Assembly (NCBI GenBank): GCA_965235115.1
Contig: OZ249436.1
Span: 3,660,001 to 3,724,000 of the forward strand
DNA: 64,000 bases
Source of the DNA: Laetmonice hystrix
Taxonomy: Eukaryota
Direction of reading: 5' to 3'
Shown here piece after piece: positions 1 to 64,000 of the stretch. Each line of letters opens with the position of its first letter. The stretch's first letter is position 1. Both the position numbers and the translations under genes were made by a program. Below the pieces are notes generated by a model. That model did not search any database, was not told the origin of the DNA, and saw only the letters and a program-made list of their open reading frames with translations.

Positions 1-961
1 GGGGAGTGAACAGAATGCTGTAGAGCAGCTGGAGCAGCGCATTCTGATGGTAGGATAGCTTCCCATTATGTGGTGAATGATTCACGAGGGGAGTGAACAG
101 AATGCTGTAGAGCAGCTGGAGCAGCGCATTCTGATGGTAGGATAGCTTCCCATTATGTGGTGAATGATTCACGAGGGGAGTGAACAGAATGCTGTAGAGC
201 AGCTGGAGCAGTGCATTCTGATGGTAGGATAGCTTCCCATTATGTGGTGAATGATTCACGAGGGGAGTGAACAGAATGCTGTAGAGCAGCTGGAGCAGCG
301 CATTCTGATGGTAGGATAGCTTCCCATTATGTGGTGAATGATTCACGAGGGGAGTGAACAGAATGCTGTAGAGCAGCTGGAGCAGCGCATTCTGATGGTA
401 AGATAGCTTCCCATTATGTGGTGAATGATTCACGAGGGGAGTGAACAGAATGCTGTAGAGCAGCTGGAGCAGCGCATTCTGATGGTAGGATAGCTTCCCA
501 TTATGTGGTGAATGATTCACGAGGGGAGTGAACAGAATGCTGTAGAGCAGCTGGAGCAGCGCATTCTGATGGTAGGATAGCTTCCCATTATGTGGTGAAT
601 GATTCACGAGGGGAGTGAACAGAATGCTGTAGAGCAGCTGGAGCAGCGCATTCTGATGGTAGGATAGCTTCCCATTATGTGGTGAATGATTCACGAGGGG
701 AGTGAACAGAATGCTGTAGAGCAGCTGGAGCAGCGCATTCTGATGGTAGGATAGCTTCCCATTATGTGGTGAATGATTCACGAGGGGAGTGAACAGAATG
801 CTGTAGAGCAGCTGGAGCAGCGCATTTTGATGGTATGATAGCTTCCCATTATGTGGTGAATGATTCACGAGGGGAGTGAACAGAATGCTGTAGAGCAGCT
901 GGAGCAGCGCATTCTGATGGTAGGATAGCTTCCCATTATGTGGTGAATGATTCACGAGGGG
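1..961 (+). repeat. 87-bp tandem array, at least 11 copies: SNX8 exon end, 5' splice site and intron start
   Basis: Unit ggggagtgaacagaatgctgtagagcagctggagcagcgcattctgatg|gtaggatagcttcccattatgtggtgaatgattcacga, period 87, runs off the left edge of the window. Confidence 0.97.
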
Positions 962-1361
962 TTTACTTTTGTAAAAAAAAATGTACAAATCCTGTATGCC
1001 AGAAGAAAAATGAAGGTCAAGCTTTTCTTCATCTATTATTTATGGCTTACGGCCTTACAGTGATAAAGTATAAAATGATACTAGTTCCCTGCTACTACCG
1101 GTAGTTTCATTAGTTGCTGGTAAGAATTTTAGGTATACATGAACCTCTACCTATGCTGGACCAAAGATTGGGTTTGCAGGTAAGGCCTTATGCAATCAAA
1201 AATTACTAGAGGACAGTCCAGGTTTCCAAATGCCCATATCATGAAAAGCATATTTCTATTAGTTAAAAACGTTGCCTGCTTCTCAAAGAGGCAGGCAACT
1301 ATTCTGCCTCTTTTCTTCGATTACTGCCTGCCCTTGCTGGGTATTGTATGGTGCTGGCATT

Positions 1362-1834
1362 TGTATTATTATTCAGGTCTACAGTGTGAGTGGTCGGAAC
1401 AGCCAAGGTTCATGTATTATTATTCAGGTCTACAGCGTGAGTGGTCGGAACAGCCAAGCCAAGGTTCATGTATTATTATTCAGGTCTACAGTGTGAGTGG
1501 TCGGAACGGCCAAGGTTCATGTATTATTATTATTCAGGTCTACAGTGTGAGTGGTCGGAACAGCCAAAGTTTATGTATTATTATTATTCAGGTCTACAGT
1601 GTGAGTGGTCAGAACAGCCAAGGTTCATGTATTATTATTCAGGTCTACAGCGTGAGTGGTCGGAACAGCCAAGGTTCATGTATTATTATTCAGGTCTACA
1701 GTGTGAGTGGTCGGAACGGCCAAGGTTCATGTATTATTATTCAGGTCTACAGTGTGAGTGGTCGGAACAGCCAAGGTTCATGTATTATTATTCAGGTCTA
1801 CAGCGTGAGTGGTTGGAATGGCCAAAGCTCATGC
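1362..1834 (+). repeat. 51-56-bp tandem array, 9 copies, in an SNX8 intron
   Basis: Unit tattattattcaggtctacagYgtgagtggtcggaacagccaaggttcatg. Confidence 0.95.
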
Positions 1835-1855
1835 GTTTTTTCTTCTTTCTTGCAG

Positions 1856-3279
1856 CAAGAGAGTGAGATCTCGAACATAGAGACCCGGAACTACTTTTCC
1901 CTGCATTGTGTTCAGATGGAGACACAGCTAATCCATGCGAACCTGGAGAGTCTCTACAATGCTCTCAGCTCTATGGCTAATGATGAGGCCAAGTCACACT
2001 CAGAGGTAATCCATACTACATAGCTGTCTCCCAGATATATGGCAAGCCGTATTAACATATACAGTGGTCCCCCTCATAAGCGACCACCCCTGCTGCAGAG
2101 AGAAAGTGGTCGCTAGTGGCGGGTGGTCGCCTAAACGAGGGGTTGTTAAGTACGCATGGTTACCACCAGGTGGCTACATATGAGATAACTACACACCGTT
2201 AACACTAGGTGGCGACTTCTCAGTTAGAGGGAGGGGACAAAGAGGGGGGCACGTATGGAGTTATTCTTGCCAAATAACCCCCCCCCCCCCACATGACAAC
2301 ATGACACAGTTTCAGTTTAGAGAGATATATAGAGCATATATGTAGGAAATCGTACTCTGCACCTGTGTATACATGAGTCTGGTTTGCCTCAGACATTTTG
2401 TTGCTTCAATCAGCCAGTTGGTGACATACCGTTTTTTCAACAGGCATGGTAGTAGGAGGGGGAGCAAAACTGTTAGCTTAATGTGTGATGGAAGCCTGGC
2501 GGGGAAGGTTAGAGGCTGCTGGGGCCGTGTGATGGAAGTCGGGCGGGTAAGGTGAGACACGTGGCCGGCCATTGTGGGATGGAAGTAGGTTGGGGGGGGG
2601 GGGGGGGAGGGAGGTGTTGGTGTTGGGTCAGCAGGGTGCCAGGCAGGCAGGCATGGGGAGACAACAGTGTTATGACTAGCCACGGCTGGCTGATTCTCAA
2701 AGGCTGGTCGCTGATAAGGGGTGACCGGTGGAGTTGATGCAGGGATATGCCGGTCGCTGGTCGTTAGTGCCGGGTGGTCGCTTATAAGGGTGGAATTATA
2801 GTGTGAAGTGGTTAATGCAATGGAAATGTGGTCGCTAGAGGCGGGTGGTCGCTTATAAGGGGTGGTCTTTAAGAGGGGGACCACTGTATTCCGGAATTTG
2901 TGATATCTCTAATTCTTTTCTTGATATCACTAATTCATTTAGCGATATCTACAAGTACAGAAATAGAATTGGAGATATTAGAAATAGAATATATCCAATG
3001 CTTTTCATTTTTGATAATAATTACGGTCAAACAAATGTCTGAGATGAACCATCTGGCATCAGATGATCATGTATTACATACGTTGAGAAGACTTTGATAA
3101 TGTTTTGAGTTCAAGAATCCTGCCATCTATTTCAGCTGTCTGCCGTGTGGGAACAAATGAAACCGATCATCTCGCACATCTTGCCAGCAGACCACATGAA
3201 TGGTTCCATGTCTCCGACATCCATCAGAACATCCCCTCTGAGTTCACCTGTCACTGAAAAGCCAGGGATCACAGTATAA
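1856..3279 (+). CDS. SNX8: Sorting nexin-8, last two coding exons (C-terminal BAR region); gene begins upstream of the window
   Basis: Exon 1856-2005 (ttcttctttcttgcag|CAA...GAG|gtaatc, 150 nt) encodes QESEISNIETRNYFSLHCVQMETQLIHANLESL... Exon 3136-3279 (ttcag|CTG...TAA) encodes LSAVWEQMKPII...PGITV*. The preceding exon end GSEQNAVEQLEQRILM|gt appears in the repeat at 1-961. The peptide matches the SNX8 C-terminal motif as I recall it (VEQLESRI-QE-RNYFSLxC-ETQLIH). All junctions are phase 0. Confidence 0.85.
2062..2886. mobile_element. Non-autonomous Tc1/mariner (pogo-like) element
   Basis: TA|CAGTGGTCCCCCTC...GAGGGGGACCACTG|TA terminal inverted repeats with TA duplication; internal repeated GGGTGGTCGC subterminal motifs; no transposase. 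Confidence 0.8.
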
Positions 3280-4781
3280 CAAGCAGGAAAACGCCGCCGC
3301 CGCATGGTCCAGCGTCAGTATACCGGGGTAGTGGTGAGTGAGGATTCTCTCCGGCCAGCCAGAGTCTAGTGTCCAGTGAATAGTACACAACCGTCCACTT
3401 GACCTGGTAATACCTCGGACAAACACAGAGATAAACTGTTTCCTGGTCAGATTATTTTCTACCTGTGACGTAGAGGTTCAGCTGAGGTACTGGGGAGATA
3501 ATCAAGTAGTTTTTGTCCACCTGTATTTGAAGGTGGGACATTATAATCTGCCCTGGTTGGCCTTCAGGTCCATAAGTTTCATTTCTGCAATCCTGAATAC
3601 AAACACTGTGACCACAAAGTCACAGAAGACTGTAAGCTATTGTTATTATTATGACCACGGTATTTAAAGTTATTATTATGACCACGGTATTTAAGGTTCT
3701 GTTGGTTAAGAAATGCTTATTTGGGACCAAACTGATATTGGAACTTGGACACAGTTATGATGATAAGGCTGAAAAAATGGTTGCTGGTAGTAAATATCCT
3801 GAACACTAAAAAAATCACTTCTTTCATTTCTTTATCTGATATCACTGTACACATATAATTTCAAAATCAATACAAACTACCAGTACACACTTATGATTCC
3901 TAGTTGTAGGCAAGAAAACGTATGAGTCAGGCTGTGGCTTTAACTATACAATTTATAACTAATGTGCAATTTGGAATGGGCACTTCTTGAAATATATCTA
4001 ATCTTTTTATTATATATTTGAAGTATGGCGGGCCATTCTACATGTGTCGTAGAGAGGTACACTACAGCTAAAGGTGATGGCAGGAGCAAGGGTTATACAT
4101 GTGTATATGGCTTTGTATTGTTATGAGAATCCGACAGTATCCTATAATAATAGCTGTTCCTATCCCAAGTATATCCTAGTGGTGTTTAACGCAAGTCTTC
4201 CAGCACTGAAATTATTAGGGAACAGACATAAGGTTTGAGGTCTGTGGGTGATGTTAGCGATGGAATAGAATGATTTAGTTGCTAACTGAATTGTTCAAGA
4301 AGTTTATAACGACGAAGGATACTGTTTTAGTGCCAGTAATTCAAGTATAGGTGAAGGAATAATCACTGTGCTAGCCTATTGATGTGAATCAAGTCTGAGT
4401 GACTCGTGCAAAGTTTGAGACTGGATTGCCATCTATTATTTGTGGATAACTAGGAATATAATCTAACAAACAGTATTTGTGTATGACGTCATGCTGTGCC
4501 TGTAACAGAGGCACTTTACATAGAATGATATATGTTTGTATGTATATATGCCAGGTGAAAATACCTCTTGATGCCAAATTAAAATGTGATAACTGCCCTT
4601 CTGATTCAATTGCAAACTGTATATTAATTCAAGCCGCCAGATACAAATTTATTAGTCTATGATACCAGCTAGCTAATGTACAAAATCCTATTGTCGGCAA
4701 CTTGTCCGAAAACACTTCAGCAAAGCAGGGGAAGAATTTTGACAAACTTTGGTGTCAGCTGCTTATAGACACATTGCCTCG

Positions 4782-5235
4782 TTAAAGGGATGGAAAACCA
4801 TGGTTTTACGGCAAATAAGGTTTCGTAGACTGGATGAAACACCAGCATTTACCTCAGGGCAATAAATGCCACAATTACGTTGTCTGAATGAAGTAATTAA
4901 CGTGTAAACGCCCGATGTATGACGCCGCTGGTTCTGCTTGTGTGTTCATTACCTCGGACGTTTACAAACGTTGGGACTCCAAACATTGTGTAGACAAGGT
5001 CTGTGAGCAGAGTAACACGTAATGTTACGCAATACGCCACGGTGTGCAGCATTCGGCTCTGATGAACACACATGAAGGTCAAGGTCAGAACCAGCGGCGT
5101 CATACATCGGGCGTTTACACGTTAATTACTTCATTAAGACAACGCAATTGTGGCATTTATTGCCCTGAGGTAAATGCTGGTGTTCCATTTGGTCTACGAA
5201 ACCTTATTTGCCGTGGGTGTTGTCCCTGCCTTTAA
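4782..5235. mobile_element. Foldback MITE, Kolobok/T2-like (TTAA-AGG...CCT-TTAA)
   Basis: About 125-bp imperfect inverted arms (acggcaaataaggtttcgtagac...gacgccgctggttctg versus its reverse complement), bounded by TTAA on both sides. Confidence 0.75.
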
Positions 5236-6451
5236 TTTCCCAAAATGGTATTAAAATTTCAGTGGTGTGTAGAATTATGAGTTATAAGGATCCATTTTAG
5301 GATCATCCAGGTAAAGAAAAATTAGTATAAAAATTCATGTTGGTGTTCTTCCGGTGGTGTGCTTAATTTCTGTGTGTAGGATGTGTGAAAACACAGTTTA
5401 ACCACAACTAGCACAGGATATTTATCCTGTGCTAACAGAATCAGAGGGAGTATTATATTGCCATTCATATCCAGTAGATTCGGTCTGCAGAACAATATAT
5501 TTTCAATATGCTCAGACTATTGCTGAAGTGCACAATGATAAACAGGGCAACAGTGAATACATTTTCCCAATACATGTACATGTACTTCATTAATGTCAAA
5601 AATATTGCATCATAATTCCAATGAAAAGTAGTTTTCCACTACCCCAAGCTTAAAGTAATCACAATATGTGTCCGAGTACATTGGTCGAATTGAAAAGGTT
5701 GTTTTCCAGGTCTATAAAGAAAGTACATGTATGTGTATCATAATGTTTTTGTAATACAAAACTCTAAGGCATACCCAGTTTCATACATTGCCATAATGGG
5801 TTGTCAGTGAAATGTGTTTGTGCGAGACAAGTATAAAGAGGCGTTGCTGTTCAGATAAATAGATTACTTAAATGTCAGAAGTCACATTTTGATGTTAATA
5901 TCCATTTCTGTTATGAAAACCGTTTATCATGTTCAGTGTTGAAGCATGTTTCGGTTGAGCCAGCAGTAGGAAGAAAATGCATGGTTTTAGAAGTATCTCG
6001 TTTTGTTACTTGTTGAAATGTAAAGTTAGATTCTGTCCCATTGTTATGAGTTAGAGGGATATTGTTTGTTTACCAAGCTCTGTTTTGTAGCAGTAATATA
6101 TCAGTTGAGTGCATGCATAGATTTTGTCTTAATGCAGGAACTAGTTGTAATCAGTGATATTGTTTCATCTTGACCGCTAAGATATTCGTAATGTTGACTG
6201 TCCTGGGCCTAAGGTTACAGCAGAGAAACATAGGTCAGTAGTTCAATGAGAAGTTATGGGCCTTGTCAACTGCCATGTATATCCTTTTCAGTTCAGCCGT
6301 TATTATATTGCTTATTCAGATATATTTGTCTATCTGTAAAGAAATATTCTCAAATTAGGCTGATAACACAATTAATAGCCATACTGACAAAAACCGTTAC
6401 TGAGGATGAAATGGTAGTAATCTGAGGTCATCCCAGGTCTTGCGTATGGGT

Positions 6452-7360
6452 CATTGTAATGTAAGAAACACAAAGCTTCTACAAGTCCATTATGTACCGA
6501 TAATACCAGTACATTGTAATGTAAGAAACACAAAGCTTCTACAAGTCCATTATGTAGCGATAATACCGGTACATGTACATTGTAATGTAAGAAACACAAA
6601 GCTTCTACAAGTCCATTATGTAGCGATAATACCGGTACATTGTAATGTAAGAAACACAAAGCTTCTACAAGTCCATTATGTACCGATAATACCGGTACAT
6701 TGTAATGTAAGAAACACAAAGCTTCTACAAGTCCATTATGTAGCGATAATACCAGTACATTGTAATGTAAGAACCACAAAGCTTCTACAAGTCCATTATG
6801 TAGCAATAATACTGGTACATTGTAATGTAAGAAACACAAAGCTTCTACAAGTCCATTATGTAGCGATAATACCAGTACATTGTAATGTAAGAAATACAAA
6901 GCTTCTACAAGTCCATTATGTAGCGATAATACCAGTACATTGTAATGTAAGAAATACAAAGCTTCTACAAGTCCATTATGTACCGATAATACCGGTACAT
7001 TGTAATGTAAGAAACACAAAGCTTCTACAAGTCCATTATGTACCGATAATACCGGTACATTGTAATGTAAGAACCACAAAGCTTCTACAAGTCCATTATG
7101 TACCGATAATACCGGTACATTGTAATGTAAGAACCACAAAGCTTCTACAAGTCCATTATGTAGCGATAATACCGGTACATTGTAATGTAAGAAACACAAA
7201 GCTTCTACAAGTCCATTATGTACCGATAATACCGGTACATTGTAATGTAAGAAACACAAAGCTTCTACAAGTCCATTATGTACCGATAATACCGGTACAT
7301 TGTAATGTAAGAAACACAAAGCTTCTACAAGTCCATTATGTACCGATAATACCGGTACAT
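6452..7360. repeat. 60-bp tandem array, about 15 copies
   Basis: Unit cattgtaatgtaagaaacacaaagcttctacaagtccattatgtaccgataataccggta; source of the spurious 315/316-aa ORFs. Confidence 0.97.
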
Positions 7361-7550
7361 TTGATTCATTTTACTGACTACAGCCCCTAAACTGTATATA
7401 CGTCCCTCCTAGCACAAAAATAACGATACTCGAGATTATCAGTATATGTATTTGGGATGATCGTCAAAGCATACATTGCACAAGGCCGTGTTGGTTACGA
7501 AGGTCGCCAAAAAACCGGGGGGGGGGGGAATTGAAAACCTAAATTTATGG

Positions 7551-7730
7551 GTGCATACTGTCGTGATGTACACACAAGAACCTGCAACCTTAGGTTATGA
7601 GTGCATACTGTCGTTATGTACACACGAGAACCTGCAACCTTAGGTTATGAGTGCATACTGTCGTTATGTACACACGAGAACCTGCAACCTTAGGTTATGA
7701 GTGCATACTGTCGTTATGTACACACGAGAA
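7551..7730. repeat. 50-bp tandem repeat, about 3.6 copies
   Basis: gtgcatactgtcg... at 7551, 7601, 7651, 7701. Confidence 0.9.
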
Positions 7731-7755
7731 ATGTATTAAGTATATATTGAGACCA

Positions 7756-7812
7756 CTGGGCCCGGTTTTTTGGTTGAGCTTAACCTCAAGCTCAACCAAA
7801 AACTGGGCCCAG
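7756..7812. mobile_element. 57-bp hairpin, Harbinger-like mini-MITE remnant
   Basis: ctgggcccggttttttggttgagctt...aagctcaaccaaaaactgggcccag; GGCCC ends with CWG flanks. Confidence 0.5.
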
Positions 7813-8655
7813 GTTACCTATCAGACCTCAGTAGCTTGTGTGTACTGGTACAGGGTAGAAAGGCCAGAGAAGCAGTGCTGATGTTCACTTAGGATTTAGT
7901 ACAGAAAAATTCACTCTGTACCTGACGTGCTGCTACTGTGCGTCGTTTTTTCCCCACTACAATAATGTAACAAATAATGTTAAAAAAAGAAGACTGATTT
8001 GTGGTATGTACAACTGAATATGTTGGGCAGAGGAGATAGTCGTGAAGTATTTGATCAACTGGTCTGCTGTTGGTACACTCCTCAGTGGGAGTGTGCGATG
8101 TACAACAGAGGTACTGACAAATATTGTTTGGTATACCCGGTACATTATGGTATAAAAAAATGCAAATCTCTGTTTTCTGTCTTTGGCTAAAAAGTTAAAT
8201 TATTGGGTTCACTTATGGAACGATGTTTGCACGTAACAGAAACCAGTCTTTGTCCAATGACTTATCTATTTTAATATTAAAATTTTGTATCCGCCATTGA
8301 ATGCTTTTGTATATATATGGCCTTACACTGAACTACATTGAATTTTACTGACCCAGGTGACAAAATTGCAAAATACTGTGAAGATGTATTTGTACATGTA
8401 GAGTTCAATGCACAGTTGTCAATAAACATTCTATAAGACACTTATAGTATCTTGTATAGAAGTTAAAAAACACCCACTCCACTCAGTCATTGGCCATATT
8501 TTAGCTGCGCCAATTTAGGAACAAAATATTGTTTATTTAGTTATTTATTTATTACATTGACCTTAAACCAATCTACGCATAGCATGGCCTATCCATCAGA
8601 GCGTCCTCCGAATAGACTTGTGTATCCATGTGGGATCATTGGAGAGTACTTGTTA

Positions 8656-8895
8656 CAGTCGAGTCTAGCCTGGTTCCCCTGCCCGCCGCTACGGTCCTTG
8701 GCGCTGATGGTCGCGCCAAGGAGCGTAACGGCGAGCAGGGGAACCACGCTCCAGTCGAGTCTAGCCTGGTTCCCCTGCCTGATGGTCGCGCCAAGGAGCG
8801 TAGCGGCGGGCAGGGGAACCAGACTACAGTCGAGTCTAGCCTGGTTCCCCTGCCCGCCGCTACGTAGGGCAGGGGAACCAGTCTACAGTCGAGTC
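8656..8895. mobile_element. Three tandem mini-TIR elements (TAGCCTGGTTCCCCTG...CAGGGGAACCAGACTA) separated by a 10-bp direct repeat; Academ-like
   Basis: CAGTCGAGTC at 8656, 8752, 8827 and 8886 flanks each palindromic unit. All units start TAG; units 2 and 3 end CTA and unit 1 has a degenerate right end. Confidence 0.6.
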
Positions 8896-9626
8896 CATTT
8901 TTATCAAAGTTGGGCATGGAAACAAATTTTGTCGTCAGCCTGGTAAAGTTGTCTCTCACCAGCGCTCCCCCTATCCTTTATGACTTCCAACCACTTTTCT
9001 TGGAGGGGAGGGGGCCCGACACCCCCCCCCCCCCCCTGCGTAATATGGAAAATAACTTTTCAAGCAATATACTAGGCCGTATGGCCCAAATTGTAATACA
9101 TGTACAGACTTTATGATTTTGTCATACCTGCCAACTGAACACAGAATTCTCAAACCATCAAAAAGACGGCACTCCCTTATTTATCAATTGCTCTCCACGT
9201 TTCCTCTCCTGACCGGCTACATTTACCCTCAAAACAAACGTCAGCACAATTTATGGGAAATTTAGCACTGATTTTGGTCATTTGGTCAATTGTGCGATTC
9301 CTATTTTGCAAGGAAGGCAGTTGACTCAACAAACCGTCCAAGGGTTGGCAGAAGTTCTACCTGGGGTGTATGTAAAGCACGACCTAATTACGCAATGCCC
9401 ATTCTATTGCTGTATATAGGTACATTCAGCTTAAACTAGCAATACTACTAGAATCTTTACTTCCAAAACTATACATTTGGTCGAGATATTATGGTTATAT
9501 TATTAGGGAAGTTTTTTATCGCTTTACTGGCACAGCTTCTTGATGTTCTAAGACCAAAAAAAGAAAACACAAATTCCATATTCCTCACAACTTCCTTTTC
9601 TTTATTTTACACTTTGAACAGTGGTT

Positions 9627-12600
9627 TTAGTGCCTGGCCATCCATGCCTTCAGTGGTCCATGCTCAGGTTTGTACTGCACGTTAACACCATCCGACACCA
9701 AGTGTCCAGATGCACGCATCTTCTCGTACTCTTCCTTCTTCCACTTCGTGAATCCCCACTTGTTGGAAGTGAAGATCTGCAAACAAAATATAAAATCTTA
9801 GCTGCATTTTGTTTGCACAGAAATATCGTGATCTAACAACCATTCTGCCCTACATTATTACCACTTGACTAGGTAGTTGGTATATATCGTGATCTAACAA
9901 CCATTCTGCCCTACATTATTACCACCTGACTAGGTAGATGGTATATATCAAGATCTCCCTACATTATTACCACCCGACTAGGTAGTTGGTATATATTGTG
10001 ATCTCACTACATTATTACCACCTGACTAGGTAGTTGGTATATATCATGATCTAACAACCATTCTGCCCTACATTATTACCACCTGACTAGGTAGTTGGTA
10101 TATATCAAGATCTCCCTACATTATTACCACCCGACTAGGTAGTTGGTATATATTGTGATCTCACTACATTATTACCACCTGACTAGGTAGTTGGTATATA
10201 TCGTGATCTAACAACCATTCTGCCCAACATTATTACCACCTGACTAGGTAGTTGGTATATATCGTGATCTAACAACCATTCTGCCCTACATTATTACCAC
10301 CTGACTAGGTAGTTGGTATATATCGTGATCTAACAACCATTCTGCCCTACATTATTACCACCTGACTAGGTAGTTGGTATATCGTGATCTAACAACCATT
10401 CTGCCCTACGTTATTACCACCTGACTAGGTAGTTGGTATATCGTGATCTAACAACCATTCTGCCCCACATTATTACCACCTGACTAGGTAGTTGGTATAT
10501 ATCGTGATCTAACAACCATTCTGCCCTACATTATTACCACCTGACTAGGTAGTTGGTATATATCGTGATCTAACAACCATTCTGCCCTACATTATTACCA
10601 CCTGACTAGGTAGATGGTATATATCATGATCTCCCTACATTATTACCACCTGACTAGGTAGATGGTATACATTCTTGCCTTAATGTATTGTTATTATAGA
10701 CTATGATGCATGCCAGTGGTCAGGTGGTATAGAAAATTCATCACAAATTAAAATATACTGATATATTCTGTCCCGCTCACCTTCTGCCTGCCAGAGAACT
10801 TGAACTTAGCCCTCCTCAGTGCCTCGATAACATGTTCCACATGGTTTTCACGCGCACGCACAGACATGATGGGCTGTCCAATGTGCACACGTGCTACAGT
10901 TCCCTGTGGCTTTCCAAAAGCACCACGCATCCCTGTCTGCAGCCTGTAAACAGAACAACCAATGAAAGCATCAGACCAAGTTACCAGGTCAACAAAGAGT
11001 AGAGCAAATAACGATTTATAAAAAATGAGATTCAATCCTCCACCTTATACCAGTATCAGTAGATTACAAACATTTTAATGAACACATGAAAAAAGGAATA
11101 GAACAAGCCTCCACAAAAATTCTGCATACCGATCAGCGCCGGCGCACGACAACATTTTGTTGATGCGGATGACATGGAAGGGATGTAGTCTCATTCGTAA
11201 GTGGAAGGCATCTTTTCCGCAGGTCTTTACAAGGTACTTGTTAGCACAAATACGGCCTGCTTCAAGCGCCTCCGACGACAGCTGTTCATACTCATCAGAC
11301 ACCAAGTGCACGCAGAGAGGGAAGTCTTCTACTCGTGCCTTCTTGCGACCCAAGTCAAAGATGCGGATCTTTGCATCTGGGACACCCCTGCAGAACCGCG
11401 ACTTGGGGTAAGGCTTGTTCTTACAGTAGCGGTAGCTGGAAATACAGAACGATACCAAACCTTGAAACACACGTAGAACAACTTCAACAATGGAATAACT
11501 CACATTTTAGTGCTGGGTATCCAGCTTTAGGTCTGTAGACCTCATGAAAATGTCTGTTCATAGTGTGGTTTGCTGGCTCACCCCAGTTCTCATGGGGTTT
11601 GAGAACTGCAGCTATTTATGCTACCATTACTTGATCTGGCACCATCGTTACCTGCCATGTGTGACACAAAACTTCACCAGGCCAAAAAAAAAAAGATGAT
11701 GCCCATTTTTAAAATGTCGTCTCATCCAAGTTGAAATAATTATGGACAGACAGACCCATTTCAACTGCAGCCAGACTTCATCTGGGTGAAGGTTAAACTA
11801 TAATAGAACTACAAAATTGCTCTTAACAACATCTGCAAGACAACTGAATCACAATTTTTAAGCCAAAAGGAACTAACAAAAGCTTCTGACCAGCTATTCA
11901 TTCAAAATTATAGTGCAATGGCACACAACACAAATTCAAAACCTGCAGGGCACTATCAATGCATTCACATGGCTCTCGAGCTAATCATAATCATACCCGA
12001 TATATGCCTAGTGACTAGTTCGTTTCACAGGCCGCACCACCCTGGGGCTCGTTTCACATCCCGCATCGCCCTGGGGCTCGTTTCACATCCCACACCCCCT
12101 GGGGCTCGTTTCACATCCCGCACCGCCCTGGGGCTCATTTCACATCCCGCACCGCCCTGGGGCTCATTTCACATCCCGCACCGCCCTGGGGCTCATTTCA
12201 CATCCCGCACCACCCTGGGGCTCGTTTCACATCCCCCACGACCCTGGGACTCGTTTCACATCCCGCACCGCCCTGGGGCTCGTTTCACATCCCGCACGAC
12301 CCTGGGACTCGTTTCACATCCCGCACGACCCTGGGACTCGTTTCACATCCCGCACCACCCTGGGACTCGTTTCACATCCCGCACCACCCTGGGACTCGTT
12401 TCACATCCCGCACCACCCTGGGACTCGTTTCACATCCCGCACCACCCTGGGACTCGTTTCACATCCCGCACCACCCTGGGACTCGTTTCACATCCCGCAG
12501 CACCCTGGGACTCGTTTCTCATCCCGCACCACCCTGTTCTTACAGTAGCGGTAGCTGGAAATACAGAACGATACCAAACCTTGAAACACACGTAGAACAA

Positions 12601-14804
12601 CTTCAACAATGGAATAACTCACATTTTGGTGCTGGGTATCCAGCTTTAGGTCTGTAGACCTCATGAAAATGTCTGTTCATAGTGTGGTTTGCTGGCTCAC
12701 CCCAGTTCTCATGGGGTTTGAGAACTGCAGCTATTTATGCTACCGTTACTTGATCTGGCACCATCGTTACCTGCCATGTGTGACACAAAACTTCACCAGG
12801 CCAAAAAAAAAAAAGATGATGCCCATTTTTAAAATGTCGTCTCATCCAAGTTGAAATAATTATGGACAGACAGACCCATTTCAACTGCAGCCAGACTTCA
12901 TCTGGGCGAAGGTTAAACTATAATAGAACTACAAAATTGCTCTTAACAACATCTGCAAGACAACTGAATCACAATTTTTAAGCCAAAAGAAACTAACAAA
13001 AGCTTCTGACCAGCTATTCATTCAAAATTATAGTGCAATGGCACACAACACAAATTCAAAACCTGCAGGGCACTATCAATCATAATCATACCCGATATAT
13101 GCCTAGTGACTAGTTCGTTTCACATCCCGCACAACCCTGGGGCTCGTTTCACATCCCGCACCACCCTGGGGCTCATTTCACATCCCGCACCGCCCTGGGG
13201 CCCGTTTTGACATCCCGCACTGCCCTGGGGCTCGTTTTGACATCCCGCACGACCCTGGGGCTCGTTTTGACATCCCGCACCACCCTGGCACTCGTTTCAC
13301 ATCCCACACCACCCTGGGGCTCTTTTCACATCCCGCACCACCCTGGGACTCGTTTCACATCCCGCACCACCCTGGGGCGTTTCACATCCCGCACCACCCT
13401 GGGACTCGTTTCACATCCCGCACCACCCTGGGGCTCGTTTCACATCCCTCACCACCCTGGGGCTCGTTTCACATCCCGCACCACCCTGGGACTCGTTTCA
13501 CAGCCTGCACCACCCTGGGGCTCGTTTCAATAAGAACATTTCCTTGGATATGTCTATACGACACATTTCTGTCAGGCAAGGGGGTCAAGCTAGAAGAAAA
13601 TCTCAGCGTGGGGGAAACTGCCTGTTAGAATTTAGTGCTAGGTGGGCAATTGTGACATGCGAAATGCGCCATGACATGGAAGGAGTATGGTTGCCTTCGT
13701 CAGAAAATTTCTGACATTGTGAGGTTTATAGTGCAGTATCAGTGATTTTGTTGTGTTCAGTACCAAAGCGAAGGCCTTTTAGTTTAACTAGTTAAAGGGA
13801 GTCGTAAAATTCATTTTTTTTGATTTATGGCAGTCTTAGAAACATATGATTCGCATACCTTGGACTCCCAGTAACATCGTGCGAGACTGTTATGGCCCAG
13901 CGACTAGTATTTAGTAAGGAAAATATGCCAAATCTCTCGCAAATACGTAGCTCAGAATTAGCGAGCGGCCCACAGGATATTTGAGTTGGCCGCGGTCGGG
14001 CGATGATGACGCGTGATCACGTGACTTCCGGGTGTACATGCGGTATTTAGGTCAACGCTAGACTAGAGGGAGATTCCCTTCCACACCCGGAAGTCACGTG
14101 ATCACGCGTCATCATCGCCCGACCGCGGCCAACTCAAATATCCTGTGGGCCGCTCGCTAATTCTGAGCTGCGTATTTGCGAGAGATTTGGCATATTTTCC
14201 TTACTAAATACTGGTCGCTGGGCCATAATAGTCTCACATGATGTTACTGGGAGTCCAATGTATGCGAATCATATGTTTCTAAGACTGCCATAAATCGAAA
14301 AAAATGAATTTTACGACTCCCTTTAAAGTTGTGATCTAACGGACCACTTCGCAGAGCGTCCAAGAATCGCTTGGCCAGGGTAACTTGACAACTCAACGGT
14401 TTTCTGCAACACACTGTTTAGAAACAGATCTCTGACTCGGGTCAATTATTGTGTCCATAACTAATATCGGCTGAAACCTAAACTCTACCTCATTCGCCTA
14501 TGCCATTACATAGCCTAGGATTAGTAGGAAAGGCTATGCCTGTGACCTAACCCTGACAGTCTAAGACTAAGACGAGTGACCAGCAATATAACCACATCCG
14601 AGTGACCGCATCAACGTTTACCTTTTTTCCAATTGGGCTTCAATGGTAAAGTGACGTTTTGTGTGAATCTATTTAACTACTGTTGTCAAGTAGGTTATCT
14701 TTTACACTATACAACTCGTGCTTGAGACAGATCGGATTCGAAGTTCCGTTTCCCCCAAATTAGCCATGCTGATGTACTTACCACCGAGCCGGTCTCCGCC
14801 CCAT
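9627..14804 (-). CDS. RPL10: 60S ribosomal protein L10 (uL16), 213 aa, 4 coding exons
   Basis: Coding exons (minus strand): 14782-14804 (MGRRPARC), 11130-11435 ([20 protein letters not shown]...MLSCAGADR), 10781-10943 ([14 protein letters not shown]...FSGRQK), 9627-9776 ([12 protein letters not shown]...[13 protein letters not shown]). Total 642 nt, all GT-AG, phases consistent. AATAAA on minus at 9601-9606. Confidence 0.98.
9823..10669. repeat. About 61-bp tandem array (with shorter variants), about 14 copies, filling most of the last RPL10 intron
   Basis: Unit tatcgtgatctaacaaccattctgccctacattattaccacctgactaggtagttggtata. Confidence 0.95.
11416..13529. repeat. About 1.1-kb tandem duplication in RPL10 intron 2; each copy ends in a 29-30-bp minisatellite
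   Basis: 11416-12030 recurs at 12535-13130 (offset 1119) with a few substitutions and one ~25-bp indel. Minisatellite ctcgtttcacatcccgcaccaccctgggg at about 12020-12534 and 13114-13529. Confidence 0.93.
13792..14326. mobile_element. Near-perfect palindromic MITE, Kolobok/T2-like
   Basis: TTAA|AGGGAGTCGTAAAATTC...GAATTTTACGACTCCCT|TTAA; about 240-bp arms (13796-14035 and 14083-14322) with a 47-nt loop. Confidence 0.88.
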
Positions 14805-14970
14805 TTTAAGCTGGAAATACAAGTATTATGGTGAATGTAACAATCTCAAAATTGCGTACAGTCCAGGACTAAATCCTACTCAAGCTCTCTGTAATGGGTT
14901 TTAGCAAATCAAGTTTAGCAAAGTCACGATGACTTGAGATAAACATTGCGACATAAATTCCTACCACAAC

Positions 14971-15040
14971 GCAATATGGCGCTTACCTGTAGAAAAGAAA
15001 GTGACCCGGAACTGGAAGTTGGATATCAGTCATGTGACTT
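14971..15040 (-). promoter_or_regulatory. RPL10 5'TOP/TCT start, 15-nt non-coding exon 1, and promoter shared with SNX29
   Basis: Minus strand reads CTTTCTTTTCTACAG|GTAAGCGCCATATT: pyrimidine-tract start near 15001, donor at 14986, and a YY1-type CGCCATNTT just inside intron 1, typical of ribosomal protein genes. ETS-like CCGGAA/GGAAGT at 15006-15019. GTCATGTGAC (M-box/CLEAR-like) at 15029-15038. Confidence 0.75.
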
Positions 15041-15195
15041 GTCTGGTGGTCCGAGGGGCCAAGGTCAAGGCCGTATGACTGAGGCGCTGAAGTCTGATGG
15101 GCGGATTGCTCGTATATGATTTTCACCGTAATTGGTCTATTACTGCAATGACATGATGCGATAGAAGGGAAGCTGTTTGAAAACAGTCGGGCAAG

Positions 15196-18100
15196 ATGAG
15201 CGGTATGTTTCTTTCAAGTGACGCTAACAGATATTTTGAAATCAAAGTTTTATTTGTACAAAACACGAGCGTGAATCTTGTCAATCTTGATCACGATTCT
15301 CTGACCATCACGGCAGCAGTAGACATACACAGATAATTGTCATTGATTGGAGTAGAGCGTGTACCCCGTGACCCCCGCCCCCGCCCCCACCCCACCCGCT
15401 GCTCGTCTGTAATAGTAATACAGCCCTTCTCGAGCACTTGTTTACCAAGGCTTCCTGCCGCGTGTGCTGAGTGAGTGCAGGGTGTGTGCAGCGTCAATCC
15501 CCGTCACTCGTCAGTAGGTCTGTGACTGTGCACAGTGCACTACTCAAGTTAGGGAGTTAGTTAGAATGTGTTTATATTCGTAATGATAATAAATCTAGAA
15601 CATTGTACCTTCTCTATTGTTAGAGTACTCACTTTACTCTCTAAGTGACCTGGGCCCGGTTCACATTTCACAAGCAAAGTCAACTTGAAGCCCCTTTTAC
15701 TTGAATTTGATTGGTTTAAATGGATTTCAATTTAATTAAAATGAACTTGACTTTGCTAATGTTATTGGTTGTGCCGGCAGAGTATGAAAAGGAGGACAAC
15801 TCAGGACATCATTTTTTCTTCAGACACGAATGTCTCATATTGAAGGAATTTCAATGATTTCTTTTTCAAAAAGGAGCCATGCAGACATCATAGTATAAGC
15901 ATAAACCTGGTTTAGTTTCATACACCTGGGGGTGGAAATTACCGCTCGCCCGTGTCGAGTTAAACCTCTGTTGGGCAACCTTGTCTGACCATTCAGGTCG
16001 CCCTGCTGGCGATTTGTCTAAAATTATTGGGCGAGTGATTTTTTTTCTGCAATCGCCTGCCCCCACAATGGCAGTCATGATACTACCGGGCAGAGAACTT
16101 AGAACTTTGTATATCTTCTTCAATAAAGATCATTTTGTTCAACAAAAAGAAGACAAAAAAAAAGAATGTTCAGTAGGTTCTAAGTTCTCCAGTTGCCCAA
16201 TCCCAGACCTTCTAGAGCCACAAGGCAGCACCTTCGACTGTACAGATTTCTGTGGGTTGAATGGCCGGGCAGTGGTCACGTGGAGGGCGAGTAACCCTTC
16301 ACCTGAACTCGCCCTCCTGGCTAGTTCATTTACAACAGGGCTAGTTAAATTTCTACTTAACTAGCCCTGCTGGCTAGTAGGTGATTTCCCCCAATTTCCA
16401 CCCCTGCCCATCTCAGATTTTCATCTGCTGGAGATAATTACCCCACTCGCCACCAGGGGGCACTACAAACTGGAAACTTTGGACTATAAACCTTTCAGAG
16501 TGTTTCTCCAGCTTTGAATAAACTTTGACATAGGGCAGGACACGATGTAATTTTATTTCTCTTGTGACAAACTCTATGTGTTTCCCACCCCGACAGGTGC
16601 CAATGCCAGGGAGATCCTTTTATTTATCAGGACGCCTGGTGGTCAGTGTTAGAACTATTCTAGACTTTACCTTTGGCAGCATGTGGTAGATAAAATTTTA
16701 ACACACTGTGTAACATTGAATCACTATGCATGTATCTCTAATTTTTTTCCAATATATTTTGAAATAGAATACAATTTTTTGGACAAAGTGTCGTTATATA
16801 TGTCCCAACACATGGCAATGGCAGGGAGTTATTGCCAATTGTCTCTAATTGGTTGGAGAAATATGTGGCTCAAACTGATCTCATCTTTGCTGCAATTAGG
16901 ATCATGTATGATGTGATCTGAAAATGACTGAAATTAAAATCTTAGTTTCGGGGTTAAATTTATTCAATGCCTGTTGTGGTCAAATACAGGCACAATACTA
17001 AACTCTGTTGAGGTGCAGATTAAGAAATTCTGACTTACGAAGGTATTCTTCCCTCACCCCTTGTCCCTGCAGTTATCTTTCAGGTGAAACTTTCTCTCTG
17101 ATTTATAGTGTATCAGGAGATATGGCTATACTTCATGTGTGCACCATATTACAATAATATTCCTGTTCGATCTTCCAGGAACCACAGCACAGTTCCAGAC
17201 GGAGCGCCAGAACCTTCTGACACGACTGCTGGATGCTGTCAAGCAGGTACAACTTTCATGAATTCATTTTCTTATCACCAGATAAGCAGAAAATTATGAC
17301 CTTTTTCAAAAAGCAACCATGAAAGTTTCTTGAAATCTGATATTTTGACAAAGCCAGTATTGTGTACCATATGGTGACAGCTTACAAGGGGATCCAAAAT
17401 TGCCTATTATTCCACTAAAATTCTGATAAGTGTAGGAAAACCACTGAGAAACAATTGTATAACTGGAATAACAATGTTTGTTGACTTGGTGATTCTCAGT
17501 GTCAGGTTCGGTTTGGTGGGCGTCGAGAACTTGCAACTGAAGGAGACAGCAGGTAACTGTCCACAATGTACTTGTGTATGGTTTAAAATGTACTGTAAAG
17601 AGAAGGAATGACTTATCTGACAGATAAATACTCCTGGAAAAATAACTTTACAGGGAGGGTGATATTTATTTTCAAAATCCTGTGTAATTTGTACCCATGA
17701 TTTGTTCCATGGCATTCTTGAAATCAGGAAATGTAAAAATGATGACACCAAGTTTGCTAAGAGATGTGAATAATTTGAACTGTATCCATGGATGGTGTTG
17801 ACAGGGTGACGTGTCTGTGTGCAGCCTGGGAGGCAGCGCTCTCACACGGGATGAGGCATACTAACAAGGCTCTCTCCACACTCAAGTAAGTTAGCGGGGG
17901 TGGGGGTGGGGGTGGATACATGCATATGTGGTCAAAGGTGATCTATTTGATATTATCATTGATAAAAGGTTTCATGCAGGGACAGAAATATTTGGTGGAC
18001 CATTTTTGAAAATGGGGGTTCTTGAGGAATTCTGTGCATCTTGTAGCTATGGGTGATTTTTAAAAATTCTAAGTTTCTAATACTAAGTCAACGATTCTGT

Positions 18101-21100
18101 TTCAAGACATAATCTTTAAAAAGATAAATTGAAATTCTAGGCCTGGCAGAAAGGCTTTATCCAAACTCAAGTAAGTGACCTACCATGGTCTCTACTATCA
18201 AGGACCAGCTCTCCCTATGTAGACCAAAGAATTGTGATTTTTAAATACCTTTTTACAAATAAGTTGATTTGATTTAGGTCAGTCAGTAACATTTTATTCC
18301 CACCACTGACCCTGTTATGACCCTGTTATGTTATTTTATCATAAAATAAGTGCAACTAACATCTACTCAGAGTGTTGTAAGATTACTCATGTAAGATAAC
18401 AGGAGCCTGAGATAGCACTAACCCCCCCCCCCCCCACCCCCACCTGAGAATAAGTACCGGATCAAGTATCAGTGAAGCAGAGACAAGCATAATGAAGTTC
18501 ACAAACTGTACACATAAATATTCCCTTGTCATATATATAAGCCACAAAAAAATGATGCTGAATCCCTCAATTTGTCATTTTTTGTCCATTCAAACTACAG
18601 GCAGGTGACAGAGCTGACTGGCCTGACCAAAGTGGCGTCAAATATTGGTATTCTGGACAACATTCAACACCTGGAAACAGAACCAGGTAAGTGCCATAAT
18701 ACACTACCAAATCTTCCTGGACAACATTCAACACCTGGAAACAGAACCAGGTAAGTGCCATAATACACTACCAAATCTTCCTGGACAACATTCAACACCT
18801 GGAAACAGAACCAGTAAGTGCCATAATACACTACAAAATCCGAGACAACATTCAACACCTGGAAACAGAACCAGGTAAGTGCCATGATACACTACAAAAT
18901 CATGGACAACATTCAACACCTGGAAACAGAACCAGGTAAGTGCCATAATACACTACCAAATCTTCCTAGACAACATTTAATACCTGGAAACAGAACCAGG
19001 TAAGTGTCATAATACACTACCAAATCCTGGAAACATTCAACACCTGGAAACAGAACCAGGTAAGTGCCATAAGACACTACAAAATCCGAGACAACATTCA
19101 ACACCTGGAAACAGAACCAGGTAAGTGCCATGATACACTACAAAATCATGGACAACATTCAACACCTGGAAACAGAACCAGGTAAGTGCCATAATACACT
19201 ACCAAATCTTCCTGGACAACATTTAACACCTGGAAACAGAACCAGGTAAGTGCCATAATACACTACCAAATCCTGGAAACATTCAACACCTGGAAACAGA
19301 ACCAGGTAAGGGCCATAATACACTACCAAATCTTCCTGGACAACATTCAACACCTGGAAACAGAACCAGGTAAGTGCCATAATACACTACCAAATCTTCC
19401 TGGACAACATTCAACACCTGGAAACAGAACCAGGTAAGTGCCATAATACACTACCAAATCTTCCTGGACAACATTCAACACCTGGAAACAGAACCAGGTA
19501 AGTGCCATAATACACTACCAAATCTTCCTGGACAACATTCAACACCTGGAAACAGAACTAGGCAAGTGCCATAATACACTACCAAATCTTTCTGGACAAC
19601 ATTCAACACCTGGAAACAGAACCAGGTAAGTGCCATAATACACTACCAAATCCTGGACAACATTCAACACCTGGAAACAGAACCAGGTAAGTGCCATAAT
19701 ACACTACCAAATCTTCCTGGACAACATTTAACACCTGGAAACAGAACCAGGTAAGTGCCATAATACACTACCAAATCCTGGACAACATTCAACATCTGGA
19801 AACAGAACCAGGTAAGTGCCATAATACACTACCAAATCCTGGACAACATTCAACATCTGGAAACAGAACCAGGTAAGTGCCATAATACACTACCAAATCC
19901 TGGACAACATTCAAAACATGGAAACAGACCCAGGTAAGTGCCATAATACACTATCAAATCTTCCTGGACAACATTCAACACCTGGAAACAGAACCAGGTA
20001 AGTGCCATAATACACTACCAAATCCTGGACAACATTCAACACCTGGAAACAGAACCAGGTAAGTGCCATAATACACTACAAAATCTTCCTGGACAACATT
20101 ATACACAGTGGTGAATATTGCAGTGTTCTGGCAGTACGTGAAGGATTTAGTGATATGAAATAAGTTGTGAATATTGCAGTGTTCTGGCAGTACGTGAAGG
20201 ATTTAGTGATATAAAATAAGTGGTGAATATTGCAGTGTTCTGGCAGTACGTGAAGGATTTAGTGATATGAAATAAGTGGTGAATATTGCAGTGTTCTGGC
20301 AGTACGTGAAGGATTTAGTGATATGAAATAAGTGGTGAATATTGCAGTGTTCTGGCAGTACATGAAGGATTTAGTGATATGAAATAAGTGGTGAATATTG
20401 CAGTGTTCTGGCAGTACGTGAAGGATTTAGTGATATGAAATAAGTGGTGAATATTACAGTGTTCTGGCAGTACGTGAAGGATTTAGTGATATGAAATAAG
20501 TTGTGAATATTGCAGTGTTCTGGCAGTACGTGAAGGAACACTTGAGTAAACACGAGACCCAGCGGTATATGCTGCTTCATCATGTGAGCACTGATGCTGG
20601 TCGAGGACGAGCCTGGCTACGATCAACTCTTAATGAACACTCACTGGAGAAATACATGCACATGGTACTGGAGGATGGTCCTATGCTCAGGTAAATGATA
20701 ACAAATCTGTAAAATGTAATAAAACTAAAGGAACAGTATGATTTAAGTTTGATTGATTACCTCCCAAATTCAAAAACTCATATGAAGTATACTAGTAGGT
20801 ACTGTATATACCCAATAGATCACAGCATCCCCCCCCCCCCCCCCCCGAGTTCCACCTCAAGGCTGGGGGGGGGGGGGTGTGGCCATGATCTATCCATAGT
20901 GAACCCTTCCAGCCCACAGAGCCAGACTCTGGCATAGTTCCCCCACTCCCCACCAGGGGTCACTACACTTGCACAAGGACTTAGTTAATTTCCTATTGCT
21001 GCAATTATATCTGGCATAGTTATTTTTATACATTTTTGTATTGAATACTTCTTAACACTAACCACCAGCATCTTACCATATCCTGCCTTGACACCTGGCT

Positions 21101-24100
21101 CTGTAAGGACAGCAAGTCTGCTCACTTGGTGAGACACCTAGTGGTTATTGTATGAACTAGAATGGTCATTGCATGTGTCCATCTGTCATGGCTTTGAATG
21201 TGGTGTGGGGGGTTTGGGGACAATCCTGCCATACAAAAGGAACATTGATGATTGAATAACCCTCTAAAGTTTCTTCAAAAGATGTTTTGAAAGCAAAGAG
21301 AACTTTCTGGCTATATTGTGACAAGGCATGTTTTGTCCAGTACAGTTAGATGTGGTAAGCTTGGGGAGAGCAGATCAGGGAGGAGCTCAACAATTCCAGG
21401 AAACTTTTTCCCAGACCATGGGGTCCAAATTCCCCTGCGGCTATGTTTGGTGCTGCCATCTATTGGGTATACACAGTAACTGTACTCTGGTTTTTTTATG
21501 AGGACCTTGTTTGAGGACTGGTCATTCCTGAGGGACCAGGAACGATTGAGCATGCTCCCAATGATCAATGGTTTGTTTATTAGGACCTTGTTTGAGGACT
21601 GGTCATTCCTGAGGGACCAGGAACGATCGAGTATGCTCCCAATGATCAATGGTTTGTTTATTAGGACCTTGTTTGAGGACTGGTCATTCCTGAGGGACCA
21701 GGAACGATCGAGTATGCTCCCAATGATCAATGGTTTGTTTATTAGAACCTTGTTTGAGGACTGGTCATTCCTGAGGGACCAGGAACGATCGAGTATGCTC
21801 CCAATGATGGCAGCGGGACTTGGCTCCATTCTCTTCGCTATCAACATTGACAACCCTGATCTCAACACCATAAAGCCAGCGACAGGCCTTGATGCCATTC
21901 TCAGCTCCACACCACCGTCGAGAACATTCGCACCTCGAGCAGAGGAGGAGCCTCGTCCTGTCATTAACACAGACATGTCGCCCAAAGGTATGGACACGGT
22001 TCTCGTGGATATATGGCAGAGATTTTCTGGAGATTGTTAATGTTAATGACAAATTTATGGCTGTTTCAACTTTCGTTAACTTGATGATATGTTTTTTTAT
22101 TGTAGCATGTAATTTGGATGCATTTATCAAAAGATACTTTTATATTTGCCTTGCTTAGATGTTTGTTATGGAATAGATGCAAAAACGTTGGTGTTTTTGA
22201 CAAGAGTTATGGATAAGTTCACCAACAGTTATTGCAATGGATCAGTATTTAAGTTCCTTGTACAGTAGGGTTGTCAACAGTCAGGTTTATGATGTTAACG
22301 CACCACATCAAGCAATCAATAAAACTCTTTCAGCTGAGAGGAGAAAGGAAAGGAAAAAGAAGAAGAAGATAGCACACATTGTTTCATTTGACAATGATGA
22401 CGGGACAAGCTGCAGCACTTCACCCGGGTCATCAGTGACAAGCCCCCAGGTCAAGTCAAGCGGGGTTGATCTCAACTCTCTGCCGACTATCATTGCCAGT
22501 AACACCCCCAGACAAACTGCCGTTGGCTTCAGTCCAGTTGATACAGCTCCTGCGGTACGGCAGTGTGTTGTAACACATGACAATGATGTAATGGTGGCAG
22601 TACCAGTCATGGCAGACACACAGCCTGTGATGAATGGCAGTGAGAGTAATGATATCTTACCGGGTGAAAACATACCAACAGTATCTGAACGAGACCAGCC
22701 GTGCCAAGCTCACTCAAACCTGGATCTAGAGGCCCAACCAGTTGAACAGCCTGAGATAGTTGTAAAACAAACACCTGTAGAAAATGGCCATGTATGTCAA
22801 GATGAAGCTGTGATGACAGGGAGCGCTGATCCATCCTCCCGCGGTGACTTGGAGAGATTGTCAGAGGGAGAGATCAGAAAACTGGAATCGCTGCCATGTA
22901 GTGCTCGAGACCATGAAACACAAACAGATTTACGGGTGTGTGACACTCAGACCACTGATTGTAGATCAAGGTCACCACAAGGTCAACATGAGAAGACCTG
23001 TGATGACAGTACTGAAGGCGAGCTCCGGGAACGGTTCTACAGTGTGAGTGAGGATTACCAAGGTACAAGTTCTGTGACCACTGAGCAAACACAGGATAAT
23101 GTTTCACCAGAAATAGAAAATTCTCTACCAGAGACAGCGTCACCATCTGTGAATATGTTTGAGGTCGGAGCGCCACCTAGTGAGGGTGAGGAGAGTGGAT
23201 CAGTGACAAAGTCATCAAGTGTCATTCCATGGGAACCTGTCACCGACGCTGCGGACAACACAAGTTCACCAGAGAAGTCAAAACACTTAGCTCGCCCAGA
23301 GAGCCTTAAAGGGTTTGAGAACGTTGATCGTTACATGCTGCCACGGAGAGACTCGTTGGACAGTGTCCCATGTAGTGTCCCAGGTGACTCAGAGAAAAGA
23401 GACTTGCTGCGTCAACGTTTAGGTAACTGGGAATCAACAGATAGTGTTGAGGTTCGCTCAATTACAAGTACTTCATCCATTGGTGAACCTGTCAGTTCAC
23501 CGACACTTCAGAAGTCGGCCAGTGAAGGGAAGATTGAACAAGGGTAAGCAATACTTCAACGATAAATTATGAATCTTTTAAAAGTATTGTCACAGATAAT
23601 AATAACTGAGAATTTGCTTTATAATTAAATGCTCAGACTTTCTCAAGGAAGGGGACATGGTGGGGGAGTGAGTCATCATAATGCAAGGCTTAATAAAATT
23701 ATTCTAATAAAATTGGTGAAATAAAGAGGTCTTTTTATTTTGATCCCTCAACTTAAAAAGGTGTTCTATTTGTGTCTATATAACGTCAGTCAAAGGTTGT
23801 AAAGAGTAATATTAACCATGATATATTGAGCAAGATACTTCAATACTTGATGGTCTCTCTTTGTTAGTCATCTGGTACCATACAATAGCCATGTTGGAGC
23901 GTTAACCCCCCTCAGTCCAGAGGGTCAGCCCATTGATGGAGCCTATATGATGCCGCTGGCATGTGCCGCTAGTTCTGAGGACTCGCGATCATGTAAGTAA
24001 CATGCTGTTACTGTAAAGGTGACAATTTGTGAAGTGGGGTCACCATTCAGGATCTATGGGTTAAGTTATTTAGATGACCTTGAGAAATTCTAAAGAGAAA

Positions 24101-27100
24101 TGTTGGTATGAGACTTGTCTTTGGTCAAAAGTGGAGGGACAGGATAATTTTAAGATGTCTTTATTATATGCACTAATATTGCCACCAATTGCAGAGACTC
24201 TTATAGTTATTTTTGACGGATTCCCTAAAACTTATCAGAGATTAATCTATAAAATTTTGTGATATAGTTCTTGATGATTTCTAAAACTTTGTGATAACTT
24301 TGTAGATGATTCGATAGAAGTGCCAAGCTATAATGAAGACACAGACAATGCTGCGTATGCCCTGGCTGTCACACAGCAAGGGTACATGGCAAGGTAGGTC
24401 AAATACTGGGTTCAGTATAATGTTTAAAAGTGTAAATAAAATATCATCTGTCATATTACATTAGGTCCTAACACCTAAAAGCTAAAGGATTTCAAAGTAG
24501 GTGCATTCAATAGACCTTTTATTTATATTGAAATTCCTATGAATTTCTTGTTGTGTCAATGTTTAATATTTGATCGCGTTTTGTTTTTCCCAATTGACAG
24601 TCATGAACTTCATTCAGGAACCGGAGGTCACTTCTCACCAGAAGCTGTAGCTAATGACACTTTGTCTCCAGGTACCTCATGCTCATTTTTCATCTTCTAA
24701 AACTGGGATTTTTAACTTGGGGGCGCAGCGTCTTAGCTAATCCAGACACCGACACAGGGTCAGTTACCCCACTCACAACCAGGGGGTTTTACAGATTCAT
24801 AGAGAAACTCTGGACTTATTCCAGTTCTCTGATATATGTTGTCTTTCTGCAGCATTTAATCAATTTCATAAGGCAGGCAGATTACGTGATAATTTCATTT
24901 TTACCATGGACATTTCTTAATTGTTGTTTACTCTGGTTTCTGGATCTAATTCTAGGTGAACTTAAACAGGCGCTTGTTGCCATGATGCTCCGCAAGGATG
25001 AGTTAGAACGGCTCTGTCATTCACTACAGGTAAAGATTTTTACTTGATTTTCCAGCAGTAGTAATTTCCAGAAACGTTGTTGGCTCCTCCTCCTTAAAGT
25101 ATAAGAAAAGCTTTTTGTTAATGTTCTGATCTGTTTCCTACTGAATTTAATCCATGTGGTATCTTTTGTTTTTGTCCTTGAAGGGCGGCCTTGAGGTTGA
25201 GCATGAAGTCTCAGCTGGTTTACGGATTGAGTTGGAGGAAGTCAAGCGGAACAGCGCTGCACTTGAGGAAAAAGATGCTGAGAAGTTGAAAGCACTTTCA
25301 AAGTAAGTACTGCTTCATGATGCTGGTTTGGATCTAAGGCTATTTGAGAACTGCCTTAAGTGTAAGTTCTGTTCTTTTCCCGTTCAGAGAAAATGAGCTG
25401 CTGAAGCATCAGTTGCGGAAGTATGTGAATGCCGTCCAGATGCTTCGTACCCGCGGTGCCTACACAGACGGTGAGTGAAGTATTGACTGCCGTTTTATTC
25501 CAGTCCTATGTTAACATGGTTGAGTCCTTGTTTGAGGAATCATTGCTCTATTATGTAATTCCCATGAATTATGGGGTAGTGGTGAGAGATAATGTTTTTG
25601 TCAGGTCTTGAGACGGAGGTAGACGTTAGCGTTCAGATCAGGGCAAGTGTTACCACGGGGGATTGATTATTGGAGAATTGGTTTCAGATATCCCGGGGAT
25701 TCATATGGAGGAACCTCAACCTGTTATACCACCACCCAAACCCAGCATTGACTACAGCCATGAGGCCTCGGAATACGAGAAAAAACTTATACAGGTCAGT
25801 CGGTGGGCTTTGTTAAATACAGGGATGAGATTTTTAGGGGCCCTTGAACCTTACAGTTCAAGAAACAGCAGCTTTGGGGGCCTCCCCCCAAAAACGGATC
25901 TGCAGAAAATCCTGAAAGTAAAACTGTGAATGTGTCCCAAGTGACGAGTGCACTGAGTAACCCCCATGCCCCTGGGTACTACCTGCAGTCAGTACTGTAA
26001 GTTTGACCTGTTTGACCTGCAGTCAGTACTGTAAGTTTGACCTGTTTGACCTGCAGTCAGTACTGTTTGACCTGTTTGACCTTGTAGGTGGCCGAGATGC
26101 ATGGTGAGTTGATGGAGTTTAACGAGGTCCTGCACCGTCAGCTGAGTAGTGTTTGACCTGTTTGACCTGTTTGACCTTGTAGGTGGCCGAGATGCATGGT
26201 GAGTTGATGGAGTTTAACGAGGTCCTGCACCGTCAGCTGAGTAGTGTTTGACCTGTTTGACCTGTTTGACCTTGTAGGTGGCCGAGATGCACGGTGAGTT
26301 GATGGAGTTTAACGAGGTCCTGCACCGTCAGTTGAGCAGTAAGGAGATAACAATTAGACGACTCAAACAAGAACTCACAGACCTTCGTGGACCCGTAAGT
26401 TTGTCTACTTATAACTTATACTTATGAACCTTTAACTGTTTATTTCCATGGACAAGTGGGGCTGTCAAACATCTCACCACCCCGTCATACCATATTGTCC
26501 CGTCATTGAATGCCAATTTGTGCTAGAGTTTAATATGATTAAGGTTTCTTTTCTTTTGGTAATACAAATATAATTCTATTTGTGTTTTGACCAGCTGCCC
26601 GCTGAGTTCCAAGGTTCCGACGACAGCACCAGTGTGTCCTCAGATATTGATGTGTAAGTGTCATGGGTCTGTACTAAACGTTCAGTGTGCCAGGCAGCTG
26701 ATCTTAAACAGATTTTGCACCAAATTTTGTCACTTCTGAGGTAAAAAGTCAGCAATATCAAACTAATATTAAAAGTGTAGAGATTTGCTAATAGTTTTTA
26801 TGAAGCTTTTATGTATTTTTGTTCCTCATACTTTCATATAACTGTGATACATTTATCTCTACAGAGCCTCGATGAACCGCCCCTTAGTCAATATTTGGAT
26901 TCCTTCAGCCTTTCTCCGAGGAACAACTTCAGATGCTTATCATATTTATCAGGTAAATGTCCAGAACATTCCTGACCCGTGTAATATTGCTGTGATCTCT
27001 TAACAGATGATATACAGTAGGTGTCTATATGTTATAGGTTTATGTTCGCATCCGAGATGAGGAATGGAACGTCTACCGCCGCTACGCAGAATTTCATGAA

Positions 27101-29657
27101 CTTCACTCCAAGCTTAGGAAGAAATATCCCATTGTCAACACGTATGAATTTCCTCAGAAAAAGACATTTGGAAACAGGGTAAGTAGACACAGTTACTTAT
27201 ATCCCGGTGAGTGAAACCTCAAGGACAGACCGTCTGTGGTTGAAGAAGTACACTATTGAATCCAATGAATGGGACACGATTATTATAGGTATCCAGTAAA
27301 CCTCAAGGGCAGACCGTCTGTGGTTGAAGAAGTACAATATTGAATCCAATGAATGGGCCACGCTTATTATAGGTATCCAGTGACAGACCGTGGTTGTCTG
27401 AAGAAGTACAATATTGAATCCAATGAATGGGACACGATTATTATAGGTATCCAGTGACAGACCGTGGTTGTCTGAAGAAGTACAATATTGAATCCAACGA
27501 ATGGGACACGATTATTATAGGTATCCAGTGACAGACCGTGGTTGTCTGAAGAAGTACAATATTGAATCCAATGAATGGGACACAATTATTATAGGTATCC
27601 AGTGACAGACCGTGGTTGTCTGAAGAAGTACAATATTGAATCTAATGAATGGGACACGATTATTATAGGTATCCAGTAAACCTCAAGGACAGACCGTCTG
27701 TGGTTGAAGAAGTACAATATTGAATCCAATGAATGGGACACAATTATTATAGGCATCCTGTGACAGACCGTGGTTGTCTGAAGAAGTACAATATTGAATC
27801 TAATGAATGGCACACAATTATTATAGGTATCCAGTGACAGACCGTGGTTGTCTGAAGAAGTACAATATTGAATCCAATGAATGGGACACAATTATTATAG
27901 GTATCCAGTGACAGACCGTGGTTGTCTGAAGAAGTACAATATTGAATCCAATGAATGGGACACAATTATTATAGGTATCCAGTGACAGACCGTGGTTGTC
28001 TGAAGAAGTACAATATTGAATCCAATGAATGGCACACGATTATTATAGGTATCCAGTTTTATAAAAAGCAGGCTGAGGCAAATATTAATTTATAAGATGT
28101 CTTCATTCTTAACTGAAATGTTTCCTTAAGGGTGTAATTTCTAAAGTTAGTTCAGTGTGAGCTGCAGATATTGAGATCATCAAGGCTGTAGACAGTTGTT
28201 GGATAATTGTGCTGCTACCTTTAATTCAGGACCCCAAGTTTGTGGAGGAGCGGCGACGTAAACTACAGATCTACCTACGTCAGGTGATCAACCTGCTCCT
28301 TCAGACTAACGTGGATTTTATTGCCAATGTCAGCCGCGAGAGACTTCTCCAGGTAGCGCCGTTCTTTGGGTGAGAGATCTGTGTTAATGTCTTTATTTGA
28401 ACAGTTAACTTGTTTTTTTTTTATAATTGAAACAACTGCTGTTTGTTTTAATTTACTGGTAGTTTTATCAAGTTTTGAAAGGTGAAATAAAATAGTAGTA
28501 AGAGAGACAACGGGAAGTAAGGAATTTCATTGTTATAGAGATATACTTGCACTTATTATGTGTGTCATATAATAATGTTATACATCCTCATGTCTTCATA
28601 CATCCTACACACATGTTCCTGTGATATATTCCAATAGACAAGAAATAATTTTATCACGACAGTTAGTAATAGCAATCATGGTAACACTGCCATAGACTTA
28701 CTTACAACAGAGCAGGTTCCTGGCATTTAACATACAATTAAACATAAGCTCTTTGATAAATTTATCTTAAACAGATCTGAGTAACTGTAAGTACCTTCAG
28801 ATGTGAATTCATGCATAGGTACTAAAGTTATGCATACATTCATCCCTGAACCTTAGCAAAGATCTGGACACGTTTTTTTATTCTTTTGAAATTAAAGTGA
28901 CGATATTGAGAAATGTTCATAGATCTGTCCTCCAGTCGATACCCGTGTCTCTACTAGCAAACATTTGGTGTGAAGTTGCAACAGGTATTCTTCTATTCAT
29001 TTGTATGAAAAAAACAATGGCAGAAAGAAAGAAAGGTAATAAGGTAATACACCCATATCAGTAAATGATTTATGGTCTTTTGTTCAAATCAGCAAAGGAA
29101 TTGGTTTAAGTTTATCGTTATTTGGATTTTGGTGGAAATTGAATCTGGTAATAAGACCCCAACAGATTGCTTGCTTGCTCGTACTAAGTCCTAGATATTG
29201 GTAAGAGCTTCCATTGCCTTATTATCAAGCTAGTGCTAAGTTCAGGTGACACGTAGGAGGATATAAACATGGCAGCTTAAGGAAAAGAAGTATCCAAGAA
29301 ATATAAGAAATCTGGGATTCGTTCTCAGTGATGAGAATAAAGTTTTGTAGAATAAAAATAATTCTGAGAAGGAAAATCATATGCAGGAATTGAAGATTTA
29401 CATGTGACGTTGGATTAGAAATATCCTAAATCTATCAACCTTAGTTTAAACTACCAGGTAGTATTATAGACTTACTGGTATATTACTGGTATGTATTAAG
29501 GGTGATTGTGATACTGACCACATACCTTATAATTCACAGTGAGGTGCCTGCTGAAGACAAGAAAAATAGACGAAAATCTTCAAAAAGGAAAGGGGGAGGT
29601 CGAGTACCCCCAGCTACACCAGCTCAGACCCAGGCCCAGCATTACACGGGGTTGTGA
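15196..29657 (+). CDS. SNX29: Sorting nexin-29 (RUN domain, coiled coil, PX domain), about 1083 aa, 21 coding exons
   Basis: Exons: 15196-15202, 17179-17246, 17500-17552, 17805-17885, 18601-18686, 20516-20690, 21746-21987, 22334-23543, 23868-23992, 24306-24393, 24601-24671, 24956-25029, 25184-25302, 25388-25470, 25688-25794, 26278-26394, 26595-26653, 26865-26952, 27038-27178, 28230-28369, 29540-29657. Sum 3252 nt, open frame, all GT-AG. Motifs: LLDAVKQCQVRFGG, GRGRAWLRSTLNEHSLEKY (RUN), MLPMMAAGLGSILFAINIDN, VAEMHGELMEFNE, IWIPSAFLRG, WNVYRRYAEF, FVEERR (PX). Confidence 0.95.
15926..16406. mobile_element. Degenerate hAT-like MITE in SNX29 intron 1
   Basis: GGGGTGGAAATT...AATTTCCACCCCTG inverted termini, same terminus family as 52127-52386; no clear target duplication. 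Confidence 0.5.
18654..20100 (+). repeat. 60-64-bp tandem array, about 23 copies: SNX29 exon-5 end and 5' splice site
   Basis: Unit ctggacaacattcaacacctggaaacagaaccag|gtaagtgccataatacactaccaaatcttc; the first copy is the coding exon end (LDNIQHLETEP). Confidence 0.97.
20107..20537 (+). repeat. 56-bp tandem array, 8 copies: 3' splice site and SNX29 exon-6 start
   Basis: Unit tttagtgatatgaaataagtggtgaatattgcag|tgttctggcagtacgtgaagga; AG ends at 20123, 20179 ... 20515; only the last copy continues as the exon. Confidence 0.97.
21501..21808 (+). repeat. 81-bp tandem array, 4 copies: 3' splice site and SNX29 exon-7 start
   Basis: Unit caatggtttgtttattag|gaccttgtttgaggactggtcattcctgagggaccaggaacgatcgagtatgctcccaatgat; AG ends at 21502, 21583, 21664, 21745. 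Confidence 0.96.
25981..26340 (+). repeat. 95-bp tandem array, 3 copies (plus gtttgacct sub-repeats): 3' splice site and SNX29 exon-16 start
   Basis: gtttgaccttgtag|gtggccgagatgcaYggtgagttgatggagtttaacgaggtcctgcaccgtcag; exon-like starts at 26088, 26183, 26278. Confidence 0.95.
27213..28057. repeat. 74-84-bp tandem array, about 11 copies, in SNX29 intron 19
   Basis: Unit gacagaccgtggttgtctgaagaagtacaatattgaatccaatgaatgggacacgattattataggtatccagt. Confidence 0.95.
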
Positions 29658-30132
29658 CGTCATCAGTTAGGGGGAGTTAGTAAAATAATCCTACCAGCTA
29701 TTCCGGTGACCGAGCAGAATGGAAGAAATGATGAGAGGGAGCAGTGGGATAGGTCAAATACTGCCTTGGCCGTCAATCCCTGATTGTCAAACCTCTTACA
29801 GTAAGTTTGAACATTTAACAAAAACATAATTTCATGCGTCCCCGGTAGCATCTTCAACTCGTTTAAAAACGGTGATGACAAAAGAAAGAGAAATTATTTA
29901 GAAAAGTTAAGTTGATATTTATATGTGTGTCCTTTGCTAGGAAGGAAAGATAATGCAGTGACGAATACTTAAAGCTTCATCAGTATTATTATGTCTTTCT
30001 GGTGAGAAAGGAGGTCTGGTACAGTGGATGAATATATTTATGTAAGCGCAGAGATTGAACAGTTATACATTCAGCAAGGTGGAATACCATTAAACAGGTC
30101 TGCCATTAAAACAGAAAATTAACGTGTACGTC

Positions 30133-30490
30133 CAGGGGTCGAAAAATCCAACTTTTGGCCACTAGCCCAGGCTAATGTTGTGTTAGTCCACCACTTTGAG
30201 CAGCTAGTCCACATATTTGCATACATTACTTGGACTAACCCACAGCTAGGGGTCCAAAATACAGCTTTGACATGTGGAACATCATCAAAATCACACAATG
30301 CTGGCATCTCTCTCTGGTCCTGCATGACCACGCAAACTACAAATTCGATATCTCATTTTATCGGCACGTCCGTGGGATAAAATGGCACATCTGTCAGACT
30401 AATTTAATGCATTTGTTTGGCTTTTGGGGGTAGTCCGACCCAAAACAATGCTAATCCCAGGCGTCGGACTACCCGATTTTTCAACCCCTG
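30133..30490. mobile_element. hAT-like MITE
   Basis: CAGGGGTCGAAAAATC...GATTTTTCAACCCCTG termini; flanks acgtc/acttc resemble a 5-bp duplication with one mismatch. Confidence 0.6.
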
Positions 30491-31340
30491 ACTTCACCTT
30501 CCTGTAAAGCCTGTCTGTTAGGAGATATAATGTAGCAGGCTTGTCTTGGGTTGACAGACCCACAAAGAATGTTGTTGATATCTTTGTTGAATCCACTGTG
30601 ATTATAAATCATGTTACAATGTTATTTATATTTTTCTCATTGACGAATTCTCTATGATGCTTCTTGGAGGTTTACCAATGAAAATGTTCTACGCATGTCA
30701 TAGATATTGAGAAATCCTGTCTGGAGCCAATGGTTTCTAAACCGAGCAGTGTTTCTGTGAAATTCTCTCATGATTTGGTACAGTAACATTCAGTGATGAA
30801 GACGTGTAAGACCTCGCTGTACATTTTAAATTAGATTCGTGACTCCAAGTTCAGATCTGCCGTATGTATTGCATCAAATTGTTTTCTCTCCGTGCATGGT
30901 TTAACTGTTTGATCAACAGTGTAATGGTATTTTTTGTTATTGGCTGTGCAGTTACCTCAAATCACAGGAATTGAAAAAAGAGGAATTATTTTGAGCCGGG
31001 GGAGGGGGGAGGGAGGATGGATGGTAAGAACCCAGACATGGAAGAGAAACCGTAAAATATCTGAATACAGGACTTGTATTTAAAACAAACATGGGTTCAT
31101 AAATTCTTGGCAACTTCTGTTCGATCTCCTGTGCTCTGTTGGAAGATGCTCATGTACCAAACTGACAGGGACTGGCCTTAAGAATTGGAGTACAAATATA
31201 GAAGCTACGTGCATTATAAGGATGTGAAATACATTTTTTCTCGAGATAATGTGGTTGTTTTCCCCAGTCATGTGAAATTAACCCATGATGGGGTTGTGGA
31301 ATGTAAAGTGATGTGAAAGTTCCTGAGATGTGAGAGAAAC

Positions 31341-32152
31341 TGTCTGTTGATCATGTTTTTGTAGGGCTCTCAGTACGAAGCACAAGACACCAAAGTGAGA
31401 GTTCCTCTCACGTGGCTGTCTGTTGATCATGTTTCTGTAGGGCTCTCAGTATGAAGCACAAGACACAAAAAGTGAGAGTTCCTCTCACGTGGCTGTCTGT
31501 TGATCATGTTTCTGTAGGGCTCTCAGTATGAAGCACAAGACACAAAAAGTGAGAGTTCCTCTCACGTGGCTGTCTGTTGATGTTTTTGTAGGGCTCTCAG
31601 TACGAAGCACAAGACACAAAAAGTGAGAGTTCCTCTCACGTGGCTGTCTGTTGATCATGTTTCTGTAGGGCTCTCAGTATGAAGCACAAGACACAAAAAG
31701 TGAGAGTTCCTCTCACGTGGCTGTCTGTTGATGTTTCTGTAGGGCTCTCAGTACGAAGCACAAGACACAAAAAGTGAGAGTTCCTCTCACGTGGCTGTCT
31801 GTTGATCATGTTTCTGTAGGGCTCTCAGTACGAAGCACAAGACACAAAAAGTGAGAGTTCCTCTCACGTGGCTGTCTGTTGATCATGTTTCTGTAGGGCT
31901 CTCAGTACGAAGCACAAGACACAAAAAGTGAGAGTTCCTCTCACGTGGCTGTCTTTTGATGTTTCTTTAGGGCTCTCTGTACGAAGCACAAGACACAAAA
32001 AGTGAGAGTTCCTCTCACATGGCTGTCTGTTGATGTTTCTGTAGGGCTCTCTGTACGAAGCACAAGACACAAAAAGTGAGAGTTCCTCTCACATGTTTGT
32101 CTGTTGATGTTTCTGTAGAGCTCTCTGTACGAAGCACAAGACACAAAAAGTG
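31341..32152. repeat. 74-77-bp tandem array, about 11 copies, each with a small hairpin
   Basis: Unit ctgtctgttgatcatgtttctgtagggctctcagtacgaagcacaagacacaaaaaGTGAGAGttcCTCTCACgtgg. Confidence 0.95.
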
Positions 32153-33781
32153 ATAACAGAAGCACAACATTTGTATTTGAAAATTTAACAGGTTTTGGGG
32201 AGACAGGAGAGCGAACATATCAGGTATGGTGTAAGTGTATTTTTGTAGGGCTAAGTTGTACATTTATGGAATCAGTACGTTAGAAAATAGAGTTACGAGG
32301 TACGGTAAGTTTAAAATGTTGGTTCGCAACACGCGGTAAAGGATCCTACGGGATCCTAAGTAAATTAGTCCATAGTATTCTATCAAACCAAAGCTAGTGT
32401 GAATGATTATGGTGGGAGGACTGAGTGACCTTGACATTGAGAGATGACAGGAAGTCAAAAGTCGTCGTGTGACTTTGAACTGAAATCTTAACACCCATTT
32501 TTAGAAATCCAATATTCTCCTGGACCTCCTGCCGCTTGGGTATTACATGGGGGTTAACATGGGTAGATTGTACACAAGTAACAATTCAGCCATATTACAG
32601 TGTATTACAGTAAATGGCACTGTTTCTATGTAATGGAGGAAAAAAGAGTGTGTCTCTGCATATTAAGTGCATTTTATTAGTACACGATATAGAGCAATAT
32701 ATCAAAATCATGTTTGGAATTTTGCTATAATTATTTGAGCTTTAAGTTTGAAGTGCCCGTGGTGCACTGAGCAGCTACAGCAGTGTTAAAGTGTCCGGTT
32801 GTGTGCAATATGACGTGTATACCTACACGCGTCCTGTAGTTAGAGAGTTGTGGCACTAACCACGTGGATGGTCACAAAGGTGGTGTAGAACGACGGTACA
32901 TGTAGTTGTATGTGTAAAGTTCTCTATATTCATTGTTCAGTAAGTCAGAACGTGTGGGTACTGAGTATATACAAAGTATACCGATAACATTGAATGAGGA
33001 AAAAATAATTGTCTAATTACTTCTGAAACAATGAACAGAACATTGACCTGGAAGCCTTAGACGATTGTATTCAATGGTTGGGTACCCAGTGTCCAAAAAC
33101 TGGGCAAGTTGGAAGTGCAGCCAAGAAGAGTACGGGGGGGTGTCAATTTTTAAAGTGATTTAAATCAATTCACTCTACATCAATGGCTTTTAAAGATTTC
33201 TTTTAAAAAAAATCTACTCTAACAAACTAACAAAATCTAATACGGTACAGTTGAGTCTCGTTATAAAGAGTCCCGTTACAAAATAATCCCATTCCCAGAG
33301 AATAAAGTTATTCTCTGGAACGGAAATTCTGTCTGTTTCCACAGCAATGAGAACCCTGAGACTACCCCCCCCCCCCCCCCACGTCCGCCCCTCTAAAACC
33401 AAAGTGGCCATTGAAAAAATTTCTATGGTTATAACGAATTTTCACATATAGACCTGAGGAATATTTTCCCCGCATCCCAACTTCTCCTTTAATACCGGCC
33501 TCGACTGTATTGGTACATTTAAAGAAATCGATTTCCATCTTTAAATTGGTGACGTGGTGAGTGTCTCCGTGTGTCTGATATTTGTATATCAGGGGGTGTT
33601 TTGTCAACCGGCCGTGCGTGATTCACGGGTATCCTAAGTTGCCGGTAGTTGGTGCTAAAGTTGAAAGATTCTGGAGTTAAATCAATGTATTCGACATATA
33701 TCATTAAATAACTAATTAGAACAGGCAGGTATGAACATACGTGATTTCTGACAGCAGTGGGGGTGAAATAGTTGAATTAAA

Positions 33782-35101
33782 GGGTCATTCTCCTGAAAAC
33801 GTATAAAACCCGAAACGAAAAACCAAAAAAAAAAATCTATTCCAATCAAATTCGTTTTTATTATCTGAAACATACATTATATGAACATTTTAAAATGACA
33901 TATACTTGAGCTCCCACCTTCATACAACCCTGAAATTTTTGGAGGAAATGTTCCTAACCCATGACCTTTTTGTCAGTGGTGTGACCCCCACAAATCTTGG
34001 TGCATACTGACTGCAAAGATGTTGAATTCTAATAGTGCGTTGTTAAATATTTTCCACTTAGGTCACCTGGACAGGAAATATAGCTATATTTCCTGTAATT
34101 GAAAAAAGTGATCTTATGGCAGTGATTTCATCACTGGTCACACCACTGACAAATTACATAAACACCACTGACGGCAAGTAACACCACTGACTTAAATTGA
34201 CTTAAACATCACAGACAGCATGCGTCGTGCGTCATACGGTGTATTTCCAGCTTAACATCTAGTATTGAACCATCTAAAACAACTTAACATGCTGTAGAGA
34301 CCTTGACTGTTCTCAAATGTCAGTGGTGTTACCAGTAGGTGTCACACCACTGACGCGTAACACCACTGACATTTTATGTTTAAATAATGACTGCTCCTGA
34401 CCATTGGTCATATCATCAAGGTTAATTATGTTTTGACACAGGGCTACACTTACTTAATCTGCACATATAATTTCTTAAGAATATCTGGTATAATAAGGGT
34501 GATATTAAGGTAACACTACTGACACCTAATTAAAATACTCAAGAGACTTGACCAAAATAATTTCATTTTTTTTAAAAACCTGTAAAACTTCGCTAACTGT
34601 TTCACGTGTGTCTGTGGCCAGGAAGTCGTACTGCCCTCTCGTGTTGAAAAATGGAACTTCAGGGATCAGTTATTATCTCAAATGCGAGATCTGGTGTCTG
34701 GTAACACCACTGACAAAAAATGCGGTGACGGCCGTTGTAGTGTAATTTTTCAGAGAATAACGTGTATGATCAATATTTTTCTTGTATAAATTAATTAAAG
34801 GCATCATTCTGTTATATAAATATCAGTAACTTCAAGCACATTTAATTATTAATGTGCTTGAAGGAAGAAACAACATTGGAGACCAACATTAGTGACAAGC
34901 GATTTTGCTCATTTTTTGATTCCTTATTGGCTGTAAAAAATTAGATTACCACATAATATAGTATAAATAGAGTGTTTTTTACAAGAAAGACATTAATTAA
35001 TCATATTACGTTCGAAATTAGTGGTCTTGTTCATTTTCTCCAGAAATATTCTAATATAAATAGCAGTGACGTCACTTTATACGTTTTCAGGAGAATGACC
35101 C
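33782..35101. mobile_element. 1.3-kb non-autonomous DNA transposon, Sola-like
   Basis: 26-bp perfect TIR GGGTCATTCTCCTGAAAACGTATAAA / TTTATACGTTTTCAGGAGAATGACCC; 4-bp duplication TAAA on both sides; about 9 internal ACACCACTGAC motifs in both orientations. Confidence 0.82.
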
Positions 35102-36156
35102 TAAAAGCGAAGAATTAAAATTGAAGGTTGCCCTGGATACACACCACAGGGGCTGCGTTCTGTACCTCAAGATGTATGAATAGTTCAGTGTGACCGCGGC
35201 TCAAAGACGTGGAAACGAGGAGAAAATGACTTATTGCTATTTGATTTGGGACCCATTAAATGGGTAATAATTTTGTAATGCGTCAATTTTGTGTGTTGGC
35301 TACCGGAGAAATATATTTTTAGAATTTAGCTCCCCGCCGAATAACTTGTAATCTGTTCAGTGATTCCCATCGCCAGACAATATTAACGATTGACATAATT
35401 TATAGTAACCGTGAATTTACAGAGCTTAGTGTGAAAACTCTACGAACGCTAATTATATCACGTACCGGTATTTGAAATCATCCTAACGTCATATCCAATT
35501 ATTTATTAAATTAACAACGGTTAAACTGTTCAAATGTATAGTTACTCGGACTCTATGAAATACGGAACAGTCCTAACAAATCGAAACCAAGGCATGTGTC
35601 TGGATTTTCCAGAGTAAGTAATAATGGTAGTGGGTTGTTCCGTTCACATCAAATATTCATAGAACAGTCCCAAGATTTTCGACAAAGAAACAAGTTGTAA
35701 ACTGATAACATCATTGATATAATCTATGTTAATGACTGGGTAGGAGTTGATTATCTGACTCAGTTGATACAATACGTATGATTTTCGAAACAAATCCAGG
35801 TAATCGCAAAATGTATTCAAATAATTGCATTTACAGAATTCCAAGCTTGTGTGAAGGTTTATAGATAGGACATTCCACCTACTGTGGTATGCATGAAGCA
35901 CGCGCATGAAATATTCATGCATAGCTTTGAGTATGAAGTTCATTGGTTTTGTCAGCATGGAGGACCCATTAAGAGAATACCTATGGATTTAGTGGTGTGT
36001 GTGTACGTGCTTGAAGCTGCCAAATGCTCGTAGATGTAGGATATGTGCATGCCATCATCAGTCCCAACATAAACAATGTTACCAAAAGTTATGTTTGTAA
36101 GCATATCCATCAGATGATGCAACATAAATGCATTGGTGAGAAACCAAGAAATGCTT

Positions 36157-36499
36157 TGTGTCTGATATAAATCTGGGCGTGTCTTGATCTGTGTCTAGTA
36201 TAAATCTGGGCGTGTCTTGGTCTGTGTCTGATATAAATCTGGGCGTGTCTTGGTCTGATATAAATCTGGGCGTGTCTTGGTCTGTGTCTGATATAAATCT
36301 GGGCGTGTCTTGGTCTGTGTCTGGCGTGTCTTGGTCTGTGTCTGATATAAACCTGGGCGTGTCTTGGTCTGTGTCTGATATAAATCTGGGCGTGTCTTGG
36401 TCTGTGTCTGATATAAACCTGGGCGTGTCTTGGTCTGTGTCTGATATAAATCTGGGCGTGTCTTGGTCTGTGTCTGATATAAATCTGGGCGTGTCTTGG
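36157..36499. repeat. 33-bp tandem array, about 10 copies
   Basis: Unit tctgtgtctgatataaatctgggcgtgtcttgg. Confidence 0.95.
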
Positions 36500-36744
36500 T
36501 GTGATGTGTACACCGAACTGGCTCTGAGTGTCCGTCAATAAAACCAAACACATGGGACTGCGGGACGTACCCAGGAAATATCAGGACTCCTGGTGGGATC
36601 ATGGAGAGTGTTAGAGATGGTTTGCTGAGTCACCAGGGTTTAGTAGCCTTCGGTAAGCTGCTGATTTAACAGGAGTTAGAGTGAGGATCGGGAGAGTCTT
36701 GAGTGTCCCAGTGAGAAATTCTTGTCACAGGTAGGGTTGGGGGC

Positions 36745-37221
36745 TACGAAGCTGTATTAGGGCCATGGCAAAAGAAAATCACAAAAAAAGTCTAACCCGT
36801 ACGTACGCCTTAGTAACCCGTACGTACGACTTAGTAACCAGTACGTACGACTTAGTAACCCGTACGTACGACTTAGTAACCCGTACGTACGACTTAGTAA
36901 CCCGTACGTACGACTTAGTAACCCGTACGTACGACTTAGTAACCCGTACGTACGACTTAGTAACCCGTACGTACGACTTAGTAACCCGTACGTACAACTT
37001 AGTAACCCGTACGTACGGGTTACTAAAAGTCGTACGTACGGGTCAGACTTTTTTCACAGTGAACACAAAGAGTCGTATGTACGATTTTTAGTAACCCGTA
37101 CGTACGGGTTAGTAAGTCGTACGTACGGGTTACTAAGTCGTACGTACGGGTTACTAAGTCGTACGTACGGGTTAGACTTTTTTGCGATTTTTTTTTGCCA
37201 TGGCCCTAATACAGCTTCGTA
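36745..37221. mobile_element. MITE with TAC...GTA termini and 6-bp target duplication (IS3EU-like), with internal 21-bp tandem repeats
   Basis: GGGGGC|TACGAAGCTGTATTAGGGCCATGGCAAAA...TTTTGCCATGGCCCTAATACAGCTTCGTA|GGGGGC; internal ttagtaacccgtacgtacgac about 11 times forward and a few times inverted. Confidence 0.8.
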
Positions 37222-38605
37222 GGGGGCAAATTGTCTCCTGGCACCCCTCCAAATATCAGCTGAAGGTGCGGTATCACTGTGTCGGACGTAGCGAGTGGGT
37301 TCTGGCGCAGTGGTGGAGTCGAAGCTGCCTTGAATAGAACATAAATATGTCATTTAAGTGCCCCAGTGGCTGTAATTCGGGAAGTCTACCTAATTTTTGT
37401 ACAGTACCTGCGCCGTCATTAAATATACAATGTATGTTGTATTATGTCTGCAGTAACTTGTATGATGGAACAGATAATTTACAATAAAGTGTCTTGCGGT
37501 ACACCACAAAACAGCTTTGGTTATTCATATTTCACAGTGACAATCTGAAGTTTGGTTTTAAATTTCCTGTTTCAGTGACAGATCTGGGTAATTACGAAAA
37601 ACATTACAAAATATGAATAAAAGACAATATGAACTGTCCTGGTCAATTTGTTAGCAGAAGCAATCCTTGCAGGGCCCGGGCCCAGTTCGTAAACTTAAGA
37701 TATTGCTTAGGCTAAGCAAGCAAGGTCTTAGTTGTCACAAACCGAGTCCAGGATTGGGTAGTGTACCTGTGGTGTACCTAACCGTTTTGACCTTTCTAAA
37801 ACCGATTCAGGTCTAATAGGCCGTGGAGGTGAAGGTATGAAATCCTGGAGGTCACTTGGAGGTCACCTGGAGGCATGTTAATCACTTCCTGTGTCAAACT
37901 CCCTGGGATACAGAACTTGGAATGAATGATCACCGCAGTTAGTCGCCAGAATGTTCATGATGTTATTCCAGGCAACAACTAGTAGACGTATTAGTTTTAT
38001 TTTTGGGCCTTGCGTAACTCGACAATCGTATTATGAGGATCCTATTCTTACGCCCTAAATTTAAGCTATTAACTGGATTCAGATTGTTCTACACATAGTT
38101 TCTCCTTCAAAACACCAACAAAAAGATTTCAGAGGTGAGGCAGAGAGAGTGAGCAGAATCTGGTACTTTTAATACGATCTGAGAATCGGTTCCCTACATT
38201 CATAGAAAATATCACTTGACACGGCAGTATAAAATTAACGTAACTTTATTTCGAGGCCGTTTAGCCTTAAAGTTCATATTCACACCAGATCAATAAATGC
38301 AATTAGTTGTGATGAATGAACATTGATAACATTTCACGGACATGAGTGCAAGGGCCGAACAAGCGGCCCATAACACCACCCATACAAGCGCTGAAACATT
38401 CACAAGTCTTAAACTACCCACGTCAAACCCTTTCACCCTGTACAGTGCTGCCGCAGGTGACTTTTTGTTAAACTAGTACTTATCCCGACACACGCTTTTT
38501 GAGTTAACTCTTTTCTCAGCACTTCACTTTTTTAAAACTTTTGTTAGTCATTTCCTAAACAACAGAAATATGATTGGTGGAGAAAAATGCGAATCAGCCA
38601 CACAA

Positions 38606-39181
38606 ATTACTACATGCATTTCTTCTGTCCATTCCGGGAATTACTACATGCATTCCTTCCGTCCATTCCGGGAATTACTACATGCATTCCTTCTGTCCAT
38701 TCCGGGAATAACTACATGCATTCCTTCTGTCCATTCCGGGAATTACCACATGCATTCCTTCTGTCCATTCCGGGAATTACTACATGCATTCCTTCTGTCC
38801 ATTCCGGGAATTACCACATGCATTCCTTCTGTCCATTCCGGGAATTACTACATGCATTCCTTCTGTCCATTCCGGGAATTACTACATGCATTCCTTCTGT
38901 CCATTCCGGGAATTACTACATGCATTCCTTCTGTCCATTCCGGGAATTACCACATGCATTCCTTCTGTCCATTCCGGGAATTACTACATGCATTCCTTCT
39001 GTCCATTCCGGGAATTACTACATGCATTCCTTCTGTCCATTCCGGGAATTACTACATGCATTCCTTCTGTCCATTCCGGGAATTACTACATGCATTCCTT
39101 CTGTCCATTCCGGGAATTACTACATGCATTCCTTCTGTCCATTCTGGGAATTACTACATGCATTTCTTCTGTCCATTCCGG
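38606..39181. repeat. 34-bp tandem array, about 17 copies
   Basis: Unit aattactacatgcattccttctgtccattccggg. Confidence 0.96.
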
Positions 39182-40131
39182 GGCCTCTTGGGCCACACTG
39201 AGCGACAACCTTTACTGACTACAGGCTGGCACAAAACTAACTGTAATGTGATTATTACATGCAGCACCTTGCTCATAATTAGCTAACGTTTTTTATGGTT
39301 TGTATTTTTGAAGGCGGGTGGTGGTTGGGGGGGGGGTCTACACGACATACTTTACAGACTTATCGAACGCAAATAACACTAAACGCCATCTACAAAAATT
39401 ATATGTAATATCCGTGCCAATATTCTGCTGGGATATTCACGATACAACTGGAACTATCTACTTACATCGCAAATCAAATACTAGGTCAGATTACCGCATT
39501 TAGCACAGAAAATAATAACCAGCGTAACAGTCAGAAAATAACAGCGTAACAGTCAAACAAACACTACCTTTGCTGTTATATAATGTGCAATTTTCCATAC
39601 GCAACAACAAAATATTATATTACATGTAATAACTAAAAGAAAGAAAAAAAAAGAAATATGAAAGGAAGACGCCAAACTGCCTGCTAACTGTTTCCGAGTT
39701 TTACTTTACTTATAATATATAAACCAACATTAGCACAGAGTTTCACACACCAAGATATCAATGTACCACTTTCCCTTTGGTCACAGCTGGGGGTCAGAAT
39801 TAATTAAATCATATTTCTATGCCTTTCTAACCTTTCTAAAATCAGTCAGTCCTGCCCTGTTAGTGTTTCAAAATCTTACTGGTAAGTTTCTTTTCTAAAT
39901 TTGGCTAAAGTCCACCCTACAACACAATCACATGTACCGGTACATAGCTGACATCATTTTTAAAAACAATTTGTCCTCTTGCCTGTATTTAAATTAAAAT
40001 ATATCACAGTTAGCTATACAATGCGGAAAAAGATGCTTTGCACATCTCTTCAAAATATAATGGCCAAAGGAATTCCATGACTGGCTGAGACAGTCTGACA
40101 TTAACTGATACCTCAATCACATTTCATGGGT

Positions 40132-40566
40132 AACGAAACATTATAATAGCTGTCACATCCTAAATCATATCATTTATACCGACTGAACGAAACATTATAA
40201 TAGCTGTCACATCCTAAATCATATCATTTATACCGACTGAACGAAACATTATAATAGCTGTCACATCCTAAATCATATCATTTATACCGACTGAATGAAA
40301 CATTATAATAGCTGTCACATCCTAAATCATATCATTTATACTGACTGAATGAAACATTATAATAGCTGTCACATCCTAAATCATATCATTTATACCGACT
40401 GAATGAAACATTATAATAGTTGTCACATCCTAAATCATATCATTTATACCGACTGACTGAAACATTATAATAGTTGTCACATCCTAAATCATATTATTTA
40501 TACCGACTGAATGAAACATTATAATAGCTGTCACATCCTAAATCATATCATTTATACCGACTGAAT
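40132..40566. repeat. 54-bp tandem array, 8 copies
   Basis: Unit aacgaaacattataatagctgtcacatcctaaatcatatcatttataccgactg. Confidence 0.96.
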
Positions 40567-42813
40567 ATTTAGAACGCAGTGCAGTAAAGACAACAACATT
40601 CAGTAAGAGCCATGATGATTCAAGTATTAAAGACCGTCCAGTTAACCTCACTGGACATGATCTAAACTAAGACTTCACCTTTGAAGGCTCTGCAGTGTAG
40701 TGTAGTGAATTATACACTTTCAAACACCACCCAAATCTGACGCCCTTTTCACTGTAGACATCATTCGTGGGCAACCTTGCGATGACTGCAAGAACCGGTA
40801 ATCAGGGTAGAGACAGTACCCTGACTACGGGCGCTTACATATTACCGGGTACAATGTACTCACATGTTCCATATATTCTCACACATTTTGACGACCACTT
40901 ATTCAGAAAGTCAGCGACTCCACCAACTTTTACCAGGAAATACCATGGGACAATAAGCCATTACCCAAAGGACTTAACTTACGTTTGTAAACTGGGACTA
41001 CAGGTGGGGTTTTTCCCAAATATAAGGAAAAAAACTCTTTTATCTTGAAAGCCAAATTTCAACCAACTGGATATAATACCAAGGTGGTCTTCATTCTGAC
41101 ATAAGAAAGGAAAAAGAAAAGAAAAAAACACGGTACATTTTGAGAAATGGGTAAACGGCCAACTTGGCCAAGGTTTTACTTTTAAATTATTTATAATACT
41201 TTTACAATACCATCATGGGACAGGATAGCCAATATCAAAAACAAGCTTTTCTAACCTCTCAAGTCTAAACTCCACCAAAACAATAAGTAAAAATGGCTTG
41301 TGACCGACTGTGTGTGTTACGTGTTGGAGTACTTCTCCGATATATATGAACATCAGGAACTGGCCGTTGCTGAGAGGAGGATGGGACATATCAGTCTGTC
41401 ATTTTCTCAGTTTCCCTATGTACACAATTATGTTCATACAATTGGCCATTTCCCCATCTAGAAACAATTGGTCCAATTCATCAAACCATAAAAAATAAAA
41501 TATAATTTTGATACACAGATCGTGCATGACACAGAGATACTACACTCATGACCTTATAGATACATAACTGTTCACGTTCCATTCCGTATATATCAGTTTA
41601 TAAAAGGATACAATTGATAACAGTATTATTCAAATATAGAAACAACATATACAACCAGTATATCAAATTGTGTAAACATGAGTGTCGAAAGCTACTGTGG
41701 TATAAATCAACAAGTACGATTGATACATGCGTGCGAAAGGCGAGGTGAACTGGACGCCATTCTTCTAACCTTAACATCTTGCTTAAACTTAAGCAATATC
41801 TTAAGATTATCAGAACTGTGCCCTGGACGCATTGTGAAAGCTCCATTGTAGTTTGTCAATGACTGCGCACATACAGGCAACAACACTAAAGATTTCCCCC
41901 ATGAAAATAGACAACATTGTCATTCTCCCATGACAGGTCATTAAAATAGGAAAAATCTGGAATTCTGTATCCTTGGGAGATATTCACAGCACCAATCTCC
42001 CGACAAAAATACTGAAGCCACGACATCTCTCCGCCTACACTCAACAACATTTACCTGCTTCGGTTTATAGTAACGCTACATGAACGACTGTCACTAACAT
42101 TTCAAATACTACCATAGAATCTACTGACCGCGAACAACGCAGCTAGCTTTAAATACTTTAAACGCTATTAACATGGAAGTTTGGAAACGGTATGCCAAAT
42201 ATTTCTAAAACTGAATGTGGGACTTAAAACCTGAGCAGGATAGAAAATATGCAGAAAGAAATATTCTCGTTAGACACTGATGTACAATTAGCATGTTGAT
42301 ATGCAATGAATGTCGACTGGAGGAATGATTTGGTCCTCGCTGTATTGTTTCAGTCTCATGTCGTGTGCATATTTTATCTTACAGACACATCCATAGGTTT
42401 TCCTACTAAGAAATGATTTTCATTCTAATTTACCTACCATGGTATTAAGCTACCTTTATTTTTCAAATATAAATTTCAGTTATGCAGGCACCAAGATTAA
42501 CCTTTGACCTTTACAGCACCATCTTTATCAAGCAAACATAACAATCAAATACATTTCACACTGCCAACCATAACATAAGAAGATTAGACCGAATTTTACT
42601 TTGACATACATTATAATATTAACATGACATAGCAGATCAGACTTTGTGCACAGAATCGGTTTCATAACCAGTAAAACTCGAGACACCGAGAGTTAATTGT
42701 CCTTGTCGCCTACATTAAAACAAGGAATACAACTTGGTATTCTATTAGGCCTACATCTTTATCAACAGTGGTAATTCTGACCTGGCTGCTAGCCTGGCTA
42801 ACCCCAAGGCACC

Positions 42814-44210
42814 ACTGTGGGACATGGTACAGCGTGTGAATCAGAAACTAGCATTGCGTAATGTTCTACCATAGACTGTGGGACACTATGGTACAGCGTG
42901 TGAATCAGAAACTAGCACTGCGTAATGTTCTACCATAGACTGTGGGACACTATGGTACAGCGTGTGAATCAGAAACTAGCATTGCGTAATGTTCTACCAT
43001 AGACTGTGGGACACTATGGTACAGCGTGTGAATCAGAAACTAGCATTGCGTAATGTTCTACCATAGACTGTGGGACACTATGGTACAGCATGTGAATCAG
43101 AAACTAGCACTGCGTAATGTTCTACCATAGACTGTGGGACACTATGGTACAGCGTGTGAATCAGAAACTAGCACTGCGTAATGTTCTACCATAGACTGTG
43201 GGACACTATGGTACAGCGTGTGAATCAGAAACTAGCACTGCGTAATGTTCTACCATAGACTGTGGGACACTATGGTACAGCGTGTGAATCAGAAACTAGC
43301 ATTGCGTAATGTTCTACCATAGACTGTGGGACATGGTACAGCGTGTGAATCAGAAACTAGCACTGCGTAATGTTCTACCATAGACTGTGGGACACTATGG
43401 TACAGCGTGTGAATCAGAAACTAGCATTGCGTAATGTTCTACCATAGACTGTGGGACACTATGGTACAGCGTGTGAATCAGAAACTAGCACTGCGTAATG
43501 TTCTACCATAGACTGTGGGACACTATGGTACAGCGTGTGAATCAGAAACTAGCATTGCGTAATGTTCTACCATAGACTGTGGGACACTATGGTACAGCGT
43601 GTGAATCAGAAACTAGCATTGCGTAATGTTCTACCATAGACTGTGGGACACTATGGTACAGCGTGTGAATCAGAAACTAGCACTGCGTAATGTTCTACCA
43701 TAGACTGTGGGACACTATGGTACAGCGTGTGAATCAGAAACTAGCATTGCGTAATGTTCTACCATAGACTGTGGGACACTATGGTACAGCGTGTGAATCA
43801 GAAACTAGCACTGCGTAATGTTCTACCATAGACTGTGGGACACTATGGTACAGCGTGTGAATCAGAAACTAGCACTGCGTAATGTTCTACCATAGACTGT
43901 GGGACACTATGGTACAGCGTGTGAATCAGAAACTAGCACTGCGTAATGTTCTACCATAGACTGTGGGACACTATGGTACAGCGTGTGAATCAGAAACTAG
44001 CATTGCGTAATGTTCTACCATAGACTGTGGGACACTATGGTACAGCGTGTGAATCAGAAACTAGCACTGCGTAATGTTCTACCATAGACTGTGGGACACT
44101 ATGGTACAGCGTGTGAATCAGAAACTAGCATTGCGTAATGTTCTACCATAGACTGTGGGACACTATGGTACAGCGTGTGAATCAGAAACTAGCATTGCTT
44201 AATGTTCTAC
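42814..44210. repeat. 64-bp tandem array, about 22 copies
   Basis: Unit actgtgggacactatggtacagcgtgtgaatcagaaactagcaYtgcgtaatgttctaccatag. Confidence 0.97.
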
Positions 44211-45810
44211 AATAAATGTATTATGGCACTCCACAGACACTAAATTTCTTAGACAATTTTTAGACTTGAGAACTCTCAGTTAGTTTTCCCTACTTTCTTC
44301 AAATCTTGCACCCTAGAAACTTCTGGCCTGCGTTTCTAGCCTGCACCTCAAGATGTCGCAAAGCCTTAATGTCAAATCCTGCCAAGATAAGATAAATATC
44401 CTGAAAAACACTTCTTTTGGTAACAGCTCGTCTTGTTAGTGTATGAATTAGGTATAATAAACGGGCAAAAAAACTAATTAACTTATGCCTGACAGTGCAA
44501 TCTAATTAAAACTGAATGAGGAAATCTTTTATAATACAAATTACAATATGATGTAATATTACAATTTGGTCAGATTTCTACCTCCTAAAAAAAGATGTTT
44601 GTTTTGGCAATCGGTGTGTGTCAGTATTGATAGAGATGTATTTTATAAGATCTCAGAGTTAAGATGATATTTGTAATCTATAAAGATATCACCCAGACAG
44701 CCAACATTTAATATATACCACCTTGGTATGGCAGCACCTTTAAATGCACACGTGTACTTTTTGAAGTCCTCTAACAGTGATTAATCTGTTTCTATTATTG
44801 AAGACACCAGCCTGTAGACACGTCATCCACCATTCTATCCTGCCAAAGTTAACTGTCAACCTCAGCAGTTTATTTAACCTCCTTGATCATCGGTTTCCAT
44901 ATTGAACTCTGAATGACATGTAGAAAGAATACTTTCCATTAGACGAGAGGAAACGTAATGGATATAATTATTTCATCCACCTTTCACTTCAGGTGGATGA
45001 TGTCAGCAAGGAATAAAAGTCCCAAATACAAATAAATAAACCATAAGATAAGTAAATCACTGAACTGTTAGGAATCTTTGCCCCATCATTGCAGCCTATC
45101 TAGGCATTTGTGGAATAATTACTACCCGTATAAGTAGATACATGTAACACCACAAGTTCCAACTTCACCTCAAAGTTAGTTTGTATCTTTCCTACTTATC
45201 ATTTCTTCCCACTCTTCTATGTCATCAGTGAATAATTAATCTAGGAAATTAAAGAACATATGGTATTGCTCATTATCTTGATGTTTGATTTATATACCAC
45301 TGTAGTGTAAATACTTCAGTAAGCACTTGTTATGAGCAAGACACTCTGACATAAATCCTGTACATGGTAGTGCCCACTCTGATCAAGGTCACAAAACAAT
45401 GAAGTCACAGTACAATTGTTGAGATAACATGGCAAGGAAACCATGCTATCTTCAAATATATCTCAATGTTTATCAATTAATCTCCACCAACTGACCCCTT
45501 TATTTCTATACTCTGCAAATAACAGTCTGAAAAAAAGACAGAATTCTGAGAAAAATTAAGAAAGACGTAAGAGTTTTTGAAGTATTTTGTCTCTAACATT
45601 TCATCTGTGTGCACTCGTCAACCATATTTTGCTGTAAGTCAGGCGTCTGTCTTACACTGCATTATGTTCAACAGCAGCTTATCCAGGTGATATACCCTAA
45701 ATAAGTTGTCAGCCGCTATGTCTGGTAGAGTTCTACTCTTACATCATGTACCGAGTGCCTATTTGTGATATGAGTGGCAGTACTTTCTGTTGTTTTAGTT
45801 TCCTTAACCA

Positions 45811-46313
45811 CACTACGACTCCTGTCTGATGGACCTCCACTTGTATTACCATTACGCTGAGTCTGACTATCACACTATCTGACATTCTCACTACGACTCC
45901 TGTCTGATGGACCTCCACTTGTATTGAGATCACCATTACGCTGAGTCTGACTATCACACTATCTGACATTCTCACTACGACTCCTGTCTGGTGGACCTCC
46001 ACTTGTATTGAGATCACCATTACGCTGAGTCTGACTATCACACTATCTGACATTCTCACTACGACTCCTGTCTGATGGACCTCCACTTGTATTGAGATCA
46101 CCATTACGCTGAGTCTGACTATCACACTATCTGACATTCTCACTACGACTCCTGTCTGATGGACCTCCACTTGTATTGAGATCACCATTACGCTGAGTCT
46201 GACTATCACACTATCTGACATTCTCACTACGACTCCTGTCTGATGGACCTCCACTTGTATTGAGATCACCATTACGCTGAGTCTGGCTATCCATCACACT
46301 ATCTGACATTCTC
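45811..46313 (-). repeat. 84-bp tandem array, about 6 copies, overlapping the 3' end of the Josephin CDS
   Basis: Minus-strand unit gagaatgtcagatagtgtgatagtcagactcagcgtaatggtgatctcaatacaagtggaggtccatcagacaggagtcgtagt. Confidence 0.95.
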
Positions 46314-47900
46314 TTGGACCTTTGATCCAATACCTTACCATGGCCATCAATGTCCACTGGTGTCATTTCCGGCTGACTCCTTCTTTTCCCACCTTTGGAG
46401 CTCTCGCTCTCCTTGCCATGTTTGTCCGACTTACTTACAGTGCGGTGAATCTCTATAGGCACATAGTCTTTGTAATATTTTTTTAAATGCTTTGGCTTTT
46501 CCCCAGTTTCTGTGACAATACGCGTGTCTACACTGAAGTCGACATCTTGATTCTTGTCTTCAGATTGTGCAAGTGGGGCAGTCTTTCTTTTATTTTTATT
46601 ATTATCACTTTTCACACTCGAGTCCCGCTTGTAGTCCACCTCTGTGGTCTTCTCTGATTTTGTTTTTGCCACAGGTCGCCACCAGGTGGCGGCTGATGAA
46701 ACTTGTTGCGTGACAACAAGAAGTAGCTCCTTCTCCTTACACTCCATTTCCTCGCGCAGGTAGTTACGGAGATCTATATCTTTGCCAATTACTTCAGGTG
46801 TCTCTAACTTGCTGTCTAGATTATAGTAGTTTTGGCCAAGTTTTCGGATTACGATCCAATGTTTTCGTCGTAGAGGTAACCTTAGTATGCCCCACTTGTA
46901 ATCCATTGGAATGTTCAGGATGAAGCCTTGGATATTTTCTAGAACTAATCCATCAATGTCCCTATAGAAGAAAAGAGTTTTACAATTCCAGTTATAATAT
47001 ATAGAATAAAACTCATTAGAAAGTGGATGGCCTCAACGGGAACAAAAACTACACAATCTTGATCACCAATATATTTTTGCATCCGACTATAAATCATTGA
47101 CCATAAATCATAAAGACCATCTTTATACAATAATTCACAATTCCTGAAAAGAATTAGAATAAAAAAAGCTATTGCTGATGAAGCTCAAAAATACTAAAAA
47201 TATACTCTCAAAAAAAAAAAAAGGAAATAATGAAAGAATTACTTACTTTCTTTTATCAAACCAGACAGTATCACAGCTCTTTGTCTGTAGTGCTGCCATG
47301 ACAACATTGACATCATAGTTTCCAAGACCCAACATACTCTTATGAGGATTAACATATGCATCTGGGGACAACCTGGGGAAAAAAGAAACTTTTCAGTGTT
47401 AGCTGTCGAATGTATGTTTAATAATAGTCAAGGCAGTTTTATTTTCGACTGGACTAACATCCTGACTTGTTACCACCGTGGGAATTTAATCAAAAGGATC
47501 ACGAAACGACCAGAAATAATGCCAAGATAAGATTGACATCAATGATAACTTTAGGCAGATTCCAATTTTTAATATTGATTGTAAAATAATGTATTGTTTA
47601 CACTTTGCAGGGACATCAGGGGTCGTCTCACAACCTCTGGTCAGCTTGTCATATCTTTTTATGCCAATGGAAATTTTAATGGACGACAGGTTAACGATGT
47701 TTGTGAAACCCATCCCAGATCTAGTCAACTTACTGGTAACAAATGCTGTCAAAATCCCTTTTTGTGAACACCTTTTCTTGGAAAAGGTTGTTGAGTGCAT
47801 GCAGTGCACAGAGTTCACGTGACTGTTTCTCATGGTAGATGATACCATCTGGGGCCTTGCTGACCCGGTGTCCTCGAACATCATTCTTTACGCAAGACAT
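46211..47900 (-). CDS. Josephin-domain deubiquitinase (JOSD1/JOSD2-like), about 347 aa with a long C-terminal extension
   Basis: Exons (minus strand): 47734-47900 (MSCVK...[21 protein letters not shown], catalytic Cys), 47247-47372 ([22 protein letters not shown]...WFDKR), 46211-46961 (GFILNIP...RKHWIVIRK...YYNLDSKL, catalytic His/Asp). Phases consistent. Probable non-coding first exon with donor at 50567 (CAG|GTGAGT on minus). JOSD1 versus JOSD2 cannot be assigned. Confidence 0.93.
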
Positions 47901-50039
47901 CCTACCACCAAACACGCACACAGCACTGATACCAGCTCCTACGCCTCACCATCATGACACCACCTTAACTGGAACAATAACGATAAAGATGCTGACTGAT
48001 ATACACATCAATTTCCCACTGATATGCAATTTCCCACCCACTATAAGGAAAAGATTCTTAGGCCATTAAAACATATTAAATACATGTACCTCAGTCACTG
48101 AATTTAAATTGTCATAGGTGTGACAAAGTGGAAAACAAGCGAAACCTGCTCTTGCTTAAATTTACTGAAAAGATTAGGTAGTATAGTAAAAACTCCTTGG
48201 CCTTGAAGAATGTGGCCATTGTCCATACCCCTACGGCAAGAATGGTGGAGTGTACGATATGCATCTTAGGCTTTTACAACGGTGAAGCAGAATACCGCAG
48301 CACCTTCTATGTGCCACTGAGCCTAAGGGTGGCCCTGTTGACCACGCGCGGATTACGCGGGGGGGGGGGAAGCTGAGGGGGCTGTGCCCCCCCCCCCCAG
48401 TGTTTTCGTTTAGCGGTCGCCAACTCGCCCAACGCGAGTAAAAAATTCGTCTCAGGGGGCCGACAGGCCGGGGAGGGGAGCCTGGGAGGAGGCTGTCCCT
48501 GCACCCGTTACTTGTCAGGGGCGGGCGTCAGCGTGGCGGAGGGGACCCTATCCCAACACCTGATGTGGTCCGACGGGAGGGCGGTCGTCGGGAGGGCGGT
48601 TTGGGGGTTACCAATTTCAAGGAGCGCTGTCACTTTTGCCACACAACAGCTAAAGATCTTTATGACTTTCAGGCCTCGAATTACAAGTTAAAAGGGGCAC
48701 GGCAAAAATTGCCGTCGAGGGCCTTGTTAAAAGGAGGGCACCACAGCATTTTCAACAAGTTTGGAAGGGCACCACGGCAAATTTACTTCTCCAGGGAGGG
48801 GCACCAAGGCATTTACAATTAAATCTGAATATGCGAAGGTCAATGTCTTGGAAAGTGATCCTGAAGTGATTTAACGAGGTTGAATATAGAATATCTAAAC
48901 TTTGTTGAGGTTTTAAGCTTTTAGAAAGTCGGGTTATTAAGATTGTGAGACAGTGGGGTGTCATCTGGCCTGCGTCCACATTAGGGCACACGACAGCAAG
49001 GGAAAAGGGCATCACGGCACTGGACTGCCGTCGATGAGGCAAAAAATAGGAGGGCACCATGGCAAAAGGAAAGGGCACGACGGCAATTGCCGTCGATGCC
49101 GTCGTGTAATTCGAGGCCTGGACTTTATTAGGCCTATGCCAGGAGGGCAGGCGAAGGGCCCAGCGGCCGAAATGAGTGGGGACTGATGGGAAGAGGTGGC
49201 TGGTCGAGCACCACTTGGGCCGGGAGTGGGGAGGTGGGGGTGGGTGCAAGGCAAGCTGATTGCCGGCGACCCTGAGCCAGACCCCCGGGTAGGGTCCCCT
49301 ACAACGGTCCCCTACCACTACCAGGCGCGTAGCTTCCATTAGGCGCCTGCCTACATATTTTGCCCCAGAAATAAAAAATAGATCTGCCATAAATGCAACA
49401 TTTACTATATATAGCTTACAAATAACAGGAGATGGTTGTTATAGGGCTAAGGGCCTATGTGTAAAATTAAATTAAAATAGATTAAAAAATAAATACCCGG
49501 GTTGATAGTGATTTGCCAACACAGAATGCCCTCAGACCCCCCCCCCCCCTAAAAAAAGTGCCTACACATTTATTTCAGCCAAGCTACACCCCTGCCTACA
49601 GCACAAACACACACCAGTAGTTTGTTGACTGGCAGAATTTATGTCAGTGCTAGGACTGTCACCATATTAAATCAATTATCGTATTAACAGTAGGCCAATC
49701 TATGCGTTTTTTTTGGGGGGGGGGGCGAACAAATGTTCTGTTGGGCGACAAAGTTTGGCAACTTACTTGCCCACATGGGCGACCAAGTATTTCTGCCTAA
49801 TGGAAAACACTGCCCCCCGCTTTCATCAGGGTACCAATCAGAAAATAGGCAAAATTTTGTTGTTCGCAACTGTAAAAGCAAACATTTTGCTTTGTCAGAA
49901 TGCAGGAAATGCCATTTCAGAGACTCTAGATATTCAAAATTGTACGGGGGGCATGCCCCTGGACCCCCTTAGCAGAGCTCAGGCTTCACCCTCGGACGAC
50001 TGCTACGGATAAAGCGGTGCCCCCTTTTCCAAAATCCTG

Positions 50040-50189
50040 GGGCCCGTCTTACTAAGCCGGCGACGTCGCCCGTCAAAATGTCGCCAACGTTAAAGCAATG
50101 GGGTACGTCGCCAGAACGGGTGACATATTACCTTATATGGGCCGGCGACGACCCATTTGGTGACGTCGCCGGCTTAGTAAGACGGGCCC
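50040..50189. mobile_element. 150-bp PIF/Harbinger-like MITE
   Basis: CTG|GGGCCCGTCTTACTAAGCCGGCGACGTC...GACGTCGCCGGCTTAGTAAGACGGGCCC|CTG; 28-bp TIR with 3-bp CWG duplication. Confidence 0.82.
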
Positions 50190-52126
50190 CTGGATCCGCC
50201 CCTGTTGACAACCTGCTGTGGCTGTGCAGGGCGGCTCAGCGGTAGGCCTATCTGTGCGGCAATAAATTCTTAAAATTGTGGGGATTTGTCTGTCAAATCT
50301 GCCGCTACCACTGAAGTCAATATTGTCAAATTGGACAAGACTTTTGTCTGTGTCAAGGGATGAAGTGTCAGTGTCTGACACAGTGACAGTAACACTCACT
50401 CACTGTCATGACAGTCACCGTCAAAATAATGGTAGATGGGTCTAGCGGTAGATCTACGTTAATCTTTTCCTGAGAGGTATTAAAAGTCTTACATATGAAA
50501 TGAACTGGTCTAATTTGCATAAAAACTATTCTTAATTTCTACAAGTAGCATTCTGCGATATACTCACCTGGTGTACTTAGGATAAGATCTATTTTGGCTG
50601 TGTTTATCGTTGAAACGATTTGCCGTCAAACTCCAAACTCCATCGTCCAGAAGTTTATTACCTTGTGTAACAGATGGGGAATACTATTTATTCCCATAAT
50701 GTTGCAATAATTAGTTTCACATCACAAGGGACTGTTGGCCATTTATATGATATACTTTATTAATAAGGTAATATAAGTAATATACGTCGTTTTGGAAAGT
50801 TATGAGCTAGAAAACTCAATATGGATTATATATGGACCCTCTGTTGTAGGAGGTCGCTGAAAAAAGGAAGCGGCAGCTCGCGCCTGCGCATGACAACAAT
50901 TATGCTTTCCGGTATGGTGACGGGGCGACTCAGCAGGTGAGGGCCGCTGGTTGCTGGATCGAATCAAATGAGAGGATACAGAAAGACCATTTTAGCCGGT
51001 GCAATGTGTTTTCCCTTTCAACAATAGGCCAATGGGAATGGCCCTATTAAACGTACTTAGGCTTTCAGGTTTCGATTCCGATGGAAAGATATTGTGCGTC
51101 CTTCAAGCGGAGGAAAAGAGCATTTACGGTGGTAATTTAAGATTGAACCGTTAATTATGGATTGATTACAAGTTATTTGTTGGCAGTTGTGTTTATTTAC
51201 CCCATAGTTCCACTAAATATGTGACTAGGGCGTTGTTATAAGACAGCGTGTGACTGTCACTGACCGATCCATCCCGATCCTGGCCAGAATCTCGGACCGG
51301 GCCTGTCACAGTCGCACCCTCCCGGCCCCCGCACCCCATCCCAGCCTCCCGTGCCCCGAAACGGGCCTCGACAGCCGTGACCAGAAGGCCAGATAGCGGG
51401 GGAAGGACCCCTCTTCGCCTGCTTCGGATTCTGCCGGCCAACCATGGCTCACAGTACACGTACTGACGTAGTCACTGTCAGCGCCAGTGGCAGTGGGACC
51501 CCTGCTGGGCTGCAGCGCCCCCCCCCCCCCGGCCTCCCTGTCCACGGACACGGCTCCTCCCCTTGCCCCTGGCCTTGGCCCTTGCTCTGGGGCTGGCCAA
51601 CCAAGGACCCCCAACCAACCCTGGCATACCTCTGCCTCTGGCCACTGGATGGCCATTTCCAAATTCCTGGACCTGGCCAGCCAACCCTCGTTACCCCCCC
51701 CCCCCCCCCCCCCCGCGGCCCCGGGCCTCCAGTCCATGGCCTTTGCCCTGGGCCTGGCCAGCCAACCCTGGCAGACCCTCTCCTCTTGGGCCAGATGGGG
51801 TGGGGGTTGGATCTGCCTTTGCCTACATTGGAAGTTGGATTCTGCCGCCAGTCAACCCTGGTTAGCTAGGTAACCCCCACCCGCAGCCTCCCTGGCCGGA
51901 TATTTCCTGGGACTGGCCAGCCAACCCTGGTAGCTCCTGGCCAACCCTGTATGGTTTCGGTAACCCCCCCCCCCCCGGGCCTTTGCCCTAGCCAGCCAAC
52001 CCTGGTTAGCTTGGCAGACCCCCCCCCCTCCCCCCCCCCCCGGCCTACCTGGCCAGCCCTTGGCCTGGGCCTAGCCAGTGAACGCTGGTTGCTGGGCGGC
52101 CCGTCCCGGGGCCTGGCCAGCCAACC

Positions 52127-52386
52127 CAGGGGTGGCATTTGGAGTCGACCGGTCGACCGAGGCGACAGAATTCGAGCTCGGGCGACTAGACATTCACAGA
52201 ACACATGCCCGGTTGGCGAGTAGCATATTCTGGAGATAGGCCTGACTGGGATTAATTAATTGCAAAACAGACCCGGGCATCAGACGTTTCCATCATGTGG
52301 GCTAATAATTTTTCATCCAGGCTAGTTGATTTTTTGCTTTACTAGCCCGGCTGTCTAGTTCCTAAAAACTTTAATTTCCACCCCTG
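52127..52386. mobile_element. hAT-like MITE with 5-bp target duplication, inserted in the GC-rich motif
   Basis: gccagcCAACC|CAGGGGTGGCATTT...AATTTCCACCCCTG|CAACCctggcagac; removing it restores the standard gccagccaaccctggcagac motif. Confidence 0.72.
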
Positions 52387-55300
52387 CAACCCTGGCAGAC
52401 CTCTCCCCCCCCCCCCCCCCCCCGGGCGCTTGCCATGACCAGCCAACTAACAGCCAGCTTTGCAGACCCTCACACGTCACTGTCAGCGCCAGTGGCAGTG
52501 GGACCCCAGCTGGGCTGCGGCGCCTCCCCGTACCCCCCCCCCCCCCCACCCCACCCCATCGGCCTCCCTGGCCACGGACACGGCTCCTCCCCTTGCCCCT
52601 TCGCCCTTGCTCTGGGGCTGGCCAACCAACCCTGGCATACCTCTAGCCTCTGGCCACTGGATGGCCAGTGAACCCCCAGCTGGATGGCCAGAGGCAGAGG
52701 GGGTGGGGTTACCTAGCTAACCAGTCCACCAGCTAGCCTAGCTAACCAGGCCTAGCCAGTGAACTCTGGTCGCTGGGCGGCCCGTCCTGGGGCCTGGCCA
52801 GCCAACCCTGGCAGACCCCCCCCCCCCCCCTCCCGGGGCCTTGCCATGACCAGCCAACTAACAGCCAGCTTTGCAGACCCTCTCCCCCTAACGATGTCCC
52901 TGCCTGTTTGTTCCCGCAGTACGATGTCTGGGTTGGGGGGGGGGGGGGGGGTTGAACGGTTGGCCTGTCTTTGCCTGCCTTGGATTCTCCTGGTCATCCA
53001 TGACTCACACGTGGTGTCAGCACAAGCGGCAGTGGGACCTCTGCGGCGCCTCCCCCTCCCCCCATCGCCTCCCTGGCGACAGCCCTTGCCCTGGGCCTGG
53101 CGGCAGTGGCCAGCCAACTCTGGCAGAGCCCCCCCCCCTGCCTTCCTGGCCGGCTCTTCCCTGGGCCTGGCCACCCTACCCTGGGGGGCGTTTCTCTTCA
53201 TGTCGTTAGCTTGTCCTATCGTTAACTCATTTTCATTTTCAATGGGGATTTTAACGCACGACAGCATAACGAAAGATGAGAAACGCACCCCAGGTTAGCT
53301 TGGCAACCCCCCCCCCCAACCACCACCCTGAGCCTGGCCAGCCAACCCTGTCCCTGGCTAGCTTGGCAGATACCCACACTGCCTCCCTGGCCTTTCCCCA
53401 GGCCAGCCAACCCTGGCAACCTTGACGGAACCCCAGCCTCCCGGCCCTTACCCAGGCCATCTTAACAGACCCGCCCCCCCCCCTCCCAGGCCCTTGGCAT
53501 GGCCAGCCAACCCTGGCTAACTTGACAGGCCCTCTTCCCAGCTCACACGTTAAGCAGGGCCCACACAGACGCGAAAATCCTTAGGCGGGTGGAAAAAATT
53601 TATCCGTGCACGGAAATTGCACTTCCGCATGAAGCCTACATCCGCACCAGTGTGTTTGTGTCATGTTCAAAAAAAAATATGGACCTATGCGGAATCACGT
53701 GGCATATCTAAATATCTAAAACATTAGATATTTCCGCCTGTCGCGCACGGAAATTTTGTCGCGAAGCCATGAAATTGAATGGGGGCCTGGAGGCCCTCCC
53801 CCGGAAAGAAAAAGAAAATTACAGTGCCAAATACGTGATATAGACCAGCCTTTAGGCCTATAATAGGCCTATAAGCCTAGACAATGGGACATTTAAAATT
53901 AAAAAATCTTTTGTAAAAATATGAAAAGGGCACTTGGGGGAGTGAAAAGGGCACTAGGGGCATACTCATGATACTGAACCCCCCCACACACACACCCACA
54001 CACACACCGGGATAAAGTCACTCCCACCAATCGGTGTGGGCACTATTTCCGTCCGCCTTAAAAAATCATTCGTGTTCTGTGTGGGCTACTTCTGCGCCCC
54101 TTCACGCAGGCGAAAATGGTTGGCAAATTCTTGTGCGGATGTATTAAGGTCATGTGCTACACTAAATCAAACCCATATCTATACTATGTATTTTAATAGA
54201 AGGAACAACTTTTTCTGATTATAAAAATGTATAAATATCCATATGTCGCCATGCTAACTTTTGTGTGGGATGTCTATAGAAAATCCATGTTTGGCTACTT
54301 TGAGTGCTTCTACACTCATCTGGGGGCCCTTGAAGGTAAATTCAAGGCTTTGCACAGGCATACATTTCCTATAAACCCAGGCTTATTACAAAAAAAATAA
54401 GCATGGTGACATATAGTTATCTACACGTTTTTAAACTGAAAAACACTTGTTCTTTACTATTAAAATACATTTTAATGGATTTGTGTTTATACAATACATC
54501 AATTGGTTACTGCGGCGAGATTTGGCATGAGATTTGAGAGGTGTAGCACAAGACCTTAAATTCCCTCGCACGCGTGGAAATTTCGTCTGCGTCAGTGTGG
54601 CCCCTGCTTTGCGAAGTGTCAGTGCGAGCTGCAGTGAGACCTCGCAGCTGCGGCGCCCCCCCCCCCCCCCCATCCCACTCGGCCTCCCTGGACACGGCCC
54701 TTGCCCTAGGCCTGGTCAGCCAACTCTGGCAGACTCCCCCCCCCCCCCCCCGCCTTCCTGGCCGGCCTACCCTGGTTAGCTTGGTAGACCCCCCGGCCCC
54801 TCCCCAAAGCCTCCTTGGCCAGCCCTTGCCCTGAGCCTGGCCAGCCAACCCTGTCCCTGGCTAGCTTGGCAGATACCCCGACTGCCTCCCTGGCCTTTCT
54901 TCAGGCCAGCCAACCCTGGCGACCTTGGCAGACCCCCGGGCCTCCTTGCCACTTACCCTGGGCAACCAAGCCTGCATGGCTTGGCAGATGCCCAGCCTCC
55001 CTTGCCTTTACCAAGGCCAGCTTAACAGACCCCTCCCCTCCCTGGCCCTTGTCATGGCCAGCCAACGCTGGTTTTACTAAAGGTCCTTGACGTCGTCGAT
55101 AATTTAACATAGCTAGGTGAATGGTCGTTAGGTTGTTGTTTCCGACCTAGCAACCCATTCTCTTCTATGTTAAATTATCAACATCGTTATTATCGACTGT
55201 TTAGCCCCTGGCTAGCTTGACAGACCCTCTTCCCAGCCCCCAGCCCCGAACGGCGTCCCTGCCTCCCTAGTCTGCCTCAGTGCCTGTTTGTTCCTGCAGC

Positions 55301-55825
55301 ATGACCTATAGAACTGTATGTGACCCCATCCCGGCCTTCCATGCCCCGAATCGGGCCAGCCGTACATGGCCAGAAGCCCAGATGGTGTGTAGCCCTTGTG
55401 GGGGGTTGCCCTGTCTTTGCATGCCTCGGATTCTGCCGGCCATCTATGGGTGTCTCCCCCTCCCCCCTCGGCCTCCCTGGCTACGGCCCTTGCCCTGGGC
55501 CAAGACAGCCAACCCTGGCAGACCTTGCCCCTTCAGGCCTACCTGTCTGCTGGCCGGTGTCGCGGTCTTAGATCTCCGCGGTCTCAGATCTCCGGGAGGT
55601 TAGCTGCATCGCTGTGTGTTCTAGTCTAACTATCCGAAATATCAGCTCTCAGTTGAGTCACACGTAATAACTCTCATCTCCCCTGCGATTTTTGGTTTAC
55701 AATTTACCTATCCAGACTGTCGTTTATTCTTGTTTGGAAGAAAACTCCACCGCCCATCAGGTAGCAGACGACCGGAGGTGTGAGCCCAAACAGCGACTCG
55801 CACGTACACACTTATCGTCTCACGT

Positions 55826-56001
55826 AAGAGCTCGACCTCGGCCTCATTAAAGCTATTACTTCATTTGGGGTAATACAGAACCACGTGGAATTTGGTCATA
55901 TTCTTGAATGACAGGCGGTGATGACTTGTGATACGCCAGCTGTGGGTAGACGGGAGGAGGGGGGCAGGTCAGAGCTTTAATGAGGCCGAGGTCGAGCTCT
56001 T
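55826..56001. repeat. 29-bp perfect inverted repeat pair (MITE-like), about 100 bp upstream of the 55-bp satellite
   Basis: AAGAGCTCGACCTCGGCCTCATTAAAGCT ... AGCTTTAATGAGGCCGAGGTCGAGCTCTT; no clear target duplication. Confidence 0.7.
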
Positions 56002-56106
56002 CCTAGAGTGAACAGACTATATAGTTAGATTCAGCATCTAAATAATAGGAAACCATGCCCCCAGAGTGCTGAGACCAACGGAGATCTGAGTGTGCGACAC
56101 CGGCTC

Positions 56107-58846
56107 TTCCCTTGCCCTGGCCAGCCAACCCGGATAGCTTGGCAGACGGTGAGACCCCCGGCCCTTGCCCTGGCCCTTGCCCTGGCAAGCCAACCCCGGA
56201 TAGCTTGGCAGACCACCGGCCTCCCTGGCCCTTGCCCTGGCCAGCCAACCCCAGATAGCTTGGCAGAACGCTGGCCTCCTTGGCCCTTGCCCTGGCCAGC
56301 CAACCCCGGATAGCTTGGCAGAACGCTGGCCTCCCTGGCCCTTGCCCTGGCCAGCCAACCCCGGATAGCTTGGCAGACCGCCGGCTTCCCTGGCCCTTGC
56401 CCTGGCCAGCCAACCCCGGATAGCTTGGCAGACCGCCGGCTTCCCTGGCCCTTGCCCTGGCCAGCCAACCCCGGATAGCTTGGCAGAACGCCGGCCTCCC
56501 TGGCCCTTGCCCTGGCCAGCCAACCCCGGATAGGTTGGCAGACCACCGGCCTCCCTGGCCCTTGCCCTGGCCAGCCAACCCCAGATAGCTTGGCAGACCA
56601 CCGGCCTCCCTGGCCTTGCCCTGGCCAGCCAACCCCGGATAGCTTGGCAGACCGCCGGGTTCCCTGACCCTTGCCCTGGCCAGCCAACCCAGATAGTTTG
56701 GCAGACCACCGGCCTCCCTGGCCCTTGCCCTGACCAGCCAACCCCGGATAGCTTGGCAGACCGCCGGCTTCCCTGGCCCTTGCCCTGGCCAGCCAACCCC
56801 GGACAGTTTGGCAGACCGCCGGCCTCCCTGGCCCTTGCCCTGGCCAGCCAACCCCGGATAGCTTGGCAGACCGCCGGCCTCCCTGGCCCTTGCCCTGGCC
56901 AGCCAACCCCGGATAGCTTGGCAGACCGCCGGCTTCCCTGGCCCTTGCCCTGACCAGCCAACCCCGGATAGCTTGGCAGACCGCCGGCTTCCCTGGCCCT
57001 TGCCCTGGCCAGCCAACCCCGGATAGTTTGGCAGACCGCCGGCCTCCCTGGCCCTTGCCCTGGCCAGCCAACCCCAAATAGCTTGGCAGACCGCCGGCCT
57101 CCCTGGCCTTGCCCTGGCCAACCAACCCCGGATAGCTTGGCAGACCGCCGGCTTCCCTGGCCCTTGCCCTGGCCAGCCAACCCCGGATAGCTTGGCAGAC
57201 CGCCGGCTTCCCTGGCCCTTGCCCTGGCCAGCCAACCCCGGATAGCTTGGCAGATAACCGGCCTCCCTGGCCCTTGCCCTGACCAGCCAACCCCGGATAG
57301 CTTGGCAGACCGCCGGCTTCCCTGGCCCTTGCCCTGGCCAGCCAACCCCGGATAGTTTGGCAGACCACCGGCCTCCCTGGCCCTTGCCCTGGCCAGCCAA
57401 CCCCAAATAGCTTGGCAGACCGCCGGCCTCCCTGGCCTTGCCCTGGCCAGCCAACCCCGGATTACTTGGCAGACCGCCGGCTTCCCTGGCCCTTGCCCTG
57501 GCCAGCCAACCCCGGATAGCTTGGCAGACCGCCGGCTTCCCTGGCCCTTGCCCTGGCCAGCCAACCCCGGATAGTTTGGCAGACCACCGGCCTCCCTGGC
57601 CTTGCCCTGGCCAGCCAACCCCGGATAGCTTGGCAGACCGCCGGCTTCCCTGGCCCTTGCCCTGGCCAGCCAACCCCGGATAGCTTGGCAGACCGCCGGC
57701 TTCCCTGGCCCTTGCCCTGGCCAGCCAACCCCGGATAGCTTGGCAGATCACCGGCCTCCCTGGCCCTTGCCCTGACCAGCCAACCCCGGATAGCTTGGCA
57801 GACCGCCGGCTTCCCTGGCCCTTGCCCTGGCCAGCCAACCCCGGATAGTTTGGCAGACCACCGGCCTCCCTGGCCCTTGCCCTGGCCAGCCAACCCCAAA
57901 TAGCTTGGCAGACCGCCGGCCTCCCTGGCCCTTGCCCTGACCAGCCAACCCCGGATAGCTTGGCAGACCGCCGGCTTCCCTGGCCCTTGCCCTGGCCAGC
58001 CAACCCCGGATAGCTTGGCAGACCGCCGGCTTCCCTGGCCCTTGCCCTGGCCAGCCAACCCCGGATAGTTTGGCAGACCACCGGCCTCCCTGGCCTTGCC
58101 CTGGCCAGCCAACCCCGGATAGCTTGGCAGACCGCCGGCTTCCCTGGCCCTTGCCCTGACCAGCCAACCCCGGATAGCTTGGCAGACCGCCGGCTTCCCT
58201 GGCCCTTGCCCTGGCCAGCCAACCCCGGATAGCTTGGCAGACCGCCGGCTTCCCTGGCCCTTGCCCTGACCAGCCAACCCCGGATAGCTTAGCAGACCGC
58301 CGGCCTCCCTGGCCTTGCCCTGGCCAGCCAACCCCGGATAGTTTGGCAGACCGCCGGCCTCCCTGGCCCTTGCCCTGGCCAGCCAACCCCGGATAGCTTG
58401 GCAGACCGCCGGCCTCCCTGGCCCTTGCCCTGGCCAGCCAACCCCGGATAGCTTGGCAGACCGCCGGCTTCCCTGGCCCTTGCCCTGGCCAGCCAACCCC
58501 GGATAGCTTGGCAGATCACCGGCCTCCCTGGCCCTTGCCCTGACCAGCCAACCCCGGATAGCTTGGCAGACCGCCGGCTTCCCTGGCCCTTGCCCTGGCC
58601 AGCCAACCCCGGATAGTTTGGCAGACCACCGGCCTCCCTGGCCCTTGCCCTGGCCAGCCAACCCCGGATAGTTTGGCAGACCACCGGCCTGCCTGGCCCT
58701 TGCCCTGGCCAGCCAACCCCGGATAGTTTGGCAGACCACCGGCCTCCCTGGCCCTTGCCCTGACCAGCCAACCCGGATAGTTTGGTAGACCACCGGCCTC
58801 CCTGGCCCTTGCCCTGGCCAGCCAACCCTGGCTAACCTGGCAGACC
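56107..58846. repeat. 55-bp GC-rich satellite, about 50 copies
   Basis: Unit ccctggcccttgccctggccagccaaccccggatagcttggcagaccgccggcYt; source of the 443-739-aa spurious ORFs. Confidence 0.97.
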
Positions 58847-61785
58847 TCTTCCCCCCAATGGTGTCCCTACTCCTGTTTGTTCCTGCAGCATAACCTAGTA
58901 TAGGATTTGTCCTCTGGCCTCAGTCCTTCACATACTACTAAGCAAAATGGCTATAATATAATAAGCACCATTTCCCAACCAATAATTCATCATTTATTCG
59001 CCGTTGATGATTGCAATCGAGAATACAGACCCCACAGGAAGTCGTTTACTCACTTTCTGCACAGAATGTGTTCAAAATGCACCCCCCCTCCTCCAACAGG
59101 AGGGGGATGCCCCCTTCTGCACCTACCCTCTTGTGGGACTAAATACAAAGGCATGTTGGCAGGTCTGCATCAAGGCATCGTTTGGCCTTGGTTCTGACTT
59201 GAACCCTATCCCAGGTAGAGGGGGACAGGAAGGCCTCGGAGGCTAGAAGGGTCGTTCTGTGAGTTTGAGGTCCGGATGGCTAGCAGAATCTGAGGTAGGC
59301 CAGTGCCCCCCCCCCCCCCCCCTCCGCTAGCGGGCGTGGATGTCAGGGCCCAAGGTGGGCCTCGAGAGGGATCCTGCCCATATCCTTGCATCCATATTTA
59401 TATAGCAAGGACGAGGGCAGGGTTCCAGGCAGGTGAGGTGGGGGGTGGCAGTGTTCGCCCTGAACTTTTTCATCTTCAGCCATTTAGGGCTGACTGACTC
59501 CAAAATCTGTGGGACATCCCTGTGAACACGGTAGGTTTTATATCCCCTATTGGTCTGACCTGGCGAAATAGAACATGTTCTATTTCATAGGACAAATCGG
59601 CACAAGTCAGTGGGCTGCCGAATAGTGCGGTGGAAGGACTTCCGTTTTCGTAACGCTATGGTGTGGGAGTGATACGGTCGTGGGGAATTCTATATCCGTA
59701 TTCTTACCCGTGACGTGACGGCAGTTCACGGACTTGAGCCGACAAATCTTAGCACCAGATGACCTCAGAAAATCTTATCCTAGTGCTCAGGGGTACACAC
59801 GGTATGTTATCCTATGAGACAGACCTATAGGTTATGACCTATAGGAAAAAACCTATCGTGTAGACCAGGCTTTATAGTGAGACCCCTGTGCAGCCGTCGC
59901 CCTACCGGCCACCCCATCCCTGTCCCTGCTAATGCTATAGATATATAACCATAGCTACCAGCAGCACCCCGGCCAAACTCCAGGCCTCCAAACTCATCCA
60001 GCCTCCATATTATCCCCAGCTCTGCAACCTAACCCTGGCTAGCTTGGCATCCCAACCTCCTAGCTCCTTTGCCCCTTCATATAGTACAAGTGATCAGAAC
60101 TCTACGCAATTCATAGTTATTGATCTGGAAAAACCTAGCGTTTGCATGCACCTCAATGGGAGGAATGGTTCGTTTGTCCCAGTTTTCTCAAAATGAGGTG
60201 GACTTGCTACGTTTTCCCATAGATGTGTAGGACACATCTATGGTTTTCCCAGATCACTGTAGACCTGTCTTCCGGCCCACTGGACTGACCCCTGGACTGA
60301 TCCCCGATTGACCCCAGACTGTCCCCCCCCAGACTGATCCCCGACTGACAAGCCCAACTGACTTAACCCCACTGACCCACTGACCCCTGAACTGAGCCCC
60401 ATCCTGACCTGGAAAAAACGGAAATGGCCGAGTGTTCCGGAATAGGGCCGGCGCCAAGGGCAAATGCCGCTTTGGGGGCGCCAGTGCCAGACAATCCTTA
60501 GGACACCTTGTTGTTTCATAACCCCCACCAGCCTCCCTGACCCTAGCCACTGCCAGCCAACTCTGGCTAGCTTGGCAGACTCCCATAGGCCTCCCAACCT
60601 GTCCATCCTGGCCGGTCTCCTATGACTCTCCTTGGCTTGGGCCATGATCTAGCCGTGTTAGCACATGACCTGCCTCCAGAGCTAGGGTTAGGCATCCCGT
60701 GGCATGCCTTGCGCCCTGGCCAACCCTGGCTCACAGTGGAACTCCATCCGGTAGAGGCAGGCAGGGAAGTCATACTATCCACCAATCCCAACGGCCATCT
60801 GCACCTGTGACCCCTGTGGCCATTGGCTACAAGTTGGAGCCCGTCTGTCTCCTGGCCTTCCTATCCCTATTGCCCTGCCGGCTTCCGTGTCCCTGGCTCT
60901 GCCAACCAACCCAACTTAATACAGTGAGACCCCTGTGCAGCTGCCGCCCTGCCGGCCACCCTATCCCTGCTAATGCTATACAACTAAAGCTACGAGTATT
61001 ACTAGGCCTATCACAGAGGCAAAGCTACCAGCAACACCTTGGCCACCCTCCAGGCCTCCAAACCCCCACCAGCGTCCATATTATATATCCCCAGCCCTGC
61101 CCCCCAACCCTGGCTAGCTTGGCAGACCAACCTCCCCACCCCCACCCCCGGGCCCTACTGCCCTACCGCCTCATGCCCTACTGGTCATGTCTGGCTGTCG
61201 GGGGACCTCGTCAGCCGCTCCCCAGGCCAACAATGGGCCGCCTCAGGCCCTGCTGGCCAATCCTTTCTGAGCATGCAAGCAGGGGCAGATGACCTGTCCC
61301 CCGGCCCACCTACCTCAAGCCCTGCCAGCCTTAATTAGACAAGTTCCAGTACTAGCTCCTTCCTAGGGTGTGACCGAAATAGCATCCGGCACGACCACAG
61401 GTTGGGGGGGGGGGGTCAATCGGGTCAGTATGGGGGAGGGGGTCACTCCAGACTGACCCCTGACTGACCCCCAAACTGACCCTTGACTGACCTCCCCCTG
61501 GACTGACCCCTGGACTGACCCCCGATTGACCCTAGACTGCCACCCAGACTGATCCCCGACTGACAATCCCAACTGACCCGAGCCCCACCCACCCACTGAC
61601 CTCTGGACTGACCCCCCCCCCCCGACACCCTTGACCTCCTGCCCCCCTTGACTGACCCCTACCCCCCACCCACTGACCCTTCCTTTGTGACCATGCAAGC
61701 AGAGGCAGATGACCTGTCCCCCGGCCCACCTGCTTCAAGCCCTGCCAGCCAAACTTAATTAGACAAGTTACCCTAGCCTATCCTC

Positions 61786-62275
61786 TAGGGGGTAGTTCTC
61801 CACTTCGCTCCTTCCTAGGGTTTGACCGGAATAGCATCCGACACGACCATGATTGGAGTAGTGGTCAGTCGGGGGGGGGGGGGGGGTAGGTCGGGGGTCA
61901 GTCGGGGTCAGTATGGAGGAGGGTCAGCCAGGGAGTCAATCCAGACTGACCCCTGACTGACCCCCGTGACTGATTCCCGACTGACAAGCCCAACCCCACC
62001 CACCCACTGACCCCTGGACTGACCCCCCCCCCCCCCGCCGACACCCCTGGCCTCCTGCCCCCCCCCGACCCCCCCCCCCGGAACTGCTCCCCGATACCCC
62101 GGACCTCCTGAGCTTCCCGGACTGTCCCCCTCCTAAATGAGCCCTGGACCGACTGATCCCCGTCTGACCCACACCCCCCACCCTGACCCCCGACTGTCTA
62201 CTACTCAGGTCATGGTCGTGTAGGATGCTATTCCGGTCAAACCCTAGGCAGGAGCGAAGGGGAGAACTGCCTAGG
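61786..62275. mobile_element. Element with about 65-bp imperfect inverted termini and GACTGACCC-rich interior
   Basis: agttctccacttcgctccttcctagggtttgaccggaatagcatccgacacgaccatga versus tcatggtcgtgtaggatgctattccggtcaaaccctaggcaggagcgaaggggagaact; a second left end at about 61353-61400. Confidence 0.6.
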
Positions 62276-63251
62276 GTGCCGACTTGTCACAGAAAGACCC
62301 CTACGGACACAACCCGGTACCCCCCCCCCCCCCCTAACCTTGGCTTTGGGGACGCCCAAGGCTTCCAGCAGAGGCTAAGACCGGGAAATCGTGAAAACTC
62401 CAACAATTTTATATTGGGACCTCCCAGGCTGGGAAAAGTCTGAGAATTTATCAATTATATGTACTCAAGTCCGGGACGAGTTCAGGAATTTGACGAACAG
62501 ACTCAAATTCTAGCTGGCTGATTCAGAGTCAGGGTACCAGTCTTTATTCATTGTCGATATCCCATACTGGAAAAAATGGAAGGAGAACATGGTCCTGGAA
62601 AAATTCATAAAGATCCGAGAAAAGTCTGGGAATTTTGGAAAGCAGATAGCGTGGGAGCCATAGTTAAAGCAATGGGCCAAAATGTACAAAATCCCTCCCC
62701 CAACAGGCCTATTGCAAAATTATTAATTTCCAACTTCACCCAGGTTATTTTTGGCACTAAATAATAAGTCAAAATCTAACCTAAAAATAACTCTGCTTAT
62801 TTCTTCACATGCTGCCATTCTTGAGATGTTTCAAACTATTCAAAAATAGATTGATTGGGGCGTGATAAACATGGCCTCTTGCTAACCATCTTGGATTATT
62901 CACAAATGTAAACTTTTATGTATTGCCAGTTTTCGTGACCTTGAATGACCTAAGGTCTCAAGTAAAGGTAAAAGGTCAATTAAGGTCACATAGTTTTAGT
63001 GGCCTGGATGTCCAAAAGTTGAATGACGACATAGTAACTTTGATCATCGACATGAACTTTAGTCTGACATGCCATATTCCATGATCTTCCATGACCTATA
63101 ATATAAAGGCTAAACAATTAATTAAGTGTCACTTTCGGTTGGGCAACCCACGTTACTGTGGTTGGCTGACCGTGGTAAGAACCAAAGTTGAACTGAACAC
63201 TAAATAGTGACTATAGTCACAACAACTTACACTTGTTCTGTTTTCGCCCAA

Positions 63252-63549
63252 AGGTTCTGGGTTCGAGCCGCGGCCGCGCCGGACTTTCCTGCATAGCAGT
63301 GCTGCCGACTGTTTTGTGAAAGACCGGCCGTGTCACGATATGTCTATGTGGAGGGGCACGTTAAAGATCCCTTGGCACCTATCGATAAGAGTAGGGGTTC
63401 GCCCCGATGCCAGGTTTCCTCCTATCATCTCATTATCACCCAATGGATTTCACCGAGTGATTTAGTTACCTTGTTCTCACCCTGAAATAGCTGAAATACT
63501 GCTGACTGAGCGTTAAACACCAACTACTCACTCACTCACTCACTCACTC
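63252..63549 (+). mobile_element. 5'-truncated tRNA-derived SINE (Meta-domain-like core, ACTC tail)
   Basis: B-box GGTTCGAGCC at about 63260; central GGCACGTTAAAGATCCC; 3' GCTGAAATACTGCTGACTGAGCGTTAAAC followed by (ACTC)n; TTCGCC near both flanks. Confidence 0.75.
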
Positions 63550-64000
63550 GTTCGCCACCATATTGACTGGCGTCCCTGACCACATGCAGTGACCACGCTC
63601 AAACCGTGGGTCGCTGTGGTCTGGTCAGTATGACGTCATATCGACCAAACTAGGTCAACAAATTGCACTTTCGATTGGAACTAGAGCGACCATTGTGACT
63701 ACGGTCACCCAACTGCTCATATCTAAAAAGATATGTGAACATGAATGGGAAGTCGTATAAGATTTGTTTAGCACAAAATCTTTGCCTCAAATGTTGTTAA
63801 AAGGTCGGTCAAGATCATACATTTTTGAAATGGTTCATATCTCTAGAACTGTCTGAGGGAAAAAATTACAATAGAATAGATCATAGGTAGGAAGGTTTTT
63901 CAGTTGGCTGTGTCTGCATAACGGTTCGAGATAACGACAATAAATGATGGGAAGGAAGTCATATTAAATTCTGAGATGGACTGCTTAGATCTCAAAAATA

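Follow-up and report, generated by a model that had tools for sequence, protein, structure and literature searches.

Six exon-intron junctions in three neighbouring genes, SNX8, RPL10 and SNX29, were found to be tandemly amplified within one 64,000-nt stretch of genomic DNA (hereafter, the window). The amplified sites are the SNX8 donor (15 copies, 11 of them in the window), one SNX29 donor (23 copies), three SNX29 acceptors (8, 4 and 3 copies) and the acceptor of RPL10 exon 3 (2 copies); this inventory agrees with an earlier note made from the letters of the window, as does the span of 20 to 63 nt of exon that is carried in each unit. Taking the evidence together, we consider it probable, at roughly 0.8, that these arrays are minisatellites of the type called mirages in amphioxus, which would have been seeded at random, expanded by slippage or exchange and spliced according to position, with growth of introns rather than regulation as their consequence.

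Anatomy of the six amplified junctions

Table 1. Coordinates of amplified junctions, associated exons and junction-free arrays (positions in the window).
Feature	Position	Strand	Basis or remark
SNX8 donor mirage	1..961 in the window, plus 4 copies upstream	+	TRF: 87 bp x 11
51-bp x 9 array in the same SNX8 intron, no junction spanned	1362..1833	+	TRF and sequence
Next SNX8 exon	1856..2005	+	tblastn with SNX8-like P0273, E = 7.8e-17
Composite 48/61-bp array, no junction spanned	9823..10673		TRF and sequence; occupies 85% of the final RPL10 intron
RPL10 (uL16) exon 3	11130..11435	-	Homology and sequence; authentic acceptor AG at 11437-11436
RPL10 1119-bp tandem duplication, 2 copies	11416..13653	-	Repeat comparison: 99% identity, spacing 1119-1120
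RPL10 exon 2, with start codon	14782..14810	-	Sequence and phase; phase fits exon 3
SNX29 exon with amplified donor	18601..18686	+	By tblastn, a collinear though weak match (E = 0.96)
SNX29 donor mirage	18653..20100	+	TRF: 64 bp x 23.2
SNX29 intron of 1829 nt	18687..20515	+	Only 6 nt outside donor and acceptor arrays
SNX29 acceptor mirage, 56-bp unit	20107..20537	+	TRF: 56 bp x 7.7
SNX29 acceptor mirage, 81-bp unit	21488..21808	+	TRF: 81 bp x 4.0
SNX29 acceptor mirage, 95-bp unit	26063..26340	+	TRF: 95 bp x 2.9
74-bp x 10 array, intron between two PX-domain exons, no junction spanned	27224..28057	+	TRF

The SNX8 array (Table 1) starts 348 nt upstream of the window (position -348), and its first copy thus lies outside the window, as had been proposed. 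Each 87-bp unit joins about 49 nt of exon end to 38 nt of intron start, and a copy-by-copy reading showed that the GT is kept in all 15 copies. The exon runs directly into the first copy, and an AGGGG microhomology flanks both ends of the array. The next SNX8 exon is in frame with the first donor copy, and a nemertean SNX8-like protein was found by tblastn to be collinear across this join; the best SNX8 protein match is nemertean. A search of the same genome with the Pfam model Snx8_BAR_dom gave no match, and the control genomes were likewise without a match. The 51-bp array in the same intron stops 22 nt short of the SNX8 acceptor.

The identity of SNX29 was established by tblastn with three SNX29 proteins and by RUN and PX Pfam matches; its exons are at least as similar to a gastropod protein as to a Branchiostoma lanceolatum protein, and a 448-residue SNX29 exon searched for longer proteins gave no match. 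The exon with the amplified donor has a phase that fits the next exon. Its 64-bp unit comprises 34 nt of exon and 30 nt of intron, and the 23 units show higher-order structure; AGGTAAG is kept in 21 of them, the remaining two carrying a 1-nt deletion and a GC, respectively. The acceptor array at the other end of this intron consists of 56-bp units (34 nt of intron and 22 nt of exon) with eight acceptors, all of which keep the AG, and the last of them opens the exon 20516-20690, which encodes part of the RUN domain (Pfam RUN, E = 3.2e-9; tblastn, E = 6e-22). The ancestral intron between these two exons was probably roughly 70 nt long. A peptide from a close relative (P0001) is 89% identical in exon 20516-20690 and also passes from non-SNX29 sequence into the exon start at 20516, so the intron preceding this exon is older than the arrays.

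Two further acceptor arrays were found downstream in SNX29. The 81-bp unit consists of 18 nt of intron and 63 nt of exon, and the 95-bp unit of 32 nt of intron and 63 nt of exon; the AG is kept in 4/4 and 3/3 acceptors, and the last acceptors open exons 21746-21987 and 26278-26394, respectively. The 74-bp array between the PX-domain exons was considered as a seventh junction array and rejected, as it starts about 40 nt past the donor.

In RPL10, exon 3 matches uL16 chains with E = 4e-64 over residues 8-109 of uL16. In both copies of the direct repeat, 11416-12534 and 12535-13653, the exon-3 acceptor with 20 nt of its exon is accompanied by the intron and a 29-bp minisatellite; the duplication places a decoy acceptor at about 12556-12555.

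The five short arrays are head-to-tail repeats of 56-95 bp units in 2.9-23 copies, with 91-99% matches by TRF. A DNA search of the 627-Mb genome found each of the five short units at its own locus only; this confirms that amplification took place in situ, and an origin of the units from dispersed elements was therefore rejected. The consistent polarity that had been pointed out, with only one outermost copy of each array contiguous with a complete exon, is true of the arrays; as only the first donor copy or the last acceptor copy of a tandem array can abut the remaining exon, it is nevertheless a geometric necessity and not a finding in itself. Frame checks and collinearity with homologues showed that splicing from the first donor and to the last acceptor would leave the reading frames intact. 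Use of a decoy would introduce a premature stop in 44 of the 47 decoys tested, which fits decoys that are predicted to be either unused or cleared at the level of their products.

Relation to amphioxus mirages and other tandem splice sites

The earlier note knew of no description of such duplications at this density. Mirages in amphioxus are the same phenomenon, down to a model of intron gain, as described in two papers (PMC3087553, PMC3902484), both of which cite Canestro et al. 2002 as the founding report. The amphioxus cases named there are Adh3, the globins BflGb6 and BflGb9, troponin C and PGBD5; unit sizes are quoted as 10-160 bp, length instability has been shown, and splicing was found to be normal by RT-PCR. 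As in those accounts, the arrays described here are minisatellite-like tandem copies of an exon boundary with its AG or GT and occur at both 5' and 3' boundaries; unit sizes overlap, the copies stand beside the authentic exon, and a link to intron evolution is proposed in both cases. Each unit in the present genes consists of part of a homology-supported exon and its splice signal, as is characteristic of a mirage.

There are also differences. The host is not a cephalochordate, its best protein matches being nemertean, gastropod, brachiopod and bivalve; three neighbouring genes hold six arrays between them, a donor and an acceptor array make up nearly the whole of one intron, and the 1119-bp unit of RPL10 exceeds the unit sizes quoted for amphioxus. 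Furthermore, normal splicing and length instability have been shown for the amphioxus mirages; in the present arrays, undisturbed splicing is predicted from the frames and from collinearity with homologues, and length instability is a possibility hinted at by the different repeat that P0001 of the relative has upstream of exon 20516.

Outside amphioxus, our literature search returned only human F7, human segmental-duplication genes and an intron gain in potato, and no case in molluscs, nemerteans, brachiopods or annelids. In the potato RdRp gene, an intron is said to have been gained by tandem duplication (PMC4974935). Rogers, as cited in PMC3087553, modelled intron gain through tandem duplication of an exon segment that contains AG/GT. 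Like that model, the present arrays make additional, potentially usable splice sites out of gene sequence by tandem duplication; they sit, however, in introns between homologue-collinear exons, no new intron can be demonstrated, and the visible effect at the arrays is growth of introns and not gain.

A parallel for the donor arrays is the 37-bp VNTR in intron 7 of human F7, for which Borensztajn et al. 2006 (PMC1557585) report that the most upstream of the identical tandem donors is chosen. As in F7, the first element of the SNX8 and SNX29 donor arrays straddles the exon-intron boundary, and identical donors come after it. The 5'-to-3' scanning described for F7 thus provides a tested model of how these two arrays could be harmless. 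In contrast to the 15 and 23 donors found here, F7 represents a single locus with few copies and no acceptor arrays, and transfer from this mammalian system to the present animal is an assumption.

Array abundance and alternative readings

The earlier note had inferred a local amplification process that is very active in this region. Neither this nor a targeting of junctions was supported. Eighteen 10-kb samples taken arbitrarily from 9 chromosomes (180 kb) held 83 arrays, which corresponds to 4.6 arrays per 10 kb and 12.7% of bases, as compared to 4.8 per 10 kb in the window. Of eight other tandem CAGGTAAGT arrays retrieved from the genome, three have a first copy at the end of an ORF with a Pfam match (PKS_DH_N, 7e-8; ECH_1, 1.5e-11; Ebp2, 5e-6). 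Among the 11-15 arrays in the three genes, six span a junction, as compared to 2.3-3.0 expected under random placement; the P values of 0.011-0.056 (the lowest for arrays of 2.5 or more copies) are nominal, include no correction for the choice of this window, and were obtained with an incomplete exon list. With overlap about twice the random expectation, there may be a modest real bias towards junctions. Genome-wide, the donor-triplet pattern gave 310 matches as compared to 350 for the reversed control, a control that counts matches and not arrays, and tandem consensus donors are hence not commoner than in that control; a dispersed 20-bp satellite makes up 5 of the 15 loci among the 100 donor-triplet matches listed.

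Arrays also lie at 31-46 kb of the window, where none could be assigned to a gene. When the 87 ORFs of 29.7-48.5 kb were searched against Pfam, the search recovered three Josephin exons, for which the best named matches are from Lingula, scallops and nemerteans, and otherwise only two sub-threshold matches, which were taken as chance. A 74-77-bp array at 31340-32153 resembles an acceptor, a mini-exon and a donor, with no supporting gene.

For the 81-bp array in SNX29, a different outcome was considered. Here, the first acceptor could be used, so that three additional 27-residue repeats would be translated within the RUN domain. The length of the unit is divisible by three, and all four copies are stop-free and in frame (ORF 21480-22040). 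In addition, each unit holds only 18 nt of intron, and by our own reading the branch-point-like CAGTAAC and the T-run of the upstream intron are present before the AG in the first copy only; the last acceptor may therefore be unfavoured and the array may be partly exonic. However, tblastn showed that the segment is single-copy in gastropod, amphioxus and crinoid homologues, which align collinearly if the last acceptor is the one used, and the Pfam match covers the junction region, where an 81-residue insertion would likely be disruptive. By our estimate, a unit of this length would have an open frame by chance about 1 time in 4, and amphioxus acceptor mirages are spliced normally (PMC3087553). 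Overall, translation of this array seems unlikely.

The suggestion that decoy arrays are selected splicing devices, either tunable sinks for nonsense-mediated decay or stepping stones for recursive splicing, is less probable still. It would account for the retention of splice signals in 15/15, 21/23, 8/8, 4/4 and 3/3 copies, for the high proportion of decoys that lead to premature stops, which is what such a sink needs, and for the nominal twofold excess of junction overlap. Since the copies are 91-99% alike, however, youth alone explains the intact signals. Moreover, arrays are equally dense in sequence without genes (window positions 29.7-46 kb) and across the genome, and arrays of consensus donors are no more numerous than in the reversed control. 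The array before exon 20516 is not conserved, as P0001 of the relative has a different 24-nt repeat upstream of this exon and lacks the exon-start repeat. With regard to recursive splicing, the donor units read GGAAACAGAACCAG/GTAAGT and are purine-rich before the AG; they therefore have no pyrimidine tract before AG/GT, do not resemble ratchet points and differ from the recursive splice site YAG/GTRAGT, while in the acceptor units the AG is followed by exon sequence and not by GT.

It is most improbable of all that the arrays are assembly artefacts, with a shorter repeat over-expanded or mis-joined: the three runs that contain the stretch derive from a single sample, and the assembly itself may have been built from them, but they contain 76-96% of the sampled words of 21800-27300, including the 95-bp array, and the arrays do not exceed 1.5 kb, have copies with their own substitutions, indels and higher-order patterns, and belong to a class that recurs at unrelated loci on other chromosomes.

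Intron growth and splice-site choice

For the preferred reading, that of randomly seeded mirages, the following sequence of events can be envisaged. Short tandem duplications, whose units mostly measure about 20-100 bp and now and then about 1 kb, would be seeded almost everywhere in the genome and would then expand, most likely through replication slippage or unequal exchange. In genes as compact as these three, whose ancestral introns would have measured about 70-500 nt, a considerable proportion of random seeds would straddle an exon-intron boundary; random seeding would be sufficient to yield junction-spanning arrays. Arrays that are wholly exonic would in most cases disrupt the protein and disappear. 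A straddling array, on the other hand, could persist, since one complete splice site, either the first donor or the last acceptor, would remain next to the exon and all further copies would fall within the intron. As the copies are near-identical, the choice among them would have to depend on position, possibly through 5'-to-3' scanning for donors and through pairing across the real exon for acceptors. The arrays would then be essentially neutral, and their net effect would be the growth of introns and not regulation.

The extent of this growth is considerable. By our arithmetic, array expansion beyond one unit accounts for 7794 of the 22,220 intronic nt (35%) of the three genes, and the locus provides a concrete case in which minisatellites appear to have inflated an intron of about 70 nt to 1.8 kb. 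The plain cause indicated is random seeding in a genome of which minisatellites make up about 13%, and not a junction-directed or regulatory process. Mirages are hereby extended beyond lancelets, to an animal with best protein matches in nemerteans, molluscs and brachiopods, and the stacks of equal sites in ordinary housekeeping genes (15 and 23 donors, up to 8 acceptors) represent natural experiments in splice choice.

A further possibility, which we consider doubtful but worth stating, is that junction-spanning minisatellites are a pervasive class in this spiralian genome and not a curiosity of a few genes. If this were the case, about 4.6 arrays per 10 kb would amount to about 290,000 arrays genome-wide, and if at least one tenth of the genic arrays straddled junctions, thousands of splice sites would stand among identical decoys. 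Such arrays would be a main driver of intron growth, and in-frame arrays like the 81-nt one could occasionally turn coding. Splice-site choice would be positional throughout the genome, which would make this animal a natural, massively parallel test of the rules by which splice sites are selected.

Splice-site arrays in SNX8, SNX29 and RPL10

In the 64-kb window, 55 tandem-repeat rows were reported by TRF, and these merged into 31 arrays with a period of at least 10 that cover 24.3% of the sequence. The six duplications named in the earlier note, each of which copies a splice site together with 20-63 nt of exon, were all found to be real by TRF, repeat search and copy-by-copy reading, and this observation is accurate. 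The GT is kept in all 15 copies of the SNX8 donor array, and the sequence upstream of the window showed that the first copy is continuous with the exon. The SNX29 donor array, which has a higher-order pattern, carries AGGTAAG in 21 of its 23 units, with a 1-nt deletion in one unit and GC in one. In the RPL10 duplication, the acceptor of exon 3 is repeated along with the initial 20 nt of that exon. A 36-bp x 20 array in an upstream SNX8 intron (positions 5602-6323 of L009, the stretch upstream of the window) spans no junction. The consistent polarity claimed for the extra copies (decoys) holds as a description but not as evidence; only the first copy of a donor-spanning array, and only the last copy of an acceptor-spanning array, can adjoin the exon body, and polarity is therefore uninformative.

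Coordinates of repeats and genes (window positions, or chromosomes C1 and C2 of this genome, G000)
Feature	Coordinates	Strand	Unit and copies	Remarks
SNX8 donor array	1-961 + upstream extension		87 bp; 15 copies in all	4 copies upstream
RPL10 acceptor duplication	11416-12534 / 12535-13653	minus	1119 bp x 2	99% identical
RPL10 exon 2	14810-14782	minus		includes start codon; phase fits
SNX29 donor array	18653-20100		64 bp; 23 units
SNX29 acceptor array	20107-20537		56 bp; 8 acceptors	last adjoins exon from 20516
SNX29 acceptor array	21488-21808		81 bp; 4 acceptors	last adjoins exon from 21746
SNX29 acceptor array	26063-26340		95 bp; 3 acceptors	last adjoins exon from 26278
Array at Josephin-domain gene	45811-46313		84 bp x 6	covers last roughly 100 nt of CDS + stop codon
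Josephin-domain gene	46214-47945	minus		three Pfam-supported exons
Donor-junction array (L030)	C1:45230500-45233500			exon end; PKS dehydratase Pfam match
Donor-junction array (L034)	C1:73308000-73311000			exon end; enoyl-CoA hydratase Pfam match
Donor-junction array (L032)	C2:5518000-5521000			exon end; Ebp2 Pfam match
Dispersed satellite	C1:250437, 43974881, 44250622, 46703657; C2:18731545		20 bp; at least 5 loci	matches donor-triplet pattern

Using tblastn with three SNX29 proteins (gastropod, Branchiostoma lanceolatum and crinoid), 15 SNX29 exon segments were found to be collinear between 17196 and 28370, and RUN and PX Pfam matches fell on the expected exons. The exon of the donor array gave a weak match (E = 0.96), yet it fits both the collinear order and the phase. 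For RPL10, exon 3 matched uL16 chains from residue 8 on (E = 4e-64), and the alignment of a nemertean SNX8-like protein crosses the join between the first donor copy and the exon at 1856. The animal is not an amphioxus; its closest named proteins were from a gastropod for SNX29, a nemertean for SNX8, and a brachiopod, a scallop and a nemertean for the Josephin-domain gene.

When the first donor was paired with the last acceptor, every tested join was open, in agreement with the claim that reading frames remain intact. A premature stop was predicted for 44 of the 47 decoys tested, including all SNX8 donors (14/14), all intact SNX29 decoy donors (20/20), acceptors (7/7 and 2/2) and the RPL10 decoy (1/1). 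The three decoys of the 81-nt acceptor array, which has 18 nt of intron per unit, are in frame and stop-free. In this array the upstream intron, with its T-run and branch-point-like motif, is retained by the first copy only, and the last acceptor may not be the one used. Regulatory readings of the decoy arrays, such as the NMD rheostats or recursive-splicing ratchets proposed in the earlier note, are unsupported.

Array density and placement at junctions

The suggestion of a local process that is very active here was not borne out, as the density in the window (4.8 arrays per 10 kb, with longer arrays) is close to that in 18 arbitrarily chosen 10-kb samples across 9 chromosomes, which contained 83 arrays (4.6 per 10 kb, 12.7% of bases). 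Eight arrays were found by TRF at 31-46 kb of the window, where none of the 78 ORFs scanned had a Pfam match above the cut-off.

Placement was modelled by collapsing arrays to one unit and randomly dropping a segment of equal length into the collapsed SNX8, RPL10 and SNX29 genes. Six junction-spanning arrays were seen versus 2.3-3.0 expected among 11-15 arrays, with a nominal P of 0.011-0.056, depending on array choice and on exclusion of exon-internal seeds, and uncorrected for the selection of this window as striking. A phase mismatch between 26394 and 26873 indicates that at least one small SNX29 exon is absent from the exon list of the model, and the incomplete list lowers the expected number.

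Genome-wide, a crude search for three consensus donors CAGGTAAGT 30-60 nt apart, which counts matches rather than arrays, showed no excess of this pattern (310 matches versus 350 for the reversed-pattern control). A dispersed 20-bp satellite, whose unit starts with a perfect donor consensus CAGGTAAGTGGGGRATAGGA and which inflates pattern counts, represented 5 of 15 loci among the matches listed. Eight of the nine other non-satellite arrays among these matches were examined (a 22-bp array on C2 was left out), and the first CAG/GT closes a Pfam-matching ORF in three of the eight (PKS_DH_N, ECH_1 and Ebp2); junction arrays therefore also occur on other chromosomes, with a frequency roughly as blind seeding of arrays would give.

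Other repeats of the window

The region at 48-62 kb is GC-rich and of low complexity throughout, and includes a GC-rich (about 68%) 55-bp minisatellite of 49 copies (56168-58846), in which all three minus-strand frames are open for 476-761 codons even though the unit length is not divisible by 3. The 84-bp array straddles the point where the coding sequence of the Josephin-domain gene passes into its 3' UTR. The unit of a 74-77-bp x 10.8 array at 31340-32153 resembles a 31-nt mini-exon flanked by an acceptor and a donor (...tttctgtag/GGCTC...AAAAA/gtgagag); no gene was assignable to it in the Pfam scan of window ORFs. Two mirror-image ORFs with nearly identical peptides (13825-14016, minus; 14102-14293, plus) represent an inverted repeat of roughly 190 bp in RPL10 intron 2 that may be a mobile element able to form a hairpin. 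Two arrays with one and the same 21-bp unit (36793-37017 and 37088-37175) lie in opposite orientation with 70 nt between them. Long intronic C-runs or G-runs (20838-20880, 2281-2292 and 2586-2606) recur in several window introns, including one C17...G13 pair 28 nt apart.

Origin, intron growth and precedents

In whole-genome DNA searches, each of the five short units was confined to its own locus. The SNX8 array has AGGGG at both of its borders, once within the exon and again where the array stops, a pattern compatible with slippage or microhomology-mediated duplication. Two peptides of a close relative, P0001 (89% identical) and P0153 (77% identical), come from one 636-kb record. P0001, which matches the SNX29 exon 20516-20690, reads out of an intron into the same exon start, showing that the intron predates the arrays; in the relative this intron contains a 24-nt repeat of another kind and no copied exon start, and the L. 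hystrix acceptor array is therefore young. Only 6 nt of intron 18687-20515 (1829 nt) lie outside the donor and acceptor arrays and, taking into consideration the 30 nt and 34 nt of intron in the two units, this intron was probably about 70 nt long ancestrally. Across the three genes, array expansion beyond one unit accounts for 7794 of 22,220 intronic nt (35%), as calculated from array spans.

The earlier note knew of no description of such repeats at this density, but amphioxus provides a precedent (PMC3087553). According to PMC3087553 and PMC3902484, the name "mirages" was introduced for boundary-spanning tandem repeats of amphioxus Adh3, and further cases followed in the genes for globin, troponin C and PGBD5; splicing was normal by RT-PCR and an intron-gain model was put forward. 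Similarly, PMC1557585 describes a 37-bp VNTR in intron 7 of human F7, the first unit of which crosses the boundary and where, among identical donors, only the most upstream was selected in experiments. A literature search found no description of mirage-like arrays in molluscs, nemerteans, brachiopods or annelids. The L. hystrix arrays extend a known kind of repeat to a new host, and the explanation that fits them best is that minisatellites seed blindly in compact genes.

Follow-up and report, generated by a model that had tools for sequence, protein, structure and literature searches.

SNX29 intron 5 of Laetmonice hystrix is composed almost entirely of two tandem arrays that match its own splice junctions

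Results

An SNX29 gene with two abutting arrays in intron 5

The window, the whole stretch of DNA analysed, comprises 64,000 nucleotides of Laetmonice hystrix contig OZ249436.1 and carries on its forward strand a gene that a preliminary description of the DNA had read as SNX29. Domain and homologue searches bear out this identification. The exon at 20516-20690 matches the Pfam RUN domain (PF02759, E 5.4e-09) and the exon at 27038-27179 the PX domain (E 9e-12). A 58-aa query from exon 6 recovered 24 homologous proteins at 56-73% identity, and all of those with a descriptive name are sorting nexin-29. Their hosts are echinoderms, an oyster, Capitella, spiders and cnidarians (Branchiostoma 0 of 24), and no protein was more than 73% identical to this query. 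Overall the best match is to Capitella, a weak pointer to an annelid-like animal. A 448-aa query from exon 8, scored against 7998 candidates 785-2240 aa long, gave no match at E <= 0.001. Tblastn with eight SNX29 proteins placed about 15 SNX29 exons between 17181 and 28370, with the mapped exons in open frames. Exon 5 was aligned by one of the eight queries only, Capitella SNX29 P0009, which covers 18590-18685 with its residues 64-95 and 20512-20673 with residues 95-148. When the first donor is joined to the last acceptor, this alignment is gapless at residue 95. Matches of the exon 6 peptide in the 627-Mb assembly are confined to this locus, and the PX exon peptide matches here and weakly at one other place. 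SNX29 is single copy in this genome. Its other introns are mostly short, several being 85-253 nt.

The features of the intron 5 region are as follows.

18601..18686, forward strand: SNX29 exon 5 (numbered as in the preliminary description), from tblastn with Capitella SNX29; acceptor ...CTACAG/GCA
18687..20515, forward strand: intron 5, 1829 nt, bounded by the sole frame-preserving donor-acceptor pair
18653..20106, forward strand: donor-junction minisatellite, 23 units of 64, 61 or 60 nt plus an 18-nt partial unit
18687 (authentic), 18751, 18814, 18875, 18936, 19000, 19060, 19121, 19182, 19246, 19306, 19370, forward strand: donor sites 1-12, G of GT
19434, 19498, 19562 (GC), 19626, 19687, 19751, 19812, 19873, 19934, 19998, 20059, forward strand: donor sites 13-23, G of GT
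20107..20537, forward strand: acceptor-junction minisatellite, 7.7 units of 56 nt
20123, 20179, 20235, 20291, 20347, 20403, 20459, 20515 (authentic), forward strand: acceptor sites, G of AG
20516..20690, forward strand: SNX29 exon 6, RUN domain, from Pfam and homologues, with its first 22 nt supplying the exon part of each acceptor unit

The two abutting tandem arrays make up 1823 of the 1829 nt of intron 5, and the picture of a donor array running directly into an acceptor array, with 23 donors and 8 acceptors, stands as first described. Tandem Repeats Finder (TRF) delimits the donor array at 18653-20100 (period 64, 23.2 copies, 93% matches) and the acceptor array at 20107-20537 (period 56, 7.7 copies, 97% matches). 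Approximately 7 unique nucleotides had been thought to separate them. The near absence of intervening sequence is correct, with 6 nt by TRF, but the space falls to about 0-2 nt when partial units are counted.

Cutting the donor array at one fixed anchor yields 23 units of 64, 61 or 60 nt, in each of which the final 34 nt of exon 5 (CTGGACAAC...GAACCAG) lead into the initial 30 nt of intron 5 (GTAAGTGCC...ATCTTC). The 56-nt acceptor unit, present in 8 copies, consists of the last 34 nt of intron 5 and the first 22 nt of exon 6. By this unit content the arrays are copies of the two junctions of the intron, the donor side of exon 5 and the acceptor side of exon 6. GT is present in 22 of the 23 donor units and a perfect CAG/GTAAGT in 20, namely the authentic site at 18687 and 19 of the 22 decoys. 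The off-consensus units are unit 3 (CCA/GTAAGT, one G lost), unit 11 (CAG/GTAAGG) and unit 15 (TAG/GCAAGT). Units D2 and D12-D14 are the same as D1 over all 64 nt. On the acceptor side AG is kept in 8 of 8 copies, as TTGCAG/TG in seven and TTACAG/TG in one, and the decoys match the authentic acceptor exactly over at least 37 nt. The identity of the repeats excludes a chance origin.

Reading-frame outcome of splice choices

All 23 x 8 = 184 donor-acceptor pairings were enumerated and scored for a reading frame that continues to the end of the exon at 20690. A single pairing is open, that of donor 18687 and the 20515 acceptor; the remaining 183 of 184 meet a stop. From coding conservation and reading frame we infer that functional SNX29 mRNA joins these two sites, as the preliminary description had expected in stating that the right mRNA needs the outermost pair, and the gapless alignment with Capitella SNX29 agrees. 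Donor 1 combined with any of the 7 decoy acceptors gives a protein ending ...VFWQY(V/M)KDLVI at a stop codon, so that the in-frame stop foreseen for the decoy acceptors (VFWQYVKDLVI) recurs in 7 of 7 with one variable residue. Decoy donors run into ...PGNRTR and a stop, except donor 2, which leads into a shifted exon 6. The donor units had also been said to shift the frame. This is true of the 61- and 64-nt units but not of three units of 60 nt, which nevertheless change nothing because the first inserted unit already carries the ...PGNRTR stop.

Use of donors 1-4 would give exons of 86, 150, 213 and 274 nt, and use of acceptors 8-6 exons of 175, 231 and 287 nt. Given these exon sizes, exon definition alone fails to separate donors 1-4 or acceptors 8-6. 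Among the 14 SNX29 acceptors examined, that of exon 6 has the weakest pyrimidine tract, with a fraction of 0.41 compared with a mean of 0.64. We predict that mis-splicing, if any, will be greater at the acceptor side than at the donor side.

Origin and history of the arrays

The donor unit is unique to the locus, with all 12 matches in the 627-Mb assembly falling in this array. As the exon parts of the units are conserved SNX29 coding sequence, copying went from the gene to the array. Alignment of the donor units shows that D3-D6 recur as D7-D10, that D1, D2 and D12-D14 are identical, and that D18 equals D19. Such repeated blocks and identical units indicate growth by multi-unit unequal exchange with homogenisation; this past exchange is visible in the unit blocks of one sample, in which no contig spans the arrays. 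In the 22 decoys, 4 of 198 cells of the 9-nt donor motif are changed, compared with 33 of 1144 other cells; as the units are non-independent, these counts are descriptive. Neither an excess nor a deficit of changes is apparent in the decoy motif, and hence no sign of inactivation or preservation. A change rate like that of the rest fits neutrality.

The innermost donor-acceptor pair (GT 20059, AG 20123) is 65 nt apart, as first described, and had been put forward as a possible ancestral mini-intron. The distance is confirmed, but preservation of an ancestral intron is rejected as the pair is the joint of two truncated units. The 65 nt comprise the intron part of unit 23 (30 nt), an 18-nt partial exon part and the last 17 nt of the acceptor unit's intron part, the innermost acceptor keeping just 17 of the 34 intron nt that other acceptor units carry. 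Most simply, this joint was left by deletion or array turnover. The ancestral intron would have held at least the 30 + 34 nt present in the units, and with the innermost 65 nt being a truncated joint its length is unreadable from this genome alone. An existing intron was lengthened from perhaps under 100 nt to 1829 nt, with no new intron or exon made.

Support from sequencing reads

A search for sequencing runs containing the region listed three DNA-like runs and no RNA run, all three from one sample that is probably the assembled one, such that the reads are not independent of the assembly. The k-mer contigs of the three runs end at 18682 and resume at 20508, and none spans either array; the bins at 18808-20204 without contig cover are a property of k-mer contigs. 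In run X1 the 64-nt unit is represented by a 94-nt contig with a word depth of 658 compared with 52-61 in the unique flanks. This is a ratio of 11-12.6, where the assembly predicts 10.5 from mean 31-mer multiplicity. The 81-nt array described below has a depth ratio of 3.0 compared with 2.6 predicted from the assembly. In run X3 the ratio is approximately 19-28, above the assembly prediction. The arrays are multi-copy in the reads, at a number that fits about the assembled one.

Other arrays in the gene, window and genome

SNX29 carries further arrays, listed here.

21488..21808, forward strand: second acceptor-junction array, 4 units of 81 nt, in frame and stop-free
26063..26340, forward strand: third acceptor-junction array, 2.9 units of 95 nt
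25981-26082 and 27224-28057: purely intronic arrays

The 81-nt unit comprises 15 nt of intron and 66 nt of exon 7, and the 95-nt unit 33 nt of intron and 62 nt of exon. In the 95-nt array, tblastn matched the decoy exon copies at 26088-26144 and 26183-26239. Across the window, tandem arrays with a score of at least 80 occupy 15,312 of 64,000 nt, or 24%. Junction-straddling arrays account for 4 of 6 in SNX29 against 0.30 expected under random seeding (P = 0.069, not significant), an expectation drawn from the array-collapsed gene with approximate intron lengths. Where an intron measures about 65-100 nt, a 56-64 nt unit arising within or next to it will almost inevitably include a junction. Genome-wide, three perfect CAGGTAAGT motifs at 40-70 nt spacing gave 377 matches compared with 335 for the backwards pattern, a crude count in which matches overlap and the total scales with array length. 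Arrays of perfect donors are on this count no commoner than chance, and junctions are not specially targeted.

Discussion

We consider it probable that intron 5 holds two mirage-type minisatellites of local origin, near-neutral in effect, which are excised with the intron via the outermost splice-site pair. A segment of about 64 nt over the exon 5-intron 5 junction would have been duplicated in tandem, as would a 56-nt segment over the intron 5-exon 6 junction, and both arrays may then have grown by unequal exchange or replication slippage until the intron was filled. All extra copies lie between the first donor and the last acceptor, so splicing of the outermost pair would remove them and expansion would be near neutral. 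With the copies removed in this way, junction duplications would be tolerated, unlike duplications inside an exon. The donor chosen would be the first 5' splice site downstream of exon 5, as in the human F7 VNTR, and the acceptor would be the copy attached to the body of exon 6 and its downstream donor at 20691. Any use of a decoy would result in a premature stop and probably in nonsense-mediated decay. The arrays themselves appear to be without function, and most likely arose as a neutral consequence of unstable repeats in a genome with short introns and many minisatellites.

Arrays of this general kind have been described in amphioxus as mirage minisatellites, in Adh3 (Canestro et al. 2002, as cited in PMC3087553), in the globins BflGb6 and BflGb9 (PMC3087553) and in PGBD5 and troponin C (PMC3902484). 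In amphioxus the units are 10-160 bp, BflGb6 has 3-6 copies, length polymorphism is shown, and the globin and PGBD5 mirages are reported to leave splicing undisturbed (PMC3087553, PMC3902484). The arrays described here share several features. Head-to-tail copies lie over an intron-exon boundary together with its splice signal, the terminal copy is the working junction, and signs of unequal exchange and homogenisation are found in both systems. Either the 5' or the 3' boundary is affected in amphioxus, and the unit size of 56-64 bp falls within the amphioxus range. In intron 5 the unit is minisatellite-sized and arranged head to tail, includes the boundary, and has a local, non-dispersed origin. 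Unlike the amphioxus cases, both junctions of one intron are amplified and the intron consists of decoys only, there are 23 + 8 copies rather than the 3-6 of BflGb6, and the host is not a lancelet.

The donor side has a second close counterpart in the 37-bp VNTR of human F7 intron 7, in which 5-9 identical donors are present and only the most upstream is used (Borensztajn et al. 2006, PMC1557585). In F7 the donor is picked by an oriented 5'-to-3' search, as shown experimentally, and pseudo-sites drew some splicing only when made perfectly consensus (PMC1557585). As in F7, the first unit spans the exon-intron boundary and identical pseudo-donors come after the authentic site. The F7 donors number 5-9, are moderately strong and face one acceptor, whereas here there are 23 donors, of which 20 are perfect, and 8 acceptors. 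Given that only perfect-consensus pseudo-sites competed in F7, fidelity in intron 5 is less certain. By anatomy and local origin, intron 5 would be classed as a mirage minisatellite whose donor side corresponds to an F7-type VNTR. New are the amplification of both junctions in one intron, the number and strength of the decoys, and the non-lancelet host. A genome-wide survey of junction-spanning arrays was not found in the literature searched, which yielded the F7 and amphioxus papers only.

A third point of comparison is Rogers' model, in which an intron is gained by tandem duplication of an AGGT-containing segment (discussed in PMC3087553). The likeness is that tandem duplication makes extra splice sites from existing gene sequence; the difference is that an existing intron has been lengthened here, with neither a new intron nor a new exon.

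That 19 decoy donors are of perfect consensus is a concern for fidelity. When strong 5' splice sites are duplicated in vitro, the site nearest the acceptor is favoured, which in intron 5 would be the wrong site.

An alternative that we regard as unlikely is that the arrays act as an expression dial, with a decoy-spliced fraction of SNX29 pre-mRNA being degraded and that fraction set by copy number. A premature stop in 183 of 183 wrong pairings would suit such a role, although chance alone predicts stops where units carry them or have lengths not divisible by 3. The 19 perfect decoy donors, the sameness of decoy and authentic acceptors over at least 37 nt, the weakness of the authentic exon 6 acceptor and the splicing moved by perfect-consensus pseudo-sites in F7 (PMC1557585) all speak in its favour. 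However, the decoys show no sign of selection, and genome-wide such arrays are about as frequent as the backwards control. The published mirages and the F7 VNTR are moreover reported to show no aberrant mRNA.

Stepwise removal, either by nested inside-out splicing or by recursive use of the AG/GT in the donor units, had been thought conceivable in the preliminary description; we judge it improbable. Recursive or nested splicing of long introns is known from Drosophila ratchet points, vertebrate RS-exons and the nested introns of dystrophin. At recursive sites, which are conserved, the AG follows a strong pyrimidine tract. Each donor unit does resemble such a site in having AG/GT, such that multi-step removal would be possible in principle. 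The anatomy also implies that a splice of donor i to acceptor j would spare donors 1 to i-1 and acceptors j+1 to 8, and the intact outer sites could still yield the right mRNA on re-splicing. The shortness of the other SNX29 introns suggests pairing across short introns, and the innermost pair is just 65 nt apart. Against recursive use, the 17 nt before the AG of the donor unit (-20 to -4) are 35% pyrimidine compared with a mean of 64% for 14 SNX29 acceptors, and the donor-unit sites are young copies of an exon end. Measured as for a ratchet point, the donor unit thus has AG/GTAAGT but a pyrimidine fraction of 0.35 rather than 0.64, and this is a weak argument as the authentic exon 6 acceptor itself reaches just 0.41. 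Too early a use of donor 1 or acceptor 8 would be a dead end with a stop.

Pairing between the two arrays, which might mask decoys or join the outer sites, was also considered. The arrays have no special complementarity, with a duplex energy of -40.9 kcal/mol compared with -41.1 +/- 6.0 in 300 shuffles (z = 0.03, 145 of 300 shuffles as good), and this too counts against stepwise removal. The folding energy of the whole intron gave z = -4.2 relative to 20 shuffles, a value that is not evidence of structure as shuffling destroys the repeats.

It is very improbable that the arrays or their copy numbers are assembly products. No contig of the three one-sample runs spans them, but the X1 depth ratio of 11-12.6 against 10.5 predicted and the ratio of 3.0 against 2.6 for the 81-nt array argue for real repeats, and the ordered unit variants with a duplicated four-unit block are unlike collapse or artefact. 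That the locus is a decaying, untranscribed SNX29 copy in which decoys are irrelevant is scarcely credible, given that it is the sole SNX29 in the assembly, that its exons map with 8 homologues in open frames and that its RUN and PX domains are recognised.

Under the preferred reading of two near-neutral minisatellites removed via the outermost pair, the value of intron 5 lies in testing how splice sites pair in a natural substrate. With 22 decoy donors (19 perfect) and 7 decoy acceptors in an animal whose remaining introns are short and probably recognised by intron definition, faithful use of the outermost pair would make it the F7 experiment taken by nature to an extreme. It could show whether first-donor/last-acceptor choice holds when every site is optimal, and how much mis-splicing nonsense-mediated decay hides. 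A bolder reading, which we hold only tentatively and think unlikely to be right, is that a pre-mRNA bearing 20 perfect-consensus donors and 8 acceptors within 1.8 kb yields a single product by strict outermost-pair or obligatory inside-out splicing, or else that decoy copy number sets SNX29 output via nonsense-mediated decay. If true, a strict outermost or inside-out rule would lie outside what current splice-site models predict where U1 sites are saturating, and double-ended arrays would be natural, copy-number-variable reporters of splice-site pairing across the lineage.

The locus also lends weight to the view that mirages arise generally as a by-product in genomes with many minisatellites and short introns, rather than being a lancelet peculiarity, and suggests that a short intron can lengthen about 20-fold without foreign DNA. 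Junction-copy arrays are also traps for gene prediction.

Further tandem arrays along SNX29

Beyond intron 5, SNX29 carries tandem arrays at three further places:

Window 21488-21808: acceptor-junction array (copies of intron end and exon start, AG included) at exon 7, unit 81 nt (27 codons), 4 copies
Window 25981-26340: two adjoining arrays, a 34-nt unit in 3.1 copies followed directly by a 95-nt unit in 2.9 copies
Window 27224-28057: 74-nt unit in 10 copies, with a 380-nt higher-order period

At exon 7 every copy lies inside one open frame (ORF 21480-22040), so use of an upstream copy would add 27, 54 or 81 in-frame residues. Such a product would be an in-frame extension (...RTLFEDWSFLRDQERSSMLPMINGLFI...) without a stop. 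Within the adjoining pair, the 34-nt unit includes CTGCAG and ACT|GTAAGT, and the 95-nt array consists of copies of an acceptor together with the first 62 nt of exon 26278-26394; both of its decoy copies, those other than the authentic junction, were matched by tblastn. The 74-nt array is entirely intronic, between two exons coding for the PX domain, and begins about 45 nt past the donor at 27180. Each of its units contains TATAG|GTATCC, and the array takes in no true junction.

Arrays outside SNX29

Two further arrays in the window (1-961 and 31340-32153) have units resembling gene junctions, and other repeats lie beside a ribosomal protein exon or elsewhere:

Window 1-961: array cut by the window start, 87-nt unit in 11 copies (CTGTAG...CTGATG|GTAGGA)
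Window about 11126-11422, minus strand: ribosomal protein L10 exon (Pfam Ribosomal_L16, E 1.1e-17)
Window 31340-32153: 74-77-nt unit in 10.8 copies (TTTCTGTAG|GGC...AAAAA|GTGAGA)
Window 56168-58846: 55-nt unit in 48.9 copies, G+C-rich (CCCTGGCCCTTGCCCTGGCCAGCC...)

The unit at 31340-32153 resembles a complete mini-exon together with its two splice signals. Within 11075-13530 on the minus strand, the L10 exon is adjoined by a local duplication of about 1.1 kb, in which ORFs 11484-11615 and 12603-12734 are near-identical and each duplicate holds a 29-nt array (12020-12536 and 13115-13529). No array in the window is larger than the 55-nt one, to which a 54-nt array at 53352-53459 is related.

In the animal's own 627-Mb assembly (G000, sequences C1 and C2), every unit of a dispersed 20-nt satellite (CAGGTAAGTGGGG[A/G]ATAGGA) contains the donor consensus without a mismatch; the satellite occupies several sites on at least two chromosomes (for example G000:C1:250457-250743, C1:43974881-43975207, C1:46703677-46703985 and C2:18731545). 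Arrays of 52-75-nt units with perfect donors also occur there, for example at C1:2320168-2321376 and C2:2518207-2518883.

Follow-up and report, generated by a model that had tools for sequence, protein, structure and literature searches.

A fourfold, in-frame repeat of the exon-7 acceptor of an SNX29 gene is most likely a silent mirage minisatellite

When an acceptor splice site stands four times in tandem at the head of a conserved exon, and each of the four would keep the reading frame, which copy does the gene use, and does the repeat contribute protein sequence to a folded domain? This is the question raised by an 81-bp tandem array that straddles the border between intron 6 and exon 7 of an SNX29 orthologue. 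The gene lies in a stretch of 64,000 nucleotides, referred to here as the window, from whose first letter all positions are counted. A preliminary description of this DNA had proposed that the upstream acceptors could add 27-residue modules to the RUN domain of the encoded protein.

The host gene occupies 15196..29657 on the forward strand, and our 21-exon model of it encodes 1078 aa, with a RUN domain, a long linker, coiled coils and a PX domain. An N-terminal RUN domain, a C-terminal PX domain and best matches to named SNX29 proteins together identify it as SNX29; the model shares two blocks of ≈45–60% identity with these named proteins, and the presence of the PX domain is suggested by 50–58% identity to the homologues in the region where they carry PX. 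Exon 7 finds its best matches among mollusc and nemertean proteins, with up to 65% identity, which points to a lophotrochozoan host. Pfam recognizes the RUN domain both in exon 6 (E 4e-9) and in the read-through form of exon 7 (E 1e-7). Exon 6 (20516..20690, forward strand) holds the RUN core and is followed by a donor GT at 20691 in phase 2, and exon 7 in its conserved form (21746..21987, forward strand) supplies the end of the RUN domain and is followed by a donor GT at 21988. With the exon-6 acceptor set at 20516, no insertion appears in the alignment to the homologues; a candidate acceptor at 20501 (AAG) was rejected, the homologue alignment favouring 20516. Two further elements of the model were matters of choice: the exon-10 acceptor was placed 3 nt downstream (24321), which keeps the frame, and the first coding exon (7 nt) was chosen by eye. 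The exon-10 acceptor is itself a tandem site (24316–24320, forward strand), a TAG followed by an AAG, and only the second leaves an open frame in the 21-exon model.

Other features of the gene model deserve mention in their own right. SNX29 here has many short introns and one exon of 1210 nt (exon 8), which gives it a longer linker than that of other SNX29 proteins. An in-frame indel polymorphism is present at 23095 within this linker exon, where 21 nt are missing from the contigs of two runs, which also differ by several substitutions. In intron 4, a segment of 30 nt between an AG and a GTAAGT (18141–18170, forward strand) is similar to the final part of exon 4 and would keep the frame; it is possibly a cassette exon or an old partial duplicate, and no extra segment like it occurs in the sampled homologue rows. 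An intron just after the motif 'MAAG' (window 21815–21825) is apparent in several other animals, from proteins translated straight through the DNA (P0194, P0210, P0212, P0213 and P0233). The gene studied here and its close relatives P0086–P0088 read straight through this point, which suggests a loss or a lineage-specific absence of the intron in these genes.

The array itself is reported by TRF at 21488..21808 (forward strand) as 4.0 copies of an 81-bp unit with 97% matches and no indels, a fourfold repeat far beyond chance. In each unit, the intron tail with its AG accounts for 15 nt and the exon head for 63 nt, and a filler of 3 nt completes the repeat. The AGs of copies 1–4 stand at 21501–02, 21582–83, 21663–64 and 21744–45, the first within a GAG and the other three within TAG, and the acceptor positions listed in the preliminary description (21502, 21583, 21664 and 21745) are the G of each of these dinucleotides; its exon-6 donor position, 20690, likewise fits the GT at 20691. 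The first exon base is a G for the three upstream acceptors (21503, 21584 and 21665) and an A for copy 4 (21746), so copy 4 can indeed be told apart, as had been proposed, by an A rather than a G after its AG. Copy 1 (21500..21565, forward strand) runs from its GAG acceptor (21500–02) into an exon head with one Ser-to-Leu and one silent change. Copy 2 (21566..21646, forward strand) consists of an 18-nt linker ending in TAG (21581–83) and the exon head, and its use would add 54 aa; copy 3 (21647..21727, forward strand), with a linker ending in TAG at 21662–64, would add 27 aa; and the copy-4 acceptor segment (21728..21745, forward strand, TAG at 21743–45) gives the conserved protein length. Copy 4 alone is continuous with the remainder of exon 7 and the donor that follows it.

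The four copies have not diverged evenly. Copies 2 and 3 are identical and copy 4 differs from them at a single, silent base, whereas copy 1 differs at 4–5 of 78 positions, among them a T-to-G change at −3 and the replacement of a Ser by Leu. None of the 19 other acceptors of SNX29 is a GAG, none of 85 homologues has Leu at the changed column, and the replacement is non-conservative; copy 1, marked by both changes, is decaying. Two earlier claims need to be narrowed accordingly. The 27-residue unit and its junction peptide exist as described in copies 2 and 3 and not in copy 1, where Leu takes the place of the first Ser of 'ERSS', and the upstream tracts of the three TAG acceptors, said to be identical, are so for copies 3 and 4 over 113 nt, whereas for copy 2 the identity extends over only 32 nt.

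These features place the array in a known class of repeats. Its units are of minisatellite size and stand head to tail, they span an exon-intron border and duplicate the splice signal of an exon that homologues confirm, and the inner copies are homogenized while the boundary copies stand apart. By this structural definition, the array is a "mirage" minisatellite, and thus one more example of repeats that have already been described. Mirages are known from the amphioxus genes for Adh3, troponin C, the globins BflGb6 and BflGb9, and PGBD5 (PMC3087553, PMC3902484), with units of 10–160 bp (PMC3087553), and they are reported in both papers not to disturb splicing. The SNX29 array resembles them in that the unit spans the border and repeats the splice signal and in that several arrays occur in one gene. 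For BflGb6 (PMC3087553), the likeness extends to a unit of intron end plus exon start and to a turnover pattern in which inner copies are homogenized and the boundary copy has diverged. Unlike the amphioxus mirages described there, the SNX29 unit is 81 nt long, in frame and stop-free, and silence and length polymorphism were shown in amphioxus, whereas the silence of the SNX29 array is a prediction. The host is not an amphioxus: exon 7 is 48–49% identical to Branchiostoma SNX29, as compared with the higher values found for mollusc and nemertean proteins.

What, then, does the open frame signify? The earlier observation that the 81-bp unit is a multiple of 3 and free of stops is correct, and each upstream acceptor would add its 27, 54 or 81 aa in an open frame: joining the exon-6 donor to 21503, 21584, 21665 or 21746 gives frames of 1159, 1132, 1105 and 1078 aa, respectively. 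A frame kept without a stop is what a functional alternative acceptor should show. Among ≈190,000 acceptor duplications simulated in SNX29, 34% were in frame and 22% were also stop-free, and when the intron part was as short as it is here, 26% were both in frame and stop-free. The chance of at least one in-frame, stop-free case among the three acceptor arrays of the gene is 0.49–0.60. The open frame of the 81-bp array is unremarkable, and most likely an accident of its 81-nt length.

The proteins of other species bear on the same point. A spacing of 58 residues across the exon-6/7 junction is kept in 80 of 85 homologues, and the remaining five are shorter or partial; none is longer. Both anchor motifs are present in 123 of 237 proteins compared, where they are separated by 37–40 residues in 122 cases and interrupted by an unrelated 13-residue insert in one, and a tandem module was found in none of the 237. 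The closest relatives, P0086–P0088 (84–95% identical), start at a Met after the junction and are uninformative on the module. Among the matches listed in the protein searches, none was a product of this gene that covers the junction, and a metagenome scan returned one distant, intron-less locus (L001, 43%) without the insertion. Eleven of 150 listed matches were multi-stretch matches; seven of these look like SNX29 fragments (short-intron read-through or otherwise module-free), and of the other four, three are unrelated repeats and one is a gene model from a fish, in which the duplicate is non-adjacent. With no longer homologue among the 85 and a non-conservative change in copy 1, the conservation expected of functional alternative acceptors is absent.

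To place the module in the fold, we used the AlphaFold model of the homologue P0002, which matches the RUN domains of SKIP/PLEKHM2 and PLEKHM1 and has a pLDDT > 90 throughout the RUN core. The module corresponds to residues 153–173 of this protein, comprising a helix end, a loop (residues 157–164), a short helix and the start of the last RUN helix (residues 171–180, pLDDT ≈94), of which it takes in three residues, and the invariant residues P172, A176, G177 and L178 lie beside the module end. Judged from this model, an extra module would either break the last RUN helix or bulge from the 157–164 loop. Our literature search found no paper on binding partners of the SNX29 RUN domain.

The most direct indication of how SNX29 deals with such repeats comes from its other arrays, three of which also lie on splice sites of the forward strand. 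The 61/64-bp array at the exon-5 donor (18653..20100) holds 20 extra donors found, the 56-bp array at the exon-6 acceptor (20107..20537) holds seven extra acceptors and the 95-bp array at the exon-16 acceptor (26063..26340) holds two. The copies are near-identical, and all 29 of the 29 extra sites would truncate the protein. Because of this, exon-distal copies must mostly be ignored in SNX29, position rather than strength must pick the site, and an intact, conserved SNX29 can arise only if donor arrays are spliced at their first donor and acceptor arrays at their last acceptor, which restores the original short exon. Exon definition predicts this outcome, the pairing of the first donor with the last acceptor, and the model that uses the exon-proximal sites is an intact SNX29 of 1078 aa. 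A point that tells against silence is that four of the six arrays of the gene are on splice sites, as compared with 1.5 expected (P 0.036, for one gene and post hoc). Within 18653–20537, intron 5 consists almost entirely of a donor array and an acceptor array that lie 6 nt apart and together hold 27 decoy sites. In the 95-bp unit at exon 16, the AG is directly followed by a GT, and the exon carries a consensus-like GTGAGT 16 nt in; splicing of that array could conceivably take a recursive or micro-exon route.

At exon 7, the site sequences themselves give little guidance, and the earlier statement that splice-site strength alone cannot separate the copies is borne out. An acceptor matrix built on 19 sites, and thus of little power, scores copies 1–4 at 0.53, 0.24, 0.24 and −1.38, all of which fall inside the range of real acceptors (−4.7 to 7.4); copies 2 and 3 score no worse than copy 4, which is the lowest of the four because of its +1 A. 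Local RNA folding predicts copy 4 to be the most accessible (0.57 versus 0.43, 0.43 and 0.27), but global and local accessibilities disagree, the global value differing for copy 2, and we have given them little weight. A putative original branch point, TAAC at 21477..21480 (forward strand) as read from the sequence, has its A at −24 from copy 1 and resembles the branch consensus. Because this likely original branch point precedes copy 1, copy 4 would have to use one derived from duplicated exon sequence, for which the A at 21726, within copy 3 on the forward strand, is a candidate. Most of intron 6 is a high-copy element (20802..21476) with terminal inverted repeats and a TA on both sides, which we infer to be MITE-like; its summed contig depth rises to ≈2400, as compared with ≈57, and the predicted pairing of its arms is weak (≈0.18). 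On its right, this element ends directly at the putative branch point before the exon-7 acceptors. Rfam gave no match in the window.

The explanation that we consider probable is that the array is a silent mirage: at least 90% of the mRNA joins 20690 to 21746, and use of the upstream acceptors amounts only to unregulated noise. The array would have begun as a short duplication over the intron-6/exon-7 border, taking in the 15 nt of intron and 63 nt of exon together with the 3 nt of filler by a mutational route that we infer, and this border-spanning duplication would later have expanded to four copies. Most likely the spliceosome picks the acceptor nearest the downstream donor, in which case copies 1–3 would leave with the intron and 20690 would be joined to 21746. 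The 37-bp VNTR in intron 7 of human F7 offers a parallel, in which splicing normally takes only the exon-proximal donor, even though the remaining copies can function (PMC1557585). Like the SNX29 array, it consists of identical tandem splice-site copies; unlike it, the F7 VNTR is a donor array, is mammalian and was tested in constructs. Other published evidence weighs against silence: classic experiments with duplicated sites, as recounted in PMC1557585, gave opposite results in two laboratories, and in human genes in segmental duplications, a repeat-keeping transcript also exists for 66% of the intron modifications that repeats cause (PMC2812944). In the titles and abstract openings covered by our literature search, we found no report of an in-frame mirage acceptor in use. 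A survivor bias is possible, in that frame-breaking arrays would persist only where they are silent, whereas an in-frame array could persist while leaky. A minor isoform with 27 or 54 additional residues is thus conceivable, given that copies 2 and 3 score at least as well as copy 4 and that in-frame leakage could escape NMD.

A more consequential version of such leakage, in which copies 2 and 3 rival copy 4 as acceptors and supply at least 10% of the SNX29 mRNA, would yield mRNAs that escape NMD and encode RUN domains lengthened by one or two 27-aa modules; we consider it unlikely. The frames are open, copies 3 and 4 share their 113 nt of upstream sequence, and copies 2 and 3 have the commoner +1 G. 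The structural objection could be avoided if the extra module looped out at any register, since residues 157–164 form a loop in the homologue model from which it might bulge with the core still folded. A leaky splice-site copy in a VNTR is also documented: in the 25-bp VNTR of human ABCA7 intron 18, the next donor copy is used in some transcripts (PMC5954066). In both cases a splice site is repeated, such that a shift to the neighbouring copy would lengthen the mRNA by one unit, but ABCA7 has a donor array with a frame-shifting unit whose use was observed, whereas in SNX29 such use is hypothetical. Against substantial competition stand the equivalent decoys elsewhere in SNX29, which must be largely ignored, the absence of the module from every relative examined and the local folding that makes copy 4 most accessible, though the global fold disagrees for copy 2. 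It is more doubtful still, and in our judgement very improbable, that the main acceptor lies upstream, at the first AG after the old branch point, such that the usual protein of this animal or haplotype carries an insertion and the GAG of copy 1 was selected to limit it. Intron definition, which would favour upstream acceptors, may operate in SNX29, given its numerous short introns and its exon of 1210 nt. Intron 6 without the MITE-like element and the extra copies measures ≈135 nt, and the ancestral intron was probably this short; the branch-like TAAC before copy 1 is predicted to be unpaired (0.92); and, of the four copies, the first alone no longer has a YAG. However, the first copies in the exon-6 and exon-16 arrays retain intact acceptors, CAG and TAG, whose use would truncate the protein, and use of the first AG therefore cannot be the rule in SNX29. 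The GAG of copy 1 is, moreover, a single observation, and the length of the segment is conserved across animals.

Two further explanations appear to us barely credible. The array might represent an intron gain or the birth of a micro-exon in progress, a copy becoming a small exon or the array a new intron, along the lines of a Rogers-type gain or of the Ebner et al. model, which is proposed for mirages in PMC3087553. Copies 2–4 do hold a GT at +48 in a donor-like context, but its use would give a 47-nt, frame-shifting exon, and AGGT, the proto-splice site of a Rogers-type intron, and AGGC are both absent from 21488–21808. Because they are absent, neither a Rogers-type intron nor recursive splicing would remove the extra copies cleanly, and a wrong choice of acceptor could not be undone by recursive splicing. 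The other explanation, at the same low level of credence, is that the four copies are an artefact of assembly, produced by a mis-join or by merged haplotypes. The sample is heterozygous, with many substitutions and a 21-nt deletion among its contigs, and no listed contig of this one sample spans the array. Yet the copies carry private differences, and tandem arrays of this kind make up 24% of the window (15,521 of 64,000 bases). The contigs of three runs, moreover, break exactly at the end of the array: in three of the four contig sets, which come from one sample that is possibly the source of the window, a contig starts at 21779, the first 31-mer outside the array, and the summed contig depth in the array bin is ≈1.6–1.7 times that of the next bin. 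Because the contig graph breaks exactly at the array end with raised depth inside, the repeat is present in the raw data. Across 20501–27200, three of the four runs of this sample cover introns and exons evenly, as expected of DNA, and cover in the fourth is limited to 6 of 30 bins; the rows listed for these contigs include no splice joints, and, given their DNA-type cover, have no bearing on splicing.

If the array is a silent mirage, as we think most likely, it matters little, and its chief use is experimental. NMD conceals leakage at frame-breaking mirages, but in this array splicing to any of the upstream acceptors would give a stable mRNA; with copy 4 marked by its +1 A, the exon-6/7 junction becomes an NMD-free readout of the choice among identical acceptors. 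Were substantial upstream use to be found, the repeat would be making additional protein sequence, within a conserved domain, out of DNA from an intron border, and competition among copies 2–4 would make the mirage a protein-level VNTR, with a ladder of forms set by the copy number of the allele.

Several other repeats and genes of the window are recorded here as separate observations. An acceptor array ≈20 kb upstream of the exon-7 array (1362–1833, forward strand) has units of 51, 54 and 56 nt and nine acceptors at 1377–1796, each an AG followed by a GT; six of its eight upstream copies are in frame and open, with the phase assumed, and an Atlas search returned no identity for the gene that carries it. 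An array of 11 copies of 87 bp (1–961, forward strand) looks like a repeated donor of this same gene, with a stop after each donor-like site in the apparent frame. An array of 15 copies of 60 bp (6452–7361) is open in one frame on each strand and has a donor-like site on the forward strand and an acceptor-like site on the reverse strand. A gene of the ribosomal protein L10 type (9600–11600 and 12540–13110, reverse strand; Pfam Ribosomal_L16) carries a 48/61-bp array in its last intron, and its 5' part and the DNA upstream of it are duplicated beside 29-bp arrays. A Josephin-domain exon (Pfam; 45811–47032, reverse strand) is followed by six copies of an 84-bp unit that seems to reiterate the last part of the reading frame. 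A long inverted repeat (13960–14320), recognized by eye and centred at ≈14060, lies in the interval that separates the L10 gene from SNX29.
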